A model generated the notes under the pieces. That model made no database searches, was not told the origin of the DNA, and saw only the letters and a program-made list of their open reading frames with translations. 64,000 nt of DNA from Thermodesulfobacteriota bacterium (GTDB lineage: Bacteria > Desulfobacterota > Binatia > Bin18), in NCBI GenBank assembly GCA_964291405.2, contig OZ219926.1:2400001-2464000 (forward strand), in the 5' to 3' direction. Position numbers and translations under genes: made by a program. This document shows positions 1 through 64,000 of this stretch, in pieces (the first letter of the stretch is position 1; each line of letters begins with the position of its first letter).

Positions 1-326
1 TTTGGGCATGTTTACCCGATGGAACAGACCGAGACGTGAAGTCTGACGGGTGTGTACGTCTCTTGCAGCTGACAGACGAGTCTGCTGAACCGACTGGTCT
101 CATCTTTACTCCTGATGGTACTGAAGCATACTTCAACATCCAACATAGCGCCGATGGGAACATGCCCTTGGTAGATGATTTTCGCACCGATGATCTTATC
201 CGTTTGGCCGGCTTCAGGGTAAGACCGCTCAAATATGATTTTGGCGCACGGACCGAGAGATCGCTGCAGCTCCAAACGTACCGGTATTTTGGTTTTGGAA
301 CCAAAAACCAAATCGAGGAGCCCTGA
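1..326 (+). CDS. PhoX/DUF839-like alkaline phosphatase family protein, C-terminal part (5' truncated by window)
   Basis: Frame is open from the window start (WACLPDGTDRDVKSDGC...). Contains the AEPTGLIFTPDG...FNIQH motif typical of the PhoX/DUF839 C-terminus. Confidence 0.7.
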   Translation, partial: WACLPDGTDRDVKSDGCVRLLQLTDESAEPTGLIFTPDGTEAYFNIQHSADGNMPLVDDFRTDDLIRLAGFRVRPLKYDFGARTERSLQLQTYRYFGFGTKNQIEEP

Positions 327-331
327 ACGCG

Positions 332-2032
332 ATGAAGCGGCTCGTGGTCAGTCTTTTGAGTCTTTGGGGTCTTTGGGGCCTGGACTCAACCAACTCAATG
401 GCACAACCGACTCAACTAGCCCAACCGACCCGAGCGATCAGCTATCCCCTCACGTCGGTCCAAAAGGTTGAGCTGCTGAAAGGATGGACGGCGGTGTTGC
501 CGCCCCGCTCCCCCGGATCGGGACTGGTCGGCGTCTATAACCCAGAGGCGGTGATTCCTCCGCAGTGCTACACCCGGACCGAGGGCCACTTTAATCCGTG
601 TTACGTCTGTCACCAAGATCATATCCCGGGCCGTGAAAATCGGATGAACGATGCCCATTTGCAACGCGCGTATAGCTTTAGTGACCAAGGACAAACCAAT
701 CGCTGGCGGAATCTGTTTGAAGACCGTAGTGAGCGGGTTGCTGCGATCAGCGATGAGGACATACAGGCGTGGATTAACGAAGATAATTTTTCCGAACTGG
801 CCGACCGATTGGAGGCGGTTCACTTTCGAGGCTATATTCCCCGACTTCAAAACCTGTCTGATGGGGTAGCCGCCTTTGATGAGGAGGGCTTTGCTAAGGA
901 TGGCAGCCATTGGGTGGCTTTTAGCTATAAGCCCTTTCCGAGTACGTTTTGGCCGACCAATGGGTCTACCGATGATGTCATGATCCGCTTGCCGGCCAAG
1001 TTTCGGCACATCCAAGACGGGGTCTATTCGCGCGAAGTGTATAAGGCCAATCTGGCGATTCTCGAAGCCGCAATTAAAGGCTTTGAGACCATTGGCAGCC
1101 TGCCTATTGATGAGACCCAACTCGGCCAGGACCTGAATGGTGACGGCGCGCTCGGCCGCATTCACGCCCTCACCCGCCCGGCAACCTATGTGGGGGCGGC
1201 GAGTGATACGCGGGTTGAACCCTATGTCTATCCCCACCGGACGGAATTTCTGCATACCGTGCGCTATGTCGGCGTCGACGCGGACGAGAGCATCACGAAT
1301 GCGCGGCGGATGAAAGAAGTGCGGTATATGCGGAAGCGGGATTTCCTGTCTAAAACGATCCTCGCCCATTATTACGACGAAGAGTATCAGGAAAAGCTGG
1401 AAGGCACGCTGCCCCACTATCCGGACCGCGGCCATGCGGGTCTGTACAATAAAATGGGCTGGCTGATCCAGGGGTTTATCGAAGACAAGGACGGGCGGCT
1501 GCGTTTCAATACCTACGAAGAGACTATGTTCTGCATGGGCTGCCATAACACGGTCGGCTCTACGATTGACAAGACGTATAGCTTCCCGCGCAAAATCGAC
1601 GGAGCGGCCGGCTGGGGCTATATCAATCTGCGCGGCATGCCGGACGCGCCCACCATAAACGAACAGCAGGGGGAAATCCTAACCTATCTTGAACGCGTGG
1701 GTGGCGGCACCGAGTTCCGCAACAATCCGGAAATGGCGGCACGTTGGTACCATACGGACGGGTCGGTCAATTATGCAGCCGTTGCCGCGGCCCGGGATGT
1801 CTATGAGCTGATTACCCCATCTCCCGCCCGGGCCTTATTGCTCAACAAAGCCTATAAGCTCATTGTCGAAGACCAGGACTTTATCTACGGCCGTGACGCG
1901 ACAGTAAGCCCGCCGGCAAACGTATACGAATACGTTGATAACACAACCGCCCCGACACTCCCACCGGACAAAATCTATACCTGGGATATTCGCCTCAATT
2001 GGGCAGCGGGAAGCGCGGAAGCAACAAAGTAG
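332..2032 (+). CDS. Exported hypothetical protein with two CXXCH heme-c motifs
   Basis: 566 aa with an N-terminal signal-like segment. Motifs CYVCH and CMGCH. SD-like GAGGAG upstream; starts 5 nt after the PhoX-like gene. Confidence 0.7.
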   Translation: MKRLVVSLLSLWGLWGLDSTNSMAQPTQLAQPTRAISYPLTSVQKVELLKGWTAVLPPRSPGSGLVGVYNPEAVIPPQCYTRTEGHFNPCYVCHQDHIPGRENRMNDAHLQRAYSFSDQGQTNRWRNLFEDRSERVAAISDEDIQAWINEDNFSELADRLEAVHFRGYIPRLQNLSDGVAAFDEEGFAKDGSHWVAFSYKPFPSTFWPTNGSTDDVMIRLPAKFRHIQDGVYSREVYKANLAILEAAIKGFETIGSLPIDETQLGQDLNGDGALGRIHALTRPATYVGAASDTRVEPYVYPHRTEFLHTVRYVGVDADESITNARRMKEVRYMRKRDFLSKTILAHYYDEEYQEKLEGTLPHYPDRGHAGLYNKMGWLIQGFIEDKDGRLRFNTYEETMFCMGCHNTVGSTIDKTYSFPRKIDGAAGWGYINLRGMPDAPTINEQQGEILTYLERVGGGTEFRNNPEMAARWYHTDGSVNYAAVAAARDVYELITPSPARALLLNKAYKLIVEDQDFIYGRDATVSPPANVYEYVDNTTAPTLPPDKIYTWDIRLNWAAGSAEATK

Positions 2033-2076
2033 CGTTGACGCGCTGTCACCTCCTTGATAGGCCCGCTACGGGGTAC

Positions 2077-2129
2077 AAAGAGTAAACGTGTCCAACCTTT
2101 TGTCTCTTTGGAGGACACGTTTACTCTTT
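2077..2129 (+). repeat. Short palindromic element, copy 1
   Basis: AAAGAGTAAACGTGTCC-19 nt-GGACACGTTTACTCTTT with perfect 17-bp arms, directly before the SD of the next gene. Confidence 0.95.
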
Positions 2130-2147
2130 ACAGAAGGAGGACCTGTT

Positions 2148-4556
2148 ATGCACGGCTTGGAAGGTGTTCGCGTATTGGAACTCGGCAATATGGTGTCTGC
2201 GGCGTATGCCACAAAGCTGCTGGCAGACCTTGGCGCCGATGTGATCAAAGTCGAAGAACCGGGTGGTGACTTGGCGCGAACCCGAGGCCCCTTTCCTCAA
2301 GGGCAGCCCGACCCAGAGCAGAGTGGCCTCTTTTTGTATTTGAATACCAATAAGCGCGGCGTGACCCTCGATATCCGCCAGGATGCTGAACGTCTGCGCA
2401 CCCTGATTGCGCAGACTGATGTGCTCATTCACAATTATGCTCCGCCGGCTATGGCCGAGCTCGGCCTCTCCTACGCGACGTTTCAGCAGGCGAATCCCAG
2501 CTTGGTGATGTGCTCGATCACCCCGTTTGGGCTGACCGGCCCGTATAAAGATTATAGAGCCTATGAGCTGAACCTAGCCCACGGGGGCGGCTGGGCCTGG
2601 CTGAGCCCTGGGGCCTCAGACTGGCCGGATCTACCTCCGCTCAAGGCTGCCGGCCACCAGGCCGACTTTCAGGGAGGACTGGCTGCGGCCATGACGAGTC
2701 TGGCCGCCTATGGCAAAGCCTACGAAACCGGCCAAGGTGAGCATATCGATCTTTCGATTCAGGAGTTTGTCGCCTCCTTCCTGGAACAAAACTTTGTCTA
2801 CTACTCCTATATGGGTCAGGTGGCGTCTCGGCTGGGCCGCCGCCTGATCTATCCCTGGGGCATGTATCAGTGTCAGGACGGCCTGATCTTTGTGGTGACG
2901 GTGGAGCAGGATCAATGGGAGCGCCTGGTTGATCTCATGGGGAATCCAGAATGGGCGAGTTGGGAAATATTCAAAGACCCCTTTGTCCGCGCCGAGAACT
3001 GGGATGTGCTCAAGACCTATCTCGACGAGTGGATGCAGGGCTGGACAGTCCAGGACCTCTTCGAGGCCGGCCAGGAGCGTCGGATCTGTTTTGCCCCTGT
3101 ATTGTCCATGGAAAGCATGGCCCAACAGGAACAGCTCAAAGCCCGCAATTTTTTTGTTGACGTGACCCACCCGAAGGCCGGGACACTGACCCATCTGGGC
3201 CCGCCCTACCAGCTCAAAGAGCCGTGGTGGGATATTCGCCGCCCGGCACCCCTGCTGGGCGAGCATAATGACGAGGTGCTGCGCGAAGCAGCCCCCCCGA
3301 CTCCGTCTCCCCAACCCCCAACCCCCGACACCAGCCTTCCCCTGGAAGGTCTGCGTGTCGTCGATTTTAGTTGGGCCTGGGCCGGGCCTTATTGTGCCCT
3401 ACAGCTGGCCCACCTGGGGGCAGAGGTCATTCGGGTTGAATCGCATGTGCGTCCCGACCTCGGACGACGTGTACCCATTTATCCAACCGGCATGGAGCCG
3501 AGCCTCAATCGCTCGGGCTATTTCAACCAATGGCACCAGGGCAAAAAGAGCACCCTGCTCAACTTGAGCAAGCCGGAAGCCATTCCCATCGTCACTGCCC
3601 TGATTGAGAAGTCCGACGTTGTGGTGGAGAACTTCGCAACCGGTGTAATGGAACGCTTGGGTCTCGGCTATGAGGAGCTGGCAGAGCGGAATCCGGCGCT
3701 GATCATGGCCTCCATCTCCGGCTACGGACATAGCGGACCACAAAAAAACTATATGGGCTACGGGCCAGCCATCGTGCCGCTGACCGGCCTGTCTTCGCTG
3801 ACCGGCTACCCTGGGCACGGTCCCCAGGAAGTCGGCATTTCGTATGGCGACCCGAATGGCGGTCTGAACGCCGCGGTGGCCATTACCGCGGCCGTGGCCG
3901 TGCGAAAACGGACGGGTAAGGGACAGCATATTGATGCCTCATTATGGGAAACCATGGCGGCGTTACTGGCGGAAGGCTGGATGGACTATGCCATGAATAC
4001 CACCCAGCCGCCGCGCATCGGCAATCGGGACCCGTGGATGGCTCCGCATAACTGCTTCCGCTGTGCCGGGCAGGAGACCGACCAAGATGAATGGGTCACC
4101 ATCGTCTGCGGGACGGATGAAGAATGGCAGGCCTTGTGCCAGGCCGTCGGGCAGGCCCACCTCAGTCAGGACACACGCTTTCGCACCGCAGCGGACCGCA
4201 AGGCAAACGAAGAGGAACTCGAACGCATCCTGACGGAGTGGACCAAAGAGCGAACGAAATGGGATGTGACTAAAACGCTCCAGGCCGTGGGTGTGGCCGC
4301 CTTTCCATCCATGAACAGCAAAGACTTGAGCGAGGACCCGCATTTGAGCGCGCGGGGCTTTTTTGCCCGCCTGCCGCATGCCGAGGTTGAGGTGCAGACC
4401 CATATCGGTATTCCGTGGCAGCTCACCGCCGCGCCAAACGGCGTCCGTTCCCCCGCTCCCCTCATGGGCCAGGACACTGAGTATGTGATGAAGGATCTGC
4501 TGAGGCATACTGACGAAGAAATTGCCGAACTCAAAGCCGCAGAAGTATTGTATTAG
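2148..4556 (+). CDS. Tandem-fused family III CoA-transferase (two CaiB/BaiF domains)
   Basis: Two 'LEGvRV...LGAdVIkVE' starts and two 'PAPLlG' ends, joined by a Pro-rich linker. AAGGAGG SD before the ATG at 2148. Confidence 0.9.
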   Translation: MHGLEGVRVLELGNMVSAAYATKLLADLGADVIKVEEPGGDLARTRGPFPQGQPDPEQSGLFLYLNTNKRGVTLDIRQDAERLRTLIAQTDVLIHNYAPPAMAELGLSYATFQQANPSLVMCSITPFGLTGPYKDYRAYELNLAHGGGWAWLSPGASDWPDLPPLKAAGHQADFQGGLAAAMTSLAAYGKAYETGQGEHIDLSIQEFVASFLEQNFVYYSYMGQVASRLGRRLIYPWGMYQCQDGLIFVVTVEQDQWERLVDLMGNPEWASWEIFKDPFVRAENWDVLKTYLDEWMQGWTVQDLFEAGQERRICFAPVLSMESMAQQEQLKARNFFVDVTHPKAGTLTHLGPPYQLKEPWWDIRRPAPLLGEHNDEVLREAAPPTPSPQPPTPDTSLPLEGLRVVDFSWAWAGPYCALQLAHLGAEVIRVESHVRPDLGRRVPIYPTGMEPSLNRSGYFNQWHQGKKSTLLNLSKPEAIPIVTALIEKSDVVVENFATGVMERLGLGYEELAERNPALIMASISGYGHSGPQKNYMGYGPAIVPLTGLSSLTGYPGHGPQEVGISYGDPNGGLNAAVAITAAVAVRKRTGKGQHIDASLWETMAALLAEGWMDYAMNTTQPPRIGNRDPWMAPHNCFRCAGQETDQDEWVTIVCGTDEEWQALCQAVGQAHLSQDTRFRTAADRKANEEELERILTEWTKERTKWDVTKTLQAVGVAAFPSMNSKDLSEDPHLSARGFFARLPHAEVEVQTHIGIPWQLTAAPNGVRSPAPLMGQDTEYVMKDLLRHTDEEIAELKAAEVLY

Positions 4557-4585
4557 ACAGGGGTTCGGGAAAAGAGGACCTGGCT

Positions 4586-5401
4586 ATGCAGTACCGCACT
4601 CTGGGTCGGACCGACCTACGCGTCAGTGCCGTGAGTATGGGTACGTGGAAAGCGTTCGATGTGCACGGGGAGCAGGCGATCGAGCATGTCGCTCGGCTGG
4701 TGACCGAAGCCCTGGCCTGTGGGGTGAATCTCTTTGATACTGCACCCATGTATGGCGAGGCGGAAAGCGTGCTGGGTCAGGTGCTGCGAGGCCGGCGCGA
4801 GGGCGTGATTATCGCGACCAAGGTCCTAGCGTCAGATCGCACCTCCGCTCAGCGCCTCATCGAAGCGTCATTTCAGAAACTTCAGATTGAGGTGATCGAC
4901 CTCATGCAGGTCCATAATATGGCGGCTTGGCGCACAGTTGCTCCACTCCTTGAAGAATACAAGGCCGCGGGACGCATTCGGTTTCTGGGCATAACCGACT
5001 ATCGAACCAGTATGTTTCCGGAAATGATAACGGCCATGCAAACCGGTATCTTTGATACGATCCAGATTCCATACAACATCGGGGAGAGAGAAGCCGAACG
5101 GGTCATCCTCCCCTTGGCTCAGCAGTGCAATATGGGTGTCTTAATCATGACGCCGCTGTGTCCGATCTTTCATCGATCCCAGCTGCTTCGGGTTTTGCAA
5201 CGGCACGATCTCTCATTCCTGGAGCCCTATGGTGTAACGACCCCAGGTCAGGCGCTACTCGCTTATCTGCTCGCAAAATCCGAAGACGCGGTTCTGCTGC
5301 CCGCCACCTCGCGCCTTGGACGGGTCCAAGAAAATACGACAGCCGGAGAGATCGCGGCATTACCACAGCAGTCGATTGGACAACTCGAAGCATTCTTTTG
5401 A
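4586..5401 (+). CDS. Aldo/keto reductase
   Basis: LGRTDLRVS, FDTAPMYG, IATK and IDLMQVHN motifs. Confidence 0.9.
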   Translation: MQYRTLGRTDLRVSAVSMGTWKAFDVHGEQAIEHVARLVTEALACGVNLFDTAPMYGEAESVLGQVLRGRREGVIIATKVLASDRTSAQRLIEASFQKLQIEVIDLMQVHNMAAWRTVAPLLEEYKAAGRIRFLGITDYRTSMFPEMITAMQTGIFDTIQIPYNIGEREAERVILPLAQQCNMGVLIMTPLCPIFHRSQLLRVLQRHDLSFLEPYGVTTPGQALLAYLLAKSEDAVLLPATSRLGRVQENTTAGEIAALPQQSIGQLEAFF

Positions 5402-5677
5402 CAGAGCAGGGACCAATCGGAGGACATGGATAGCGTTCTACACAGAGACGGCGGGTGCCCGGCTCCGCATTGATCGATCAGGCGCCCTCTGGCATACTAC
5501 CGCTCCTCACAGGAAGGAGACGAAGAGTCTAACGCTCAGAGATAGGGCAGGATACGCTACCGGAAAAGAGACCGTTCTCTCTGCAGGTCTCTTCCTCTCA
5601 CGAGCACGCATCCTGGGCATAATGTATAACCCTAGCCGGCATAGTTCCCGGCCAGGTAACAACACAAGGGAGATTGT

Positions 5678-7450
5678 GTGGAGTCTTTAGGTGATTGGCA
5701 GCGGAGCTGCTACTGCGGGGAGCCCCGTGTGACCCAAGTCGGACAGCCGCTGACCGTGATGGGTTGGGTGCATTCCCGACGCGATCATGGCGGCGTGACC
5801 TTTGTCGATGTCCGCGACCGTTCCGGGTTAGTCCAAATTGTCTGTAACCCGCAAGTCAGCCCCGCCGCCCATACCCAGGCGAAAGAACTGCGGCTGGAAT
5901 ATGTGGTAGCCGCGAGAGGAAGGCTGGAACGGCGCTCGCCGGAGACGATCAATCCGAACATCCCAACCGGCGAAGTCGAGCTCGTCGTGGAAGAGCTGCG
6001 GGTGCTCAACGCCTCGCGGACGCCGCCGTTTCCGATTGATGCCGAGACCGATCTGGCGGAGAACACGCGGCTGCGGTATCGCTATCTGGATTTACGTCGG
6101 CCAAAGATGTTCGAGAACCTCCGCCTCCGGCATCGACTGGCCAAAGTGGTCCGCGATTATCTTGACGGCGAGGAGTTTCTTGAGGTTGAAACCCCGGTCC
6201 TGACTCGGAGTACCCCGGAAGGCGCGCGCGACTACCTCGTCCCGAGCCGGGTCATTCCAGGCGGATTTTATGCCCTGCCACAGTCTCCGCAGTTGTTTAA
6301 GCAGTTGTTGATGGTGAGTGGGATGGAAAAATACTTCCAGATCGTGCGCTGCTTTCGGGATGAAGACTTACGGGCCGACCGTCAGCCTGAGTTCACCCAG
6401 ATTGATATTGAGATGTCGTTTGTCCGACCGAATGATGTGTTCCAGCTTATTGAAGGCATGATGGTCCGGTTGTGTAAGGAAGTGAAAGGTATCGACATCC
6501 CCACCCCGTTTCCCCGGATGCCGTACAGCCAGGCGATGGCCCGCTTTGGGAATGATAAACCTGACATTCGGTTCGGCCTGGAAATCCAGGAGCTGTCCGC
6601 GTTGTTCAGTCAGACCGACATCAAGGTCTTTCGGCAAATCGTTGCCGACGGGGGTGTGGTGCGTGGACTGATCGTATCGGACGATCCGTTCTCCCGCAAA
6701 GAACTCGATGACCTGATTCCGCTGGCTCAGGATTTCGGTGCAAAGGGCCTGGCCTGGATTCGTCTGACCGAGGACGGGTGGCAGTCCCCCTTGGCGAAAT
6801 TTGTGAGTGACGACCGGAAACAGGAAATTGAGACGGCCCTCGGGCTCAAACCAAAGGACTTGTTGCTGCTGATTGCCGATCAGGAACAGGTGGCGTGTGA
6901 GGTGCTGTCACGCCTGCGCCTCTATCTGGGCGACAAACTCGGGCTGATTGCCAAAGATGATATGCGTTTCCTGTGGGTGACGGACTTTCCGCTGGTCGAA
7001 TACGACGCGGACGAGAAGCGCTATATGGCCAAGCATCATCCGTTTACCTCGCCCAACGACCAAGATTTATCCCTGCTTGAGACCGACCCAGGGAAGGTAC
7101 GGGCGTTTGCCTACGATGTTGTGCTGAACGGCGTCGAATTGGGTGGTGGCAGTATCCGGATTCACCGCCAGGACGTGCAGCAAAGAATTTTCACCCTGCT
7201 GGGTATCGGTGAGGAGGAGGCTCAGGAGAAGTTCGGATTTCTGTTGGAAGCTCTGTCGTATGGCGCTCCTCCCCACGGTGGGATTGCCCTGGGATTTGAC
7301 CGTCTGGCCATGTTGTTTGCCGGTATGGAATCGCTGCGCGAGGTCATTGCCTTTCCCAAGACGGCCCGCGCTCAGTGCCTGATGACGCAAGCGCCGGGCG
7401 GGGTCGATACCAAACAGTTGCGAGAGTTGAGTATTAAAGTCGATCTGTAA
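5678..7450 (+). CDS. aspS: Aspartate-tRNA ligase (likely non-discriminating Asp/Asn type)
   Basis: RRDHGG, RLRYRYLDLR, STPEGARDY, FRDEDLRADRQPEFTQ and PPHGGIALGFDR motifs. His in RRDHGG is typical of ND-AspRS. Confidence 0.97.
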   Translation: MESLGDWQRSCYCGEPRVTQVGQPLTVMGWVHSRRDHGGVTFVDVRDRSGLVQIVCNPQVSPAAHTQAKELRLEYVVAARGRLERRSPETINPNIPTGEVELVVEELRVLNASRTPPFPIDAETDLAENTRLRYRYLDLRRPKMFENLRLRHRLAKVVRDYLDGEEFLEVETPVLTRSTPEGARDYLVPSRVIPGGFYALPQSPQLFKQLLMVSGMEKYFQIVRCFRDEDLRADRQPEFTQIDIEMSFVRPNDVFQLIEGMMVRLCKEVKGIDIPTPFPRMPYSQAMARFGNDKPDIRFGLEIQELSALFSQTDIKVFRQIVADGGVVRGLIVSDDPFSRKELDDLIPLAQDFGAKGLAWIRLTEDGWQSPLAKFVSDDRKQEIETALGLKPKDLLLLIADQEQVACEVLSRLRLYLGDKLGLIAKDDMRFLWVTDFPLVEYDADEKRYMAKHHPFTSPNDQDLSLLETDPGKVRAFAYDVVLNGVELGGGSIRIHRQDVQQRIFTLLGIGEEEAQEKFGFLLEALSYGAPPHGGIALGFDRLAMLFAGMESLREVIAFPKTARAQCLMTQAPGGVDTKQLRELSIKVDL

Positions 7451-7548
7451 TTGATCTGTTGGGTCGGTAGGGTCGTAGGGTCAGACCCAAAGGACCCCAC
7501 TGACTCTTTTCATGCCACCGCCGGACACGGTTCGGCATAATCATTAGC

Positions 7549-8964
7549 ATGCTGAGAACATGTGGTCGGCGCTTAGCCGTACTCGTATTGCTCTGGCACT
7601 GCCTTGCTCCATCCTCGTCACCGGCTGCGGAGACCTGTAGCACTATCCGTACGAGCTATAATCCGACGGCGGCTCTCCGGTCTGACGCTTTTACCTTGAC
7701 GCCCGACGATCCGCGCTGGTCCGCGTTTATCGAATGGGCCAAGGCGAAAAAGCTCTATACCTTTCAAGTCATCGGACTGAGCCAACCCCAAACGAGAGGG
7801 GAAGGGCCGCCCGGTATCGTCTTCCGCTGGGCCAAAGACACGGCCTGGCAAAATGATATTGTCCTCCCTTTTGGACAGGCCCTGGGACATATGATTGCCG
7901 AACGCCGCTGGCGAGACACTGACTTTCCAGAGTTTTTTTCCTCCCGCGGCGGCATATTCGGCGTTGATCTGGCCGAGCGACTGTCCGCCATGGATGCTCG
8001 AACATTAGGCCCCTGGCAAGAGTTCTTCCACAGCGTCACCGCACCCAAAAGTCCGGCACGGCCCCGGCTCAATGCCCGGCTGCTCAGTATTGCCCCAGAC
8101 GGGCAGTCGGCTTCGATTGCCCTTGGACAGGATCGGATAGCGCTCTATCTGGCAGACCGACTGCGGAGCGATTTGGCCTTGTTTTTGACAGATTGCACCG
8201 TTGCTGAATTCTTTGAGGAGTACGACACATCGAAGCAAGCAACCCCTGGTAAACGGGCTGAGACAACCGCTGAGGCGTCAGCCCTGGGCAAAGCCATCTA
8301 CACCAGTCAGTGTAGCGGCTGTCACGGCGAGGCTGGTGACGGGCAGGGCATACTGACACTGAGCTGGCTACCGCGACCGCGCAACTTCGTGCGTGGCTCA
8401 TTCCGGTATCGTTCCACACCCAGCGGCAGTCCGCCCACCGATGCGGACCTGTTCCGCACCGTGTCCGAAGGGCTGGCCGGGAGTGGGATGCCGGCGTTTG
8501 AGGCCATCCTCAGCGAGCAGGAGCGGCGAGATGTGGTGGATTATATCAAGCAATTCTCACAGCGTTTTTCCCCTGGGTCAGAGCCCTCACCAACGTCAGT
8601 TTCGGCGCCACCCCCTGAGACGGAACAACGCATCACCCGAGGCGCGTCGATCTACGTGGATTCCGGTTGTCCAAGTTGTCATGGGGCAGAGGGCAGGGGG
8701 GACGGGCGTTCGGGTCAGGACTTGAAAACCGCGGAGGGCGATCCCATCATACCCCGCGATCTCACCCATAAATGGAGTTTCCGTGGCGGCCACATGCCGA
8801 GCGATATCTATCGACGCATTGCCAATGGCATGGACGGCTCCTCTATGGCGGCATACGAAGAAGTGTTGGAGCCAAATGATCTGTGGGACTTGGTCTTTTA
8901 CGTGCTCTCGCTCTCTCCGGAGCAGCGGCCACAAGCCGGTCCTGGAGCGGAACACAAGAAATAA
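7549..8964 (+). CDS. Periplasmic di-heme cytochrome c with an unknown N-terminal domain
   Basis: Signal peptide; CSGCHG and CPSCHG motifs with PRNF/PRDL and GxxM distal-ligand segments. Confidence 0.8.
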   Translation: MLRTCGRRLAVLVLLWHCLAPSSSPAAETCSTIRTSYNPTAALRSDAFTLTPDDPRWSAFIEWAKAKKLYTFQVIGLSQPQTRGEGPPGIVFRWAKDTAWQNDIVLPFGQALGHMIAERRWRDTDFPEFFSSRGGIFGVDLAERLSAMDARTLGPWQEFFHSVTAPKSPARPRLNARLLSIAPDGQSASIALGQDRIALYLADRLRSDLALFLTDCTVAEFFEEYDTSKQATPGKRAETTAEASALGKAIYTSQCSGCHGEAGDGQGILTLSWLPRPRNFVRGSFRYRSTPSGSPPTDADLFRTVSEGLAGSGMPAFEAILSEQERRDVVDYIKQFSQRFSPGSEPSPTSVSAPPPETEQRITRGASIYVDSGCPSCHGAEGRGDGRSGQDLKTAEGDPIIPRDLTHKWSFRGGHMPSDIYRRIANGMDGSSMAAYEEVLEPNDLWDLVFYVLSLSPEQRPQAGPGAEHKK

Positions 8965-8974
8965 GGAGGAAAAC

Positions 8975-9808
8975 ATGGGCAGACTGGATGGAAGAGTCGC
9001 CGTGATTACGGGCGGAGCCAGCGGTATTGGAGCTGCAACAGTTCGTCTGTTCGCCGCAGAAGGAGCCCGGGTTGTGGTGGCGGATATGCAGGAGGACAGG
9101 GGCCAGGAGATGGCGCGCGAGCTGGGAGACCAAGGCGCTTTTGTCCAGGTGAACGTGACCCAGGAGGCCGAGGTCAAAGCGGCCATTGAGACCGCGGTCG
9201 AACGCTGGGGCCGGCTAGACTGTATTTACAATAACGCCGGCTTTGGCGGTGCGCTAGGGCCGATCGAGAGCATCAGCGTAGAAGACTACGATATGACCTT
9301 TGATGTGCTGCTCAAAGGCGTGTTTCTCGGTATCAAGCATGCCGCGCCCATCATGAAAAAACAGCAGTCCGGCAGTATTATCAGTACCTCCAGCGCGGCC
9401 GGCGTAGAAGCCGGCATGGCGACCCACCTCTACAGTGTGGCCAAGGCGGGGGTGATTCATCTGACCAAGTCGGTCGCCCTGGAACTGGGTGAGTTCAATA
9501 TTCGCGCGAACTGCATCTGTCCGGGTGCGATTGTGACGCCCCTGGCCGTTGGTCGGCCGTCGCCAACGGACAAACAGGTGGCCGGTCTGCGCAAAGGCGC
9601 GGCCCACCTGCATCCTCTCGGTCGGGTCGGCGAGCCGGAAGAGATCGCCAAAGCCGCCTTATGGCTGGCCAGTGATGACGCGAGTTTTGTGACCGGTCAG
9701 GCCCTGGCCGTAGACGGCGGGATCACCGCCGGCCGGCCCTGGCGCGACCTGCCCGAATTTCATCGCACGCCCCATCCGATCCGGATGTACCGCGTACCGG
9801 AAAAGTAG
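8975..9808 (+). CDS. SDR family oxidoreductase
   Basis: TGGASGIG, NNAG and YSVAK motifs. AAGGAGG SD before the ATG at 8975. Confidence 0.92.
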   Translation: MGRLDGRVAVITGGASGIGAATVRLFAAEGARVVVADMQEDRGQEMARELGDQGAFVQVNVTQEAEVKAAIETAVERWGRLDCIYNNAGFGGALGPIESISVEDYDMTFDVLLKGVFLGIKHAAPIMKKQQSGSIISTSSAAGVEAGMATHLYSVAKAGVIHLTKSVALELGEFNIRANCICPGAIVTPLAVGRPSPTDKQVAGLRKGAAHLHPLGRVGEPEEIAKAALWLASDDASFVTGQALAVDGGITAGRPWRDLPEFHRTPHPIRMYRVPEK

Positions 9809-9856
9809 AACTCCGGGGATTGGGGATGAGGGGTTCAGGATTGGGGAAGGCGCAAT

Positions 9857-9883
9857 GTAGGGGCAACCCCCTGTGGTTGCCCT
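9857..9883 (+). repeat. GTAG-type REP-like hairpin
   Basis: GTAG followed by GGGCAACC-ccctgt-GGTTGCCC, between convergent genes. Confidence 0.55.
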
Positions 9884-9945
9884 TCCTAATTCCCCAGAAA
9901 ATCCCCTCCTTGGGGGGATGGCCGAAGGCCGGGGTAGGTTCTGTT

Positions 9946-10410
9946 CTATGACAGCGCCTCAATCACCTCGGCAGGCGCCTGTACCAGCTCAATCAACACG
10001 CCCTCGCCACACAGCGGGAAGTCCGCATTACCCTTGGGGTGGATGAAACACACATCATAGCCGGCCGCGCCCTTGCGTATGCCGCCCGGCGTGAACCGCA
10101 CACCCTGCTCGGCCAGCCATTTTTCAGCCGCGTGCAGGTCATCGATCCACAGACCGATATGATTCAGCGGCGGGTCCTGGACCTTGGGCCGTTTCTCCGG
10201 GTCGATAGGCTGCATTAAATCCACTTCCAGTTTGAGTGGTCCCGAGCCAATCACCGCAATGTCCTCATCCACATTCTCGTTCTCGCTACGATAGTTGCCG
10301 CTCAGGCTCAGCCCCAGGGTATCGACCCAGAACTTCCGTAGCGGATTCTTATCCAGCCCGCCTACCGCGATTTGTTGAATCCCCAGCACTCTAAACGGTC
10401 GCTCACTCAT
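9946..10410 (-). CDS. VOC/glyoxalase family protein (methylmalonyl-CoA epimerase-like)
   Basis: QQIAVG...[10 protein letters not shown]...FIHPK...GVLIELVQ metal-binding VOC pattern. Start MSERPF at 10410. Confidence 0.85.
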
Positions 10411-10573
10411 TGTTTGCTTCCCTCGTATGCCATCAATATGGGGAGTTGTATCGGTTCCGGGAGGGGGGGACAATTGGGGAGGGTATTCGAGCTATCTAGG
10501 GGCTACTCAGCCATCTATTTTTGTTGACAAGCATTGGGAATCTTTTCAGCATAGAGAAATGGGCAATGACACG

Positions 10574-12037
10574 ATGAGTGAAAAAGACGGGAAAGAACCG
10601 GAATTGGTTCGTGACAACGGTAATGTGTCTCTCAATGACCTGCAAGCCGCCGACCAGACTGATCTTATCCGTATGGTGGTAACTGTCATTGAAAACGGGG
10701 ATATCCCCGAAGCACTACGCCTAAACACCTTCTTGGGGATAGCGCAGGAACCTGCCTATCGCGCTCTCCTATTAACCTGCATCAAAGAGAGTCAGTGGTG
10801 GAGAGACCCTACCGATGGATATGGTCCGTATGGAAGCTTCGATGAGTGTGCCAAGGAGGTCGCGGGCCTCAGTCCCTCCTCCTATGGCGATCTCATCCGC
10901 ACCTGGCAATGGTGGCGGGACAAACATAAAACTGCTGAGGAATGGATGCGCCACTGTCTATTGATTCGCTGGACTGCGTGCCGAGAGATACGGTTCGCCG
11001 ATATCCCGCCTGACAAGATTGCTGCCGTGGTGGAGGGTATTTCGCAAAAGGGCCTAAAAACAAAGGAGCTGCCCGAGTACCTTCGGCGATATAATCCGAA
11101 CTATCGCTCGAACCGGGAGCAGAAGACAAATTCAATACAGAAAGGACCAAAACCCAAACAAAAGGAAACATCATCTCCAGATAGATCATATTCTATAGAC
11201 GATATCCTGCGTGACGGCTGCTTTCTTGAGCGAACCAAACTGGAAAAAATTCTCGAACGCCTCTACGACAAGAAAAATCTAATCCTTCAAGGGCCACCCG
11301 GCACCGGGAAAACTTGGTTGGCCAAACGCCTTGCCTTTGCGCTTATAGGACAGCGAGATGACAGCCGGGTACGAGCCGTGCAGTTTCACCCAAACCTGTC
11401 ATATGAAGACTTCGTGCGTGGATACCGGCCTACGAGAGACGGCAAACTCAGTTTGGCTGATGGTCCATTTCTTGAGGTAGTGAATACGGCCAAAGACTCC
11501 TCTGCCTCCTATGTCGTCGTCATTGAAGAAATCAATCGTGGAAATCCAGCCCAGATTTTTGGCGAGATGTTGACCCTTCTGGAAGCTGACAAACGAACTC
11601 AGGCAGAAGCACTGGAGTTGAGCTATCGACGGACAGACGGCGAGCGTGTCTATATTCCCGATAATGTGTACGTGATTGGCACCATGAACGTTGCAGACCG
11701 TTCACTTGCTCTGGTTGATCTGGCGCTACGGCGACGTTTCGCGTTTATAGACCTGGAACCTGTCTTTGGAAAACCTTGGCGCGACTGGGTGCACAACCGA
11801 TGCTGTGTTGATCTGGACATCCTTACTGACATCGAAAAGCGAATCCAATCATTAAACGATGAGATATCCGCTGATACCAGCCTTGGTTCTCAATTTCGCA
11901 TTGGACACAGCTATGTCACCCCTCCGTCTGGAACATCTATTGACGATGGCCGGAACTGGTTTCGACAGGTAGTGGCAACAGAGATCGGGCCCCTGCTTGA
12001 TGAGTATTGGTTTGAGGCACCCGACAAAGCTAGGTAG
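10574..12037 (+). CDS. mcrB: McrB-family AAA+ GTPase with a non-canonical N-terminal domain
   Basis: GPPGTGKT, VQFHPNLSYEDFV, IEEINRGN, GTMNVADRS (McrB NxxD motif), ALRRRF and IGHSY. Start uncertain (10559 or 10574). Confidence 0.9.
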   Translation: MSEKDGKEPELVRDNGNVSLNDLQAADQTDLIRMVVTVIENGDIPEALRLNTFLGIAQEPAYRALLLTCIKESQWWRDPTDGYGPYGSFDECAKEVAGLSPSSYGDLIRTWQWWRDKHKTAEEWMRHCLLIRWTACREIRFADIPPDKIAAVVEGISQKGLKTKELPEYLRRYNPNYRSNREQKTNSIQKGPKPKQKETSSPDRSYSIDDILRDGCFLERTKLEKILERLYDKKNLILQGPPGTGKTWLAKRLAFALIGQRDDSRVRAVQFHPNLSYEDFVRGYRPTRDGKLSLADGPFLEVVNTAKDSSASYVVVIEEINRGNPAQIFGEMLTLLEADKRTQAEALELSYRRTDGERVYIPDNVYVIGTMNVADRSLALVDLALRRRFAFIDLEPVFGKPWRDWVHNRCCVDLDILTDIEKRIQSLNDEISADTSLGSQFRIGHSYVTPPSGTSIDDGRNWFRQVVATEIGPLLDEYWFEAPDKAR

Positions 12038-12066
12038 GCCAGACAGCGCTTACTCGAAGGATTCTA

Positions 12067-13179
12067 GTGGCGACACCGATAGCAGCGGATACTGGTCAGG
12101 TTGGCCGGATTCCGGTGCGGAATCTCTGGCTATTGATGCTGTATGCGTCCAGTCTTTTTCGGTCTAGAGATCGCGAGAAAATCACGATTGAAGAGAATCC
12201 AGATGATATCCCCGATCTCGTGGCCGAAATCCTGACATTCCTGGTTGAGCGCCGTCTGAGGCGCAATCTGAGCTTCGGATACCAGCCTAAAGACGCGATC
12301 CTTGGCCGAGTTCGGGGACGCATAAACCTGTTGTATACGGAACGGCATCAGCTCTTGGACCGGGGCAGAGTTTCCTGTCGATTTGAGGAATTTCTCGTTG
12401 ATACTCCACGCAATCGCTACGTTCGTGCGGCGCTAGAAAAGATTGCAAAAATCGTTCGGCGTACCAACCTTGCTGACCGATGTAGTACTCTTGCCACGCG
12501 CTTGAGGCGAATGGGCGTCAGCGGAGAGAAACCCGACCGAAGTGAGATATCCGCTGACCAGTTTGGCCGTCACAATACCGACGATCGACAAATGGTGGCC
12601 GCAGCCCAGCTTGCTTTCGAATTGGCACTGCCCACTGAAGAGGCTGGCCAGCAGTCTCTTTTCATGCCAGATAGGGAAGAGAAGTGGGTGAGGCGTCTGT
12701 TCGAGAAGGCGGTCTCGAGCTTTTATGACGTTGTGCTGTCCGGCTCGGGCTGGCGGGTCCATCCTGGAAAGAGACTTCAGTGGCCTCAAGGTCACAAAAC
12801 CGCCGGAATCGACGACATATTGCCATCCATGCAGACCGACATTGTTTTGGATCACGTTTCCACGAGGAGTCGCATCGTCATCGACACAAAATTCACTGCT
12901 ATTGTTACTCAGGGACGGTACAGAAAAGAGGCTTTACGCAGCGGGTATCTTTATCAGATGTATGCGTATCTGAGGTCCCAGGAGGACAATGGAGACCCGC
13001 TGGCAGCCAGTGCAGCCGGCCTTCTGTTACATCCAGCAATTGGTGAGATGGTGGATGAGTCGGTGGTGATTCAAGGCCATAAAATACGGTTCGCAACCGT
13101 GGATCTTGGAGCCGAAGCAGGGGAAATACGAAGACAACTGCTGCAAGTGGTGGGGCTTTCCACGGCGTCTTATACTTGA
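12067..13179 (+). CDS. mcrC: McrC restriction endonuclease subunit
   Basis: IPVRNLWLLMLYA N-terminus, LFEKAV, and a PD-(D/E)xK core (MQTDIVL...IDTKF...LYQMYAY), directly downstream of mcrB. Confidence 0.9.
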   Translation: MATPIAADTGQVGRIPVRNLWLLMLYASSLFRSRDREKITIEENPDDIPDLVAEILTFLVERRLRRNLSFGYQPKDAILGRVRGRINLLYTERHQLLDRGRVSCRFEEFLVDTPRNRYVRAALEKIAKIVRRTNLADRCSTLATRLRRMGVSGEKPDRSEISADQFGRHNTDDRQMVAAAQLAFELALPTEEAGQQSLFMPDREEKWVRRLFEKAVSSFYDVVLSGSGWRVHPGKRLQWPQGHKTAGIDDILPSMQTDIVLDHVSTRSRIVIDTKFTAIVTQGRYRKEALRSGYLYQMYAYLRSQEDNGDPLAASAAGLLLHPAIGEMVDESVVIQGHKIRFATVDLGAEAGEIRRQLLQVVGLSTASYT

Positions 13180-13226
13180 TCGTGTCCAAGTCGATTTACC
13201 TGCTCAGATGTGCTACGTTTCGTGCT

Positions 13227-13475
13227 ATGGAACGTTTGAATCTGACACTGAATGATGAGACTTATCGGGAGCTTCAACGACACGCGAAACGAGTCGGAAA
13301 ACCCTGTGCGCGTCTTGCTCGCGAGATATTATCAGAAGGATTGTTGCAGCGGGCAGCCCAGGAGCAACGCGAGCGACTTGCACAGGATTATGCCGCCGGA
13401 CGAGCCGACACCCGTGAAGTGTTAGAGGACTGGGAGGGGGCTCAGGCCGAGTTGTTGACTGATGCCGATGCCTGA
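13227..13475 (+). CDS. Ribbon-helix-helix (CopG-like) antitoxin
   Basis: MERLNLTLNDETYRELQRHAKRVG RHH pattern with an acidic tail; overlaps the toxin start. Confidence 0.75.
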   Translation: MERLNLTLNDETYRELQRHAKRVGKPCARLAREILSEGLLQRAAQEQRERLAQDYAAGRADTREVLEDWEGAQAELLTDADA

Positions 13476-13854
13476 GGATATGGGCTTCCACAGAGGCGAT
13501 ATTGTCTGGATTCAGTGTGATCCATCCGTAGGTGTGGAACCACAAAAGGTCCGAACGTGTGTCATCGTCTCAAATGACATTGCCAATCAGTACGGACAGG
13601 CGGTCACGGTCGTTCCGACTCAGGCATACACCGCAGCACGCGCACGGCGTGCCTATATGGTGGACCTGCGTAAGCCTCGATCGAATCTTACAGAAGCGCG
13701 TGTGGCAAATGCCTCGATGATTATGACATACGACCAGCGGAGGATCATCAGGCAGGCGGGACGCGTTTCAGAGCAGACGCAGGAGAAGCTTGACCGAGCA
13801 CTCGGGCTCCATCTCGGTTTAGCGCCCATCACACTCAAACGGAAGCCATCCTAA
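13462..13854 (+). CDS. mazF: PemK/MazF family toxin
   Basis: RGDIVWIQCDPSVGVEPQKVRTCVIVSND...TVVP motif. Confidence 0.9.
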   Translation: MPMPEDMGFHRGDIVWIQCDPSVGVEPQKVRTCVIVSNDIANQYGQAVTVVPTQAYTAARARRAYMVDLRKPRSNLTEARVANASMIMTYDQRRIIRQAGRVSEQTQEKLDRALGLHLGLAPITLKRKPS

Positions 13855-13874
13855 CTGTACACCGGAACGAACTG

Positions 13875-13906
13875 AGGGGGGCGAGGGTTCGAGACCCTCC
13901 TTTTTT
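13875..13906 (+). terminator. Probable intrinsic terminator after mazF
   Basis: GAGGG-TTCGAGA-CCCTC hairpin, extendable by G-U pairs, followed by T6. Confidence 0.5.
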
Positions 13907-13929
13907 AATGCCAGGATAGAGGTCTCGCC

Positions 13930-15453
13930 ATGCTGACACGAAGACGCTTTCTGACCGTTGCCACCCAGGCCGGTGCCGGTCTGGTGATAGCCCCGGCCAT
14001 ATTCCCCCGGCAACATAGCGCTCATGCTTCTGTGCTGGTCAACGATATCCACTCGCAACTGAACCCTACCTATGTAAGCGAGGTAGTAAGGCCAGACAGC
14101 CTGGCTGGCCTCCAGACTGCCGTGCAGCGGGGCGTCCAGACAGACAGGACCATCAGTATTGCGGGTGGGAGGCATGCCATGGGGGGTCAACAGTTCGGGG
14201 CCGATACCCTGCTGCTCGACACCCGCTCGATGAATCGGGTTCTCGCCTTCGACAGCGCGCGTGGATTGGTCGAGGTCGAGGCGGGTATACAGTGGCCGGA
14301 GCTGATCGACCATTTGATCAAAATACAGACAGGAGAAACGCAGCAGTGGGGAATTATCCAGAAGCAGACCGGTGCGGACCGGCTCTGTCTGGGCGGGGCG
14401 CTGGGCGCCAACGTTCACGGCCGCGGCCTGACGTTCAAACCGATCATCAACGATGTTGAATCCTTCCGGCTCGTGAATGCAAATGGAGAGGTAAAAGTGT
14501 GTAGCCGCTCTGAAAACAGTGAGCTGTTCGCGCTTGCGATAGGGGGATATGGACTCTTTGGCGCAATCGCAAGTGTCACCCTGCGCTTGATGCCTCGCCA
14601 GAAGCTTCGACGGGTAGTCGAGATCATCGATATAGACAAGCTTGTCCCTGCCTTTGAGCAACGTATCGCAGATGGATATCTCTATGGCGATTGTCAGTTC
14701 TCCATTGACCCGGAATCCGACGGATTTCTGAAGAAAGGCGTATTTTCTTGCTATCAGCCGGTTGCGATGTCCACCCCAATTGCTTCCGAGCAGAAGCGCT
14801 TAGAGCCGGACAACTGGCGCGAACTCAATTTCCTGGCGCATACGGACCCGAGTCGTGCGTTTGACATGTATTCGTCGTACTATCTTTCTACCAGTGGCCA
14901 GCTCTATTGGTCCGACACCCATCAGCTCAGTACATATCTTGACGACTACCACAAAGTGGTTGACCGACGGACCGGCGCGCACTGGCCTGGGACTGAGATG
15001 ATCACCGAGGTGTATGTTCCCCGGCCAGCACTGGCCACCTTCCTCGCTACCCTCGCTTCTGACTTTCGCCGTGACAAGGCCAAGGTCATCTATGGCACAA
15101 TCCGTCTCATTGAAAGGGACGAGGAGGCTTTCCTCCCTTGGGCGAAGGAGTCCTACGCCTGCATCGTGATGAACCTTCATGTGTCCCACAGTCCCCAAGG
15201 GATTGTGAAAGCAACGAACGACTTTCGGCGAATTATAGAGAGGGCCATTGAACAGGGAGGGAGCTACTTCCTGACCTACCACCGTTGGGCCACGCGCGGG
15301 CAACTAGACACCTGCTATCCGCAGTTTGCAGCGTTTCTGAAACTCAAGCGGCAGTACGACCCGAATGAGGTCTTTCAGAGCGACTGGTATCGCCATTACC
15401 GGCGCATGTTTGCCGACGTGGCATCCGGCGTTCCCTCACTCACACCCACTTAA
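13930..15453 (+). CDS. Tat-exported FAD-binding oxidoreductase (FAD_binding_4, ALO/DprE1-like)
   Basis: TRRRFL Tat motif; AGGRHAMGGQ and IGGYGLFG motifs; C-terminal YDPNEVF. Confidence 0.85.
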   Translation: MLTRRRFLTVATQAGAGLVIAPAIFPRQHSAHASVLVNDIHSQLNPTYVSEVVRPDSLAGLQTAVQRGVQTDRTISIAGGRHAMGGQQFGADTLLLDTRSMNRVLAFDSARGLVEVEAGIQWPELIDHLIKIQTGETQQWGIIQKQTGADRLCLGGALGANVHGRGLTFKPIINDVESFRLVNANGEVKVCSRSENSELFALAIGGYGLFGAIASVTLRLMPRQKLRRVVEIIDIDKLVPAFEQRIADGYLYGDCQFSIDPESDGFLKKGVFSCYQPVAMSTPIASEQKRLEPDNWRELNFLAHTDPSRAFDMYSSYYLSTSGQLYWSDTHQLSTYLDDYHKVVDRRTGAHWPGTEMITEVYVPRPALATFLATLASDFRRDKAKVIYGTIRLIERDEEAFLPWAKESYACIVMNLHVSHSPQGIVKATNDFRRIIERAIEQGGSYFLTYHRWATRGQLDTCYPQFAAFLKLKRQYDPNEVFQSDWYRHYRRMFADVASGVPSLTPT

Positions 15454-15844
15454 AAATCCGGGCGGCCTTGAGCGTATCCGCGTACTCTTCGATCCTGGCG
15501 ATTTTGCCGTCGCGACACTGATACACCCAGCAGTATTCGTTATCGTACTGCTCGCCGTCTTTGGACTTGGCGGAGATGGCGTGCTGGACCACCGCGGTGT
15601 CGCCATCGGCCAGGATGCGGTGGATGGTCAGGCGGAAGGTCTTCATATCGAACAGTTTCTTGGGTGTGTCGCCGCCCAGTTCGGCGGCCACCGCCTCCGG
15701 GCCTTCAATGACCCCAATCGGCGTGCTCTGGGGCGGATACCAGACAATGTCTTCGGTAAACAGCGACGCCAGCTTTTTCCGATCTCCGGTCGGCAGGGTT
15801 TCGTAATAGGTTTTGATTAAGGCCCGGGTTTCTTCTGTTTGCAT
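15440..15844 (-). CDS. SnoaL/NTF2-like protein
   Basis: LFTEDIVW...ADGDTAVV...YDNEYCWVY...DGKIARIEEYAD pattern. GGAGG SD. Confidence 0.85.
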   Translation of the reverse strand: MQTEETRALIKTYYETLPTGDRKKLASLFTEDIVWYPPQSTPIGVIEGPEAVAAELGGDTPKKLFDMKTFRLTIHRILADGDTAVVQHAISAKSKDGEQYDNEYCWVYQCRDGKIARIEEYADTLKAARIFKWV

Positions 15845-15998
15845 GGGTTCGTCCTCCTCAGGATACGTTTCTCTTCCGCTGCCAACTTGTTTGCGTCCTC
15901 ATGGTCGGCTACTGTCCGAAACATTCTTCTACGAGTGTCGGATTTTTGACCCGCTCTCGACATTGAATAGGCGAAGACCATAATATAGGCGCAACCGT

Positions 15999-17120
15999 AT
16001 GGCGCAATACGTAGGCATTTTAACCAGCGGTGGAGATTGTCCTGGACTCAACGCGGCAATTCGCGCGGTCGGCAAGGCATGTTTGGAGGCCTATGATATC
16101 CGGATCATCGGCTTTCAAAACGGCTTCCGCGGACTGGTACAGAATCAAACCCTGGAGTTAGACAGAAGGGCACTCTCGGGTATTCTGACTGACGGCGGCA
16201 CCATTCTCGGCACTAGTCGGGATAAGCCGCATCGGATGTCCATTGGGGGCAGAGTCCACGACATGACGGATGCCATCGTTGATACCTACCGGCGGCATCA
16301 TTTGGACGCGCTGGTCTGTCTGGGCGGGGGCGGCACCCAGAAAAACGCCCTCCGTCTCAAAAAAGCCGGGCTGAATATCATTACTCTGCCAAAAACGATT
16401 GACAACGATATTGCCAAGACCGATGTCACGTTCGGATTTAATACCGCGGTGGGCACCGCGACCGAAGCCATAGACCGACTGCATTCAACCGCGACCAGCC
16501 ACGATCGGATTATCGTGGTCGAAGTGATGGGCCACAGAGCGGGTTGGTTGGCTCTTCAAGCCGGGACGGCCGGCGGGGCGGATGTCATTCTTATCCCGGA
16601 AATTCCCTATCACCTTGAGCGGGTTGCTCAGACGATCCGGGAACGGACCAGACAGGGCAAGCACTTTAGCATTGTCGTGGTCGCGGAAGGCGCGCTGTCT
16701 ATCAGTGATGCCGAAAAGGTCGAGGAGCTTGTGCACCAAAAAAGGGAGGCCAAAGACAGAGAAGAAAAGGAAAAGGCCTCGGTCAAACTGGACAAATTCC
16801 ACAGGGAACATGTCGGCCATACGATTCATCTTACCCAGGAGTTGGAGCGCCTGACGGGCCAGGAGTCGCGCCTGACCATTCTTGGTCATCTGCAACGTGG
16901 TGGGACACCCTCAGCCACGGACCGTGTTCTTGCCACCTGGCTGGGCACGCGCTGCGCGCAATTACTACGCGAAGGGCGCGACGGCTTTATGCTGGCCGTG
17001 CAGGACCAGGAGCTCCGGCCCGTGCCTTTGGAAGAGGTCGCGGGGAAAAAGAAACTGGTCTCCCCGGACCATCCCCTCGTTGAAGCGGCGCGTCTGGTCG
17101 GGACCAGTTTTGGCGACTAA
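15999..17120 (+). CDS. pfkA: 6-phosphofructokinase
   Basis: [31 protein letters not shown] and LGHLQRGG motifs. Confidence 0.95.
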
Positions 17121-17155
17121 TATGCTTCGGCCTGCCCACAACAGAGGGAGACACT

Positions 17156-18082
17156 ATGAAAACGGAAGAGATCCTCGCCCATAGTCCAAAGAGCCTCACC
17201 CAGGAGCAGCGTGAGTTTTATTTCGATCAGGGATATCTGCTGCTGGAGAAATTCATCTCTGATGAATGGCTGGATACACTCTGGGCCACGACTAACGAGT
17301 TCATTGAGCAGAGCCGGGTGGAAACCCCGTCCAAAAAAATCTTTGACGCTGAACCGAGTCATACCCCGAGCACTCCCCGCTTGCGGCGTCTCATTAGCCC
17401 GGTCGATACGCATCCGGTCTATCGCGAGTTTACGTTCGAGGGACCGCTGGCCGACCTCGCCCAAGACCTGCTTGGCCCGAACGTGAAATACCACCACTCA
17501 AAACTCAACTTCAAATGGTCGGATGGGGGCGAAGAGGTGAAGTGGCATCAGGACATTCAGTACTGGCCTCACACCAATTACTCACCTCTCACCATTGGCG
17601 TCTACCTGAGTGATGTGGACGAGGAGATGGGTCCGATGGGGGTGATTCCTGAAAGCCATAAGGGACCGCTGTTTGATCTGTACAACGAGAACAATGAGTG
17701 GACCGGCGCTCTCAACGATCAGGATGTGGCCCGTGTCGGCCCACACAATGCCGTGTGGCTGAAAGGCCCGAGAGGCTCTGTGACCGTCCATAACTGCCGC
17801 ATGATCCACGGGTCGATGCCCAACCACTCGCCGCGTATGCGCCCACTCCTCCTCCAGACGTACGCGGCGGCCGATGCCATTACGCTCACGAACCTGACAG
17901 ACCAGTTCCCGCACTCGAATCGCATTATCCGTGGCGAGGCCGCGAAGTGGGTCGACTTCGATCCGCGCCCGTGCCTCATGCCACCCGACTGGTCCGCAGG
18001 CTACCGCTCCATCTTTGCCGTGCAGCAGATGGAAGAGAATGCCGGCAGCCGGACGGTCGCTGGGAACGCGCGAATGATGTAA
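17156..18082 (+). CDS. Phytanoyl-CoA dioxygenase (PhyH) family 2OG-Fe(II) oxygenase
   Basis: WHQD...IPESHK...HGSMPN..R facial-triad pattern. Confidence 0.88.
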   Translation: MKTEEILAHSPKSLTQEQREFYFDQGYLLLEKFISDEWLDTLWATTNEFIEQSRVETPSKKIFDAEPSHTPSTPRLRRLISPVDTHPVYREFTFEGPLADLAQDLLGPNVKYHHSKLNFKWSDGGEEVKWHQDIQYWPHTNYSPLTIGVYLSDVDEEMGPMGVIPESHKGPLFDLYNENNEWTGALNDQDVARVGPHNAVWLKGPRGSVTVHNCRMIHGSMPNHSPRMRPLLLQTYAAADAITLTNLTDQFPHSNRIIRGEAAKWVDFDPRPCLMPPDWSAGYRSIFAVQQMEENAGSRTVAGNARMM

Positions 18083-18103
18083 GCAACGAGTCGAACAGTC
18101 TCT

Positions 18104-18235
18104 GAGCCGACCGTGGCCCCCTTCAGGAAAGACACCCAAACGACAGGCATGAGAGAGAAGTCAGGCAGCGGGTGAGACCTGTCGCCTATGAGCATCCTGG
18201 TCAGGCGTGAATTCCTGAACACACCTGGACGGCTC
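18104..18235 (-). other. Intergenic long imperfect stem-loop (possible ncRNA or MITE relic)
   Basis: Nested inverted segments GAGCCG/CGGCTC, TTCAGGAA/TTCCTGAA and CGACAGG/CCTGTCG; extra G-U pairing occurs only on the minus strand. Confidence 0.35.
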
Positions 18236-18255
18236 TTCCCTCAGAAGGAGAAGGT

Positions 18256-19134
18256 ATGAAATTCGGTATTGTCCCGATTAATCTGCGTGAATTCACCAAC
18301 CCGGCAATGGTGATTCCGTTTGTCCAAAGGGCGGAAGCGCTCGGCTATGAGTCCGTTTGGACCGCAGAGCATGTGATTATTCCCAAGCACTATGACTCGG
18401 TATATCCCTATAATCCGGACGGGAAACTGCCGTTCAAACCTGACGCGCCGATTATCGATCCTTTGGTTGCCCTGACCTTCATCGCCTCGGCCACCACGAC
18501 GCTCCGGCTGGGCACCGGTGTCAACATCCTGCCCCAGATGAGTCCGCTCTATCTGGCCAAATGGGCCTCGTCGATTGATCATCTGTCCCAGGGACGGTTG
18601 ATGCTCGGCCTGGGCGTAGGCTGGTTGTGTGAGGAGTTTGCCGCTATTGGCGTGCCATTTGAACGGCGGGGCAAACGGGCCAACGAATATCTCGAAGCCC
18701 TCAAAGCCGTCTGGACTGGTGAGGAGGTTGATTTCCGAGGCGAGTTTGTCAACTGGCAGGGTTTTACTATGCGCCCCAAACCCGCTCAGGCGGGTGGAGT
18801 GCCGCTAGTCATTGGGGGAGTGACGGTACCTGCCATCCGACGTACGGTCAAATATGGCGACGGCTGGTATGTGATTGGTAAAGACCTGGACGACTACCGG
18901 GCCCATATGCAGGCGCTGGCAGAAGAATGTGACCGGCAGGGCCGTGACAGACAGGAACTCGAAATCACCGCCTACTGGAATTACTACGGGGAGGGGCTGG
19001 ACAGTCTCGCGGTATACGAAGACCTCGGCGTGCACCGCCTCTTGGTCAATATGCACGCGCTGCGGGCCGGCGATGTCACCACCGCCATGGAGCGTTTTGC
19101 CGACGAGGTCGTGGCCAAACACGGCCAGTCTTAG
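18256..19134 (+). CDS. LLM class (probably F420-dependent) oxidoreductase
   Basis: AEALGYESVWTAEH, LRLGTGV and GRLMLGLGVGW motifs. Confidence 0.9.
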   Translation: MKFGIVPINLREFTNPAMVIPFVQRAEALGYESVWTAEHVIIPKHYDSVYPYNPDGKLPFKPDAPIIDPLVALTFIASATTTLRLGTGVNILPQMSPLYLAKWASSIDHLSQGRLMLGLGVGWLCEEFAAIGVPFERRGKRANEYLEALKAVWTGEEVDFRGEFVNWQGFTMRPKPAQAGGVPLVIGGVTVPAIRRTVKYGDGWYVIGKDLDDYRAHMQALAEECDRQGRDRQELEITAYWNYYGEGLDSLAVYEDLGVHRLLVNMHALRAGDVTTAMERFADEVVAKHGQS

Positions 19135-19173
19135 GCGAACCTGCGGCGCGGGAAGACGGGAAGGATACGGAAG

Positions 19174-20124
19174 ATGAGCCACGTCACGTTCGGGACAACC
19201 TTGGGAGGGTTCGGGGGGGGTCTGGTTTCCGGGCCGACGCTGTGCCAGTGGGCCGAGGAAATCGAACAGCTTGGCTATGACATCCTCTTCTACCGCGACC
19301 ATGTGCTGTGGCACAGCCCGGTGCTTGACCCGTTCACCATGCTGGGCGCGTTTGCGGCGCGGACAACGAAGATCAAACTTGGCACTGGGGTGCTGCTCCT
19401 CCCGCTCCGCAATCCGACCCTAGTCGCCAAAATGATAGGCACCCTGGACTGGCTGTCCGACGGGCGGTCCATTCTCGGCGTGGGTGTCGGGGGCGAGTTT
19501 CAAAAAGAATATGAGGCCTGCGGTATTTCGCTAAGGGAGCGCGGCCGACGTGCCACTGAAGGGCTACGCGTGATTAAGAAACTCTGGACCAATCCGTCAG
19601 CGACGTGTGACGGCCAGTTTCTGCAATTTGAGAGCGCCCGGATGACGCCGCGGCCGCTTCAGCAGCCACATCCCCCGATCTGGGTCGGAGGCCGGGTTGA
19701 CGCGGCGCTGAAACGGGCCGGGACGTATGGGGACGGCTGGTTTGCATATTTTGTGACACCGGAGCGTTTTCGTACCAGTCTGGACAAGGCGCTGGAGCAC
19801 TGGCACCAACGCGAGGCTTCCTCACGGACCACGTTTACCGGGGGCGTGGTCCTGTATTTCTGCATCGCGCCCACGTACGAAGCAGCGCGAGCGAATGCCA
19901 TGCGCACGCTGTCAACGGAATATAATCAGTCGTTTGACAGGATTATCGATAAATATAGCGCGCTCGGTCCGGCCTCGGAGTGCGCGGCCGCGATTCAACG
20001 CTATATTGACGCCGGGGCACAGAATATGACGCTGCTGCCGGCGGTTCCCGCCGCCGCGACCATGGACCAACTCCGACACCTAGCGACAGACGTATTGCCG
20101 CACCTCAGGCAAAGCGGAGCGTAG
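19174..20124 (+). CDS. LLM class flavin-dependent oxidoreductase
   Basis: DHV...DPF, IKLGTGVLLLPLRNP and PHPPIWVGG motifs. Confidence 0.9.
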   Translation: MSHVTFGTTLGGFGGGLVSGPTLCQWAEEIEQLGYDILFYRDHVLWHSPVLDPFTMLGAFAARTTKIKLGTGVLLLPLRNPTLVAKMIGTLDWLSDGRSILGVGVGGEFQKEYEACGISLRERGRRATEGLRVIKKLWTNPSATCDGQFLQFESARMTPRPLQQPHPPIWVGGRVDAALKRAGTYGDGWFAYFVTPERFRTSLDKALEHWHQREASSRTTFTGGVVLYFCIAPTYEAARANAMRTLSTEYNQSFDRIIDKYSALGPASECAAAIQRYIDAGAQNMTLLPAVPAAATMDQLRHLATDVLPHLRQSGA

Positions 20125-20136
20125 GAGAGGCGAGCC

Positions 20137-21102
20137 TTAACGCAGCTTCCCCTCAACAAAGGGGACTTCGTAGGCTTTTTCGTGGTTGATGGGACCGTGT
20201 CCGAAATAGCCCTCTTCGCCAAATAACTCGCCGTGGTCTGCGGTAATCGTAATATAGGTATTGGGGGGGACGATATCGAAAAGGCGCTCAAACACGCCGT
20301 CAAGATAGCGCACGGCGTTGACCTGCCGCTGTCGGAGGAGATCGAGTTTGTCCTGGTCGAAGAACTGCTCTCCCACTTCATCCTCAATAAGCTTCCCGCC
20401 GACGACGGCGTCATCCAGATGCTTGAACACGCCGTGCACACCGTGAATCTTCGGCCACTCCTCGCTCGGCTCGTCGGGCAAGGCGTACGGGTAGTGCGTC
20501 TCTCCAACATTCAGCAGGTAAAACGACGGGCGGTCGGAGGAGAAGGATAAGCGCTCAAGCATGGCGGCCATGTCATTATGGGTCGGCATCAGGGTAAAGG
20601 AGTCGAAGTCCTTGTTGAGTAGCGTGGCCGGATTCAGCACGGGCAGAGAGACCATCGCGTGTGTGTGGTAGCCCAGCTTCCATTTCAAGAAGGTGGGTAA
20701 AAAGAGCTGCGGCACCAGACTCTTGAACTCAACCTGTTCAGCGCCAAGGCGGTCCCGGTATTTGAAAAAATCCCGTTTGTAATACTCCGAAGCATAGACC
20801 TGCCGCGGACTGGAATGGGGCAGCAGCCCCATCAGCAGGTTGTAATGGGACGGGGCGGTCCACGACGCATAGCTCCACCGCCGCTCGACCTCGCCCAGGG
20901 CGCTAGCCGTCTTCGACCGGGCTGCCATAAAGGCATCATACCGGCAGCTATCGAGGATCACGATGAGGTAATTATTCGTACCCTGGGGGGGCGGAAGCTG
21001 CTGCGCCTCAACGCCGGGGGATGACGTGACCAGCGGAGTCCCAGTCGGCGGAGACTCCGCCTCAGGCGTGCCCCGCTTGAAGATTCGATTCAGAATACCC
21101 AC
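20137..21102 (-). CDS. Sulfatase/alkaline phosphatase superfamily metalloenzyme
   Basis: VILDSCRYD, SWTAPSH, ETHYPY, TADHGELFGE...GHG...VPF motifs. Confidence 0.8.
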   Translation of the reverse strand: MGILNRIFKRGTPEAESPPTGTPLVTSSPGVEAQQLPPPQGTNNYLIVILDSCRYDAFMAARSKTASALGEVERRWSYASWTAPSHYNLLMGLLPHSSPRQVYASEYYKRDFFKYRDRLGAEQVEFKSLVPQLFLPTFLKWKLGYHTHAMVSLPVLNPATLLNKDFDSFTLMPTHNDMAAMLERLSFSSDRPSFYLLNVGETHYPYALPDEPSEEWPKIHGVHGVFKHLDDAVVGGKLIEDEVGEQFFDQDKLDLLRQRQVNAVRYLDGVFERLFDIVPPNTYITITADHGELFGEEGYFGHGPINHEKAYEVPFVEGKLR

Positions 21103-21111
21103 GCCTACGCC

Positions 21112-21801
21112 TTAACTGACGAGCCTAACTTTTCCAGCCTGAACTAGGGGGAGCACGCGGTCAGGATCATGTCCCCCCGCGCGTAATAGGCGGATCACTG
21201 CCGCCTCTGGTAACGGCCGACCTCCACCGAGGAGGTGTGCCCGGAAGAGAATCTGGGCGGCGTGTTCAAGCATCTCCAGCTTTGAGTAGGCCTCTTGGAG
21301 GGTCTCGCCAACGGTGACAGAGCCGTGCCGGGCTAACATCAGTGCGTCGAACTGGCGGATAAAAGGATAGATGGCCTCACCAGCCTCACGCGTCCCCGGC
21401 GTGATATAGGGGACGGTTGGAATTGCGCCCAGAGCCGTTACGACTTCGGGTAAGGTCCCGTCAGCAAGCGAGACGTCGGCTAAGGTACACGCAATCGCGG
21501 TTGTCGGGTGGGCGTGAATGACCGCCGCAATATCCTCCCGTTCTCGGTATGCGGCAAGGTGGAGGGCGATTTCCGATGACGGTGCGTACTCGTCACTCAG
21601 CGCCTTCCCGTCTAAATCGGTTTCAATCAATTGCTCTGCTCGGAGGAAACCTTTGTGGACTCCCCGAGTCGTGATCAGGATACGGTCCGGTCCAAGACGT
21701 GCACTGGCATTCCCTTCGGAAGACGCAATGAAGCCCTTTTGGTACATGGCGTGGCAGATATTCACCAGATCAGTTCGTAAAGTATGCCCGCTGGTATCCA
21801 T
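21112..21801 (-). CDS. Class II aldolase/adducin family protein
   Basis: EGNASAR, PSSEIALH, HAHP and ARHG zinc-ligand motifs. Confidence 0.9.
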   Translation of the reverse strand: MDTSGHTLRTDLVNICHAMYQKGFIASSEGNASARLGPDRILITTRGVHKGFLRAEQLIETDLDGKALSDEYAPSSEIALHLAAYREREDIAAVIHAHPTTAIACTLADVSLADGTLPEVVTALGAIPTVPYITPGTREAGEAIYPFIRQFDALMLARHGSVTVGETLQEAYSKLEMLEHAAQILFRAHLLGGGRPLPEAAVIRLLRAGGHDPDRVLPLVQAGKVRLVS

Positions 21802-21842
21802 AACCGTTCTCGATCAGAAAGATCTTTTTCCGGACTTGGCCT

Positions 21843-21892
21843 AAAGAGTAAGCGTGTCCTCCCAGGCAAAAAAGCTGGACACGTTTACTCTT
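21843..21892 (-). repeat. Short palindromic element, copy 2
   Basis: AAAGAGTAAGCGTGTCC-17 nt-GGACACGTTTACTCTT. Confidence 0.93.
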
Positions 21893-21998
21893 CACCGCAG
21901 ACCCCGGCAGGCCGCTCCCATAAGCAGGTGCCCTAGGTGCCTCATGCTTTGGGGCCACCGGGTTGCCCGACCAACGCCCGGTGCGTGGCTCTTCGCTC

Positions 21999-22054
21999 AA
22001 AGAGTAAACGTGTCCAGCATCTACATGTCTTATTGGAGAACACGTTCACTCTTT
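21999..22054 (+). repeat. Short palindromic element, copy 3
   Basis: AAAGAGTAAACGTGTCC-22 nt-GAACACGTTCACTCTTT. Confidence 0.93.
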
Positions 22055-22185
22055 CAAGACTGTCCTAGACCCGCTCCGTCTTTTTTACAAGAGAGGAAGC
22101 AAAAAATCTGCGTGAGGAATGCAATACGTGGAGAATGCTGATAGGCTATGCGCGCAAAATATAAGGAAGATGAGGAGGTATATAC

Positions 22186-23364
22186 GTGACGGCAGGCGTC
22201 GATATCTTTCACCCTTCTGCGGAGCATCGTCTTTTGCGGCAGACTGTTCGGGAGTTTGTCAAAGAGCGGGTTGAGCCGCAGGCGCTGGAGCACGATCGTC
22301 AGGAACGCTTCAATATCCCCCTCTTTCGCGAACTCGGGGAGCTCGGACTGCTGGGCATTACGGTGCCGGAAGCGTATGGCGGTGCGGGCATGGACGCGGT
22401 GGCTGCCGTGATCGCGCACGAGGAACTTTCCGCCTCAGACCCAGGCTTCTGCCTGGCCTACCTGGCCCACGCCATGCTCCTGGTCAATAATTTCTGTCGT
22501 AACGCCAATGACGAACAGCGCCAGAAGTATTTGCCGCCCCTCATCTCCGGCGAATGGGTCGGCGGGATGTGTATGACTGAGCCCTCAGCCGGCACGGACG
22601 TGCTCGGTATGAAAACGCAGGCAGTCCGCCAAGGGGATAGCTATGCCATTACCGGCCGCAAGATGTTCATTACCAACGGTGCGCTGGATGATACCACGCT
22701 GGGCAACCTCTTTCTCGTCTACGCGAAAACAGAGCAGGGTCTGAGCTCGTTTATTGTGGAGAAGGACTTTCCCGGATTTTCGCTCGGTCAACGGCTCCAC
22801 GGGAAAACCGGTATGCGCGCCTCCATGACTGCCGAACTCGTCTTTGATGACTGTCAGGTTCCGGTTGCCAATCGTCTAGGCGAAGAAGGCGACAGCGTGC
22901 TCCACATGATGCGCAACCTGGAAATCGAGCGGGTCACTATTGGAGCCATGTCTACGGGTATCGCCGGCCGCTGCGTCGAAGATATGACCCGCTACGCGAG
23001 TGAGCGGACCGCCTATGGTCAGCCGATTAACAGCTTTGGTCAGATCCAGCGCTATATCGCGGATTCCTACGCCCAATACATGGCGGCGCGAACCTATCTG
23101 TATCACACCGCGCGGAATATGGACCTTGACCAACCTGGCCATCGCATCGACTCGGACGGCGTCAAGCTGGTTGCCACGACCATGGCAAAAGACGTCGCGG
23201 ACAACGCCATGCAGGTGTTGGGTGGCTATGGCTATTTTAACGAGTACGTGGTTGAGCGCTTATGGCGGGACGCAAAGCTGCTTGAGATTGGTGGCGGCAC
23301 CCTGGAAGCGCATCAGAAGAATATCACCAAGGATTTGACGCGGCATATGGACTGCATTCGATAA
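22186..23364 (+). CDS. Acyl-CoA dehydrogenase (isovaleryl-CoA dehydrogenase-like)
   Basis: MTEPSAGTD, KMFITNG, GMRAS.T.ELVFD and LGGYGY...RDAKLLEIGGGT motifs. Confidence 0.92.
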   Translation: MTAGVDIFHPSAEHRLLRQTVREFVKERVEPQALEHDRQERFNIPLFRELGELGLLGITVPEAYGGAGMDAVAAVIAHEELSASDPGFCLAYLAHAMLLVNNFCRNANDEQRQKYLPPLISGEWVGGMCMTEPSAGTDVLGMKTQAVRQGDSYAITGRKMFITNGALDDTTLGNLFLVYAKTEQGLSSFIVEKDFPGFSLGQRLHGKTGMRASMTAELVFDDCQVPVANRLGEEGDSVLHMMRNLEIERVTIGAMSTGIAGRCVEDMTRYASERTAYGQPINSFGQIQRYIADSYAQYMAARTYLYHTARNMDLDQPGHRIDSDGVKLVATTMAKDVADNAMQVLGGYGYFNEYVVERLWRDAKLLEIGGGTLEAHQKNITKDLTRHMDCIR

Positions 23365-23381
23365 GGAGGGCAAGGAGAGCC

Positions 23382-23573
23382 ATGCGTAACCTGTGGGATC
23401 GGATCATGATTGCCCTCATGGTGGGGGTGATCGGCTTTTGCCTGATAGAGATATGGAACGGAACCACGGAGCTGCTCCGTTGTGGGGTCGGCATAGGCGG
23501 AGCCGTACTGGTGATTCTCCTCAAGCTGAACGCCCTGCAGAAGGCGAGGCAGCAAACACCCTCAAACCCTTGA
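23382..23573 (+). CDS. Small membrane protein
   Basis: 63 aa with two hydrophobic segments and a strong AAGGAG SD. Confidence 0.6.
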   Translation: MRNLWDRIMIALMVGVIGFCLIEIWNGTTELLRCGVGIGGAVLVILLKLNALQKARQQTPSNP

Positions 23574-23594
23574 GCGCTCCGCTCGCTCTTCTCC

Positions 23595-24143
23595 ATGCGA
23601 CACAGACTCTCCAACCTTGGCAGACCTTCCAGTGTTTTTCCATCCAACGCGGAGAATGGCTTTACCCTTATCGAGCTGATTCTGGTCCTCGTCATTATCA
23701 GCATCGCCTTTGCCATTGTCGCCCCTGCGGTCGGGAATCGGTTTGGCGGCAGTGACCCGAAGCGGACGGCGGCACAGTTACGAACCACGCTGGAACTCTT
23801 ACGACTGCGGGCGCTCACGGATGGTATAGAACAGCGTCTCGTCATTGACCCCGAAGACAATCAGTATTGGCAGGAGTCCGGGCGCCAGGTTGCGGCTCAG
23901 GATGACAGCGAGGAGGAGTCCGACCACGAAGACGAGCAAATCACGTCCTCCGATGAAGACATCCAACTCTCAGCCACGAGTCTATGGGTGCGGGAGGAGG
24001 GAGAAGTCGAGTTCCGCTTTTATCCGGATGGCACAAATTCTGGCGGGGAGATCATCATAGAACAGCAACGGGGAGCGAATGAGATCGCGTATACTATCGC
24101 GCTCAATCCGCTGCTTGGGACAGCCACCGTCCGCAAAGAGTAA
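23595..24143 (+). CDS. gspH: Type II secretion minor pseudopilin GspH
   Basis: G|FTLIE class III signal and FYPDGTNSGG motif. The stop codon lies within repeat copy 4. Confidence 0.85.
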   Translation: MRHRLSNLGRPSSVFPSNAENGFTLIELILVLVIISIAFAIVAPAVGNRFGGSDPKRTAAQLRTTLELLRLRALTDGIEQRLVIDPEDNQYWQESGRQVAAQDDSEEESDHEDEQITSSDEDIQLSATSLWVREEGEVEFRFYPDGTNSGGEIIIEQQRGANEIAYTIALNPLLGTATVRKE

Positions 24144-24190
24144 ACGCGTCCTCCGATGTGATATAGAAATGCAGGACACGTTTACTCTTT
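24135..24190 (-). repeat. Short palindromic element, copy 4 (overlaps gspH stop)
   Basis: AAAGAGTAAACGCGTCC-22 nt-GGACACGTTTACTCTTT. Confidence 0.95.
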
Positions 24191-24255
24191 CTATGCCGGA
24201 GAAGAATAGTCAGGAGACAAAGGAGGGCCGCCGTCCAGAACGGCGGCCCGTCAGT

Positions 24256-24738
24256 ATGAAAAAAGAAGACCGGAAGTGTCAGACACGCCATTGGAGCAAA
24301 GAGGGGTTTACCCTCCTGGAAATTATGATCGCGCTCTCCATCCTGGCGGTCGGCCTGGTGGCCGTGCTGGAACTCTTTGCCGGCAGTCTCCGCCTCACCG
24401 GAAAAGCCTCCCACCGCACCCAGGCGGTCATTCATGCTCAGAATGTGATGGACCGGTTCTTTGCCCCGGATTTCCTGGAAGATGGAGAGGACAGCGGAGA
24501 GCTACCGGACGGCTTTTTTTGGCGGGCACGGGTGCAGAAAATCTTTCCGGATGAAACCGAAGAAGAGGCTGCGGAAAGGGAAAACGATGAGCTGGGTGGC
24601 CAAGCGTCTCTGCTGCACATCAAGGAGATCATGGTCAGCATCGGCTGGGAGGAGGGGGAGAGCCACCGAAGTTTCGAGCTGCGTTCCATGCGCCTCATGT
24701 ACGAGGATACGGACAGCCTCGAGGAGGGGAGGCGTTAA
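24256..24738 (+). CDS. gspI: Type II secretion minor pseudopilin GspI
   Basis: G|FTLLEIMIAL signal; positioned between gspH and gspJ. Start uncertain (24193 or 24256). Confidence 0.8.
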   Translation: MKKEDRKCQTRHWSKEGFTLLEIMIALSILAVGLVAVLELFAGSLRLTGKASHRTQAVIHAQNVMDRFFAPDFLEDGEDSGELPDGFFWRARVQKIFPDETEEEAAERENDELGGQASLLHIKEIMVSIGWEEGESHRSFELRSMRLMYEDTDSLEEGRR

Positions 24739-24740
24739 GC

Positions 24741-25424
24741 GTGCGCTCGGCCCGCGGCTTTACCCTGCTTGAACTCCTGATCAGCCTGACGCTCATAAGC
24801 CTGGTCAGCCTCGGCGTCTATGGCGCGCTCGGCTTTGGCGCAAACGCGCTCGAACGTGGCACATCCCGGAGTATTGAGAACCAGCGTGTCCGCGCGGCCC
24901 TGGCCCTGATTGTCCGCAAGCTGAAATCTGCCTACCCCCTCATGCTGCTGGTCGACGGCGAGCGCCTCGTCTATTTTTTTGGTGACGAAGAAGAACTCCG
25001 TTTCGTGGCCTCTGCCGACCGACCTGAAATCGGCGGGTTGGAGAAAGTCTCCTACTTCATCAAAGGAGATGAAGACGGCGAGCACGGGCTATGGATGCGG
25101 ATTTCCGCGCCGACCCTACCAGCCGATTTAGCCGAGGAACGGGAAGGGAGTTTATACTTGGAGGCCGAGGTTCTGTCCGATGTTGACGAACTGGTCTGGG
25201 AGTATTTCGGGCAACGACAAAACGAAGACGAAGAAGCCTGGCATGAGAGTTGGAACGGTGAGGAGGAACCGAAGTTGCCGCAGGCCGTCCGGCTGTCGTG
25301 GCGTGCCCAGGTGAGCAACCTGCCAAACGAATGGCAGATCGAAGTCCCGATTCAGGTCCAGGACCCGGTTTCGGAACTGCAGCGCACTCCCCAGAACCGC
25401 CGGCGGAGCCGAGGTCGGAGATAG
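24741..25424 (+). CDS. gspJ: Type II secretion minor pseudopilin GspJ
   Basis: G|FTLLELLISL signal; C-terminal W..W...LPQAVRL motif. Confidence 0.85.
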   Translation: MRSARGFTLLELLISLTLISLVSLGVYGALGFGANALERGTSRSIENQRVRAALALIVRKLKSAYPLMLLVDGERLVYFFGDEEELRFVASADRPEIGGLEKVSYFIKGDEDGEHGLWMRISAPTLPADLAEEREGSLYLEAEVLSDVDELVWEYFGQRQNEDEEAWHESWNGEEEPKLPQAVRLSWRAQVSNLPNEWQIEVPIQVQDPVSELQRTPQNRRRSRGRR

Positions 25425-25429
25425 CTGCC

Positions 25430-26491
25430 ATGAAGAGTAAACGTGTCCTCCAATCAGACAAAAAAGCTGAACGCGTTTACTCTTTGCGGAACGAGCGCGG
25501 CGTTATCTTGATTGTGGTTGTGTGGGCGCTGATGGTGCTCATGGTTGTGGCGATTGAGCTCGGCCGGACCGCCCGGGTGGAGGGGCTGAGTACCGATGTC
25601 TACCAACAGGAGGTCAAAACCTATTATTTAGCCCTCGCCGGGTTGAACCGTGCCCTCTACCAGCTCATCCGGACGAGCCAGCAAGGCCGAACGCGGGATA
25701 CCCGAGACGACGATCGGCTGGGCCCACGCGACCGGCTGAGCGATGATGAGCCAGAGGAATGCCCGGACCTCTGGCTACTGGGCGATGGCCAGTGGAGAAA
25801 CGAACCCTATGGCGAGGGTGGGTACCAGGTCCGGGTCAGTGACGAGAGCGGCAAAATCAATATCAACCAGGCGGATGAGATTATTTTACGCCAGACCTTT
25901 ACCAATCTGGACTTTGATCCGGACTTCGGGGATGCCTTGGCCGATGCCATCCTCGACTGGCGCGACCCGGACCCCTTAGAGCGGCTGAATGGGGTTGAGA
26001 GTGACTATTACCTGGCCCAGGACATTTCCTATCCGGCCAAGGACGGACCGCTCGACACGATTGACGAACTCCTGCTGGTCCGTGACGTCACCCAGAACCT
26101 CTTCTACAACACCCTGAACGAAGTGTTCACGGTGTATGGCAATGCGCGCAGCGGCAATATGGCCAATGCACAAACCGCAAACGCCCTCGTACTCCGGGCC
26201 ATACAGGGGGTTGATGCGGAAACCGCGGAGGAAACGATCCGGCAAAGGCGCGAAAACTGCGGGGAAGAGTTCTTGGACGCGACCGCAGCACGGGGGGGTC
26301 TGCCCACGATTGTCACTATAGAGAGCGTCGGCTATCTGGACACCGGACGTATCACCCGCCGGCTGGCCGGAGTGATTGACCGCACAGACAACCAGTCCTA
26401 TCGGGTGCTACGCTGGCATGACCGTCTGCCTTCACAGGCCCTCCCGCTCAGAAAAGACGATTTTGAAGACGAAGAAGAAGGGTGGTTCTGA
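25430..26491 (+). CDS. gspK: Type II secretion minor pseudopilin GspK
   Basis: RG|VILIVVVW (no E5), DESGKININ, AILDWRDPD and DELLLV motifs. GGAG SD before the ATG at 25430. Confidence 0.88.
   Translation: MKSKRVLQSDKKAERVYSLRNERGVILIVVVWALMVLMVVAIELGRTARVEGLSTDVYQQEVKTYYLALAGLNRALYQLIRTSQQGRTRDTRDDDRLGPRDRLSDDEPEECPDLWLLGDGQWRNEPYGEGGYQVRVSDESGKININQADEIILRQTFTNLDFDPDFGDALADAILDWRDPDPLERLNGVESDYYLAQDISYPAKDGPLDTIDELLLVRDVTQNLFYNTLNEVFTVYGNARSGNMANAQTANALVLRAIQGVDAETAEETIRQRRENCGEEFLDATAARGGLPTIVTIESVGYLDTGRITRRLAGVIDRTDNQSYRVLRWHDRLPSQALPLRKDDFEDEEEGWF
25433..25485 (-). repeat. Short palindromic element, copy 5 (in-frame inside the gspK leader)
   Basis: AAGAGTAAACGTGTCC-20 nt-GAACGCGTTTACTCTTT, translated as KSKRVLQSDKKAERVYSL. 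Confidence 0.9.
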
Positions 26492-26505
26492 GCCGGGCCG
26501 TCGAA

Positions 26506-27000
26506 TTACGCCTCCAGCTCATCCGACCGACGGGCAACTTCTTCTTCATGAACGGTGAATTCCCCGTCTGCATAACTCGCCAGGAAGTATAGATCGCCTG
26601 GTCCGCGTTTCCCGAATTTTCGCGCTTGCTTTATCAGTCGGCCTCGTAATCCGGGCTTGTCGTCGAAGATCATCACCCGATAGTCAGCCCGTGCCAGAGG
26701 AAGCTTCTGGAAGTCGTCCCAGACATCCCTCTCGTTTCCCCACTCGATTTCCGCCACGAGTGCAATATCACTGACCAGAAATTTCTCGGTCGCCTTCAGC
26801 CACACCACGTCATAGAGCCACTCTGTGGGCCAAGTGGCCGCCTCAATGTTTGTGGCACACGTTTGATACTGCTCTTGTCCGCCCAGGCGCACCAATAATT
26901 TTTTGATTTTGTGCGTCCATTTCTTGCGGCCCCATCCTCCTGCTTTCTTTGCGTCTGCGGCTAGGCGATTCAACGCTCCTTCTAGTTCATCTCTCCTCAT
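26506..27000 (-). CDS. Hypothetical protein, possible PD-(D/E)xK nuclease fold
   Basis: GGAGGAGG SD. EWLYDVVW...LVAEIEW...DDFQKL pattern is reminiscent of restriction-endonuclease-like cores. Confidence 0.55.
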   Translation of the reverse strand: MRRDELEGALNRLAADAKKAGGWGRKKWTHKIKKLLVRLGGQEQYQTCATNIEAATWPTEWLYDVVWLKATEKFLVSDIALVAEIEWGNERDVWDDFQKLPLARADYRVMIFDDKPGLRGRLIKQARKFGKRGPGDLYFLASYADGEFTVHEEEVARRSDELEA

Positions 27001-27194
27001 TGATCCGAATCCTCCTCCCCACCTCGAAGTGCGATAAAACGGTTTCTGGTACCAGGAATCGCTGTTTTCGATTCTATCATACAGAGTCTCGGCTGTCAGA
27101 TGAGCGCGACGTAAGCCGACAGCTCTCTGAGTGGTTATCAGATGCTTAAAAAGGGATTATCGTAGCGTTAATGCCAGCGGAGGTAAGGAGAGAG

Positions 27195-27662
27195 ATGCAG
27201 CAGAAATTCATGAGCAGGGCTATAGAGCTCTCGCGCACTCATATGAGAGCAGGGGAAGACGGGCCATTCGGTGCGGTCGTCGTCAAGGGCGGAGCAATCA
27301 TTGCAGAGGGGTATAATGCGGTCATCTCCAGCAAGGACCCCACGGCCCACGCGGAGATCATGGCCATCAGGCGGGCGGCCTCTACGCTCGACAGCTTCCA
27401 CCTCGGGGGATGCGAAATCTACACCAGTTGCGAACCCTGCCCCATGTGCCTCGCCGCCATCTACTGGGCGAGAATTGAGAAAATTTATTTCGCCAATACT
27501 ACTGAAGACGCCAGAGATATTGGCTTCGACGACAAAGTTTTTTACCAGGAATTACAACGGCTGTGGGCCGAGCGCCAAATCCCCGCCCAGCAATTGCTGC
27601 GCGAGCAGGCGTTAGCGGTCTTTCGGGAGTGGCAGGGAAAGGTGGGGCACATAGAGTACTAG
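27195..27662 (+). CDS. guaD: Nucleoside/guanine deaminase (cytidine deaminase fold)
   Basis: GPFGAVVV, DPTAHAE and CEPCPMCLAAIYWARI motifs. AAGGAG SD. Confidence 0.85.
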   Translation: MQQKFMSRAIELSRTHMRAGEDGPFGAVVVKGGAIIAEGYNAVISSKDPTAHAEIMAIRRAASTLDSFHLGGCEIYTSCEPCPMCLAAIYWARIEKIYFANTTEDARDIGFDDKVFYQELQRLWAERQIPAQQLLREQALAVFREWQGKVGHIEY

Positions 27663-27699
27663 GGAAATTCACGATTCCGTATAGTCGGTGAGTTTCTTC

Positions 27700-27727
27700 C
27701 GTCATTCCGACGAAAGCCGAAATCCAG
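27700..27727 (+). repeat. CGTCATTCC...AATCC-type short palindromic repeat
   Basis: CGTCATTCCGACGAAAGCCGAAATCCAG between convergent genes; resembles widespread dRS3/REP-like repeats. Confidence 0.45.
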
Positions 27728-27749
27728 GCTCCCGGCTCCGCCGAGCGCA

Positions 27750-28103
27750 TCACGCCGCGCGCGGGGTGACCTCCCGTTCGATCTTGCGCCGGAGCGTATG
27801 CGCGGCGACATCAAGATCATAGCGCGTCTGAAGATTGAGCCAGAACTCCGGCGTCGTCCCGAAATAGCATCCCAGGCGGAGCGCGGTATCAGTCGTCACG
27901 GCACGGCGGCCATGCACGATATCGTTCAACCGTGGCCGTGACACCTTGAGTATCCGGGCGAGCCGGTACACGCTGAGTTCCAGCGGTACGAGGAACTCGT
28001 CACGGAGAATCTCGCCGGGATGGACCGGCGGTAGCCGCCGCCCGGATGTCACGTCTGAGAAATCCACCCGTCCCCGGTCTACATCGCTACGCTTGATAGT
28101 CAT
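27750..28103 (-). CDS. higA: HigA family antitoxin (orphan)
   Basis: PVHPGEILRDEFL...TTDTALRLGCYFGTTPEFWLNLQ..YDL motif. No higB seen adjacent. Confidence 0.9.
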   Translation of the reverse strand: MTIKRSDVDRGRVDFSDVTSGRRLPPVHPGEILRDEFLVPLELSVYRLARILKVSRPRLNDIVHGRRAVTTDTALRLGCYFGTTPEFWLNLQTRYDLDVAAHTLRRKIEREVTPRAA

Positions 28104-28130
28104 GTCATCCTCACTCCTCACAAGTCCCGT

Positions 28131-28160
28131 GTGTCGGATTAGCGCGGCGTAATCCGACAC
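28131..28160. repeat. REP-like palindrome
   Basis: GTGTCGGATTA-gcgcggcg-TAATCCGACAC with perfect 11-bp arms. Confidence 0.55.
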
Positions 28161-28190
28161 TCCCAGCCCAGGCGAATTACGGCACCCTTG

Positions 28191-28427
28191 TCACGCCTCC
28201 TCATCCTCCAGTTCCGATTCCAGCAATTCCTCCTGTTCTTCCAGGCGGACCTGAAGGGTGCTCAGCGCTTCAAACACGGAACGCACCGCTTCCTGAAAGT
28301 CCTCCTCGGCACTGACCACTCCGGCGGCCACACGGGCTTCGCAATCCTGACTCACCTCTGCAATGGACAGTTTGGCCGACTTCACCAGACCGATCCATTG
28401 ACCGATAATCGCAAACGCATCTTCCAT
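28191..28427 (-). CDS. Small acidic helical hypothetical protein
   Basis: 78 aa from MEDAFAIIGQW, with an AAGGAGG SD. Confidence 0.55.
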   Translation of the reverse strand: MEDAFAIIGQWIGLVKSAKLSIAEVSQDCEARVAAGVVSAEEDFQEAVRSVFEALSTLQVRLEEQEELLESELEDEEA

Positions 28428-28485
28428 CCGGGCTGCCTCCTTTGGTAGACTAAGAGCCCTCACATCTACAGGAAAGGGGAACTGT

Positions 28486-29688
28486 ATGCGACAGGTTGCA
28501 CTCGTTGGAGCGGGGATGACGCGCTTTGGCAAACATGTGGATCGCAGTATGAAGGATTTGGCCCGTGAGGCGATTGAAGGGGCCGTACAATCGGCAGGGG
28601 TCACTACGCAGGATATTGAGGCCGCGGCCGTGGGGAATGCGGTGGCCGGTCTGATTACCGGACAGGAGTGTATCCGGGGTCAGGTCGTGCTGCGCGAACT
28701 CGGCATCGGCGGCATCCCGGTCATTAACACGGAAAACGCGTGTGCCAGTTCTTCCACCGCCTTTCATCTGGCCTGGCTCTACGTCGCGTCCGGGATGTAT
28801 GACGTTGTACTCGCGCTGGGGATGGAGAAACTCTTTCATCCGGATAAGCAGCGGACGTTCGAGGCGATTGGCAGCGCCATCGATCTTGAGCTGGCCGATA
28901 CCTTTGCCAGAGAGATGAGCGGCGAGCAGAGTGCGGGGGCCGGTCAGTCCCGCAGCGTTTTCATGGACTATTATGCCAACCTCGCCCGCCAGCATATGCA
29001 GCGCTACGGCACGACGCGGAAACAGTTTGCCCGCATCGCCGCCAAGAATCACACCAACGGGAGTCTGAACCCGCATGCCCAATATCAAACCAAGCGCTCG
29101 GTCGAAGATGTGCTGGCCGCACCCCTCATCGCGGACCCCCTCACCCGCATGATGTGTTCTCCCATTGGTGATGGCGCGGCCGCGGTCCTGGTGACAACAG
29201 CCGATAAGGCCCGCCGACTCACTACCCGGCCCGTCTATGTCAAAGCTTCGACCTTGGGTTCAAGCAATAAACAGGCGGCCGATTCCCCTGGCATCGTCCC
29301 GTCAGTCGCCCGCAAAGCATACGAGCAGGCTGGACTTGGACCGGATGATCTCCAGGTAATCGAGGCCCACGACGCGACTGCTCCAGCCGAACTGCTGGTG
29401 TATGAAGAACTGGGCCTGTGCCAAGCGGGCGAGGGCGGGAAACTCATTGACGAGGGCGTGACCCAGCTTGGCGGCCGCTGCCCGGTCAATCCAAGCGGCG
29501 GTCTCCTGGCCAAGGGTCATCCGGTCGGCGCGACTGGAGTGGCCCAGATCTGCGAAATATTCTGGCAGCTCCGCGACGAAGCGGGTGAGCGGCAGGTCGT
29601 GGGCGCCAAGGTCGGCCTGACCGAAAACGGCGGCGGCGTCCTGGACGGCGAAAACGCAGTCGCGTCCGTGCATGTGTTTAGCGTCTGA
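28486..29688 (+). CDS. Thiolase family protein (SCP2-like)
   Basis: ENACASSS, IEAHDA and NPSGGLLAKGHPVGATG motifs. Confidence 0.92.
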   Translation: MRQVALVGAGMTRFGKHVDRSMKDLAREAIEGAVQSAGVTTQDIEAAAVGNAVAGLITGQECIRGQVVLRELGIGGIPVINTENACASSSTAFHLAWLYVASGMYDVVLALGMEKLFHPDKQRTFEAIGSAIDLELADTFAREMSGEQSAGAGQSRSVFMDYYANLARQHMQRYGTTRKQFARIAAKNHTNGSLNPHAQYQTKRSVEDVLAAPLIADPLTRMMCSPIGDGAAAVLVTTADKARRLTTRPVYVKASTLGSSNKQAADSPGIVPSVARKAYEQAGLGPDDLQVIEAHDATAPAELLVYEELGLCQAGEGGKLIDEGVTQLGGRCPVNPSGGLLAKGHPVGATGVAQICEIFWQLRDEAGERQVVGAKVGLTENGGGVLDGENAVASVHVFSV

Positions 29689-29694
29689 TCGCTC

Positions 29695-29799
29695 AAAAGA
29701 AAAAGGCTCGCAGGGTAAAGGAGGGGAAACCTGCGAGCCTTGAACCATCGTCAGGACGGGGAGGACCTGACGATGATGACCTGAACGATTTGTTCAATG
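29695..29799 (-). ncRNA. Candidate small RNA with anti-Shine-Dalgarno loops
   Basis: Sigma70-like promoter directly upstream; three hairpins, two with UCCUCCCC / UUUCCCCUCCUUU loops; ends in a 12-bp terminator plus U tract. Confidence 0.6.
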
Positions 29800-29805
29800 A
29801 GGAGG

Positions 29806-29834
29806 ACTATAGCCGAGGTAGCCGACTTTAACAA
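29806..29834 (-). promoter_or_regulatory. Sigma70-type promoter for the candidate sRNA
   Basis: Minus strand TTGTTA-N17-TATAGT, with an AT-rich UP-like tract at 29835-29880. Confidence 0.6.
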
Positions 29835-29883
29835 GATAAGTTTAACTGAATTAAATTTGTTTTATTTATAAGATATACTTATT

Positions 29884-31170
29884 TTAAAATAAGATTTGGG
29901 TCTGGACGCGCAGGCGATCGGCACCCGTGCTCTTGCCCACAAATGGGTCTCCATCTAGGAAGCTGTAGTCCACCTGGAGTTTGACCCCGTGCCCGTACAG
30001 ATAGTAATTAAATCCTCCCATGTATTCTCGCATATCCCCTGCCGTTCTGGGGTTATTGGCAAACTGAAAATCCACCCCGGAGACCCGCCCAGCTATCTCC
30101 AGTTTTTCCGTCAGATAGTACCCAATCTGGCCGTAGTAGCCCCAGTCATGGCCGGTCTTGTTGAGGGATTCGAGATTATTACGGCGGTAGTAGCCCGCAG
30201 CCTGAACACTGAGGCTCTGATAACGGAAGCCACCATCGATGGTGACATTGGTCGTACGGTCGCCGGGCATCACGTTCTGAAAGCGGGAAGCTTGATCGAC
30301 TGGGTTAAAAGCCGCGGCCATCCCGATTGAAAGCTGCGGGTCCGGGGCCAGGGTTGGGGAGCTTTCCAGATAGCCGTAGGGATCAAGGATGTCGTATTCC
30401 AGACGCCCCTGCCAGGCGACTTCGGCGCCAGCGTTCTGCTGTCCGCCCGCGTCCAAGGCTCGGATACTGTTAGTGGCCAGCGCGTGATAGGACAGCCGAC
30501 CGACTTTCCCACTGATGTGCAGGCCAATCGCCCGGTGTAAATTAAAGGCATAATCCGCTTCGGACAGGTCCGGGAACAGCAGGTGTCCAGGGTGTGCGTA
30601 GAACTGACGGCTATAGGGCAGGAGAAAGCGCCCAGCTTGCGCCCTCAGGTATGGGGAGTGACTATACTGCATCCACCAGTCAAGCAGGGTCGATCGGTTG
30701 CTGTTGCCGAGAGTGGTCGTTTCGTACTGAAAGAAATATTTGACTTTGGGATCAAAGACATTCCCGGAAAACGCCAAGTGAGCCAGAGCCACGTCGAAAT
30801 TATTGCGGCTTCGACCAGCATCCGGGGCCGTCAGCATGTATCTAGCTTGCAGGAAACCATTGAGGGTGAGCGAGTAACGTCCATCCTTGCTGCGGATAAA
30901 AAACCCCTTGTCATACATATCCTCTGCAGCAAGGCCTTGCTTACGAGAGCCTGCCGCATAACCAAAATCGACTCCTTTCTCGGTCCGTTCCTTCTCCTTT
31001 GCTTCGAGTTCCATCATGCGGCTCTCAAGAGCCTGCATGACCTTGTGCTGCGCGGCGAGTTGTTGGCGTAACTCGCCGAGCTCATCGGCCAACACCGGGG
31101 TCACAAGGATGCTGAGAATAATACCTGCAATGAGACGAACTCGGGCGACAAAACCTCCTCTTCCTCTCAT
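29884..31170 (-). CDS. OprO/OprP-like outer-membrane porin, paralog 2
   Basis: Signal peptide, coiled-coil, beta-barrel pattern (GFFIRS..., NYYLYGH.VKLQ.DY) and C-terminal Phe. Confidence 0.8.
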   Translation of the reverse strand: MRGRGGFVARVRLIAGIILSILVTPVLADELGELRQQLAAQHKVMQALESRMMELEAKEKERTEKGVDFGYAAGSRKQGLAAEDMYDKGFFIRSKDGRYSLTLNGFLQARYMLTAPDAGRSRNNFDVALAHLAFSGNVFDPKVKYFFQYETTTLGNSNRSTLLDWWMQYSHSPYLRAQAGRFLLPYSRQFYAHPGHLLFPDLSEADYAFNLHRAIGLHISGKVGRLSYHALATNSIRALDAGGQQNAGAEVAWQGRLEYDILDPYGYLESSPTLAPDPQLSIGMAAAFNPVDQASRFQNVMPGDRTTNVTIDGGFRYQSLSVQAAGYYRRNNLESLNKTGHDWGYYGQIGYYLTEKLEIAGRVSGVDFQFANNPRTAGDMREYMGGFNYYLYGHGVKLQVDYSFLDGDPFVGKSTGADRLRVQTQILF

Positions 31171-31353
31171 ATCCATACTCCTTCCTTTGGACGGTGAGGC
31201 GACTGTGGGAGCTCGATGCGAAACTGTACTGGGATAAAACGCGGGTAGGCGGACCGCTCCCACGGGCTCCCAGCCACGGCATAGTGACGTAATCTATGAC
31301 ACAGTACGAGAGCGATCGCTACGAAATTTTCAGCGCCGGAGTCGGTTTGAACG

Positions 31354-31392
31354 AAAAGGCCCGCAGGAGAGAGGAAACCCGCGGGCCTTTTT
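31354..31392. terminator. Intrinsic terminator after ureC
   Basis: AAAAGGCCCGCAGG...CCCGCGGGCCTTTTT hairpin with A/T tracts on both sides. Confidence 0.8.
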
Positions 31393-31398
31393 GTCTCG

Positions 31399-33117
31399 TC
31401 AGAAGAGAAAATAGCGTTGGGCGAGAGGGAGGACCTGAGCCGGCTCACAGGTAAGTATTTCACCGTCGGCCTTGACGACGTAGGTCTCCGGGTTGACCTC
31501 TATCTCCGGCAGGGCCTGGTTGTGGATCAAGTCTTTTTTCCCGACGCTCCGACAACCCTGGACCGGGACGAACGGCTTCTGGAGCCGTAAGCGCTGACCT
31601 AGGCCGTTTTCGTAGGCGGCGCGCGAAACAAAGCTCATGGACAGCGAGGCCGGGGCTCGCCCCAGGTGGCCAAACATCGGCCGTCCGAACACCGGTTGGG
31701 GGGTTGGAATTGAGGCGTTGGGATCGCCCATCGCCGCCCAGGCGATGAAACCACCCTTGAGGATCAGTTCCGGTTTCACACCAAAGAATTTCGGCTCCCA
31801 CACCACCAAGTCGGCCAGCTTGCCCACCTCAATCGAGCCCACCTGGCGGGCGATGCCGTGGGTCAGCGCCGGATTGATGGTGTACTTGGCAATATAACGT
31901 TTGACCCGAAAATTATCGTTCTCTCCCGTCTCTTCCGGCAGGCGACCGCGTTGGACTCGCATCTTATGGGCGGTCTGCCAGGTACGGAGTATCACTTCTC
32001 CGACGCGGCCCATGGCCTGCGAGTCCGACGCCATCATGCTGAAGGCACCCATATCGTGCAGCACGTCCTCGGCCGCAATCGTCTCCGGCCGAATACGCGA
32101 TTCGGCAAACGCTACGTCTTCGGGAACCCCGGGGTCCAAATGGTGGCAGACCATCAGCATGTCGAGGTGTTCGTCTATGGTATTGACGGTGAAAGGGCGA
32201 GTTGGATTTGTTGACGACGGCAGGACGTTTGGAAACCCGCACACCTTAATAATATCCGGTGCGTGCCCCCCGCCTGCCCCCTCGGTATGGTAGGTGTGGA
32301 TGGCACGGCCCTTAAACGCCGCAATCGTATCCTCGACATAGCCGGTCTCGTTCAAGGTATCGGTGTGGATGGCGACCTGGACATCATAGTCGTCAGCCAC
32401 GGAGAGCGCACAGTCAATCGCGGCGGGCGTCGAGCCCCAGTCTTCGTGGAGTTTGAGTCCCATGGCACCGGCTTCGAGTTGCTCACGTAGGGCCTCGGGA
32501 CGAGAGGCGTTGCCCTTGCCCAGAAAACCCAGATTCATGGGGAAGTCCTCAATCGATTCGAGCATCCGAGCGATATTCCACGGCCCTGGCGTACAGGTGG
32601 TTGCGTTAGTCCCGGTGGCCGGGCCGGTCCCACCGCCGAACATCGTAGTGATGCCGGACGCCAACGCTTCGGTGATCTGTTGGGGACAGATAAAATGAAT
32701 ATGCGCATCAATGCCGCCCGCGGTCAGGATCTTGCCTTCGCCGGCTAGAATCTCCGTCCCAGGGCCAATGACCAGTTCTGGCGAAACGCTCTCCATCAGG
32801 AGGGGATTGCCGGCTTTGCCGATCCCGCAAATCCGGCCGTCTTTCACCCCGACATCGGCTTTCACAATGCCCCAGTGGTCAACCACGGTCGCATTGGTAA
32901 TCACCAAGTCCGGTGCACCTTGGGCCGAGGTCTGGACGGGCGACTGCCCCATACCGTCGCGAATGACTTTGCCACCGCCGAACTTCACCTCATCCCCAAG
33001 CTGCGTATAATCCTGCTCGACCTCAATCAGCAGGTCAGTATCGGCCAGCCGGACCCGGTCGCCAACGGTCGGCCCGAACATGGCGGCATACCGGCGGTGT
33101 TCAATCGTTCGACTCAT
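31399..33117 (-). CDS. ureC: Urease subunit alpha
   Basis: [41 protein letters not shown] and SDSQAMGR motifs. Confidence 0.98.
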
Positions 33118-33133
33118 CCGTCTCTCCTCATCT

Positions 33134-33184
33134 AAAGAGGGAACGTGTCTTTCAATAGACTAAAGATGGACACGTTTCCTCTTT
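33134..33184 (-). repeat. Short palindromic element, copy 6 (between ureA and ureC)
   Basis: AAAGAGGGAACGTGTCT-17 nt-GGACACGTTTCCTCTTT; abuts the ureA stop. Confidence 0.92.
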
Positions 33185-33487
33185 CTAGCGAATCGGCTGG
33201 TGGACGCTGACCAGCTTGGTCCCGTCCGGAAAGGTGGCCTCGACCTGTACCAGATCAATCATCTCAGCTACTCCGTCCATCACATCGTCCCGACGGAGGA
33301 TGGTCGCGCCGTACGACATTAGTTCCGACACGGATTGACCGTCCCGAGCTCCTTCCAGCACCGCGCTGGTAATCAGGGCCATGGCTTCGGGATAGTTCAG
33401 CTTCAAGCCGCGCGCCTGCCGTTCCCGGGCCAGTTGGGCGGCAAGATAGATCATCAGCTTCTCTTGTTCGTGCGGAGTAAAATGCAT
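33185..33487 (-). CDS. ureA: Urease subunit gamma
   Basis: [11 protein letters not shown]...GLKLNYPEA...[19 protein letters not shown]. Confidence 0.97.
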
Positions 33488-33499
33488 ACCCGTTCTCCG

Positions 33500-33552
33500 A
33501 AGAGGAAACGTGTCCAGCATCTACACGCTGTTGGAGGACCCGTTTCCTCTTT
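33500..33552 (+). repeat. Short palindromic element, copy 7 (between urtE and ureA)
   Basis: AAGAGGAAACGTGTCC-20 nt-GGACCCGTTTCCTCTTT. Confidence 0.92.
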
Positions 33553-33568
33553 GTCGTCTAGCGAGACC

Positions 33569-34264
33569 CTAAACCGATAAATGCCGTTGGACAATATCAT
33601 CCGTCAAGGCGGCGATAGGTCCGTCGGCCACCACACTACCCTTTTCCATCACGGCAAAGGCATCCGCCACCCGGCGGGCAAAGGGGAGTTTCTGCTCGAC
33701 TAACAGAATGGTCAGGTTTTCCTCTTGGTTAAGCCGCAGCAGGATATCGCCGATCTCCTGGACGATATTGGGCTGAATGCCCTCGGTGGGCTCATCCAGA
33801 ATCAGCAGCTTCGGGTTCAGAGCCAGGGCACGGCCTATGGCCAACTGCTGCTGCTGTCCGCCGGACAGATCCCCGCCCCGCCGTCCGAGCATTTGCTCGA
33901 GCACGGGAAAGTAGTGGAACACCGACTCGGGGATCGTCCCAACCGCATCACGCCGCGCCGGCAGACCGATGCGCAGGTTTTCCTCAACGGTCAGTTGAGG
34001 AAAGATCTCGCGGCCCTGGGGAACATAGCCGATGCCGAGGCGCGCCCGCAGCGCCGCCGGACGACGCACCAGCTCGGCGTTCTCAAATTGGAGACTGCCG
34101 GAGGCGATGGGCAAGATGCCCATGATGGTCTTGAGCAGGGTGGTCTTGCCGACCCCGTTCCGACCCATCAGGCAGGTGCAGGACCCGGCTGGGATGTGGA
34201 GGTCAACATCCCATAAAATATGACTCTCGCCATAATATTGATTCAGGTTCTGAATGCGGATCAT
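33569..34264 (-). CDS. urtE: Urea ABC transporter ATP-binding protein UrtE
   Basis: LNQYYGESHIL, GRNGVGKT, RRGGDLSGGQQQQLAI and DEPTEGIQP motifs. Confidence 0.93.
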   Translation of the reverse strand: MIRIQNLNQYYGESHILWDVDLHIPAGSCTCLMGRNGVGKTTLLKTIMGILPIASGSLQFENAELVRRPAALRARLGIGYVPQGREIFPQLTVEENLRIGLPARRDAVGTIPESVFHYFPVLEQMLGRRGGDLSGGQQQQLAIGRALALNPKLLILDEPTEGIQPNIVQEIGDILLRLNQEENLTILLVEQKLPFARRVADAFAVMEKGSVVADGPIAALTDDIVQRHLSV

Positions 34265-34280
34265 CGTCGTCCTCGGCCCG

Positions 34281-35105
34281 CTAGGCTCCCAAATAGACCT
34301 CGACCACACGAGGGTCGCTCTGCACCTCTTCCATACTGCCTTCGGCCAGGACGCTCCCCTCGTGCAAGACCGTCACCGTCCGGGCCAGACTGCGGACAAA
34401 CTCCATGTCGTGTTCGACAACCACGACGGTATGTTTGCCGGCCAGCGACACCAGCAATTCGGCCGTTCGTTCCGTCTCCTGGTGGGTCATGCCGGCCACG
34501 GGCTCGTCCACCAACAATAACTGCGGATCTTGCATCAGCAGCATGCCGAGTTCCAACCACTGCTTTTGTCCGTGTGAGAGCAGCCCGGCGCGGGTGTAGA
34601 GCTGATCGAGGAGTCCGACCGTGTCAGCGGTCGAGGCAATGCGCTCGTGTTGCGTACGGCTCAGCCGGGCGAGCAGGCTATGCCACACCTTTTTATTCGC
34701 CTGCATGGCCAACTCCAGGTTTTCGAAGACGGTATGACCGTGGAAGACGGTCGGGCGCTGAAACTTCCGGCCGATTCCGGCCAGGGCGATGTCGTATTCC
34801 GAGAGTAGCGTCAGGTCCAGGTTGTTGCCAAAAAACACCGTCCCGGTATCCGGCCGGGTCTTGCCGGTGATGACATCCAGCAGAGTTGTTTTGCCGGCCC
34901 CGTTGGGGCCAATCAGACAGCGGAGCTCACCGGCGTTGAGATATAGCGTCAGCGCATTCAGGGCTTTCAGGCCATCGAAGCTCACCGTCACATCTTCAAC
35001 ATAGAGAATGACGCCGTGGCTGGTATCCAGTCCGGGCTGGGCCACATGGGCCATCGCCGGGCTGCCGCCCTGATCGATTGTTTCCTCCGGCATATCCCGA
35101 TTCAT
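34281..35105 (-). CDS. urtD: Urea ABC transporter ATP-binding protein UrtD
   Basis: GPNGAGKT, GIGRKFQRP, LSHGQKQWLE and VEVYLG motifs. Confidence 0.93.
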   Translation of the reverse strand: MNRDMPEETIDQGGSPAMAHVAQPGLDTSHGVILYVEDVTVSFDGLKALNALTLYLNAGELRCLIGPNGAGKTTLLDVITGKTRPDTGTVFFGNNLDLTLLSEYDIALAGIGRKFQRPTVFHGHTVFENLELAMQANKKVWHSLLARLSRTQHERIASTADTVGLLDQLYTRAGLLSHGQKQWLELGMLLMQDPQLLLVDEPVAGMTHQETERTAELLVSLAGKHTVVVVEHDMEFVRSLARTVTVLHEGSVLAEGSMEEVQSDPRVVEVYLGA

Positions 35106-35127
35106 GTTCTCGTCCCCGGTCCGGCAC

Positions 35128-36324
35128 CTATCCCGTCGTCTCACCAGTCTGCGGCTCAGCCTGCCGGCGCAATAAACCGGCCACACCACGAGGGAGAAAA
35201 AGAGTGACGACAATAAACATCCCTCCGAGAATATACAGCCACAGATAGGGAAACGCAGCAGTACACCAGCTTTTGATGCCATTGACCAAAAAAGCGCCAA
35301 GCAGGGCACCGGACAGGGTGCCACGTCCACCGACCGCGACCCAGATAGCCATCTCAATGGAATTGGCGGGCTGCATCTCGCTGGGGTTAATAATACCCAC
35401 CTGGGGGACGTACAGCGCGCCCGCCAAACCGCACAGCATCGCGGACAGGGTCCACAGGAAGAGTTTATAACCATGCGGGTTATAGCCGCAGAACATCAAA
35501 CGGCTCTCCGCATCGCGAACGGCCATGAGTACCCGTCCCAGCTTCGACATGACCAGATAGCGGCAGGCCAGATAGGCGAGTACGAGGACCACCACAGAGG
35601 TCACGTAGAGCCCCAGCTTGGTCGTCGGCTCTTGCAGCGAAAACCCGAGCAGGCGCTTAAAATCGGTCAGGCCGTTATTCCCGCCGAATCCCGTGTCGTT
35701 GCGGAAGAACAGCAGCATCAGCGCGTAGGTCATGGCCTGCGTAATGATAGAGAAGTAGACCCCACGAATCCGCGAGCGAAAGGCAAAAAAACCGAAGATA
35801 TAGGCCAGTATTCCAGGGACGATGAGGGCCATCCCCAGGGCAAAGCCAAAGTTGCTGAACCCATACCAGTACCACGGCAGTTCTTTCCAATCGAGAAAGA
35901 CCATGAAGTCGGGCAGTTCGCTCCGATAGACCCCCTCCGTCCCGATGGCCCGCATCAGGTGCATCCCCATGGCATAGCCGCCCAGCGCAAAGAACACGCC
36001 GTGCCCCAGGCTGAGAATGCCGGCATATCCCCAGATCAGATCCACGGCCAGGGCAACCAGGGCATAGCACATGAACTTGCCGAGCAGCGGGATGAGATAG
36101 TCCGGAAAGTGGAACGCCGAGTCGGCGGGCAGCAGATTCAGGCTGGGAATGACAATCACCCCAAGGAAGAAGAGCAGCCCGATCAGGCTCCACCCGCCTC
36201 GGGTATGAAGCCGCAGAATGGCCGTCAGCACGGAGTCAGACTGCTCAGGATGCTCCGCTAGCCGCGCCGGCTGGTCGGCGACCAGCGGCTCTGGAGAAGT
36301 CTCAGACAATGAGGAACTCACCAC
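35128..36324 (-). CDS. urtC: Urea ABC transporter permease UrtC
   Basis: WGYAGILSLGHG, LPDFM, GVYFSIITQA and GGNNGLTDF motifs. Start approximate. Confidence 0.92.
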   Translation of the reverse strand: MVSSSLSETSPEPLVADQPARLAEHPEQSDSVLTAILRLHTRGGWSLIGLLFFLGVIVIPSLNLLPADSAFHFPDYLIPLLGKFMCYALVALAVDLIWGYAGILSLGHGVFFALGGYAMGMHLMRAIGTEGVYRSELPDFMVFLDWKELPWYWYGFSNFGFALGMALIVPGILAYIFGFFAFRSRIRGVYFSIITQAMTYALMLLFFRNDTGFGGNNGLTDFKRLLGFSLQEPTTKLGLYVTSVVVLVLAYLACRYLVMSKLGRVLMAVRDAESRLMFCGYNPHGYKLFLWTLSAMLCGLAGALYVPQVGIINPSEMQPANSIEMAIWVAVGGRGTLSGALLGAFLVNGIKSWCTAAFPYLWLYILGGMFIVVTLFLPRGVAGLLRRQAEPQTGETTG

Positions 36325-36328
36325 CGAC

Positions 36329-38008
36329 TTAGCTTTCCGCCAAGCGTCCCTTGAGCGCAAATAAGCCTTGGGGCCGCTGCTGGATGAATAAGACAATAAA
36401 AATGAGCACGCCAATTTTTCCCAATACCGCGCCGGCGACCGGTTCGAGCAGCTTATTGACCAAGCCCAGACTCAGCGCGCCTACCACTGTGCCAGCGATA
36501 TTCCCGACCCCGCCCAGCACCACGACCATAAACGAATCCACAATATACAGGCGGCCGAGTTCCGGCCCGACATTGCCAATCTGGGACAGCGCGACCCCAC
36601 CCAGGCCGGCAATGCCCGAACCCAAGCCAAAGGTCCACATATCAACCCGGCCCGCCGATATGCCCATGCAGGACGCCATGGGTCTGTTCTGGGTGACGGC
36701 TCGGACCTGTAAACCGAGGCGGGTCCGCTGGAGAATGAGCCAGACCAGGCCGACCACCAGCGCGACAAACAGAATAATGGCCAGCCGACTATACGGCAAA
36801 ACAACACCGTACAGGACTTCGGTGCCGCCCGACAGCCAGGACGGATTCGCTACCTGTACATTTTGGGCCCCGAAGATGAGACGCACACTCTGAATCAGAA
36901 CGAGGCTGATACCCCAGGTTGCGAGCAGAGTTTCCAAGGGGCGACCGTATAGAAAGCGGATCACCCCGCGCTCCAAGATCATCCCTGTCAGCAGACACAC
37001 CCCAAAAGCGGCCGGGATCGCGACCGCCAGATACCAGTCAAACCACGCCGGGAAACTCTCTTGAAAGATCCCCTGGACCACATAGCTGGCGTACGCGCCG
37101 AGCATTAACATCTCGCCGTGAGCCATGTTAATGACGCCCATTAGGCCAAACGTGATACCCAGGCCAAGGGCAGCCAGGAGCAATACACTGCCCAGACTCG
37201 TCCCATAGAAGAGATTCCCCAGGCTGTTGATCAGAAACTGAGTGCGTTCAAAGCTCGCTAGAGCGGCCGCGGCAGCTTCGCGTACCTCCGGGTCGGCCTC
37301 AACAAAAGAGCCATCTTCTTGGGTTGCGACCAGGGCTTCCAGTTGGGGTCGTAGCCCAAGGTTGCCCGACTCACCAATCATCCGAATAGCGGCGAGTCGC
37401 ACAGTTTGGTCTTCGCTCTGAAGCTGCATTTGCGCCACAGCGACGGCCAGGACATCCCGCACCGCAGCCTCGGTCTCGCGCTCCAGGACAGCTTGCAGAG
37501 GGCCCATCATCTCGGGCCGCGGACGCTTGGTCAGCTCTTCCGCCGCGGCCAGGCGTACGGCAGCGTCGGGAGCGTGTAACTCAAGTTGAGCAATAACCGG
37601 CCGTAACGCTCGCCGAATGGCATTGTTGATCCGAGGCGTCCGCAGCGCGGCCTCATCCAACTCCACGGTCTCCCCACTGAGCGCATCGCGCAGGCTGCCG
37701 TCTTCGGCTTTGATGTAGATGAGTCCGGCCTCATCGACCCGCAAACGCCGGTCGCCTAAAGCTTCAAGAGCGGGCAACGCGGCCGGGTCGTTCAGCGTGC
37801 CGAGCGCTGTTATTGCCTGCCGGACATCCCGACGACTCTTGGCTCCCAATCCCTGCAGGAGAGAGGTAAGGTCTCCCCCCGCAGCGGAGGCACCGGGGGG
37901 AGACGGGAGGCCGAGCAGCAGAATGAGAGACAGAAAGAGAAGGGAGATAGAGAGAAGGGGGTTCCTCTCTGTCTCAGTTCTCTGTCTCAATTCTCTGTCG
38001 CTCTTCAT
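36329..38008 (-). CDS. urtB: Urea ABC transporter permease UrtB (with HEAT-like periplasmic extension)
   Basis: FGLMGVINMAHGE, RFLYGRPLETLLATWG and PQGLF motifs. Confidence 0.93.
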   Translation of the reverse strand: MKSDRELRQRTETERNPLLSISLLFLSLILLLGLPSPPGASAAGGDLTSLLQGLGAKSRRDVRQAITALGTLNDPAALPALEALGDRRLRVDEAGLIYIKAEDGSLRDALSGETVELDEAALRTPRINNAIRRALRPVIAQLELHAPDAAVRLAAAEELTKRPRPEMMGPLQAVLERETEAAVRDVLAVAVAQMQLQSEDQTVRLAAIRMIGESGNLGLRPQLEALVATQEDGSFVEADPEVREAAAAALASFERTQFLINSLGNLFYGTSLGSVLLLAALGLGITFGLMGVINMAHGEMLMLGAYASYVVQGIFQESFPAWFDWYLAVAIPAAFGVCLLTGMILERGVIRFLYGRPLETLLATWGISLVLIQSVRLIFGAQNVQVANPSWLSGGTEVLYGVVLPYSRLAIILFVALVVGLVWLILQRTRLGLQVRAVTQNRPMASCMGISAGRVDMWTFGLGSGIAGLGGVALSQIGNVGPELGRLYIVDSFMVVVLGGVGNIAGTVVGALSLGLVNKLLEPVAGAVLGKIGVLIFIVLFIQQRPQGLFALKGRLAES

Positions 38009-38119
38009 GCTGTTTCAGCCAGAAAATGCTTTACCGGGGAACGAATTCCCCGGCTATATGACGACACAAGGGGACTGGTGCCGACTCGCGCCAACACCAG
38101 TCCGTCACGGGCAGAGCCC

Positions 38120-39454
38120 CTAGTTTTTGAACTTGGGCTCGGTGCAGTTACCACACACCCAGGGATAGGTCCAGTCGGCAACCTTCTTGGCGCTATCCGG
38201 GATAAACGGACTCCAGGCCTGGGCCCGAATGGGTCCTTCGGTGTTCCAGACGATATCGAACTGGCCGTCTTCGCGGACTTCGGCAATCAGGACTGGTTTG
38301 TGCAGATGGTGGTTCTTGGCATCCATGCTGATGTCAAAGCCGGAGGGCGAGCGCACCACCTGGTTGCCGACGGCCTGGCGCACGGCATCAACCTCGGTTG
38401 TTTGGGCTTGTTCGACCGCCTGGGCCCACATCTGGATACCAATATAGGTGGCTTCCATCGGGTCGTTGGTCACCCGCTTATCGCCACCCGGCAGTTCATG
38501 TTTTTTCACATAGGCATTCCATTTGGCCACAAAGTCTTTGTTCTCGGGGGTCTCGACCGACATGAAATAATTCCAGGCCGCCAGATGACCGACCAGCGGG
38601 GCGGTATCGATACCCCGGAGTTCTTCCTCGCCAACCGAGAAGGCGACAACGGGAATGTCCTCAGCCTTCAGCCCCTGGTTGGCCAACTCTTTGTAGAACG
38701 GTACGTTCGAGTCGCCGTTAATCGTTGAAACAACCGCGGTTTGTTTGCCGACCGCGAATTTCTTGATATCGGCCACGATGGTCTGATAGTCGCTATGGCC
38801 GAAGGGCGTATAGAGCTCCATGATGTCTGCTTTGGCCACCCCTTTGGATTCCAGAAAATAGTTGAGAATCTTATTCGTCGTCCGGGGATAGACATAGTCC
38901 GTGCCCAGCAACACGAAGCGTTCCGCTCCGCCGCCGTCCTCGCTCATCAGATATTCGACGGCTGGAATCGCCTGCTGGTTTGGCGCGGCACCCGTGTAGA
39001 ACACATTGAAAGAAGACTCTTCGCCTTCGTACTGGACCGGATAGAAGAGCAAGCCGTTCAGCTCTTCAAAGACGGGTAAGACCGATTTGCGCGACACCGA
39101 GGTCCAGCAGCCGAAGACGACCGCGACTTTTTCCTGTTGGATCAACTCGCGCGCTTTTTCGGCAAAGAGCGGCCAGTCCGAGGCCGGGTCAACCACAACC
39201 GGCTCGACCGGACGGCCCAGCAGCCCACCGGCCTCGTTAATTTCTTCAATCGCCATCAAGGCCACATCCTTCAGCGACGTTTCGCTAATCGCCATCGTCC
39301 CGCTCAGCGAGTGCAGGATGCCAACCTTAATGGGGTCGGCCGCCTGGGCAGCCGGTAGCCAGGTGAGTAATCCGACCAGCAGGCCGACCGGAAGTATCAG
39401 GCGGGCGGCCACGAGCCGCGCGCGGCGGGGAACATAGGTCAATAAGGTCATCAT
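38120..39454 (-). CDS. urtA: Urea ABC transporter substrate-binding protein UrtA
   Basis: IKVGILHSLSGTMAISE, GCWTSVSRK, YPVQYEG and GTDYVYPR motifs. Confidence 0.95.
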   Translation of the reverse strand: MMTLLTYVPRRARLVAARLILPVGLLVGLLTWLPAAQAADPIKVGILHSLSGTMAISETSLKDVALMAIEEINEAGGLLGRPVEPVVVDPASDWPLFAEKARELIQQEKVAVVFGCWTSVSRKSVLPVFEELNGLLFYPVQYEGEESSFNVFYTGAAPNQQAIPAVEYLMSEDGGGAERFVLLGTDYVYPRTTNKILNYFLESKGVAKADIMELYTPFGHSDYQTIVADIKKFAVGKQTAVVSTINGDSNVPFYKELANQGLKAEDIPVVAFSVGEEELRGIDTAPLVGHLAAWNYFMSVETPENKDFVAKWNAYVKKHELPGGDKRVTNDPMEATYIGIQMWAQAVEQAQTTEVDAVRQAVGNQVVRSPSGFDISMDAKNHHLHKPVLIAEVREDGQFDIVWNTEGPIRAQAWSPFIPDSAKKVADWTYPWVCGNCTEPKFKN

Positions 39455-39490
39455 TCGACTTCTCCTTTTCGTTATGCGGTTACTACATCC

Positions 39491-40777
39491 TTAGAACAGA
39501 ATCTGGGTTTGCACCCGGACTTGGTCGGCGCTCGTGGCCCGACCGAGAAACGGGTCGCCGTCCAGATAGCTGTAGTCCATCTGAAGCTTCACGTTGTGGC
39601 CGTACAGATAATAGTTAAGGCCGGCCGTGTACTCCCGGACATCACCGGCCGTTCTGACATAGTTGGCAAACTGAAAGTCCACCCCGGAGACGCGTGCGGC
39701 CAGCTCCAGCTTGTCGGTCAAGTAATAGCCAAGCTGTCCGTAATAACCCCAGTCGTGGCCGGTCTCGTCCCGGTGTTCATAATTGTTGCGCCGAAAATAG
39801 CCCGCAGCTTGGGCGGTAAAGCCCAGGTAGCGAAACCCGCCGTCCACAGTGACATTGGTCGTGCGGTCGCCGCGTCTGACGTTCTGAAAGCCGGAGGGGT
39901 CGTCCACCGGATTGAAGGCCGCGGCAATCCCGATGGATAGCTGCGGAGACAGGGCCGGAGTCGGCGAGCTTTCCAGGTACCCGTAGGCGTCCAGCAGGTC
40001 GTATTCCAGGCGTCCCTGCCAGGCGACTTCGCCCCCGGCGTTCTGCTGCCCGCCGGCGTCCAGCGCCCGGATGCTGTTGGTCACCACGCCGTGGTAGGAC
40101 AGCTTGCCGACCTTGCCGCTGACGTTGGCGCCGACCGCGCGCTGCAGGTTGAACGCATAGTCCGCCACGGACAGGTCGGGGAACAGCAGATTACCCGGAT
40201 GGGTGTAGAACTGGCGACTATAGGGCAGAATAAAACGACCGGCCTGCACATTCAGGTACTGAGAGTGGCTGTACTGCATCCACCAGTCGAGCATGGTGGC
40301 GTTATTGCTGTTGCCGAACGTCGTGGCCTCGTACTGGAAGAAATATTTGACTTTGGGATCAAAGACATTCCCGGAGAATGCCAGTCGTGCCAGAGCAACG
40401 TCGAAGTTGTTGCGGCTTTTCCCCTCGTTCGGCGCAGTCATGGTGTATCGGGCCTGAAGGAAACCATTCAGGTTGACCGAGTAACGCCCATCTTTACTGC
40501 GGATGAAAAACCCATTGTCATACACATCTTCCGCGGCAAAACCTTTCTTCCGCGTTCCCGCTGCGTAACCGAAATCGACTCCTTTCTCGGTCCGTTCCTT
40601 CTCCTTTGCTTCGAGTTCCATCATGCGGCTCTCAAGAGCCTGCATGACCTTGTGCTGCGCGGCGAGTTGTTGGCGTAACTCGCCGAGCTCATCGGCCAGC
40701 ACCGGGGTCGCCAGGGCGCTGATAACAAGGCCTGCAATCAGACGGGCCAGTGCGACGCGTCTCCCTCTTCCTCTCAT
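39491..40777 (-). CDS. OprO/OprP-like outer-membrane porin, paralog 1
   Basis: Same architecture as 29884-31170; first gene of the urt operon; AAGGAG SD. Confidence 0.82.
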   Translation of the reverse strand: MRGRGRRVALARLIAGLVISALATPVLADELGELRQQLAAQHKVMQALESRMMELEAKEKERTEKGVDFGYAAGTRKKGFAAEDVYDNGFFIRSKDGRYSVNLNGFLQARYTMTAPNEGKSRNNFDVALARLAFSGNVFDPKVKYFFQYEATTFGNSNNATMLDWWMQYSHSQYLNVQAGRFILPYSRQFYTHPGNLLFPDLSVADYAFNLQRAVGANVSGKVGKLSYHGVVTNSIRALDAGGQQNAGGEVAWQGRLEYDLLDAYGYLESSPTPALSPQLSIGIAAAFNPVDDPSGFQNVRRGDRTTNVTVDGGFRYLGFTAQAAGYFRRNNYEHRDETGHDWGYYGQLGYYLTDKLELAARVSGVDFQFANYVRTAGDVREYTAGLNYYLYGHNVKLQMDYSYLDGDPFLGRATSADQVRVQTQILF

Positions 40778-40834
40778 ATGCTTGTTTACTCCTTCCTTTC
40801 GACTGCGAGCGATTCAGACAGAGCTGAGGAAAGG

Positions 40835-40850
40835 AGCAAAATAGAGGCCA
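40835..40850 (-). promoter_or_regulatory. Sigma54 (-24/-12) promoter for porin-urt-ureAC
   Basis: TGGCCTCTATTTTGCT matches TGGC-N7-TTGCW with exact GG/GC spacing. Confidence 0.7.
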
Positions 40851-40977
40851 GACTGTGCGAGGCTATAGAAAATCTCTGGCTACGATGCGTTGAGGAATTG
40901 ACATATCAAGGAAAAACGGGGTGATGGGCAAAATTCATTGACCTGTTCAAGAATCATCAATTTGCCCTATTATTATA

Positions 40978-40990
40978 CAAAGTGTTGATT
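40978..40990 (-). promoter_or_regulatory. IHF-binding consensus
   Basis: AATCAACACTTTG matches WATCAANNNNTTR, between the two sigma54 sites. Confidence 0.5.
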
Positions 40991-41061
40991 TTCAGGCTTA
41001 TAAATTCAGCATATTTTTCGTCAAACCTGAGCAAATCGGTTGACTCCCTCTTTCTATACCT

Positions 41062-41077
41062 CGGCAAGATTATTGCT
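41062..41077 (+). promoter_or_regulatory. Sigma54 (-24/-12) promoter for ureBGDEF
   Basis: CGGCAAGATTATTGCT has GGCA...TTGCT with exact spacing. Confidence 0.65.
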
Positions 41078-41135
41078 CTAAGAGTCCGTATATGGCAGAC
41101 AGAAGTGAGAGTCATGAAAGATACGAGGGGTGTAA

Positions 41136-41531
41136 ATGCCGACCGAAAAAACGGCTTCCACGCTGATTCCTGGGGAAATCCTTCCAGCTGAAGGTTCAAT
41201 CGTCTTGAATGCCGGGCGACCCGTGCAGTCCGTCACCGTTCTCAATACCGGAGACCGACCGATTCAGGTAGGTTCGCATTATCACTTCTTCGAAGCCAAT
41301 CGAGCGTTGCGTTTTCCTCGGGCCACAGCCTTTGGTCTTCGGCTTGATATTCCAGCCGGTACGGCTGTTCGCTTTGAGCCTGGAGAAGAGAAAGTGATAC
41401 AACTGGTCCCGTTCGGCGGACAACGGACGGTCTTAGGCTTGAACGGTTTGACTGAGGGCAATACAGAGAATGCAACCGTTCGGCAACGGGCGCTCCAAAA
41501 GGCGTCAGAGCAGGGCTTCCTGAAAGAGTAA
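41136..41531 (+). CDS. ureB: Urease subunit beta
   Basis: [24 protein letters not shown] and [15 protein letters not shown] motifs. Stop codon inside repeat copy 8. Confidence 0.97.
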
Positions 41532-41577
41532 ACGTGTCCTCCGATAAACACGCAAATGCTGGACACGTTTCCTCTTT
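41523..41577 (-). repeat. Short palindromic element, copy 8 (overlaps ureB stop)
   Basis: AAAGAGTAAACGTGTCC-21 nt-GGACACGTTTCCTCTTT. Confidence 0.95.
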
Positions 41578-41623
41578 TCCTCAGACGAAGAAACTGAGCC
41601 GGCTTAACGGTAGATGAGGCTGT

Positions 41624-42241
41624 ATGACAGATTATGCTGAAGTTCCCCGTCTCGGGATTGGTGGACCAGTCGGCTCGGGCAAGACCGCGCTGATTGAACA
41701 GGTGGTTCCCTATCTTCAGCGGCAGGGGCGGCAGGTCGCGGTTATCACCAATGATATTCTGACCCAGGAGGACGCCCAACGCCTGCGCAATCGGGGCTTC
41801 CTCTCCCCGGAACGCATAGTCGGTGTTGAGACCGGCGCATGCCCACATACAGTCATTCGCGAAGACCCGACCATGAACCTGGAAGCGGTCCGTCAGCTAG
41901 AGGAGCAGTTTCCCGCCCTGGACCTCATTATCTTAGAAAGTGGCGGAGATAATCTGGCGTCAACGTATTCTCCAGAACTCGCCGACGCCTTTGTTTTTGT
42001 CATTGATGTGGCCGGGGGTGATGACATTCCACGCAAGCGGGGGCTGGGCATTACCCGCTCAGACCTCCTGGTTATCAACAAGGTCGATCTTGCCCCCTAT
42101 GTTGGCGCCAATCTTGAGGCGATGACGCAGGATGCCCACCACGCTCGTGGGCCGCGGCCCGTTCTGCTCACCAACTGTAAAACAGGGCTGGGGATTCAGG
42201 ACGTGGGCGAGTGGATTGAACACGAGTTGCTCTTTGTCTAG
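41624..42241 (+). CDS. ureG: Urease accessory GTPase UreG
   Basis: [24 protein letters not shown] and NKVD motifs. Confidence 0.96.
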
Positions 42242-42249
42242 TTCCCCCT

Positions 42250-43200
42250 ATGACAGTGTCTGAGCATGACGCCTCCCGGCCGGACCGCTCTCTTGATGAC
42301 GCTTTCTGGCCACAATCGTTCCAGCCCTATCTGTCTGATGCGCTCAATCAACGGCCGGCTGGTTCGATTGGCAAATCGGGCGCGTGTAGGCTGACCTTTA
42401 CAGCAGGGTCAGGAAGGACCAAGCTGCAGCAATCGTTTGTTTCCCATCCTTTCCATCTGACCCGGCCCTGGTATTTGGACCCCGCCTTACCTGGCATGGC
42501 AGTGGTCTACGTCCAAACACCCGCGGGTGGCTTAATTCAGGGTGATCGTGCAACGCTCCAGTTCAACCTGGGCGACACGTCCCACGTCCACATTACCAAT
42601 CAGGCCGCAGAGAAGATCCACTCCATGACGGCCAACTGTGCACTGCAAAGCGTGTCATTTGTTTTGGGTACGGGGGCCTATGCAGAATACTGCCCCGAAC
42701 CCGTTATTCTCTTTCCCCGCGCGCGCTTCGGCCAACAACTACGCGTCCAACTCGGCCGACAGGCGAGCTTTTTCTTTTCCGAAATCTTTCTCATCCGGGG
42801 AGATGTGGCCCAGGAACCGTTTGAAGCACTCTCAACCAGCCTGACGGTCACTGACGCTACCGATGACCTCCTCATGCGAGAACACGGTGTCGCCCTGCCG
42901 CTCCAGCAGCGCCTCACCGGCCCTGGCGCCCTGGATCAATATCACGTCTGGGGCCAAGCCGTCCTCGTTGGCCGGTCGGTGACCGAGAGCTGGGCACAGG
43001 GAATCCAGGCTGAGATCCAAGAGGAATCATTCCCTGACACCGTTCTCGTGGCCGGGACAACCGTCCTCCCTGGGGAATATGGGGTCTGCGTGAAAGTTGT
43101 GGGAACACAGGTTCCAGCGGTTCGGCGGGTATTACGTAGAGCCTGGCACGGGCTACGTCTGCGCCACTTGGGTGTTCCCGCACCAGACCTGCCAAAATGA
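42250..43200 (+). CDS. ureD: Urease accessory protein UreD
   Basis: PAGGLIQGD, TNQAAEKIH and PEPVILF motifs; gene context. Confidence 0.88.
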   Translation: MTVSEHDASRPDRSLDDAFWPQSFQPYLSDALNQRPAGSIGKSGACRLTFTAGSGRTKLQQSFVSHPFHLTRPWYLDPALPGMAVVYVQTPAGGLIQGDRATLQFNLGDTSHVHITNQAAEKIHSMTANCALQSVSFVLGTGAYAEYCPEPVILFPRARFGQQLRVQLGRQASFFFSEIFLIRGDVAQEPFEALSTSLTVTDATDDLLMREHGVALPLQQRLTGPGALDQYHVWGQAVLVGRSVTESWAQGIQAEIQEESFPDTVLVAGTTVLPGEYGVCVKVVGTQVPAVRRVLRRAWHGLRLRHLGVPAPDLPK

Positions 43201-43216
43201 GAAAGGGAGGCCATGC

Positions 43217-43741
43217 ATGCTACGCATCAGTCATCGTCTCGGGAATATCCATCAGGATTCCGACCTTGCCGCTCGGGTCACGCAGTGGGAGCAGACTCAA
43301 CAACTGGAAGAAGTGACCATTAACGAGCGAGAGGCACAGAAGAGTCGACTTCGTCTCCAGACCTCGACAGGTCAGGACCTGGGACTCGTCCTGCCCCGTG
43401 GGACGGAAATCGCGGATGGCGACGTCTTTGCCTTCACCGATAGAGAAGGGGGCCTTGTCGTCCACCTCGCTCTTCAGGAGGTCATGGTGCTGACGCTGCG
43501 CCCAGGACTGCCCCCGCACGAACAACACCACTGGCTGGTTCGTCTCGGTCATGTGCTGGGCAATCAACACTGGCCGATCGCGAATGTCGACGACACGGTC
43601 CTTGTGCCGGTCACCCTCGACCGAGCAGTGATGGAAACCGTCCTGCGGACCCATCATCTTCTGGATCAATTTACGATTCGGTATGAGCGACGTTCCTGGC
43701 CGAAAGGCACCCAGAGCACATGGACGACACCGCATTCATAG
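43217..43741 (+). CDS. ureE: Urease accessory protein UreE
   Basis: KSRLR...G.DLG...DGD, LGHVLGNQHW motifs; no His-rich tail. Confidence 0.85.
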   Translation: MLRISHRLGNIHQDSDLAARVTQWEQTQQLEEVTINEREAQKSRLRLQTSTGQDLGLVLPRGTEIADGDVFAFTDREGGLVVHLALQEVMVLTLRPGLPPHEQHHWLVRLGHVLGNQHWPIANVDDTVLVPVTLDRAVMETVLRTHHLLDQFTIRYERRSWPKGTQSTWTTPHS

Positions 43742-44403
43742 CAGCCTTACAGCTGACGGACTCGTTCTTTCCCTCCGGCGCCGTCACCCTGTCTCACGGC
43801 CTGGAAACCTTTCTCAGTGTCCAGTCCGAGGCTATCGACCTGTCTCAGCTCCTGCACGATTATCTCGAAAGAAAAATCGCTCCCTGTGATCTAGTTGCCT
43901 ATGCGCACGCATATTGCGCCGCAGCAGAGGGAGATATTGAACGTTTGCAACAGATCGACCGCTATTTGCATGTTTCGCTCCTGCCGCAAGAGCTGCGGCA
44001 GGGCTCGCTGCGTTCGGGTCGGGGAACTCTGGAAACCCTGCGACGCGTAGTCGAGGAGCCACTCTTCCAGACCTTTCTGGCTGGCGTCAACGCGGGCAAG
44101 AGTAATGGTCATCTCCCCATTTGCCTGGCTCTCCTCCACTGCATATGGCGTATCCCCCAGCGCAGAGGCGGGTGTATGCTGCTGTACGCCTTCATGGTGA
44201 ACTTTCTCAGTGCCGCTATCCGCTTGGGCTGTCTTGGGCATCGGGAAGCCCAAGGGCTGCTCATTCATTTCCGGCCGCAGGTGATGCCACTGGTGGAGCA
44301 AGCGCTGGACAAACCGCTCGAAGAAATCGGCGCGTTCGTTCCGATCGCCGATATCCGAGCGATGCAACACGCCCATCTGTCTGTCCGACTCTTTAGTAGC
44401 TAG
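43720..44403 (+). CDS. ureF: Urease accessory protein UreF
   Basis: LQLTDSFFPSG..SHGLE at the N-terminus and H....RLFSS at the C-terminus. Confidence 0.92.
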   Translation: MDDTAFIAALQLTDSFFPSGAVTLSHGLETFLSVQSEAIDLSQLLHDYLERKIAPCDLVAYAHAYCAAAEGDIERLQQIDRYLHVSLLPQELRQGSLRSGRGTLETLRRVVEEPLFQTFLAGVNAGKSNGHLPICLALLHCIWRIPQRRGGCMLLYAFMVNFLSAAIRLGCLGHREAQGLLIHFRPQVMPLVEQALDKPLEEIGAFVPIADIRAMQHAHLSVRLFSS

Positions 44404-44466
44404 TGCCTGTTCAGAGGCTTGTCTGACGGTCGGGCTATGGGGTAGTATCCCACCGTATTTTTTCGT

Positions 44467-44517
44467 AAAGAGGGAACGTGTCTTTCAATAGTCTGGAGTT
44501 GGACACGTTCCCTCTTT
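44467..44517 (-). repeat. Short palindromic element, copy 9 (abuts tRNA 5' end)
   Basis: AAAGAGGGAACGTGTCT-17 nt-GGACACGTTCCCTCTTT. Confidence 0.93.
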
Positions 44518-44591
44518 GCCCCCGTAGCTCAGGAGGATAGAGCACCGGATTCCTAATCCGGGTGTCGTGCGTTCGAATCGCGCCGGGGGCA
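44518..44591 (+). tRNA. tRNA-Arg(CCT)
   Basis: Acceptor GCCCCCG/CGGGGGC, D arm GCTC/GAGC, anticodon stem CCGGA/TCCGG with loop TTCCTAA, T loop TTCGAAT. CCA not encoded. Confidence 0.95.
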
Positions 44592-44614
44592 GTTTCCTGC
44601 TTAGTGCGAGAGAC

Positions 44615-45781
44615 ATGATGCATGAAAGTCGGCGGATGCAGGAGGTTCAGACGCCGATCATTCCGGTGATTGCCGAACTCATCCGTGCGCATCCCGGTAC
44701 GGTGTCTCTGGGCCAAGGGGTGGCCTACTACGGCCCGCCACCCGAGGCCCTAAAAGCGGTCCAGCAGTTTCAGGCCAATCCGGCCAACCATAAATACACC
44801 CTCGTCCAGGGTATTGACCCGCTCTTGGAGGTGATTCGCCATAAAATCTTGGAGGAGAACGGTATCGCGCTGACTGAAACGCAGCGTATCGTCGTGACGG
44901 CCGGGGGCAATATGGCGTTTATGAACGCGCTGCTGGCAATCACCGACCCAGGCGACCAAATTATTTTGCAACTGCCGTATTACTTCAACCATGAGATGGC
45001 GATCAGCATGGTCAACTGCGAGGCCGTGTGCGTGCCGACCGACGCGCACTATCAGCTTCAGCTCGACGCGATCAGAAACGCGATTACCGATCGTACGCGC
45101 GCCATTGTGACCATATCGCCCAATAACCCCGCTGGTGTGGTGTACGCCGAGTCAGACCTGCGTGCGGTCAATGCCCTCTGTCGGGAGGCCAGCTTGTATC
45201 ACATCAGTGACGAGGCCTATGAGTATTTCACCTACGACGGTGCACGCCATTTCTCGCCGGGGTCCATCGCGGACAGCAGCGAGTACACGATCTCCCTGTA
45301 CTCGCTGTCCAAGGCCTATGGGTTTGCGAGTTGGCGCATCGGCTGGATGGTCGCGCCGGACCACTTGTATACAGCAATCAAAAAGGCCCAGGATACGATC
45401 CTGATCTGTCCGCCGGTTGTCTCGCAATACGCCGCGGTCGCGGCGATGCAGGTCGGGTCAGCCTACTGTCGGGAAAAACTCAGGGCGATGACCACGACCC
45501 GTCATATCATACAGCGCGCACTCAACGAGTTGGGTGAGTTGATCACCCTGCCTCGGTCCGATGGCGCGTTCTACTTCCTGCTGCGGGTGCGCACCAATAT
45601 GGATGCCATGACCTTGGCTGAGCGCTTAATCCGAGAGCATCGCGTCGCAGTGATTCCCAGTACGGCCTTCGGTCTCACAACTGGCTGCTATCTGCGTCTC
45701 TCCTACGGCGCGCTGGACGAAGAGATAGCCGCCGAAGCGAGCCGACGGCTGGTACACGGGCTACGCTGCATTGTGCAATAG
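44615..45781 (+). CDS. PLP-dependent class I/II aminotransferase
   Basis: SLGQG, SPNNPAG, SDEAY and SLSKAYGFASWRIG motifs. Confidence 0.92.
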   Translation: MMHESRRMQEVQTPIIPVIAELIRAHPGTVSLGQGVAYYGPPPEALKAVQQFQANPANHKYTLVQGIDPLLEVIRHKILEENGIALTETQRIVVTAGGNMAFMNALLAITDPGDQIILQLPYYFNHEMAISMVNCEAVCVPTDAHYQLQLDAIRNAITDRTRAIVTISPNNPAGVVYAESDLRAVNALCREASLYHISDEAYEYFTYDGARHFSPGSIADSSEYTISLYSLSKAYGFASWRIGWMVAPDHLYTAIKKAQDTILICPPVVSQYAAVAAMQVGSAYCREKLRAMTTTRHIIQRALNELGELITLPRSDGAFYFLLRVRTNMDAMTLAERLIREHRVAVIPSTAFGLTTGCYLRLSYGALDEEIAAEASRRLVHGLRCIVQ

Positions 45782-45847
45782 CAGGCTGCCTGATACCGTT
45801 GCCGCGCGGTGTGATGAATTGAGAGATACCCAAGAGGACGAAGTGCT

Positions 45848-47008
45848 ATGCGATCAGGCTTTCATGTAATGGACAGCGATCTCCACGTTATTGAAAACGG
45901 CGAGGTGTACGAGAAATATCTTGACGAGCGATACCGCGATAAGAAACCCCGCTACCTGGGTTGGAGTCCGACCAATTTCCCGCATTGGGATGTCCAGGGA
46001 CAGATGATCCCGCCGTGGGCACAGTCCGCTGAGGTGGTCAAAGCCCAGGAGTATCTCGATAAACCCACCGAGCATATCTACAAATCAGTCCGCGAGCGAA
46101 AGTACGAACCCGCTTCCACGCTGGAGGCCATGGACGCCGAGGGTATTGACGTGGGGATCGTCTACCGCACTTTTGCGCACATGGTCGTTTCCATTGATGA
46201 TTTAGAACCCGCCTATGCCACGGCCTATTGCGCTGCGTTTAACGATTGGCTGGCCGATTACTGTCAGACCGACACGCGGCGTCTCAAGGCGGCCGCTATT
46301 GTCTCCTTACACGACCCTGAACTGGCAGCGGCAGAGGCACGCCGGGCCGTAGAAGACAAGGGCCACGTTGCCGTCGTTCTGCTGCCTATGCCCTGCAATG
46401 GACGCTATTTCAACGCGCCCGAGTGCGATGTGCTGTGGAAGGAAATCACCCGGCTGAACGTCCCTCTCGCTTTTCACGGGACGAGCGGCGGAGCCTCAAA
46501 AGATTACGCGACTAATCGGTATAGAGGCCATCCGAATTTCCGTACGCTGAATCACTCGTCCGCCTTTCCCATGGAGCTTATGCTGGCCATGGGTGCCATG
46601 ACTGTGGGCGGGGTGCTTGAGCGTTTTCCTGACCTGCGGGTCGGTTTTCTGGAAGGCAATTGTGGCTGGCTGCCGTGGTGGTTGGACCGACTCGACGACC
46701 AGTGGAAGAAGTATGGCGGCGGCGAGGAAATCAAACTCTCGGCCAAACCGAGTGAGTATTTTAAGCGTCGGTGCTTTATTGGGACGGATGTCGATGAGGA
46801 GTTGTTAGCGGTCACGGTTGATAAAATCGGCGACGAAAATATTGTCATGTCCGTCGATTATCCCCATGCTGACGGCCCTTTCCCGAACGGAATTAGAGAA
46901 TTTCTTGAACTGCCTGGGGTCGGACTAGACTCCAAGCGCAAAATTATGTGGGAGAACTGCCTTCGCTTGTACGACTTTGACGAAAAGAAAATTCTCGCTG
47001 GAGATTAA
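45848..47008 (+). CDS. Amidohydrolase_2 family protein
   Basis: DSDLH, AFNDWLADYC, LERFPDLRVGFLE and SVDYPH motifs. Confidence 0.88.
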   Translation: MRSGFHVMDSDLHVIENGEVYEKYLDERYRDKKPRYLGWSPTNFPHWDVQGQMIPPWAQSAEVVKAQEYLDKPTEHIYKSVRERKYEPASTLEAMDAEGIDVGIVYRTFAHMVVSIDDLEPAYATAYCAAFNDWLADYCQTDTRRLKAAAIVSLHDPELAAAEARRAVEDKGHVAVVLLPMPCNGRYFNAPECDVLWKEITRLNVPLAFHGTSGGASKDYATNRYRGHPNFRTLNHSSAFPMELMLAMGAMTVGGVLERFPDLRVGFLEGNCGWLPWWLDRLDDQWKKYGGGEEIKLSAKPSEYFKRRCFIGTDVDEELLAVTVDKIGDENIVMSVDYPHADGPFPNGIREFLELPGVGLDSKRKIMWENCLRLYDFDEKKILAGD

Positions 47009-47034
47009 CCGCATACTCTCCGTTCTTCTCTCCA

Positions 47035-47058
47035 TGAGCCCTCTGGTGGGCTCATTTT
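47035..47058 (+). terminator. Intrinsic terminator
   Basis: ATGAGCCC-tctggt-GGGCTCAT followed by TTT. Confidence 0.6.
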
Positions 47059-47068
47059 CACTTTCCCC

Positions 47069-47172
47069 ACATAAATACTAATTGAATCTATATTAGTATT
47101 TATGTAGAATATAACTATTGATAACAACTCTTAAATACTAATTTTCAGTAAATCAATAGTAAATTAGTATTT
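47069..47172. promoter_or_regulatory. Two AT-rich inverted-repeat operators upstream of fic
   Basis: ACATAAATACTAAT-N9-ATTAGTATTTATGT and AAATACTAATTT-N16-AAATTAGTATTT. Confidence 0.55.
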
Positions 47173-47179
47173 CGGAAAA

Positions 47180-48526
47180 ATGAAAATTCCTGCCACTCCG
47201 CCAACCCTAGAGGAGATACTCTCGAAGTCAGACAAAAAGGCTCGCATGAGGCGGTTGGTGGAGATTTTTGCGAAAGGAATTTCTTCCTCCCCACAGGGCA
47301 AATATCGGCACTGGGAAACAGTGAAGAGACTCCAACCTCCAAACGGATTCTCTTCGAGAGAGTGGTGGGCAGGGATTAAATTTGCCCGCTTCCAGACACG
47401 GAGGGAAGTTCCTCTGCTACAGGACAAAGACGGGAAACCGTTTATATATTCCCTCGCTGATCCAGTACTGGAACTCCTGCATGAGATCGATCGAGACGTA
47501 AGCGGCAGACTAACCTCTCGCGACCAGATTACAAACCCAAAAATGAGGGACCGCTATATAGAACATTCTCTCATGGAGGAAGCCATCACCTCGAGTCAGC
47601 TTGAAGGCGCATTGACGCCGCGCGAAGTCGCAAAGGATATGATTCGCTCGGGGCGAGCCCCCAGTGATCAGAGCGAACTGATGATCCTCAATAATTACCA
47701 GGCAATTCGCCTGGTAGATCAATGGAAAGAGCAGCCACTCACTCGTCAACTGCTCTTCACCATACATGAGACGCTAATCCGCGGTACGCTAGAGAAGGGT
47801 ACTGAGAGGAACTATCTCAGAGCCCCCAGTGACCACATCGCGGTCTACGATGAGCGTGATAACACTCTCGTGTATGAGCCCCCGCCCGCCGAACAGCTTG
47901 CAAGTCGAATGGCTGCCATGTTCGACTTTGCGAATCAAACCCAGACAGGAGCCTTTCTTCATCCAATACTGAAAGCCATTATTCTCCATTTCTGGCTCGC
48001 TTATGACCACCCCTTTCTTGATGGCAATGGAAGAGCAGCAAGGGCACTCTTTTACTGGTCTGTACTCTCGCAGGGGTTCTGGATATTCGAGTTTCTTTCG
48101 ATTTCCAGCATTATTCGAAAGGCACCGGCAAAATACGTCCGATCTTTCCTCTATACGGAAACAGACGAGAATGACCTGACGTATTTTATTCTGGCCCAAC
48201 TTCGAGTCATCCAGCGAGCCATCAACGAATTATACGCCTATCTTGACAAGAAGGCCGACGAGATTCAGCAAACTGAGCAACTTCTCCGGTCTTCTATTGT
48301 TATCAACCCTCGCCAAGTCGCCCTGCTCGGGCATGCGCTCCACCACCCAGGGACGCGCTATACGATCGCATCACATAAGAAGAGCCAGGGAGTAACCTAC
48401 CAAACGGCACGGACCGACCTGCTTGGTCTTGCGGATCGAAAACTGCTCGGCAGGGCAAAAGCCGGGCGCGCTTTCGTCTTCATCGCCCCTCGCAACCTTC
48501 CAGAGAGGCTGCAAGCTCTTTCCTGA
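47180..48526 (+). CDS. Fic family protein (class II-like, C-terminal wHTH)
   Basis: HPFLDGNGRAAR catalytic motif, SSQLEG inhibitory motif and a VTYQTARTDL HTH. Confidence 0.92.
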   Translation: MKIPATPPTLEEILSKSDKKARMRRLVEIFAKGISSSPQGKYRHWETVKRLQPPNGFSSREWWAGIKFARFQTRREVPLLQDKDGKPFIYSLADPVLELLHEIDRDVSGRLTSRDQITNPKMRDRYIEHSLMEEAITSSQLEGALTPREVAKDMIRSGRAPSDQSELMILNNYQAIRLVDQWKEQPLTRQLLFTIHETLIRGTLEKGTERNYLRAPSDHIAVYDERDNTLVYEPPPAEQLASRMAAMFDFANQTQTGAFLHPILKAIILHFWLAYDHPFLDGNGRAARALFYWSVLSQGFWIFEFLSISSIIRKAPAKYVRSFLYTETDENDLTYFILAQLRVIQRAINELYAYLDKKADEIQQTEQLLRSSIVINPRQVALLGHALHHPGTRYTIASHKKSQGVTYQTARTDLLGLADRKLLGRAKAGRAFVFIAPRNLPERLQALS

Positions 48527-48541
48527 GGCCCGACTGAGGCC

Positions 48542-49831
48542 CTAGTGACCGCTCCCCGGCTCGTCTTCATAGGCCAGAGCCAGCAGGTCCATAGTGTGCA
48601 CGGCTTTCATCGGGAGCCCACTCTGCCGTAATCCGGCCTGTATCTGCATTAAGCAGCCAGGGTTGCCGGTCACAACAACGTCGGCTTCGGTTGCCTGAAT
48701 ATTTCCGACTTTACGCTCCAGCAGCCGGGCCGCCATCTCGGGCTGGGTCAGATTATACGTACCGGCACTGCCACAGCACCAGTCTGACTCGGGTAAGTTG
48801 GTCAGCTTCAGCCCAGGGATAGCCTGCAGTAAAGCACGGGGTTGCTCGCGGACCCCTTGTCCGTGCGCCAAGTGGCAGGCGTCGTGGTAGGTCGCCTTGA
48901 CCCGCACTTCTCTGGTGGGCGTCCTGAGCGCGATACTGCCCACAAACTCGGCCGCATCCTTCATTTTTCCCGTAAGGCGAGCCGCCTTCTCTCGGTAGGC
49001 AGGATCGTCTTTGAACAGCTCGCCGTATTCCTTCATCATGGCTCCGCAACCGGCCGCGTTGATGATAAAGGCATCCAGATCGAGTTGGTCAAAGACGTCG
49101 ATATTCCGCTTGGCCAGCGCCAGGGCCGTCTGCTTGTCTCCGTTATGCAAGAGGAGGGCGCCGCAACAGGATTGGGCCCTGGGAATGAGGACTTCACAGC
49201 CGTTATGACGGAGGACCTTCACCGTGGACTGGTTGGTCGCTCCAAAGACCGCCGACATCACACAGCCCGACAGCACGCCAACGGTGTGACGTTTTTCACC
49301 AATGGCAGAATAGTGCTCCAAGAGGGGCTGGGAAGAAACGCTTCCACGCTCTGGCAAGAGCCCGAACCAATAGCGCAATGTGGCAGGCACGGCTTCAGAG
49401 CGGGCGAAACGAGCCAGGCCAAGGGCGGCCCCAAATTTGAGCAACAGAGCGAAAAGCCGCGCTCCCCAGGGATTGGGGAAGGTCTTGTTCATGAGCCAGC
49501 GCTTTCCGCGTTCCAGCATAGGACGGCGGTAGTACTGCTCAATAAAGGGCCGGGCGCCTTCGATGAGCTCTCCATACTGCACCCCGGACGGACAGGCGGT
49601 TTCACACGCCCGACACCCCAGGCAGAGATCAAGATGTCCAACGACCTCGTCGTTGAGCTGTGCGTGTCCCTCTTGCAGGGCGCGCAGCATAACGATGCGT
49701 CCCCGGGGGGAGTCCATCTCTGTACCTAATTCGACATAGGTTGGACACGAGGCCAGACACAATCCACAGTGTACGCAGTCAAAAAATTTCTCGTGGTCAA
49801 CAAAGGCGGTGTTTTCCATAGGGAGCGGCAA
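48542..49831 (-). CDS. glcF: Glycolate oxidase Fe-S subunit
   Basis: CVHCGLCLASCP and CLGCRACETACP motifs plus two CCG domains. Confidence 0.9.
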   Translation of the reverse strand: MPLPMENTAFVDHEKFFDCVHCGLCLASCPTYVELGTEMDSPRGRIVMLRALQEGHAQLNDEVVGHLDLCLGCRACETACPSGVQYGELIEGARPFIEQYYRRPMLERGKRWLMNKTFPNPWGARLFALLLKFGAALGLARFARSEAVPATLRYWFGLLPERGSVSSQPLLEHYSAIGEKRHTVGVLSGCVMSAVFGATNQSTVKVLRHNGCEVLIPRAQSCCGALLLHNGDKQTALALAKRNIDVFDQLDLDAFIINAAGCGAMMKEYGELFKDDPAYREKAARLTGKMKDAAEFVGSIALRTPTREVRVKATYHDACHLAHGQGVREQPRALLQAIPGLKLTNLPESDWCCGSAGTYNLTQPEMAARLLERKVGNIQATEADVVVTGNPGCLMQIQAGLRQSGLPMKAVHTMDLLALAYEDEPGSGH

Positions 49832-49864
49832 GCCTTATCGTATGAGTTTCGTCAAATGTCTTTC

Positions 49865-51187
49865 CTATAGTCCACCAACAAAGCGACCGGGGTTCAAAAT
49901 ACCGTTGGGATCCAGGGTTTCTTTGAGTCGCTGCATAAGCGGAAACGCTTTGCCGACACTACCCCAGACATTCGCCCGTTCCTTGAGCGCCGCAGGGATC
50001 TCTTCCACAACGACAAATCCGTTGCTACCGGTTGCGTGGACACGTATCCAGTCAAAAAGGGACAAAATCTGGTCGTCGGGGACAGCCTCTCCTTCAAAAG
50101 CCGCGTACAGGATACCATTCCCGGCCCGGGCCAATAAACGGACTGGAGCATGGCGACGCTGGGATTCTGATTCCAGGTCGGCACAGAATGCCGCGAGCTG
50201 GGTTGGCTGAAGGCTGACTTTACACCGAAGCGTCGCCGGGCCGGACACAGGAAAATCCCGGAGGGCCTGAGAGAGCGTCTGCGCCTCGTCGACACTCAGC
50301 TCCTCAATATCACCTGCGTCATCCCCAAGAACATCACGCAGGTGATTCCGCTGGTCGTCGATTTCTTCCTGAATTCCAGCAAAGCCGACGAAAAGACGAT
50401 AGGCGTCTCCTCCTTGATCTCCGGAGGACGAAAGCGGAGAAAAATTGGCCAGTTCCAGGAAAAAGGGCTGCATGTCCGAGCCCGTCAATTTCAGCGCGGC
50501 TTCGCCAGCTTTTTCAGCCGAGGAGAATGTCAAGGCGAGCGTTGTTTGGGCTTCAGGTCGAGGACGGATCATAAAAGTCGCCTCGACGATAACGCCGAGC
50601 GTCCCAAACGACCCACAGTAGAGCTTTGGCAGGTCATAACCGGCCACGTTTTTCACGACTTGTCCACCACCCTTAATCAGCGTCCCATCCGCGCGCACGA
50701 CTTTTATGCCGATCAGAAAATCGCGGACCGTGCCTTGAGAGAAGCGGGCGGGACCGTTAAGATTGGCAGCAATGACTCCACCGACCGTGGCTCGCTCAGG
50801 ACACGGCGGGTCGAGCGGCAGCCATTGGCCATTTTCTCCAAGAATAGCCTGGAGTTGGGCCAGAGACATGCCGGCCCCAACGGTAATGGTCATATCGGTC
50901 GGCTGATAGTCGACAATCGCGCTCAGCCCTGTCGTACACAGCGCCTGCTCGTATCGTTTCGGTACGCCACCCAGGTGGAGAAACGCACCCTGTCCCACCG
51001 GGCTTATGGCGCAGCCGTTTTCATTTGCCTCTTTTAGCAGGCGAGAGACCTCTTCAATCGACGCGGGGTAGACTACCGTCTCGGGTGCTTGCCCGTCGAT
51101 GACGAACTGGGTGGACGGCGGATGACCTGCGGCCTGCGTCAAAGGAGTGAACGTGTCCTCCAGTGGTTTAGAAGAGATGCTGGACAC
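49865..51187 (-). CDS. glcE: Glycolate oxidase FAD subunit
   Basis: GGQVVKNVAGYDL.KL..GSFGTLG and DPNGILNPGRF motifs. SD and GTG start lie inside repeat copy 10. Confidence 0.87.
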   Translation of the reverse strand: MSSISSKPLEDTFTPLTQAAGHPPSTQFVIDGQAPETVVYPASIEEVSRLLKEANENGCAISPVGQGAFLHLGGVPKRYEQALCTTGLSAIVDYQPTDMTITVGAGMSLAQLQAILGENGQWLPLDPPCPERATVGGVIAANLNGPARFSQGTVRDFLIGIKVVRADGTLIKGGGQVVKNVAGYDLPKLYCGSFGTLGVIVEATFMIRPRPEAQTTLALTFSSAEKAGEAALKLTGSDMQPFFLELANFSPLSSSGDQGGDAYRLFVGFAGIQEEIDDQRNHLRDVLGDDAGDIEELSVDEAQTLSQALRDFPVSGPATLRCKVSLQPTQLAAFCADLESESQRRHAPVRLLARAGNGILYAAFEGEAVPDDQILSLFDWIRVHATGSNGFVVVEEIPAALKERANVWGSVGKAFPLMQRLKETLDPNGILNPGRFVGGL

Positions 51188-51199
51188 GTTTACTCCTTT
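51141..51199 (-). repeat. Short palindromic element, copy 10 (supplies glcE SD and start)
   Basis: AAAGGAGTGAACGTGTCC-23 nt-GGACACGTTTACTCCTTT, with an extra base in both arms. Confidence 0.93.
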
Positions 51200-51225
51200 C
51201 GGTCTGGCTTTCTCTCTAATTCTCT

Positions 51226-52650
51226 CTATAGCGGGACTTGGCGGCGAGGCGTCGTCACGTCAATACAGCCACCGGGTGTCGGGATGATCTTATTGGGATT
51301 ACACAGGTTGTCCGGATTAAAAACGGACCGGAGCTGGGTCATGACCATCAAATCTTCGGGGCTAAAGATGAGCGGCATCTGTCCCATCTTTTCGACGCCA
51401 ATCCCGTGCTCGCCAGTCAGACTGCCCCCCAAGTCTACACAGGCGTTCAAGATTTCCTTCCCGGCTTGGACCACTCGCCGGGTTTCATCGGCATTACGCT
51501 CGTCGTACATCAGGATCGGATGGATGTTACCGTCCCCGGCGTGAAAAACATTGGCAATCCGCAGTTGATATTTTTCCGAAACTTCAGTAATCCGCTGCAA
51601 AATGTCCGGGACCTTAGTCCGCGGGACAACGCCATCCTGGGTGCAGTAATTGGGTGATAAACGGCCAATGGCGCCAAAGGCACGCTTACGGCTCTTCCAG
51701 AGCGCCATCCGTTCCGCATCATCCCGCGCGATCCGGACCTCGCGGGCCTTATTCTGTTTGCAAATCGCCTGAATCCGATCAGTTTGAGGATCGAGGCTGG
51801 CGGCGAGACCATCAATCTCAATAATCAAAACAGCCCCAGCGTCGGTTGGGAAGCCAAAGTGAAAGGCTTCTTCGATCGCTTGGATAATCAGCGTGTCCAT
51901 CATTTCCAGGGCTGCCGGAACAATACCGGAAGCAATAATGCCAGAGACGGTTTGGGTAGCGTGGTGGACCGACTCAAACACGGCCAAAAACGTGCGGTAG
52001 GCCTGTGGCTGACGGGTAAGCTTAAGGGCGGCCTGGGTCACTATCCCGAACGTGCCTTCCGCGCCTATGGTAATTCCCCGTAAGTCATAGCCGGGAACGT
52101 CCTCGACCGTCCCGCCTAAGGTGACGATTTCTCCGTCCGGCAGGACGACTTCCAGCCCGAGCACGTGATTGGTGGTCACGCCGTATTTGAGCGTATGCGG
52201 CCCGCCGGAATTTTCGGCGATATTGCCGCCAATGGTGCACGCCTGCTGGCTGGACGGGTCAGGAGCATACTGAAAGCCCTGATCTTTCACCGCATTACTG
52301 ACCCACAGATTCACCACGCCGGACTGAGCCACGACATAGCGGTTGAGCAGGTCTATATGGACAATCTTGTTGAGGCGACTGGTCCCGATCATGACCGGCG
52401 CTTCGACTGGCAGGCAGCCACCGCTGAGGCCGGTCCCGGCTCCGCGCGGGACAAAGGCGATCTTTTCCTTGTGAAGAAATTTAACGACCGCCGCCACTTC
52501 TTCCGTCGAGTGAGGCAGGACAACAATCTCAGGGACGGCCTTCTCCAAGGTATAGCCGTCACAGTCGTAGACGGAACGCGCACTCTTATGCGCGACCACC
52601 CCGTCAGGGCCAACGATATCATACAAGCGCTCAAGAATTTTCTGATCCAT
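51226..52650 (-). CDS. glcD: Glycolate oxidase subunit GlcD (FAD-linked oxidase)
   Basis: PRGAGTGLSGG, PDPSSQ..CTIGGN, HAGDGNIHP and GEHGIGVEK motifs. Confidence 0.92.
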   Translation of the reverse strand: MDQKILERLYDIVGPDGVVAHKSARSVYDCDGYTLEKAVPEIVVLPHSTEEVAAVVKFLHKEKIAFVPRGAGTGLSGGCLPVEAPVMIGTSRLNKIVHIDLLNRYVVAQSGVVNLWVSNAVKDQGFQYAPDPSSQQACTIGGNIAENSGGPHTLKYGVTTNHVLGLEVVLPDGEIVTLGGTVEDVPGYDLRGITIGAEGTFGIVTQAALKLTRQPQAYRTFLAVFESVHHATQTVSGIIASGIVPAALEMMDTLIIQAIEEAFHFGFPTDAGAVLIIEIDGLAASLDPQTDRIQAICKQNKAREVRIARDDAERMALWKSRKRAFGAIGRLSPNYCTQDGVVPRTKVPDILQRITEVSEKYQLRIANVFHAGDGNIHPILMYDERNADETRRVVQAGKEILNACVDLGGSLTGEHGIGVEKMGQMPLIFSPEDLMVMTQLRSVFNPDNLCNPNKIIPTPGGCIDVTTPRRQVPL

Positions 52651-52672
52651 GCGCACTCCTTGTTCCCGTCGA

Positions 52673-53122
52673 CTACACCGGCCGGCGGCGGATCATGCGT
52701 TTAACGGTATACTCAAGGAGGACCGTATCAGCTTGATTAAGGACTTGGGTGAGCGAGGTGACGACCCCGCGGTCGGGCTTAGAGGTCTCACGTTTCCCGA
52801 GAATGCGGACTTTGACCCGAACGGTATCTCCGCAGTGCAGGGGAGCCGGGATGTTCATGTTTTCAATGCCGAGCAGGGCCATACCACCCTTGGCCATACC
52901 GGACTGCACGGTCAGGCCCTCGGCCAGGGCAAAGGTAAACGAGCCTGGCGAGATCCGGCCGTCAAATAAACTGTTGCTTTTGACAAACTCCATGTCCATG
53001 AACAAGGGCTCGTGAAAGCCGAACAGGTTCACGAAGTTGACGATGTCCGCTTCGGTGACTGTTCGCGCCTTGGTCTCAAACTCGGTGCCGACTTCATACT
53101 CTTCAAAGTACTCAAGTGCCAT
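52673..53122 (-). CDS. MaoC-like dehydratase
   Basis: YFEEYEVG, RTVTEADI and GDTV...KRETSKPDRG hot-dog pattern. Confidence 0.88.
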   Translation of the reverse strand: MALEYFEEYEVGTEFETKARTVTEADIVNFVNLFGFHEPLFMDMEFVKSNSLFDGRISPGSFTFALAEGLTVQSGMAKGGMALLGIENMNIPAPLHCGDTVRVKVRILGKRETSKPDRGVVTSLTQVLNQADTVLLEYTVKRMIRRRPV

Positions 53123-53228
53123 ATGATTTCCTCGGGAAAGGCGTCAGCTAGGAGTCTGCGAGCTTGTGCCGGAGAAGTCAACAGCAGGGTGTTGACAATT
53201 GGTCCGCTCTCGCGTTGTTTTACCCGCT

Positions 53229-54308
53229 ATGAAAAAGCGTGTCGCCGTTGTTGGGGCAACCGGGATTGCGGGTCAGCAATTCCTCGTTGCGCTTCAGGAC
53301 CATCCCTGGTTTGAGGTTGCTTTGCTGGCCGCGTCAGAGCGCTCAGCGGGCAAAAGCTATGCAGAAGCTATCCGTGATCCCAAAACCGGGGCGCGGAGAT
53401 GGTGGTGTGAGGAGGAGCCCCCGCAGTCCGTGCTGCCGCTTCCGGTCCACGAAGCATCGTCTCTGAACCTGACGGGAGTCGATCTCGTCTTTACAGCCGT
53501 CGAATCAGGACCGGCACGGGAACTGGAGCCGGTGTACGCCAAAACAACGCCGGTGGTCAGCACGGCCTCGGCATTTCGGCAAGAGGCGGACGTTCCCCTG
53601 CTTATTCCGGGAGTCAATCTGGAGCATATCTATCTGATTGATACCCAAAGGAAAAATCGCGACTGGCAGGGCTATATTGCCACGCAGCCCAACTGTACCA
53701 CCATAGGTCTGGCGATTACCCTCCGACCGCTGTTTGACCAATTCGGTCTCAGAAAAGTCATCATGACCTCTATGCAGGGGCTGTCCGGGGCTGGTCGCTC
53801 GCCGGGTGTGATCGGAATGGACACCATAGACAACGTTATTCCCTTTATTGCCGGCGAGGAGGAGAAGGTCGAACGGGAAGGGCATAAAATTCTTGGCCGC
53901 CTCGACAATGGAGCCATTACCCCCGCCAATTTTCTGGTGAGTGCAACGTGTACGCGTGTACCGGTTCTTGAAGGCCATACCGAGGCTCTGTTGGTCTCCA
54001 TGGACACCTCCTGCTCGGTTGAGGATGTCCGGGCAGCAATGGTCGGGTTTGGCAAAGAGTTTATTGAAATGGGCCTGCCCTCTTCTCCGCAGCATATGAT
54101 CATCGTGCATGATGACCCATTTCGGCCCCAGCCACGCTTGGACCGTGATGCCGAAGACGGCATGGCAACATCGGTGGGTCGTCTGCGAGAGGATCAGACG
54201 CTTGAGAATGCCGTGAAATATCTTCTTGTCAGCCACAATACCAAGATGGGAGCGGCCAAGGGAGCGGTCCTGACGGCGGAGTATCTGTATCAGCAGGAGT
54301 ATGTGTAG
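53229..54308 (+). CDS. asd: Aspartate-semialdehyde dehydrogenase (archaeal/fungal-like subtype)
   Basis: GATGIAGQ, ASERSAGK, PNCTT, MQGLSGAG, RVPVLEGH and PQPRLDR motifs. Confidence 0.93.
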   Translation: MKKRVAVVGATGIAGQQFLVALQDHPWFEVALLAASERSAGKSYAEAIRDPKTGARRWWCEEEPPQSVLPLPVHEASSLNLTGVDLVFTAVESGPARELEPVYAKTTPVVSTASAFRQEADVPLLIPGVNLEHIYLIDTQRKNRDWQGYIATQPNCTTIGLAITLRPLFDQFGLRKVIMTSMQGLSGAGRSPGVIGMDTIDNVIPFIAGEEEKVEREGHKILGRLDNGAITPANFLVSATCTRVPVLEGHTEALLVSMDTSCSVEDVRAAMVGFGKEFIEMGLPSSPQHMIIVHDDPFRPQPRLDRDAEDGMATSVGRLREDQTLENAVKYLLVSHNTKMGAAKGAVLTAEYLYQQEYV

Positions 54309-54344
54309 TTCCGTACGCTCGTCTTGATACAGTACACCGCAGAG

Positions 54345-54397
54345 AAGAGTAAACGTGTCCAGCATCTGCGTGTGTATTGGAGGACACGTTTACTCTT
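54345..54397 (+). repeat. Short palindromic element, copy 11
   Basis: AAGAGTAAACGTGTCC-21 nt-GGACACGTTTACTCTT, ending 1 nt before an ATG. Confidence 0.95.
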
Positions 54398-54398
54398 A

Positions 54399-55799
54399 AT
54401 GCCCACAGCCTTCACAACCGCAGACCTTCCACCAAAAGCGCAGGGCTTCTGGAAGCTCGCGGGGCCCGGGGCTGTCTTGGTCGGGCTCTCAATCGGCGCG
54501 GGTGAACTGATTGTCTGGCCGCGGAATACCGCGCAGTTTGGTGCCGGCATGACCTGGGCGGCACTGCTCGGCATCTTTCTTCAGTTCTGGATTAATTGCG
54601 AGATTGGCCGCTATACCCTAGCCACGGGAGAAAGTATTTATGCTGGATTCAGCCGAATCTCGCGCCACTTTGCCTGGATCTTTATTCTGCTCAACATCTT
54701 GGGCTGGATTCTTCCGGGATGGGCGCGGGCCTGCGGCGGAGCGCTCAAAGCACTCATGGTCGGCCCTCAGGGCTGGGGGGAGCCGTGGGTCTGGACAGCT
54801 ATTACCTTTGCCGGCGTTGCCTTTGTCTTATTCGGCCCTAAACGCGTGTATGCTTCGGTTGAGAAAACAACGGAACTGTTGGTCATTTTGGTAACGGTCG
54901 GTCTTATTCTGGTTGCCTGTGTTGTTGGCAATACGGAAACCTGGGCGGCGCTGGGACACGGGATGCTGAACTTTCCGTTCAAGCATCCCGATATGCCGAC
55001 GTATATTCTGTTCTCTTCGGTTGTTTTTGCTGGAGCCGGGGGAACGGCGAATCTTTTTTTCTCGTTCTATATCCGAGACAAGGGGTGGGGAATGGGCGCG
55101 CTAATGCCCAAGGTAGTCAATCCACTCCGGGCGCAGGAAGAGGTTGTTTCAGAGCGGGCCTTTCAGATTGCTGAGACTGAGTCGAACCTGGCGCGCTGGC
55201 GGGTATGGTTCAGACATTTGTCTGTGGACCAAATGCTCTTTTTCTGGCTCCTCAACACGTTCACCATTCTCTTGTTTATCTTTGGTGCGCTGGCGGTACT
55301 GCACCCACAAGGCATCGTTCCGAGCCAAGAGATGTTGGTCTGGGAGGAGGCCGAGATTTTAGGCAGCGTGGGGGGAGGTCTCGGAAAGATTCTTTTTCTT
55401 CTCGTGGGGATCGCGTGTTTGTTCAGCACCCAACTGACGCTTATCGACGGAGTCGCCCGGACAGGCGCAGATATCCTGCATACCAACTATGCCTGGGCAC
55501 AAGAGAAGCCGCTGAGTTGGTGGTACGGCGTCATTGCTGTGGGTTGGATCGTACTCGGGACTTTCTTGACCTACGTGTACGAAAGCCTGCCACCTATTCT
55601 TTTTTTGATGGGATCGGCGTTTTTTGGTGGGATTGCGATGGCCGTCTACACGCCGTTGACTCTGGTGATCAATCGAAAGCTGCTCCCGCCGGCACTACGA
55701 CCCGGCCCGGCGAAAACTGCGCTTCTTGTCGGAATCAGTTGTTTTTATGTTGTTTTCGCCGTCTTTTCGATTGTTCGGCTTGGACAGAAGCTCTTGTAA
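54399..55799 (+). CDS. Nramp-family-like transporter
   Basis: GPGAVLVGLSIGAGELIVWP and EIGRYTLATGES motifs; about 11 TM segments. Confidence 0.8.
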   Translation: MPTAFTTADLPPKAQGFWKLAGPGAVLVGLSIGAGELIVWPRNTAQFGAGMTWAALLGIFLQFWINCEIGRYTLATGESIYAGFSRISRHFAWIFILLNILGWILPGWARACGGALKALMVGPQGWGEPWVWTAITFAGVAFVLFGPKRVYASVEKTTELLVILVTVGLILVACVVGNTETWAALGHGMLNFPFKHPDMPTYILFSSVVFAGAGGTANLFFSFYIRDKGWGMGALMPKVVNPLRAQEEVVSERAFQIAETESNLARWRVWFRHLSVDQMLFFWLLNTFTILLFIFGALAVLHPQGIVPSQEMLVWEEAEILGSVGGGLGKILFLLVGIACLFSTQLTLIDGVARTGADILHTNYAWAQEKPLSWWYGVIAVGWIVLGTFLTYVYESLPPILFLMGSAFFGGIAMAVYTPLTLVINRKLLPPALRPGPAKTALLVGISCFYVVFAVFSIVRLGQKLL

Positions 55800-55830
55800 A
55801 AAAGGGCGCCGTGTATGACGGCGCCCTTTT
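55798..55830. terminator. Bidirectional intrinsic terminator
   Basis: AAAAAAGGGCGCCGT-gtatg-ACGGCGCCCTTTT between convergent genes. Confidence 0.85.
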
Positions 55831-55849
55831 CTTCTTCCGAACTCAGCAA

Positions 55850-56167
55850 TTACACGCTGCCGGATAGCGTAAACGCAATAACCAGCGCGTAAATAGCCAG
55901 CGCCTCAATGAAGGCAATACCGATGATCATCGGGGTCTGGATGCGATCAGCCGAATTTGGGTTCCGGCCGATGGACTCCATAGCGGCAGCCACCGCCCGG
56001 CCCTGCCCCAAGCCTGCACCCACGGCAGCGATGCCGATACCGAGGCCAGCTGCCAGGGCGATCATGCCTCTTGAGGAATCGCCGTCTCCGTCAGCCGCGA
56101 GAGCAGCTCCGGCGGTGAGCAACATCATACAGACTGCCAGCACACCAGTTACACATAGTTTCTTCAT
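55850..56167 (-). CDS. atpE: ATP synthase F0 subunit c
   Basis: [15 protein letters not shown] and FIEALAIY motifs. Confidence 0.95.
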
Positions 56168-56296
56168 ACGTCCTACTCCTTTCATGTCCCGATGGCGTCG
56201 TGTGGAGTCAGCCTCCTCTTATCCTCCTCGCCGCTTCGTACCCTCTCCGCCACCTGGACAATGGGTTTTATTGCACTCTTTTTCTTCTCTAGTCCC

Positions 56297-56998
56297 TTAG
56301 TGATGCTCATCATGGGCAACGGCCAAGGAGACGTACACCATGCTGAGCAGAGTAAAAACAAACGCTTGTACAAGAGAAACAAAAGCCCCAAGCGCATAAA
56401 AGACGACCGGAATCACAACTTTCGTCAGGTCCGTAAAGATCTCTAAAACAACATGGTCGCCCGTCATATTCCCAAAAAGTCGCAGGGAAAGAGAGAAGGG
56501 CCGGACAAAATTATCAATGAGTTCGAGCGGGACCATCAAAATGCCCAGCCACCAGATCGGCCCGACAAAATGCTTCAAATAAGCCAAGCCCTGTTCTTGG
56601 AAAGCGTAGAAATTATACGCGACAAAGGAAAGCACGCCTAAGGCGAGTGTCACATTGAAATCGCTGGTTGGGGGAGAAAATCCAGGTAAAAGCCCGGAGA
56701 GGTTTGCAACCAGGATGAACAGGAAGAAACTGCCATAGAGGTGGACGTATTTCTGTGCCCGGTCACCCAGTACACCCTCGGCCATATCAGAGATGCCCTG
56801 AGTGAGGAGTTCGGCCATGTTCCGACAGGTCAGCGAGTCATCAGGGACAGCCACATCATCTGCAGCGACCAACTGCCTCTTTGCCATATAAGCAAAGAGA
56901 ATAAGAGCGACAGAGACAATAAGGGAGGTCGCGATATGACCTGGGAGAAGGCTGAGCCCAGGAATATGATCGACCCAGAGAAAGATATGGTGTTCCAT
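56297..56998 (-). CDS. atpB: ATP synthase F0 subunit a
   Basis: RPFSLSLRLFGNM and QAFVFTLLSMVY motifs. Confidence 0.96.
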   Translation of the reverse strand: MEHHIFLWVDHIPGLSLLPGHIATSLIVSVALILFAYMAKRQLVAADDVAVPDDSLTCRNMAELLTQGISDMAEGVLGDRAQKYVHLYGSFFLFILVANLSGLLPGFSPPTSDFNVTLALGVLSFVAYNFYAFQEQGLAYLKHFVGPIWWLGILMVPLELIDNFVRPFSLSLRLFGNMTGDHVVLEIFTDLTKVVIPVVFYALGAFVSLVQAFVFTLLSMVYVSLAVAHDEHH

Positions 56999-57049
56999 GT
57001 TTTCAGTTCAGCACACTCACGCAGTAGGCTCGTAGCGCGCTCGCGCGTC

Positions 57050-57439
57050 TTAGTCTCCGGGACTGATTAGTGAAATACAAGGGTGCCGGTCCTTTGACTT
57101 GCCCAGGCCGATTATCATGCAGGCAATAAGCAGTAAAGGGACCCCGGCGACAAAGCTCTTGGCGTCAATGGGATACCGAATGAAAACAGCGCTTAAAAGG
57201 AATAAATAGAATCCGCCTTTGACAGTCAGCCACAGGGCAGCATGAATTTTACTGCGCGAATCGACCGGAGCGAGTGCGGTGCGGACCACTTTTTTGAGCA
57301 GCCAGAAGTTGGCCTGCATCACTCCACCGCCAAGTACAAAGCTGGGCACATGGATAAGTCCTGTTATCCAGCCGATAACGGCACCAGTCCCAACTAAAGC
57401 AAGGTTCAGGACTTCTATTCTCTCAATTGTCTTTGTCAC
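57050..57439 (-). CDS. atpI: ATP synthase protein I
   Basis: 4-TM protein upstream of atpB with GG...NFWLL pattern. Confidence 0.7.
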   Translation of the reverse strand: MTKTIERIEVLNLALVGTGAVIGWITGLIHVPSFVLGGGVMQANFWLLKKVVRTALAPVDSRSKIHAALWLTVKGGFYLFLLSAVFIRYPIDAKSFVAGVPLLLIACMIIGLGKSKDRHPCISLISPGD

Positions 57440-57647
57440 GGGCAGAAAGACGCTGGAGCACGATGATCAGACGATATATCGCTCCTGACATGCCAACGAT
57501 CACCCCGATGACCATCAGGAGGGGCGCTGTGTCAAACTGAGTGTCTGCATAGTGGCCAATCAAGAGGCCGGCGACAATAGCCCCAGCGAACTCGAACCCG
57601 AGCGCTCCATACTTTCCATAGGTGATGAGAGGACTTTCCTGAGCCAT
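57423..57647 (-). CDS. AtpZ/AtpI family protein
   Basis: G...G.YAD..F.T.P...G...G pattern; upstream of atpI. Confidence 0.8.
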   Translation of the reverse strand: MAQESPLITYGKYGALGFEFAGAIVAGLLIGHYADTQFDTAPLLMVIGVIVGMSGAIYRLIIVLQRLSARDKDN

Positions 57648-57653
57648 TTTGCC

Positions 57654-58937
57654 TCAGCCACCGAGGTTCTTCAGCGCCACTCTCGCCGCCCGTAGGGTTT
57701 CCTGGATTTCATCCTCGCCGTGCGCCAAGGAAATAAAGGCGGATTCGAATTGGGAGGGAGGAAGATATATGCCCTGCTCACTCATGCCCCGAAAGTAGCT
57801 GGCGAACATTTCAGTGTCGCTCTGGGTTGCTGACTCATAGTCGCGAACGTGGTCGACCCCAAAGAAGACGGTGAACATCGAACCTATTTGGTTCACACAG
57901 GCTTTAATGTCAGTCTCACGAATGACAGCGCGTAACCCCTCGGCCAGCATATCTCCGAGCATATTCAACCGCTCATAAGCTCCAGCGGCGTAAACAAGCT
58001 TTAAGGTTTCAATCCCAGCGGTCACAGCCAGCGGATTTCCAGACAGCGTCCCAGCTTGGTAGACTCCCCCCAAAGGGGCAAGTCCATCCATTATCATCGC
58101 CTTTCCGCCAACCGCGGCCAATGGCAGGCCACCACCCACGACTTTCCCGAGACAGGTGAGATCTGGGTCGATATGATAGAGCTCTTGAACTCCACCACGG
58201 GCGAGACGGCAACCGGTCATCACCTCGTCAAAGATGAGCACGACTCCAAACTCCCGGGTGAGTTCCCGAAGACCTTCAAGAAAGCCTTGCCCGGGTAGGA
58301 CGAGGCCCATATTTCCAGGAACAGGCTCCAGTATAACGGCGGCCACTCCTTCTGGGTCCGCCTCGAGGTATGCTCGTACGCTGGAGAGGCTGTTGTACTC
58401 AGCCACAAGCGTCAGGCTGCTAAAGGCCTCGGGAACACCTTGACTGTCCGGGGTACTCAACGTCAGCGCTCCGGACCCAGCTCTCACCAGAAGCGCATCA
58501 GTGTGACCGTGGTAGCAACCAGAGAACTTGATGATCTTCGCCCGACCAGTATAGCCACGGGCGAGACGCAGGGCGGTCATGGTCGCTTCTGTGCCCGAGG
58601 AGGTCAAGCGGACCTTCTCAATTGACGGAATGGTCTGAGTCAGCGTTCTTGCAAGCTCAATCTCTTTTGCCGTTGGGGCACCAAAGCTGGTCCCACTCTT
58701 CACCACTCGCTCAAGTGCCCCAACAACCTGCGGATGAGCATGTCCGGCTATTAACGGTCCCCAGGAACCAACATAGTCTATATACTCACGTCCATCCGCA
58801 TCGGTAATGCGGCATCCCTTCCCTCGGTGGACAAAAAGAGGTTCACCCCCAACAGCCCGCCATGCACGAACCGGACTGTTCACTCCCCCTGGAATATATT
58901 TCTGCGCTTCATTGAAGAGTTTTTGCGATGTTGACAT
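57654..58937 (-). CDS. hemL: Glutamate-1-semialdehyde 2,1-aminomutase
   Basis: PGGVNSPVRA, SGTEATM, FDEVMTG, GKVVGGG and YQAGTLSGNP motifs. Confidence 0.97.
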   Translation of the reverse strand: MSTSQKLFNEAQKYIPGGVNSPVRAWRAVGGEPLFVHRGKGCRITDADGREYIDYVGSWGPLIAGHAHPQVVGALERVVKSGTSFGAPTAKEIELARTLTQTIPSIEKVRLTSSGTEATMTALRLARGYTGRAKIIKFSGCYHGHTDALLVRAGSGALTLSTPDSQGVPEAFSSLTLVAEYNSLSSVRAYLEADPEGVAAVILEPVPGNMGLVLPGQGFLEGLRELTREFGVVLIFDEVMTGCRLARGGVQELYHIDPDLTCLGKVVGGGLPLAAVGGKAMIMDGLAPLGGVYQAGTLSGNPLAVTAGIETLKLVYAAGAYERLNMLGDMLAEGLRAVIRETDIKACVNQIGSMFTVFFGVDHVRDYESATQSDTEMFASYFRGMSEQGIYLPPSQFESAFISLAHGEDEIQETLRAARVALKNLGG

Positions 58938-59454
58938 CTGAGTCCACCCACGTCTCAGTTGTGAGGATTCCCCCTGCTACCACCCGCCTATATGAGAGTC
59001 AAGACAAAGGAACTCTTCTTACACGGAGCATCCAAATATCTGGAATTACGAGCATACCCTCTCTCCTCTTAGATCCTCTTAGAGGAATGAATAACAATAT
59101 GTGATCTCATTCCATATCCTTTTACATGCGACGTGTTCAGAAACAATAAGAAAAATAAAGAGATACAAATCTGATTTTTCAATCCGCTGATTTCCTCTGA
59201 TTTTTACAACATCACATAATGTTATGTGTTCAATTTTGTGTAGTGATTTTCGCTGTTTTGGAAAAAGTTTGCTCTCTTTCTTGCATTCTGTGGGGAAAGA
59301 GTTTAAGACGCAGTGACACTATCCTCTCTGGCCTTATAAAATTTAAGCGGCACATTGATTCGGATAGACATGGGTCTTTATCTCGCCCCTCTGACTACGT
59401 GGTCGGTGAACGGGAACTTCCTGGGGCAGAAGGCGAGGCAGATAGACAAACGTG

Positions 59455-59532
59455 TGTGGATAACTTCGTCATCTGACGAATATTTTCTCAGTCAAGAGGG
59501 GAAGTTATCGAGTTATCCACAGGTGTGGATAA
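59455..59532. promoter_or_regulatory. DnaA boxes upstream of dnaA
   Basis: TGTGGATAA at 59455, TTATCCACA at 59513 and TGTGGATAA at 59524. Confidence 0.85.
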
Positions 59533-59560
59533 CCTTTGTTGAGTGGGGGAAGGACGCGGC

Positions 59561-60886
59561 ATGTATCGGGTGTGGGAACAAGTGTTGGGGATTGTTGAGG
59601 GACAAGTAGGAAAGACGAATAGTGAAACCTGGCTGAAACCGATTCGGCCCCTTGGGCTCCAAGACGACACGTTTCATCTTGAGGTCCCAAGTGCGCTCTT
59701 TAAGGATTGGCTACTCAGTAATCTCGTCGGCCCCCTGGAAAACGCATTGACTGAGGTTCTTGGTCAGCCAACGCACCTCATCTTGCATGTACAGGAAAAA
59801 CCCCAAGGAGAACTCTTTCCAGAAGAAGAGAAGGAACAGCCCGCCCAGGGAAAAGGGAGGGGAAAGAAAGACGGGCTGATTCAGAATTACACCTTCTCCT
59901 CCTTTGTGGTCGGTGGTGGCAATCAGTTTGCTCATGCTGCGGCCAAGGCGGTCAGTAAGCACCCGGGGAAAAGCTATAATCCATTATTCATCTATGGGGG
60001 GGTTGGGTTAGGAAAGACGCATCTCATTAATGCCATTGGCCACGAGACATCGGCAAAACAGGAAAAGGACAATATTGTCTATCTGTCCTCAGAGTCTTTT
60101 ACCAATGAATTGATTGCTCATTTACGAAAGAATCGGATGACGGAATTTAAAAATAGATTTCGTCGTGCAGATGTTCTTATTCTTGATGATGTGCAGTTTC
60201 TGTCCGGTCGCGAACGAACACAAGAAGAATTTTTTCACACCTTTAATTCCCTCCATGAGTCAAACAAGCAGATTATATTAACGTCCGATAAATTTCCTCA
60301 TGAGATCGGTGGACTCGAAGAGCGGTTACGAAACCGTTTCGAGTGGGGGTTGATCGCCGATATCCAGCCACCCGACCTCGAGACTCGGGTCGCAATTCTA
60401 CAAAAAAAATCACGTGCAAAACGTATCCCCCTCCCCGACGATGTTGCCCTTTTTATTGCCTCTCATGTAACGTCAAACGTCCGAGAGCTTGAGGGCGGTC
60501 TGACACGATTAGGAGCACTGGCCGCCTTGAATCAGGCTGATATCACTGTCAACTTTGCCCGACAGGTTCTCAAGAATTTGGTCACAGACCAGGAAAAGAA
60601 AGTCTCGATTGAGACTATACAGAGAACTGTGAGTAAGTATTTTGGTGTCAGCGTTGCCGATATAACTTCAAAGAAACGAACGAAGCTAGTTTCGTTTCCG
60701 AGGCAGATTGGCATGTTTCTCTGCCGTAAGCTTGCCGGCGCCTCCTACCCAATGATTGGAATGCGATTTGGAGGAAAAGATCACACGACGGTTCTGCATG
60801 CCTGTCACGCAATTGAAACTCGGTTCAAAAAAGACGAAGAGCTTCGCGATATTATCAATAGAATAGAGATCATGATTTATGAGTAG
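59561..60886 (+). CDS. dnaA: Chromosomal replication initiator DnaA
   Basis: YNPLFIYGGVGLGKTHL, DDVQF, QEEFFHTFN, NVRELEG and GGKDHTTV motifs. Start 59543 or 59561. Confidence 0.98.
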   Translation: MYRVWEQVLGIVEGQVGKTNSETWLKPIRPLGLQDDTFHLEVPSALFKDWLLSNLVGPLENALTEVLGQPTHLILHVQEKPQGELFPEEEKEQPAQGKGRGKKDGLIQNYTFSSFVVGGGNQFAHAAAKAVSKHPGKSYNPLFIYGGVGLGKTHLINAIGHETSAKQEKDNIVYLSSESFTNELIAHLRKNRMTEFKNRFRRADVLILDDVQFLSGRERTQEEFFHTFNSLHESNKQIILTSDKFPHEIGGLEERLRNRFEWGLIADIQPPDLETRVAILQKKSRAKRIPLPDDVALFIASHVTSNVRELEGGLTRLGALAALNQADITVNFARQVLKNLVTDQEKKVSIETIQRTVSKYFGVSVADITSKKRTKLVSFPRQIGMFLCRKLAGASYPMIGMRFGGKDHTTVLHACHAIETRFKKDEELRDIINRIEIMIYE

Positions 60887-60895
60887 GCTCTTCTC

Positions 60896-61175
60896 CCTGT
60901 GGATAACCTGTGGATAACCTGTGGATAACCTGTGGATAACCTGTGGATAACCTGTGGATGGATAAGAACTCGGGATGATAAGAATTATGAGAGAGAGATG
61001 GAAAAAGTTATCCACAGTTATCCACACCCCCCCCGAAGTTATCCACACCCCCCTGTGGATAACTTTTGTACTATAAACAGATGCTTAACCCACTTATCCA
61101 CATATCCACAGGCCCTACTACTACTATTATTATCTATTTATATATAAATATAAAAAATAAGTAGTAGTAAGTAGA
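60896..61175. other. oriC: Replication origin oriC (dnaA-dnaN intergenic)
   Basis: Ten perfect DnaA boxes, then TTATCCACA-TATCCACA-GGCCC-(TAC/TAT)n DnaA-trios and an AT-rich unwinding tract. Confidence 0.92.
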
Positions 61176-61198
61176 AGAAGAGAAGAAGGGAGGAGGAT

Positions 61199-62350
61199 AT
61201 GGAATTCAGTGTCGGCAAGGAAGACCTCCTTCAATGTTTATATCTGGTCCAGGGTGTTGTTGAGAGGCGATCTTCTCTCCCCATGCTCTCCCATGTTCTT
61301 ATCGAATCAAACTCTACGGGAGAGAGCGAAGGGATTATTTCCCTTGGGGCAACAGACCTCGAAATTGGAATCCGTCAGCAGTGCCAGGCAGAAGTGAAAG
61401 CGTCAGGATCAATGACCGCGGATGCACGAAAGTTGTACGAGATCATTCGTGAGCTGCCGTCTGGTCCGATCCGTTTACGCTCAGGTGGAAATGGCTGGGT
61501 GGACGTCACTAGTGGAAAGTCCCGCTTCAGAATCGCCAGTCTAGATCCTAAAGAATTTCCCACAATAACTGGGCAAAAAGAAAAGAAGGAGGAATCCTCC
61601 TCTTCTGATCAATTCATATCTTTGCCTGGACCGACCCTGCGGGAGATGATTGAAAAAACCCTCTTTGCAACCTCACCTGACGAAACGCGACTGAACCTCA
61701 GCGGTGTCTATCTCGAGACCCAGAAAGAGGGGAAAGTGCGTATGGTTGCCAGTGATGGACATCGTCTGTCTCTCATAGAGCGGGAGGTCGATACCTCCTC
61801 GCTGCCAGATTGGCCGAGCGTCATACTTCCGAAAAAAGGCTTGGTTGAAACACGAAAACTCCTTGAGAAGAGCGAGGGAACAATAGACGTTTCCGTCAAC
61901 GATTCGGTTGTCAACCTCAAGAAGGAGACAACCGAACTCTTTATGCGTCTGATTGAGGGTGACTTTCCTGACTATCAGCAAGTTGTTCCAAAAGAGCATA
62001 CGCATCAGATTGAGTTTCCCCGCGATGAATTACTCAGTGCTCTCCGTCGTATCTTGATTCTCACGACAGAACGGTCTCGGGGGATAAAATTACAGTTTGA
62101 AAAAGACAAGATCGAGGTTTCCGTCAATACTCCAGATGTGGGCGAGGGAACCGAGGAGATTGCAGCCTCATACGCTGGAGACGGATTATCAATTGGGTTT
62201 AATGGAAGATATCTGACCGAGGCATTAAATGTCATGAATGAGGGGGATTCTGTCATCCTTTTCCTGAAAGACGAAATGAGCCCAGGACTCCTTCAGCAAA
62301 AGGAGAGCCATGAATTTTCCTACGTTATAATGCCTATGAAAATAAATTAA
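61199..62350 (+). CDS. dnaN: DNA polymerase III beta sliding clamp
   Basis: ATDLEI, ASDGHRL, RLIEGDFPDY, GFNGRYL and YVIMPM motifs. Confidence 0.97.
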   Translation: MEFSVGKEDLLQCLYLVQGVVERRSSLPMLSHVLIESNSTGESEGIISLGATDLEIGIRQQCQAEVKASGSMTADARKLYEIIRELPSGPIRLRSGGNGWVDVTSGKSRFRIASLDPKEFPTITGQKEKKEESSSSDQFISLPGPTLREMIEKTLFATSPDETRLNLSGVYLETQKEGKVRMVASDGHRLSLIEREVDTSSLPDWPSVILPKKGLVETRKLLEKSEGTIDVSVNDSVVNLKKETTELFMRLIEGDFPDYQQVVPKEHTHQIEFPRDELLSALRRILILTTERSRGIKLQFEKDKIEVSVNTPDVGEGTEEIAASYAGDGLSIGFNGRYLTEALNVMNEGDSVILFLKDEMSPGLLQQKESHEFSYVIMPMKIN

Positions 62351-62411
62351 TAGAAAGATGTTTTATTTTTGTCCGTGGTTTACGTAACGTAAAGAAAATG
62401 CTAAGCTTTGA

Positions 62412-64000
<1,589 letters not shown>

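Follow-up and report, generated by a model that had tools for sequence, protein, structure and literature searches.

Eleven hairpin repeats at gene boundaries

The analyzed window, a stretch of 64,000 nucleotides of contig OZ219926.1 that includes urease, pilin-like and CoA-transferase genes, carries eleven copies of a palindromic repeat. A covariance model built from these copies and run over the window with filters off scored exactly 11 places at 62-74 bits, with the next best place in the window at 14 bits; thus, all copies listed in the initial annotation are found at their coordinates, and the model yields no further one. The division into 4 plus and 7 minus copies holds as well, given that the correct strand of each copy scores approximately 22-31 bits above the other strand. 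A two-arm pattern matches 8 of the 11 copies, compared with 0 matches expected from 100 shuffles, and the 10-mer arm core with at most one mismatch has 26 matches against 3.6 expected. The copies, together with two empty sites and a remnant that were recognized by comparison with related genomes, are as follows.

2077..2129, plus strand: copy 1 (72.2 bits), between the stop of the ORF at 332-2032 and the Shine-Dalgarno sequence and ATG (2148) of a CoA-transferase gene, in the sense of both flanking genes; orthologous loci L066 and L070 are filled in the same orientation; stem position 7 is T-A in the window, with a G-C variant in L070
21843..21893, minus strand: copy 2 (64 bits), in a divergent intergenic region, with the start of a class II aldolase gene (21801, minus strand) 42 nt downstream; loop flipped with respect to that of the L112 and L015 orthologues, with aligned flanks
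21999..22054, plus strand: copy 3 (74.2 bits), also in this divergent region, with an acyl-CoA dehydrogenase start (22186) 131 nt downstream; L015/L016 and L112 filled in the same orientation
22156..22157, no strand: site empty in the window and filled in L112 (CBDEWE01; L112:457-510), gap 0, flanks 93% identical
24135..24190, minus strand: copy 4 (71.9 bits), the arm of which contains the TAA stop (24141-24143) of a pilin-like gene (23595-24143); the orthologous site in L015/L016/L091 is cleanly empty, without duplication, and there the gene is six codons longer and has its original own stop
24290..24300, no strand: remnant AAAGAGGGG, probably a deletion scar; L015 (JAJEFA01) has a full copy (pair #80)
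25432..25485, minus strand: copy 5 (67.8 bits), following the stop of a pseudopilin gene (25424); an ATG (25431-25433) abuts the copy and reads in frame through it into a GspK-like gene, with an alternative TTG start at the far end; an identical copy is present in L015
33134..33184, minus strand: copy 6 (65.4 bits), exactly filling the space from the ureA stop (33185-33187) to the ureC Shine-Dalgarno sequence and start (33117); same orientation in L056; in L015, the whole element is inverted, asymmetric arm variants included
33499..33552, plus strand: copy 7 (67.3 bits), in the spacer from the stop of a urea ABC ATPase gene (33569) to the minus-strand ureA ATG (33487), which is 11 nt away; antisense to the genes; filled in L056 and L015
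41523..41577, minus strand: copy 8 (70.9 bits), the arm of which contains the ureB TAA stop (41529-41531), with ureG 46 nt downstream; filled in L056
44467..44517, minus strand: copy 9 (62.2 bits), after ureF (stop 44403) and abutting the 5' end of tRNA-Arg(CCT); GGG/CCC variant in both arms; no orthologous locus in the sample
51141..51198, minus strand: copy 10 (69.8 bits), between two FAD-linked oxidase genes; extra G in both arms (AAAGGAGT / ACTCCTTT), so that the sequence AAGGAG arises 5 nt before an in-frame GTG (51187); no orthologous locus in the sample
54344..54398, plus strand: copy 11 (71.5 bits), 35 nt past an asd-like gene (stop 54308), its end directly followed by the ATG (54399) with which the next ORF, for a membrane protein, begins
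57628..57629, no strand: site empty in the window and filled in L049 (OZ243979; pair #93)

The repeat represents a single family of 51-58 bp (mode 54) that has 17-bp terminal inverted arms, AAAGAG[T/G]AAACGTGTCC and GGACACGTTT[A/C]CTCTTT, and between them a loop of about 20 nt (17-23 nt across copies), extended by a conserved 2x2 mismatch (A.A and G.G) and a C-G pair. The oriented loops align to the consensus AGCATCT..TG.T.TATTGGA, with the edges AGC and TGGA nearly invariant and conserved to the same extent as the arms, so that the conserved asymmetric edges described in the initial annotation stand but the loop cores considered there to be unique do not. Information content drops from 1.3-2 bits inside the element to less than 0.35 bits exactly at AAAGAG and CTCTTT (n=204); the boundaries are sharp, and the flanks contain a weak symmetric signal only. 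The element has no coding capacity, and the predicted RNA hairpins are strong (-20 to -29 kcal/mol, z-scores of -5.6 to -8.2). No Rfam family matched at the gathering score, the best sub-threshold match having E = 2.6. We conclude that this is an undescribed family of a known kind, the non-autonomous selfish hairpin repeats similar to REP, MITE and RPE.

Gain, loss and inversion across Binatia

A genome scan detected the repeat in 128 stretches, all from Candidatus Binatia/Binatota MAGs (20 assemblies; host genome size 4-5 Mb), with 220 distinct copies at 158 sites in 1.6 Mb of Binatia/Binatota DNA; nine degenerate or truncated copies were seen. On average, a copy occurs every 5.8 kb in the window and every 14.3 kb in the flanks from relatives, which implies hundreds of copies per genome. 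Divergent gene pairs harbor 22 sites, convergent pairs are the rarest context (8 of 156 sites), and co-directional pairs show a weak antisense excess (43 vs 25 sites).

Among 217 copy-by-genome comparisons of orthologous loci, 137 are filled in the same orientation, 29 are filled in the inverted orientation, 39 are empty and 12 belong to other categories; 30 of the 158 sites, including that of window copy 4, have at least one empty orthologue. No target-site duplication was found at the filled/empty junctions compared, in agreement with the initial annotation, and at the cleanest of these (pairs #13, #22, #30, #32, #51 and #90) the exact element is inserted with zero duplicated bases. At several empty sites, the junction is exact and the reading frame intact; other 'empty' sites show ragged junctions or remnants (pairs #80, #90 and #97), and hence part of the presence/absence pattern reflects loss rather than gain. 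The unit is gained or lost as a whole, with sharp ends and without target-site duplication. It has also been amplified recently within genomes, as some non-orthologous copies in one genome differ by 0-2 bases, with single-base differences between copies at unrelated sites (L022:15156 vs L002:10597; L058:9998 vs L058:13845). The initial annotation had proposed a non-autonomous, mobile, REP/MITE-like hairpin and had named, as an outcome that would contradict this proposal, identical occupied sites throughout the relatives and not a single empty allele; empty alleles do exist, which supports the proposal, as do the near-identical unrelated copies, the sharp ends, and the lack of coding capacity and of a nearby transposase. 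Orthologous copies diverge by 6.5% in the arms and 12.1% in the loop, compared with 18.5% at third codon positions of the flanking genes, a comparison that is biased because the copies were found by similarity to the consensus; the lower divergence could indicate constraint or function instead of pure junk.

Once placed, a copy can invert between its arms. Such flips were observed in 16 of 89 orthologous pairs, in which the copies are 87% identical in element orientation vs 70% as reverse complement and retain site-specific loop variants. Each copy has a clear orientation, as originally noted, but this orientation is not fixed per site, given that orthologous copies differ between related genomes. 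The two arms also change together, as the initial annotation had claimed: across 139 distinct copies, 96.5% of the stem cells are paired, the observed values being reached in 0 of 500 shuffles, and at stem position 7, 90 copies have U-A and 42 have G-C, with orthologous copies alternating between T-A and G-C; the extra G in both arms of window copy 10 is a further case. Both the inversions and the arm symmetrization would be produced by template switching or recombination between the arms, and selection on RNA structure is probably not their source.

Copies survive where they do little harm, that is, in short operon spacers, at gene ends, and in frame within variable loops of proteins. In-frame read-through with coding signal on both sides was detected for 21 copies at 17 sites (~17/158), and the host genes, essential ones among them, include gyrB, mnmG, mnmE, miaB-like and mrpA-like genes. 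Pfam matches were obtained for 13 of the 17 insert-bearing ORFs scanned, and the domains that flank or span the insert are those of GyrB, MnmG, MnmE, MiaB-like and MrpA-like proteins, family III CoA-transferase and MoxR. Alignments of proteins from filled and empty orthologues show exact 18-residue insertions; E. coli MnmG (3cp2) has a clean 18-residue gap opposite the insert, and the GyrB insert is present in one of three related genomes. At gene ends, the TAA within AAAGAGTAA of the arm can become a new stop, and it serves as the stop of the upstream gene in 27 of the 136 flanking genes that read into the element. Recruitment into gene expression signals, as suggested initially, is accordingly shown for stops, window copies 4 and 8 among them, but for starts or Shine-Dalgarno sites (copies 5, 10 and 11) it is only plausible. 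Copy 10 may serve as the start site of the gene at 49865-51187, all in-frame start candidates of which are inside or at the end of the copy.

Alternative explanations and the putative mobilizing enzyme

Taken together, these observations make it probable that all eleven repeats are members of a single family of small, selfish mobile elements, non-autonomous and, as sampled, specific to a clade of Candidatus Binatia. Several other explanations have to be weighed. The copies might be operon signals that serve the host, by stabilizing or processing mRNA, by tuning translation or as DNA sites for a nucleoid protein or gyrase (binding of these has been proposed for E. coli REP/BIME), and that are maintained by selection, with mobility merely as their origin. 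Such a role would fit the location of all 11 window copies in short spacers beside starts, stops or a tRNA, the strong RNA hairpins, the conservation of orthologous copies beyond third codon positions, the near invariance of the loop edges and the retention of most copies across species (166 of 217 comparisons filled). Nevertheless, we consider it unlikely: orientation to transcription is near-random (in the window, 6 copies are sense and 5 are antisense; in the wider sample, 25 vs 43 sites); copies flip in place, so that a strand-specific RNA motif is not maintained; no one role covers copies in coding sequences, divergent promoter regions and tRNA ends; and at 30 of 158 sites a close relative lacks the copy. 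Moreover, the conservation measure carries the bias of the copy-finding method, and hairpin-templated mutation equally predicts the joint change of the arms. That the repeats are fossils, immobile now, with deletions alone accounting for the pattern and gene conversion between copies for their similarity, is quite improbable: remnants or ragged junctions at some empty sites (pairs #80 and #97), the degenerate or truncated copies and the lack of a transposase in the window or sample searched point in this direction, but the in-gene insertions, such as those in GyrB and MnmG, are clearly derived, unrelated-site copies in one genome are nearly identical, and several empty sites are exact with intact frames.

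Being long, stable hairpins with AAA on one side and TTT on the other, the copies also bring to mind bidirectional intrinsic terminators or attenuators. However, the T run consists of just 3 bases and lies within the stem, the loops are 17-23 nt long, none of the 6 copies scanned (21-41 kb) was flagged as terminator-like, convergent pairs are the rarest context, and copies occur inside gyrB, mnmG and mnmE as well as between tightly coupled genes (ureA-ureC, with the next start 16 nt away), all of which makes this function very improbable. Operators of one dimeric transcription factor that recognizes the palindromic arms are hardly credible at all: the half-sites show conservation and perfect symmetry, and several copies are near gene starts, but the density implies hundreds of copies per genome, copies separate co-transcribed genes or lie at the 3' ends of genes or within them, the whole 54-bp unit with its loop comes or goes en bloc, and the neighbors (urease, pilins, CoA metabolism, gyrB and tRNA-modification genes) do not make up a coherent regulon.

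The selfish mobile element that we favor would be moved by an enzyme that is encoded elsewhere and acts on the DNA hairpin. As the initial annotation had it, no transposase is present in the window, where none of the 52 ORFs scanned contains a transposase domain; all 20 ORFs that lie between copies close to one another are housekeeping genes, again with no transposase. In the sample, there is no long multi-copy repeat, and nowhere do two arms flank a longer segment. A phmmer search of 14,207 six-frame ORFs (1.6 Mb) detected no homologue of E. coli RayT; the best match had an E-value of 0.23, its ORF encoding a protein with an EcoEI R C-terminal domain. Two signatures of HUH-mobilized elements are missing: the GTAG/CGTC terminal tag, which described REPs have, and replication-strand bias (25 vs 26 copies), although inversion in place would erase the latter. 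The leading candidate for the mover is a single-strand (HUH/Y1) transposase of the RAYT/'TIRYT' type, a kind of enzyme for which the initial annotation had offered a 'perhaps', because a hairpin with conserved mismatches and the absence of duplication would fit such chemistry.

Comparison with known repeat families

Hairpin-associated small inversions in chloroplast spacers (PMC2903610) resemble the Binatia element in that a loop bounded by short inverted repeats is flipped between close lineages while the flanks stay collinear, but they are a mutational process rather than an element family and thus a precedent only for the in-place inversion. Bacterial MITEs (Correia, ERIC and Chunjie, for example) originate from an insertion sequence whose terminal repeats they share, and they duplicate their target site (PMC10969869). 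Like the Binatia element, they are small and non-autonomous, have terminal inverted repeats, vary in copy number among relatives and are intergenic, occasionally intragenic; in contrast, for the Binatia element neither a parent insertion sequence nor a target-site duplication was seen, and its 54 bp are at or under the usual MITE size range. The short mobile repeats (SMRs) of the archaeon Haloquadratum walsbyi (~110 bp) share with it prominent terminal inverted repeats, the lack of target duplication and the lack of similarity to any genomic transposon, and their mode of mobilization was termed enigmatic by the authors; however, SMRs have strong target preferences (PMC3119063), whereas the flanks of the Binatia element show the weak symmetric signal only.

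REPs are 20-40 bp long, have stems of 5-13 bp and GTAG (or CGTC) as their terminal tetranucleotide, favor co-directional and convergent gene pairs, form REPINs as doublets in which each REP is palindromic, and are mobilized, like REPINs, by RAYT tyrosine transposases (PMC3733652, PMC3337134, PMC3116915). The Binatia element is similar to REP/REPIN in being a high-copy hairpin without target duplication, mostly intergenic within operons and sometimes intragenic, that donates stop codons to flanking ORFs, is inherited vertically, persists across related species and has conserved hairpin mismatches that may serve enzyme recognition. It differs in its 17-bp arms, neither of which is a palindrome on its own, in its 20-nt loop and its lack of both tags, in occurring at more divergent (22) than convergent (8) sites, and in the absence of a RAYT from the 1.6 Mb Binatia sample.

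Rickettsia palindromic elements (RPE) were reportedly first described by Ogata et al. in Science in 2000. They are ~100-150 bp long, are hosted by obligate intracellular alphaproteobacteria (PMC10969869, PMC3733652) and end in a CGTC tag (PMC3733652), whereas the Binatia element consists of 54 bp (18 residues), ends in AAAGAG/CTCTTT and resides in 4-5 Mb genomes. Nevertheless, both are palindromic and interspersed, without coding capacity of their own or a known transposase, and are located between genes and, unusually often, in frame within unrelated housekeeping genes, where the insert adds a peptide without destroying the protein. The likeness to RPE proposed in the initial annotation is thus strengthened by the in-frame 18-residue inserts in gyrB, mnmG, mnmE and other genes of the relatives.

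A hairpin repeat family in Candidatus Binatia

The initial annotation reported an oriented palindrome at eleven positions of the window, and when these are printed out the repeat is present at every one of them. Trimmed to their conserved ends, the copies are 51-58 bp long, run from AAAGAG to CTCTTT and have 17-bp arms around loops of 17-23 nt. In the window, a strict two-arm pattern gives three exact matches with none expected, a looser one picks up 8 of the 11 copies, again with none expected, and the 10-mer core of the arm, with at most one mismatch allowed, is matched 26 times as against 3.6 expected. A covariance model (alignment A1, model R1) was made from the oriented window copies, and a scan of the window with filters off returned exactly the eleven places, each scoring 62-74 bits on its better strand and 41-49 bits on the opposite one; the best match outside these copies scored 14 bits. 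Because each copy scores higher on one strand, the orientation count given earlier (4 plus, 7 minus) is correct. The loop cores had been described as unique; once oriented, they instead align to a common consensus.

Copies of the element in the window, by start position, with the state of the orthologous site in related Binatia genomes
Copy 1, 2077: present in relatives, same orientation
Copy 2, 21843: present in relatives, inverted
Copy 3, 21999: present in relatives, same orientation
Copy 4, 24135: absent from JAJEFA01 (stretch L015)
Copy 5, 25432: present in relatives, same orientation
Copy 6, 33134: present in relatives, inverted
Copy 7, 33499: present in relatives, same orientation
Copy 8, 41523: present in relatives, same orientation
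Copy 9, 44467: no orthologous locus among the stretches compared
Copy 10, 51141: no orthologous locus among the stretches compared
Copy 11, 54344: no orthologous locus among the stretches compared

In a set of 139 distinct copies, conservation at the two loop edges, AGC and TGGA, equals that of the arms (C22 in 139 of 139, G46 in 136 of 136). Folding predicts that these edges form a 2x2 internal loop, with A.A and G.G mismatches on one strand and T.T and C.C on the other, and that a C-G pair closes it. Predicted RNA hairpins reach -20 to -29 kcal/mol (z-scores -5.6 to -8.2), and predicted DNA hairpins about -16.5 kcal/mol. The terminal AAAGAG and CTCTTT hold 1.3-2 bits per position, and in the flanks of 204 copies the information collapses precisely at those ends. 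A diverged sub-family, seen at L010:756-772, L059:16547-16563 and L024:10527-10580 (L numbers denote element-bearing stretches of related genomes), ends in AATGAG...CTCATT instead of AAAGAG...CTCTTT, both arms having changed together. Another sub-family, with the loop CCGCATTGAGGGCTGTTTGGA or similar, is found time and again flanked by one particular pair of other short palindromes, …GCCGCTACGCGGCAC and CCCTCC..GAGGGG… (L106:299-352, L124:299-352, L104:299-352, L107:299-352, L034:9362-9416 and L034:9999-10053), an arrangement suggestive of a repeat that is composite or nested, or of a preference for palindromic targets.

A scan of genome contigs, using seeds that required an exact arm, identified at least 128 stretches from at least 20 assemblies; among the matches listed, every record title names a Candidatus Binatia or Binatota MAG and the window's own genome is absent. 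Several of these loci are orthologous to the window at 84-92% identity. An HMM built from the eleven copies finds 252 places in the window and the loci, which reduce to 220 distinct copies (205 of full length, 121 of exactly 54 nt) and group into 158 orthologous sites. Away from the seeded locus centres, the density is one copy per 14.3 kb (99 copies in 1.416 Mb), compared with one per 5.8 kb in the window. At the gathering score, Rfam reports only a tRNA and 5_ureB_sRNA in the whole window and no family for the element, the best match to which at E <= 10 is mir-5984 (15.9 bits, E = 2.6). A blastn search of copy 11 against a plasmid collection gave no match, and the literature search turned up no paper on palindromic, REP or MITE repeats in Binatia or Binatota. 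The family is a previously undescribed one of a known kind, namely small, non-autonomous, palindromic selfish repeats.

Insertion and inversion at orthologous sites

Both flanks of each copy were located in other genomes, yielding 217 comparisons: the site is filled in the same orientation in 137, filled but inverted in 29, empty in 39 and unclear in 12. Junction alignments took in 29 of the 39 empty comparisons, and at the cleanest filled/empty junctions the exact unit AAAGAG...CTCTTT is inserted with no target duplication. Such exact-unit insertions, together with at least one empty orthologue at 30 of the 158 sites, bear out in essence the original interpretation of a non-autonomous REP/MITE-like hairpin element. 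In the window, the alignment of copy 4 with its empty allele has a clean element-sized gap and no duplicated bases; in the empty allele a pilin-like gene extends six codons to its own stop, and the window gene ends at the TAA of the arm. Conversely, the window is empty at 22156/7 and 57628/9, where relatives are filled, and holds a remnant at about 24290-24300, where L015 has a full copy. Two copies at unrelated sites of one genome can be as little as a single base apart, which indicates recent amplification from sources near the consensus. The element is mobile, or was so until recently.

Neither at the filled/empty junctions nor in the flanks is there a target-site duplication or a fixed target word, and the flanks of 204 copies (window and loci) contain no direct repeat signal. 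What they do contain is a weak symmetric signal, with G/C at -5/-4 and +4/+5 and hardly any A at -6 (2%) or T at +6 (2%). Given that several empty sites already have GC at +4/+5, this signal looks like a target preference rather than a part of the element. Orthologous copies differ by 6.5% in the arms and 12.1% in the loop, compared with 18.5% at flanking third codon positions (77 pairs), a comparison that is biased low because the copies were found by their likeness to the consensus, from exact-arm seeds. The difference would allow for some selection, or for homogenisation among copies, and in view of the bias we rest no functional claim on the conservation of the copies.

Of 89 orthologous pairs, 16 differ in the orientation of the element relative to its flanks, and at least one flip is found at 10 of the 43 sites represented in at least two genomes. 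Flipped pairs are 87% identical in element orientation versus 70% as the reverse complement, and site-specific loop variants are common to both members. Direct alignment shows copy 6, asymmetric arm variants included, to be flipped relative to L015, and copy 2 to be flipped relative to both L015 and L112 (CBDEWE01). The arms also change in pairs: stem cells are paired in 96.5% of cases among 139 distinct copies, and the observed values were reached by none of 500 shuffles. The main polymorphism is at stem position 7, which is U-A in 90 copies, G-C in 42 and unpaired in only 4, and a double change at this position separates copy 1 from its counterpart in L070, as well as several other pairs of orthologous copies. 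Recombination or template switching between the arms would account for both the inversion and the arm complementarity, and hairpin-associated inversions described in chloroplast spacers offer a precedent for inversion in place (PMC2903610). On this reading, neither the inversions nor the paired changes speak for selection on an RNA structure. Symmetrisation of the arms has spared the conserved A.A/G.G mismatches, which suggests that they matter, perhaps for recognition by a mobilising enzyme.

Copies within genes and beside expression signals

The placement at gene boundaries noted in the initial annotation holds for the window, where none of the eleven copies is clearly in frame inside a gene; copy 5 may encode an N-terminal extension. 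In the wider sample, many flanking reading frames pass straight through the element. Copies were taken to lie within a gene when the frame is open through the element and the codon-usage score is positive on both sides, and there are 21 such copies at 17 of the 158 sites (an intragenic share of 11%). Pfam searches with the 17 element-spanning ORFs gave matches in 13, with domains on both sides of the insert or spanning it. The genes concerned encode GyrB, MnmG, MnmE, a MiaB-like radical-SAM enzyme, an MrpA-like antiporter subunit, a family III CoA-transferase, MoxR and others. In protein alignments of filled and empty orthologues, the insertions are exactly 18 residues long and interrupt otherwise conserved sequence. 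The GyrB of one genome carries RGNVSSNRHADAGHVSSL between ...PFTFSVK and DTALTLG..., just before the conserved C-terminal block and in a stretch not alignable to solved GyrBs, and this insert is missing in two other genomes. Opposite the MnmG insert, the E. coli protein has a clean 18-residue gap, and the insert in the CoA-transferase falls within a region gapped against the best solved homologue. These in-frame insertions are derived, tolerated and placed in variable regions.

Of the 136 genes that read into the element, 27 terminate at the TAA within AAAGAGTAA (11 of 52 genes on one side and 16 of 84 on the opposite side), and the stop of a further 20 lies within three bases of the element; in the window, the arm TAA serves as the stop of the upstream gene at copies 4 and 8. 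With respect to starts, the extra G in both arms of copy 10 creates AAGGAG five bases before an in-frame GTG, the sole other in-frame start of the downstream oxidase gene being a TTG at the far end of the element. Copies 5 and 11 are each adjoined by an ATG, and copy 7 is followed by the Shine-Dalgarno site of ureA. The element as a putative source of start codons (copies 5, 10 and 11) is less certain than as a source of stops. The signal-adjacent copies fit a compact genome, in which insertions into short spacers must land by signals and only harmless ones survive. Relative to transcription, six window copies are sense and five antisense, the count at co-directional sites overall is 25 versus 43, and divergent contexts (22 sites) outnumber convergent ones (8 sites). 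A role as intrinsic terminator was rejected: none of the six copies in a scan of 21000-40999 was flagged, the loops are 17-23 nt long and the tail has only three T, where such a terminator would have a short loop on a G+C-rich stem and then a run of U. No single regulatory role emerges from the orientation, context and terminator results.

Other features of the window
10427-13179: McrBC-type restriction pair (AAA_5 ATPase and McrC-like protein) among metabolic genes
29884-31263, minus: ORF of 459 aa without a Pfam match
31399-33117, minus: ureC
32667-32965, plus: Rfam 5_ureB_sRNA match (86 bits), antisense within ureC
32984-33011, plus: promoter-like site by the 5_ureB_sRNA match
33185-33487, minus: ureA
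33569-39454: urea-type ABC transporter
39491-40777, minus: ORF of 428 aa without a Pfam match
41136-41531, plus: ureB
47069-47172: AT-rich nested inverted repeats (ACATAAATACTAAT / ATTAGTATTTATGT, others)
47180-48526: Fic-domain gene
59543-60886: dnaA
61003-61067: AT-rich spacer with inverted TTATCCACA-type DnaA boxes
61199-62350: dnaN
62427 onwards: gyrB

The urease genes, which span 31399-44403 and are punctuated by copies 6, 7, 8 and 9, are split: ureA and ureC lie together with no ureB between them, the transporter comes next, and ureB is 8 kb off, accompanied by ureG, ureD and ureF. The 5_ureB_sRNA match may reflect only the coding conservation of urease and not a real antisense RNA. The two ORFs that flank the urease/transporter cluster are both found in the orthologous locus L056, where each window ORF also cross-matches the other copy at 77-84% DNA identity. 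The nested inverted repeats just upstream of the Fic-domain gene have no relation to the hairpin element. Over the last 8 kb of the window, the G+C content drops from about 0.57 to 0.47-0.52. Inverted DnaA boxes in the AT-rich dnaA-dnaN spacer make it probable that the window holds the chromosomal replication origin.

Candidate movers and comparison with known repeats

Pfam searches detected no transposase among the 52 ORFs of the window and only housekeeping genes among 20 ORFs located between closely spaced copies. In the 1.6 Mb sample, megablast comparison of all loci with each other revealed no long, insertion-sequence-like multi-copy repeat within a genome, and a fuzzy search for solo arms found nine degenerate or truncated copies, none of which encloses a longer segment. 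Searches with E. coli K-12 RayT (phmmer and tblastn) against the 14,207 six-frame ORFs of this sample, about 1-2% of the 20 genomes, identified no homologue; the sole weak match (phmmer E = 0.23) is false, being an EcoEI R C-terminal domain protein according to Pfam.

A DNA hairpin with conserved irregularities that inserts with no target duplication points to a single-strand HUH/Y1 enzyme as the candidate mover. The name 'TIRYT' has been given to tyrosine transposase genes with long inverted repeats on either side, some of which are accompanied by repeat families of moderate abundance (PMC3733652). Counting against an HUH/Y1 mover are the lack of a GTAG/CGTC tag, of a fixed target word and of a replication-strand bias, the copies of three genomes and the window dividing 25 versus 26 with the terminus assumed opposite the origin; inversion in place could hide or erase an original bias of this kind. 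A more far-reaching reading, which we consider improbable, is that the element is the substrate of an unrecognised hairpin-specific ssDNA transposition system in Binatia, with a design adapted to life inside genes. The 54 nt would then serve as 18 codons, with four of six frames stop-free in the G-variant and a TAA that would safely end a gene in another frame, and the conserved A.A/G.G mismatch motif would be the recognition mark of the enzyme. If this were true, the element would keep supplying essential proteins (GyrB, MnmG, MnmE) with variation in length and sequence, and inversion in place would swap the encoded middle residues.

Within the literature searched, the element is the first interspersed repeat family described for Candidatus Binatota, a phylum known only from MAGs. 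For genome annotation, its copies mark operon spacers and explain 18-residue indels in conserved proteins, and they mislead start-codon calling because ORFs extend through the element. For the study of hairpin inversion and arm symmetrisation, the many orthologous triplets (filled, empty and flipped) amount to a natural dataset, and the family provides a way toward finding the movers of elements that bear terminal inverted repeats and make no target duplication. Rickettsia is the best-known example of in-frame palindromic selfish DNA in housekeeping genes, which is linked there to reductive genome evolution. The Binatia element adds a second clear example of essential genes colonised by palindromic DNA, in an uncultured phylum whose members here are apparently free-living and have genomes of 4-5 Mb, and so the phenomenon looks more general.

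Among the known repeat classes, REP and REPIN sequences, short imperfect palindromes associated with a RAYT (Y1 HUH transposase) gene that the repeats flank in the same genome, are likewise high-copy and mostly extragenic. One end of their palindrome is described as terminating in the tetranucleotide GTAG or CGTC (PMC3733652), whereas by inspection neither is present on either strand of the consensus, which ends in AAAGAG and CTCTTT; at 54 bp with 17-bp arms, the element is also outside their described range of 20-40 bp and stems of about 5-13 bp. With MITEs it shares terminal inverted repeats, in the form of the 17-bp arms, but differs in the absence of a target-site duplication at filled/empty junctions and of a parent insertion sequence with the same arms in the 1.6 Mb sample. 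A defining mark of each class is thus missing from the element: the terminal tag of REPs and, for MITEs, the duplication and, within the 1.6 Mb sampled, the parent. IS200/IS605-derived, PATE-like elements insert 3' of a fixed target of 4-6 nt and show replication-strand bias; in contrast, no conserved tetranucleotide precedes the element (positions -3 to -1 hold at most 0.1 bit each) and the 25 versus 26 division is unbiased.

In behaviour, the element resembles the Rickettsia palindromic elements, which are famous for in-frame insertion (PMC10969869): it too lies in frame in unrelated protein-coding genes that stay intact. Insertion into genes is also described, at a lower frequency, for the REPs of several species (PMC3733652). 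By their descriptions, RPE-1 to RPE-10 are set apart from the element, being about 100-150 bp long with a CGTC end as opposed to 51-58 bp with no such end. The short mobile repeats of Haloquadratum, the mechanism of which their authors call "enigmatic", have inverted terminal repeats and no target duplication (PMC3119063), and in both respects they are a close parallel to the element.
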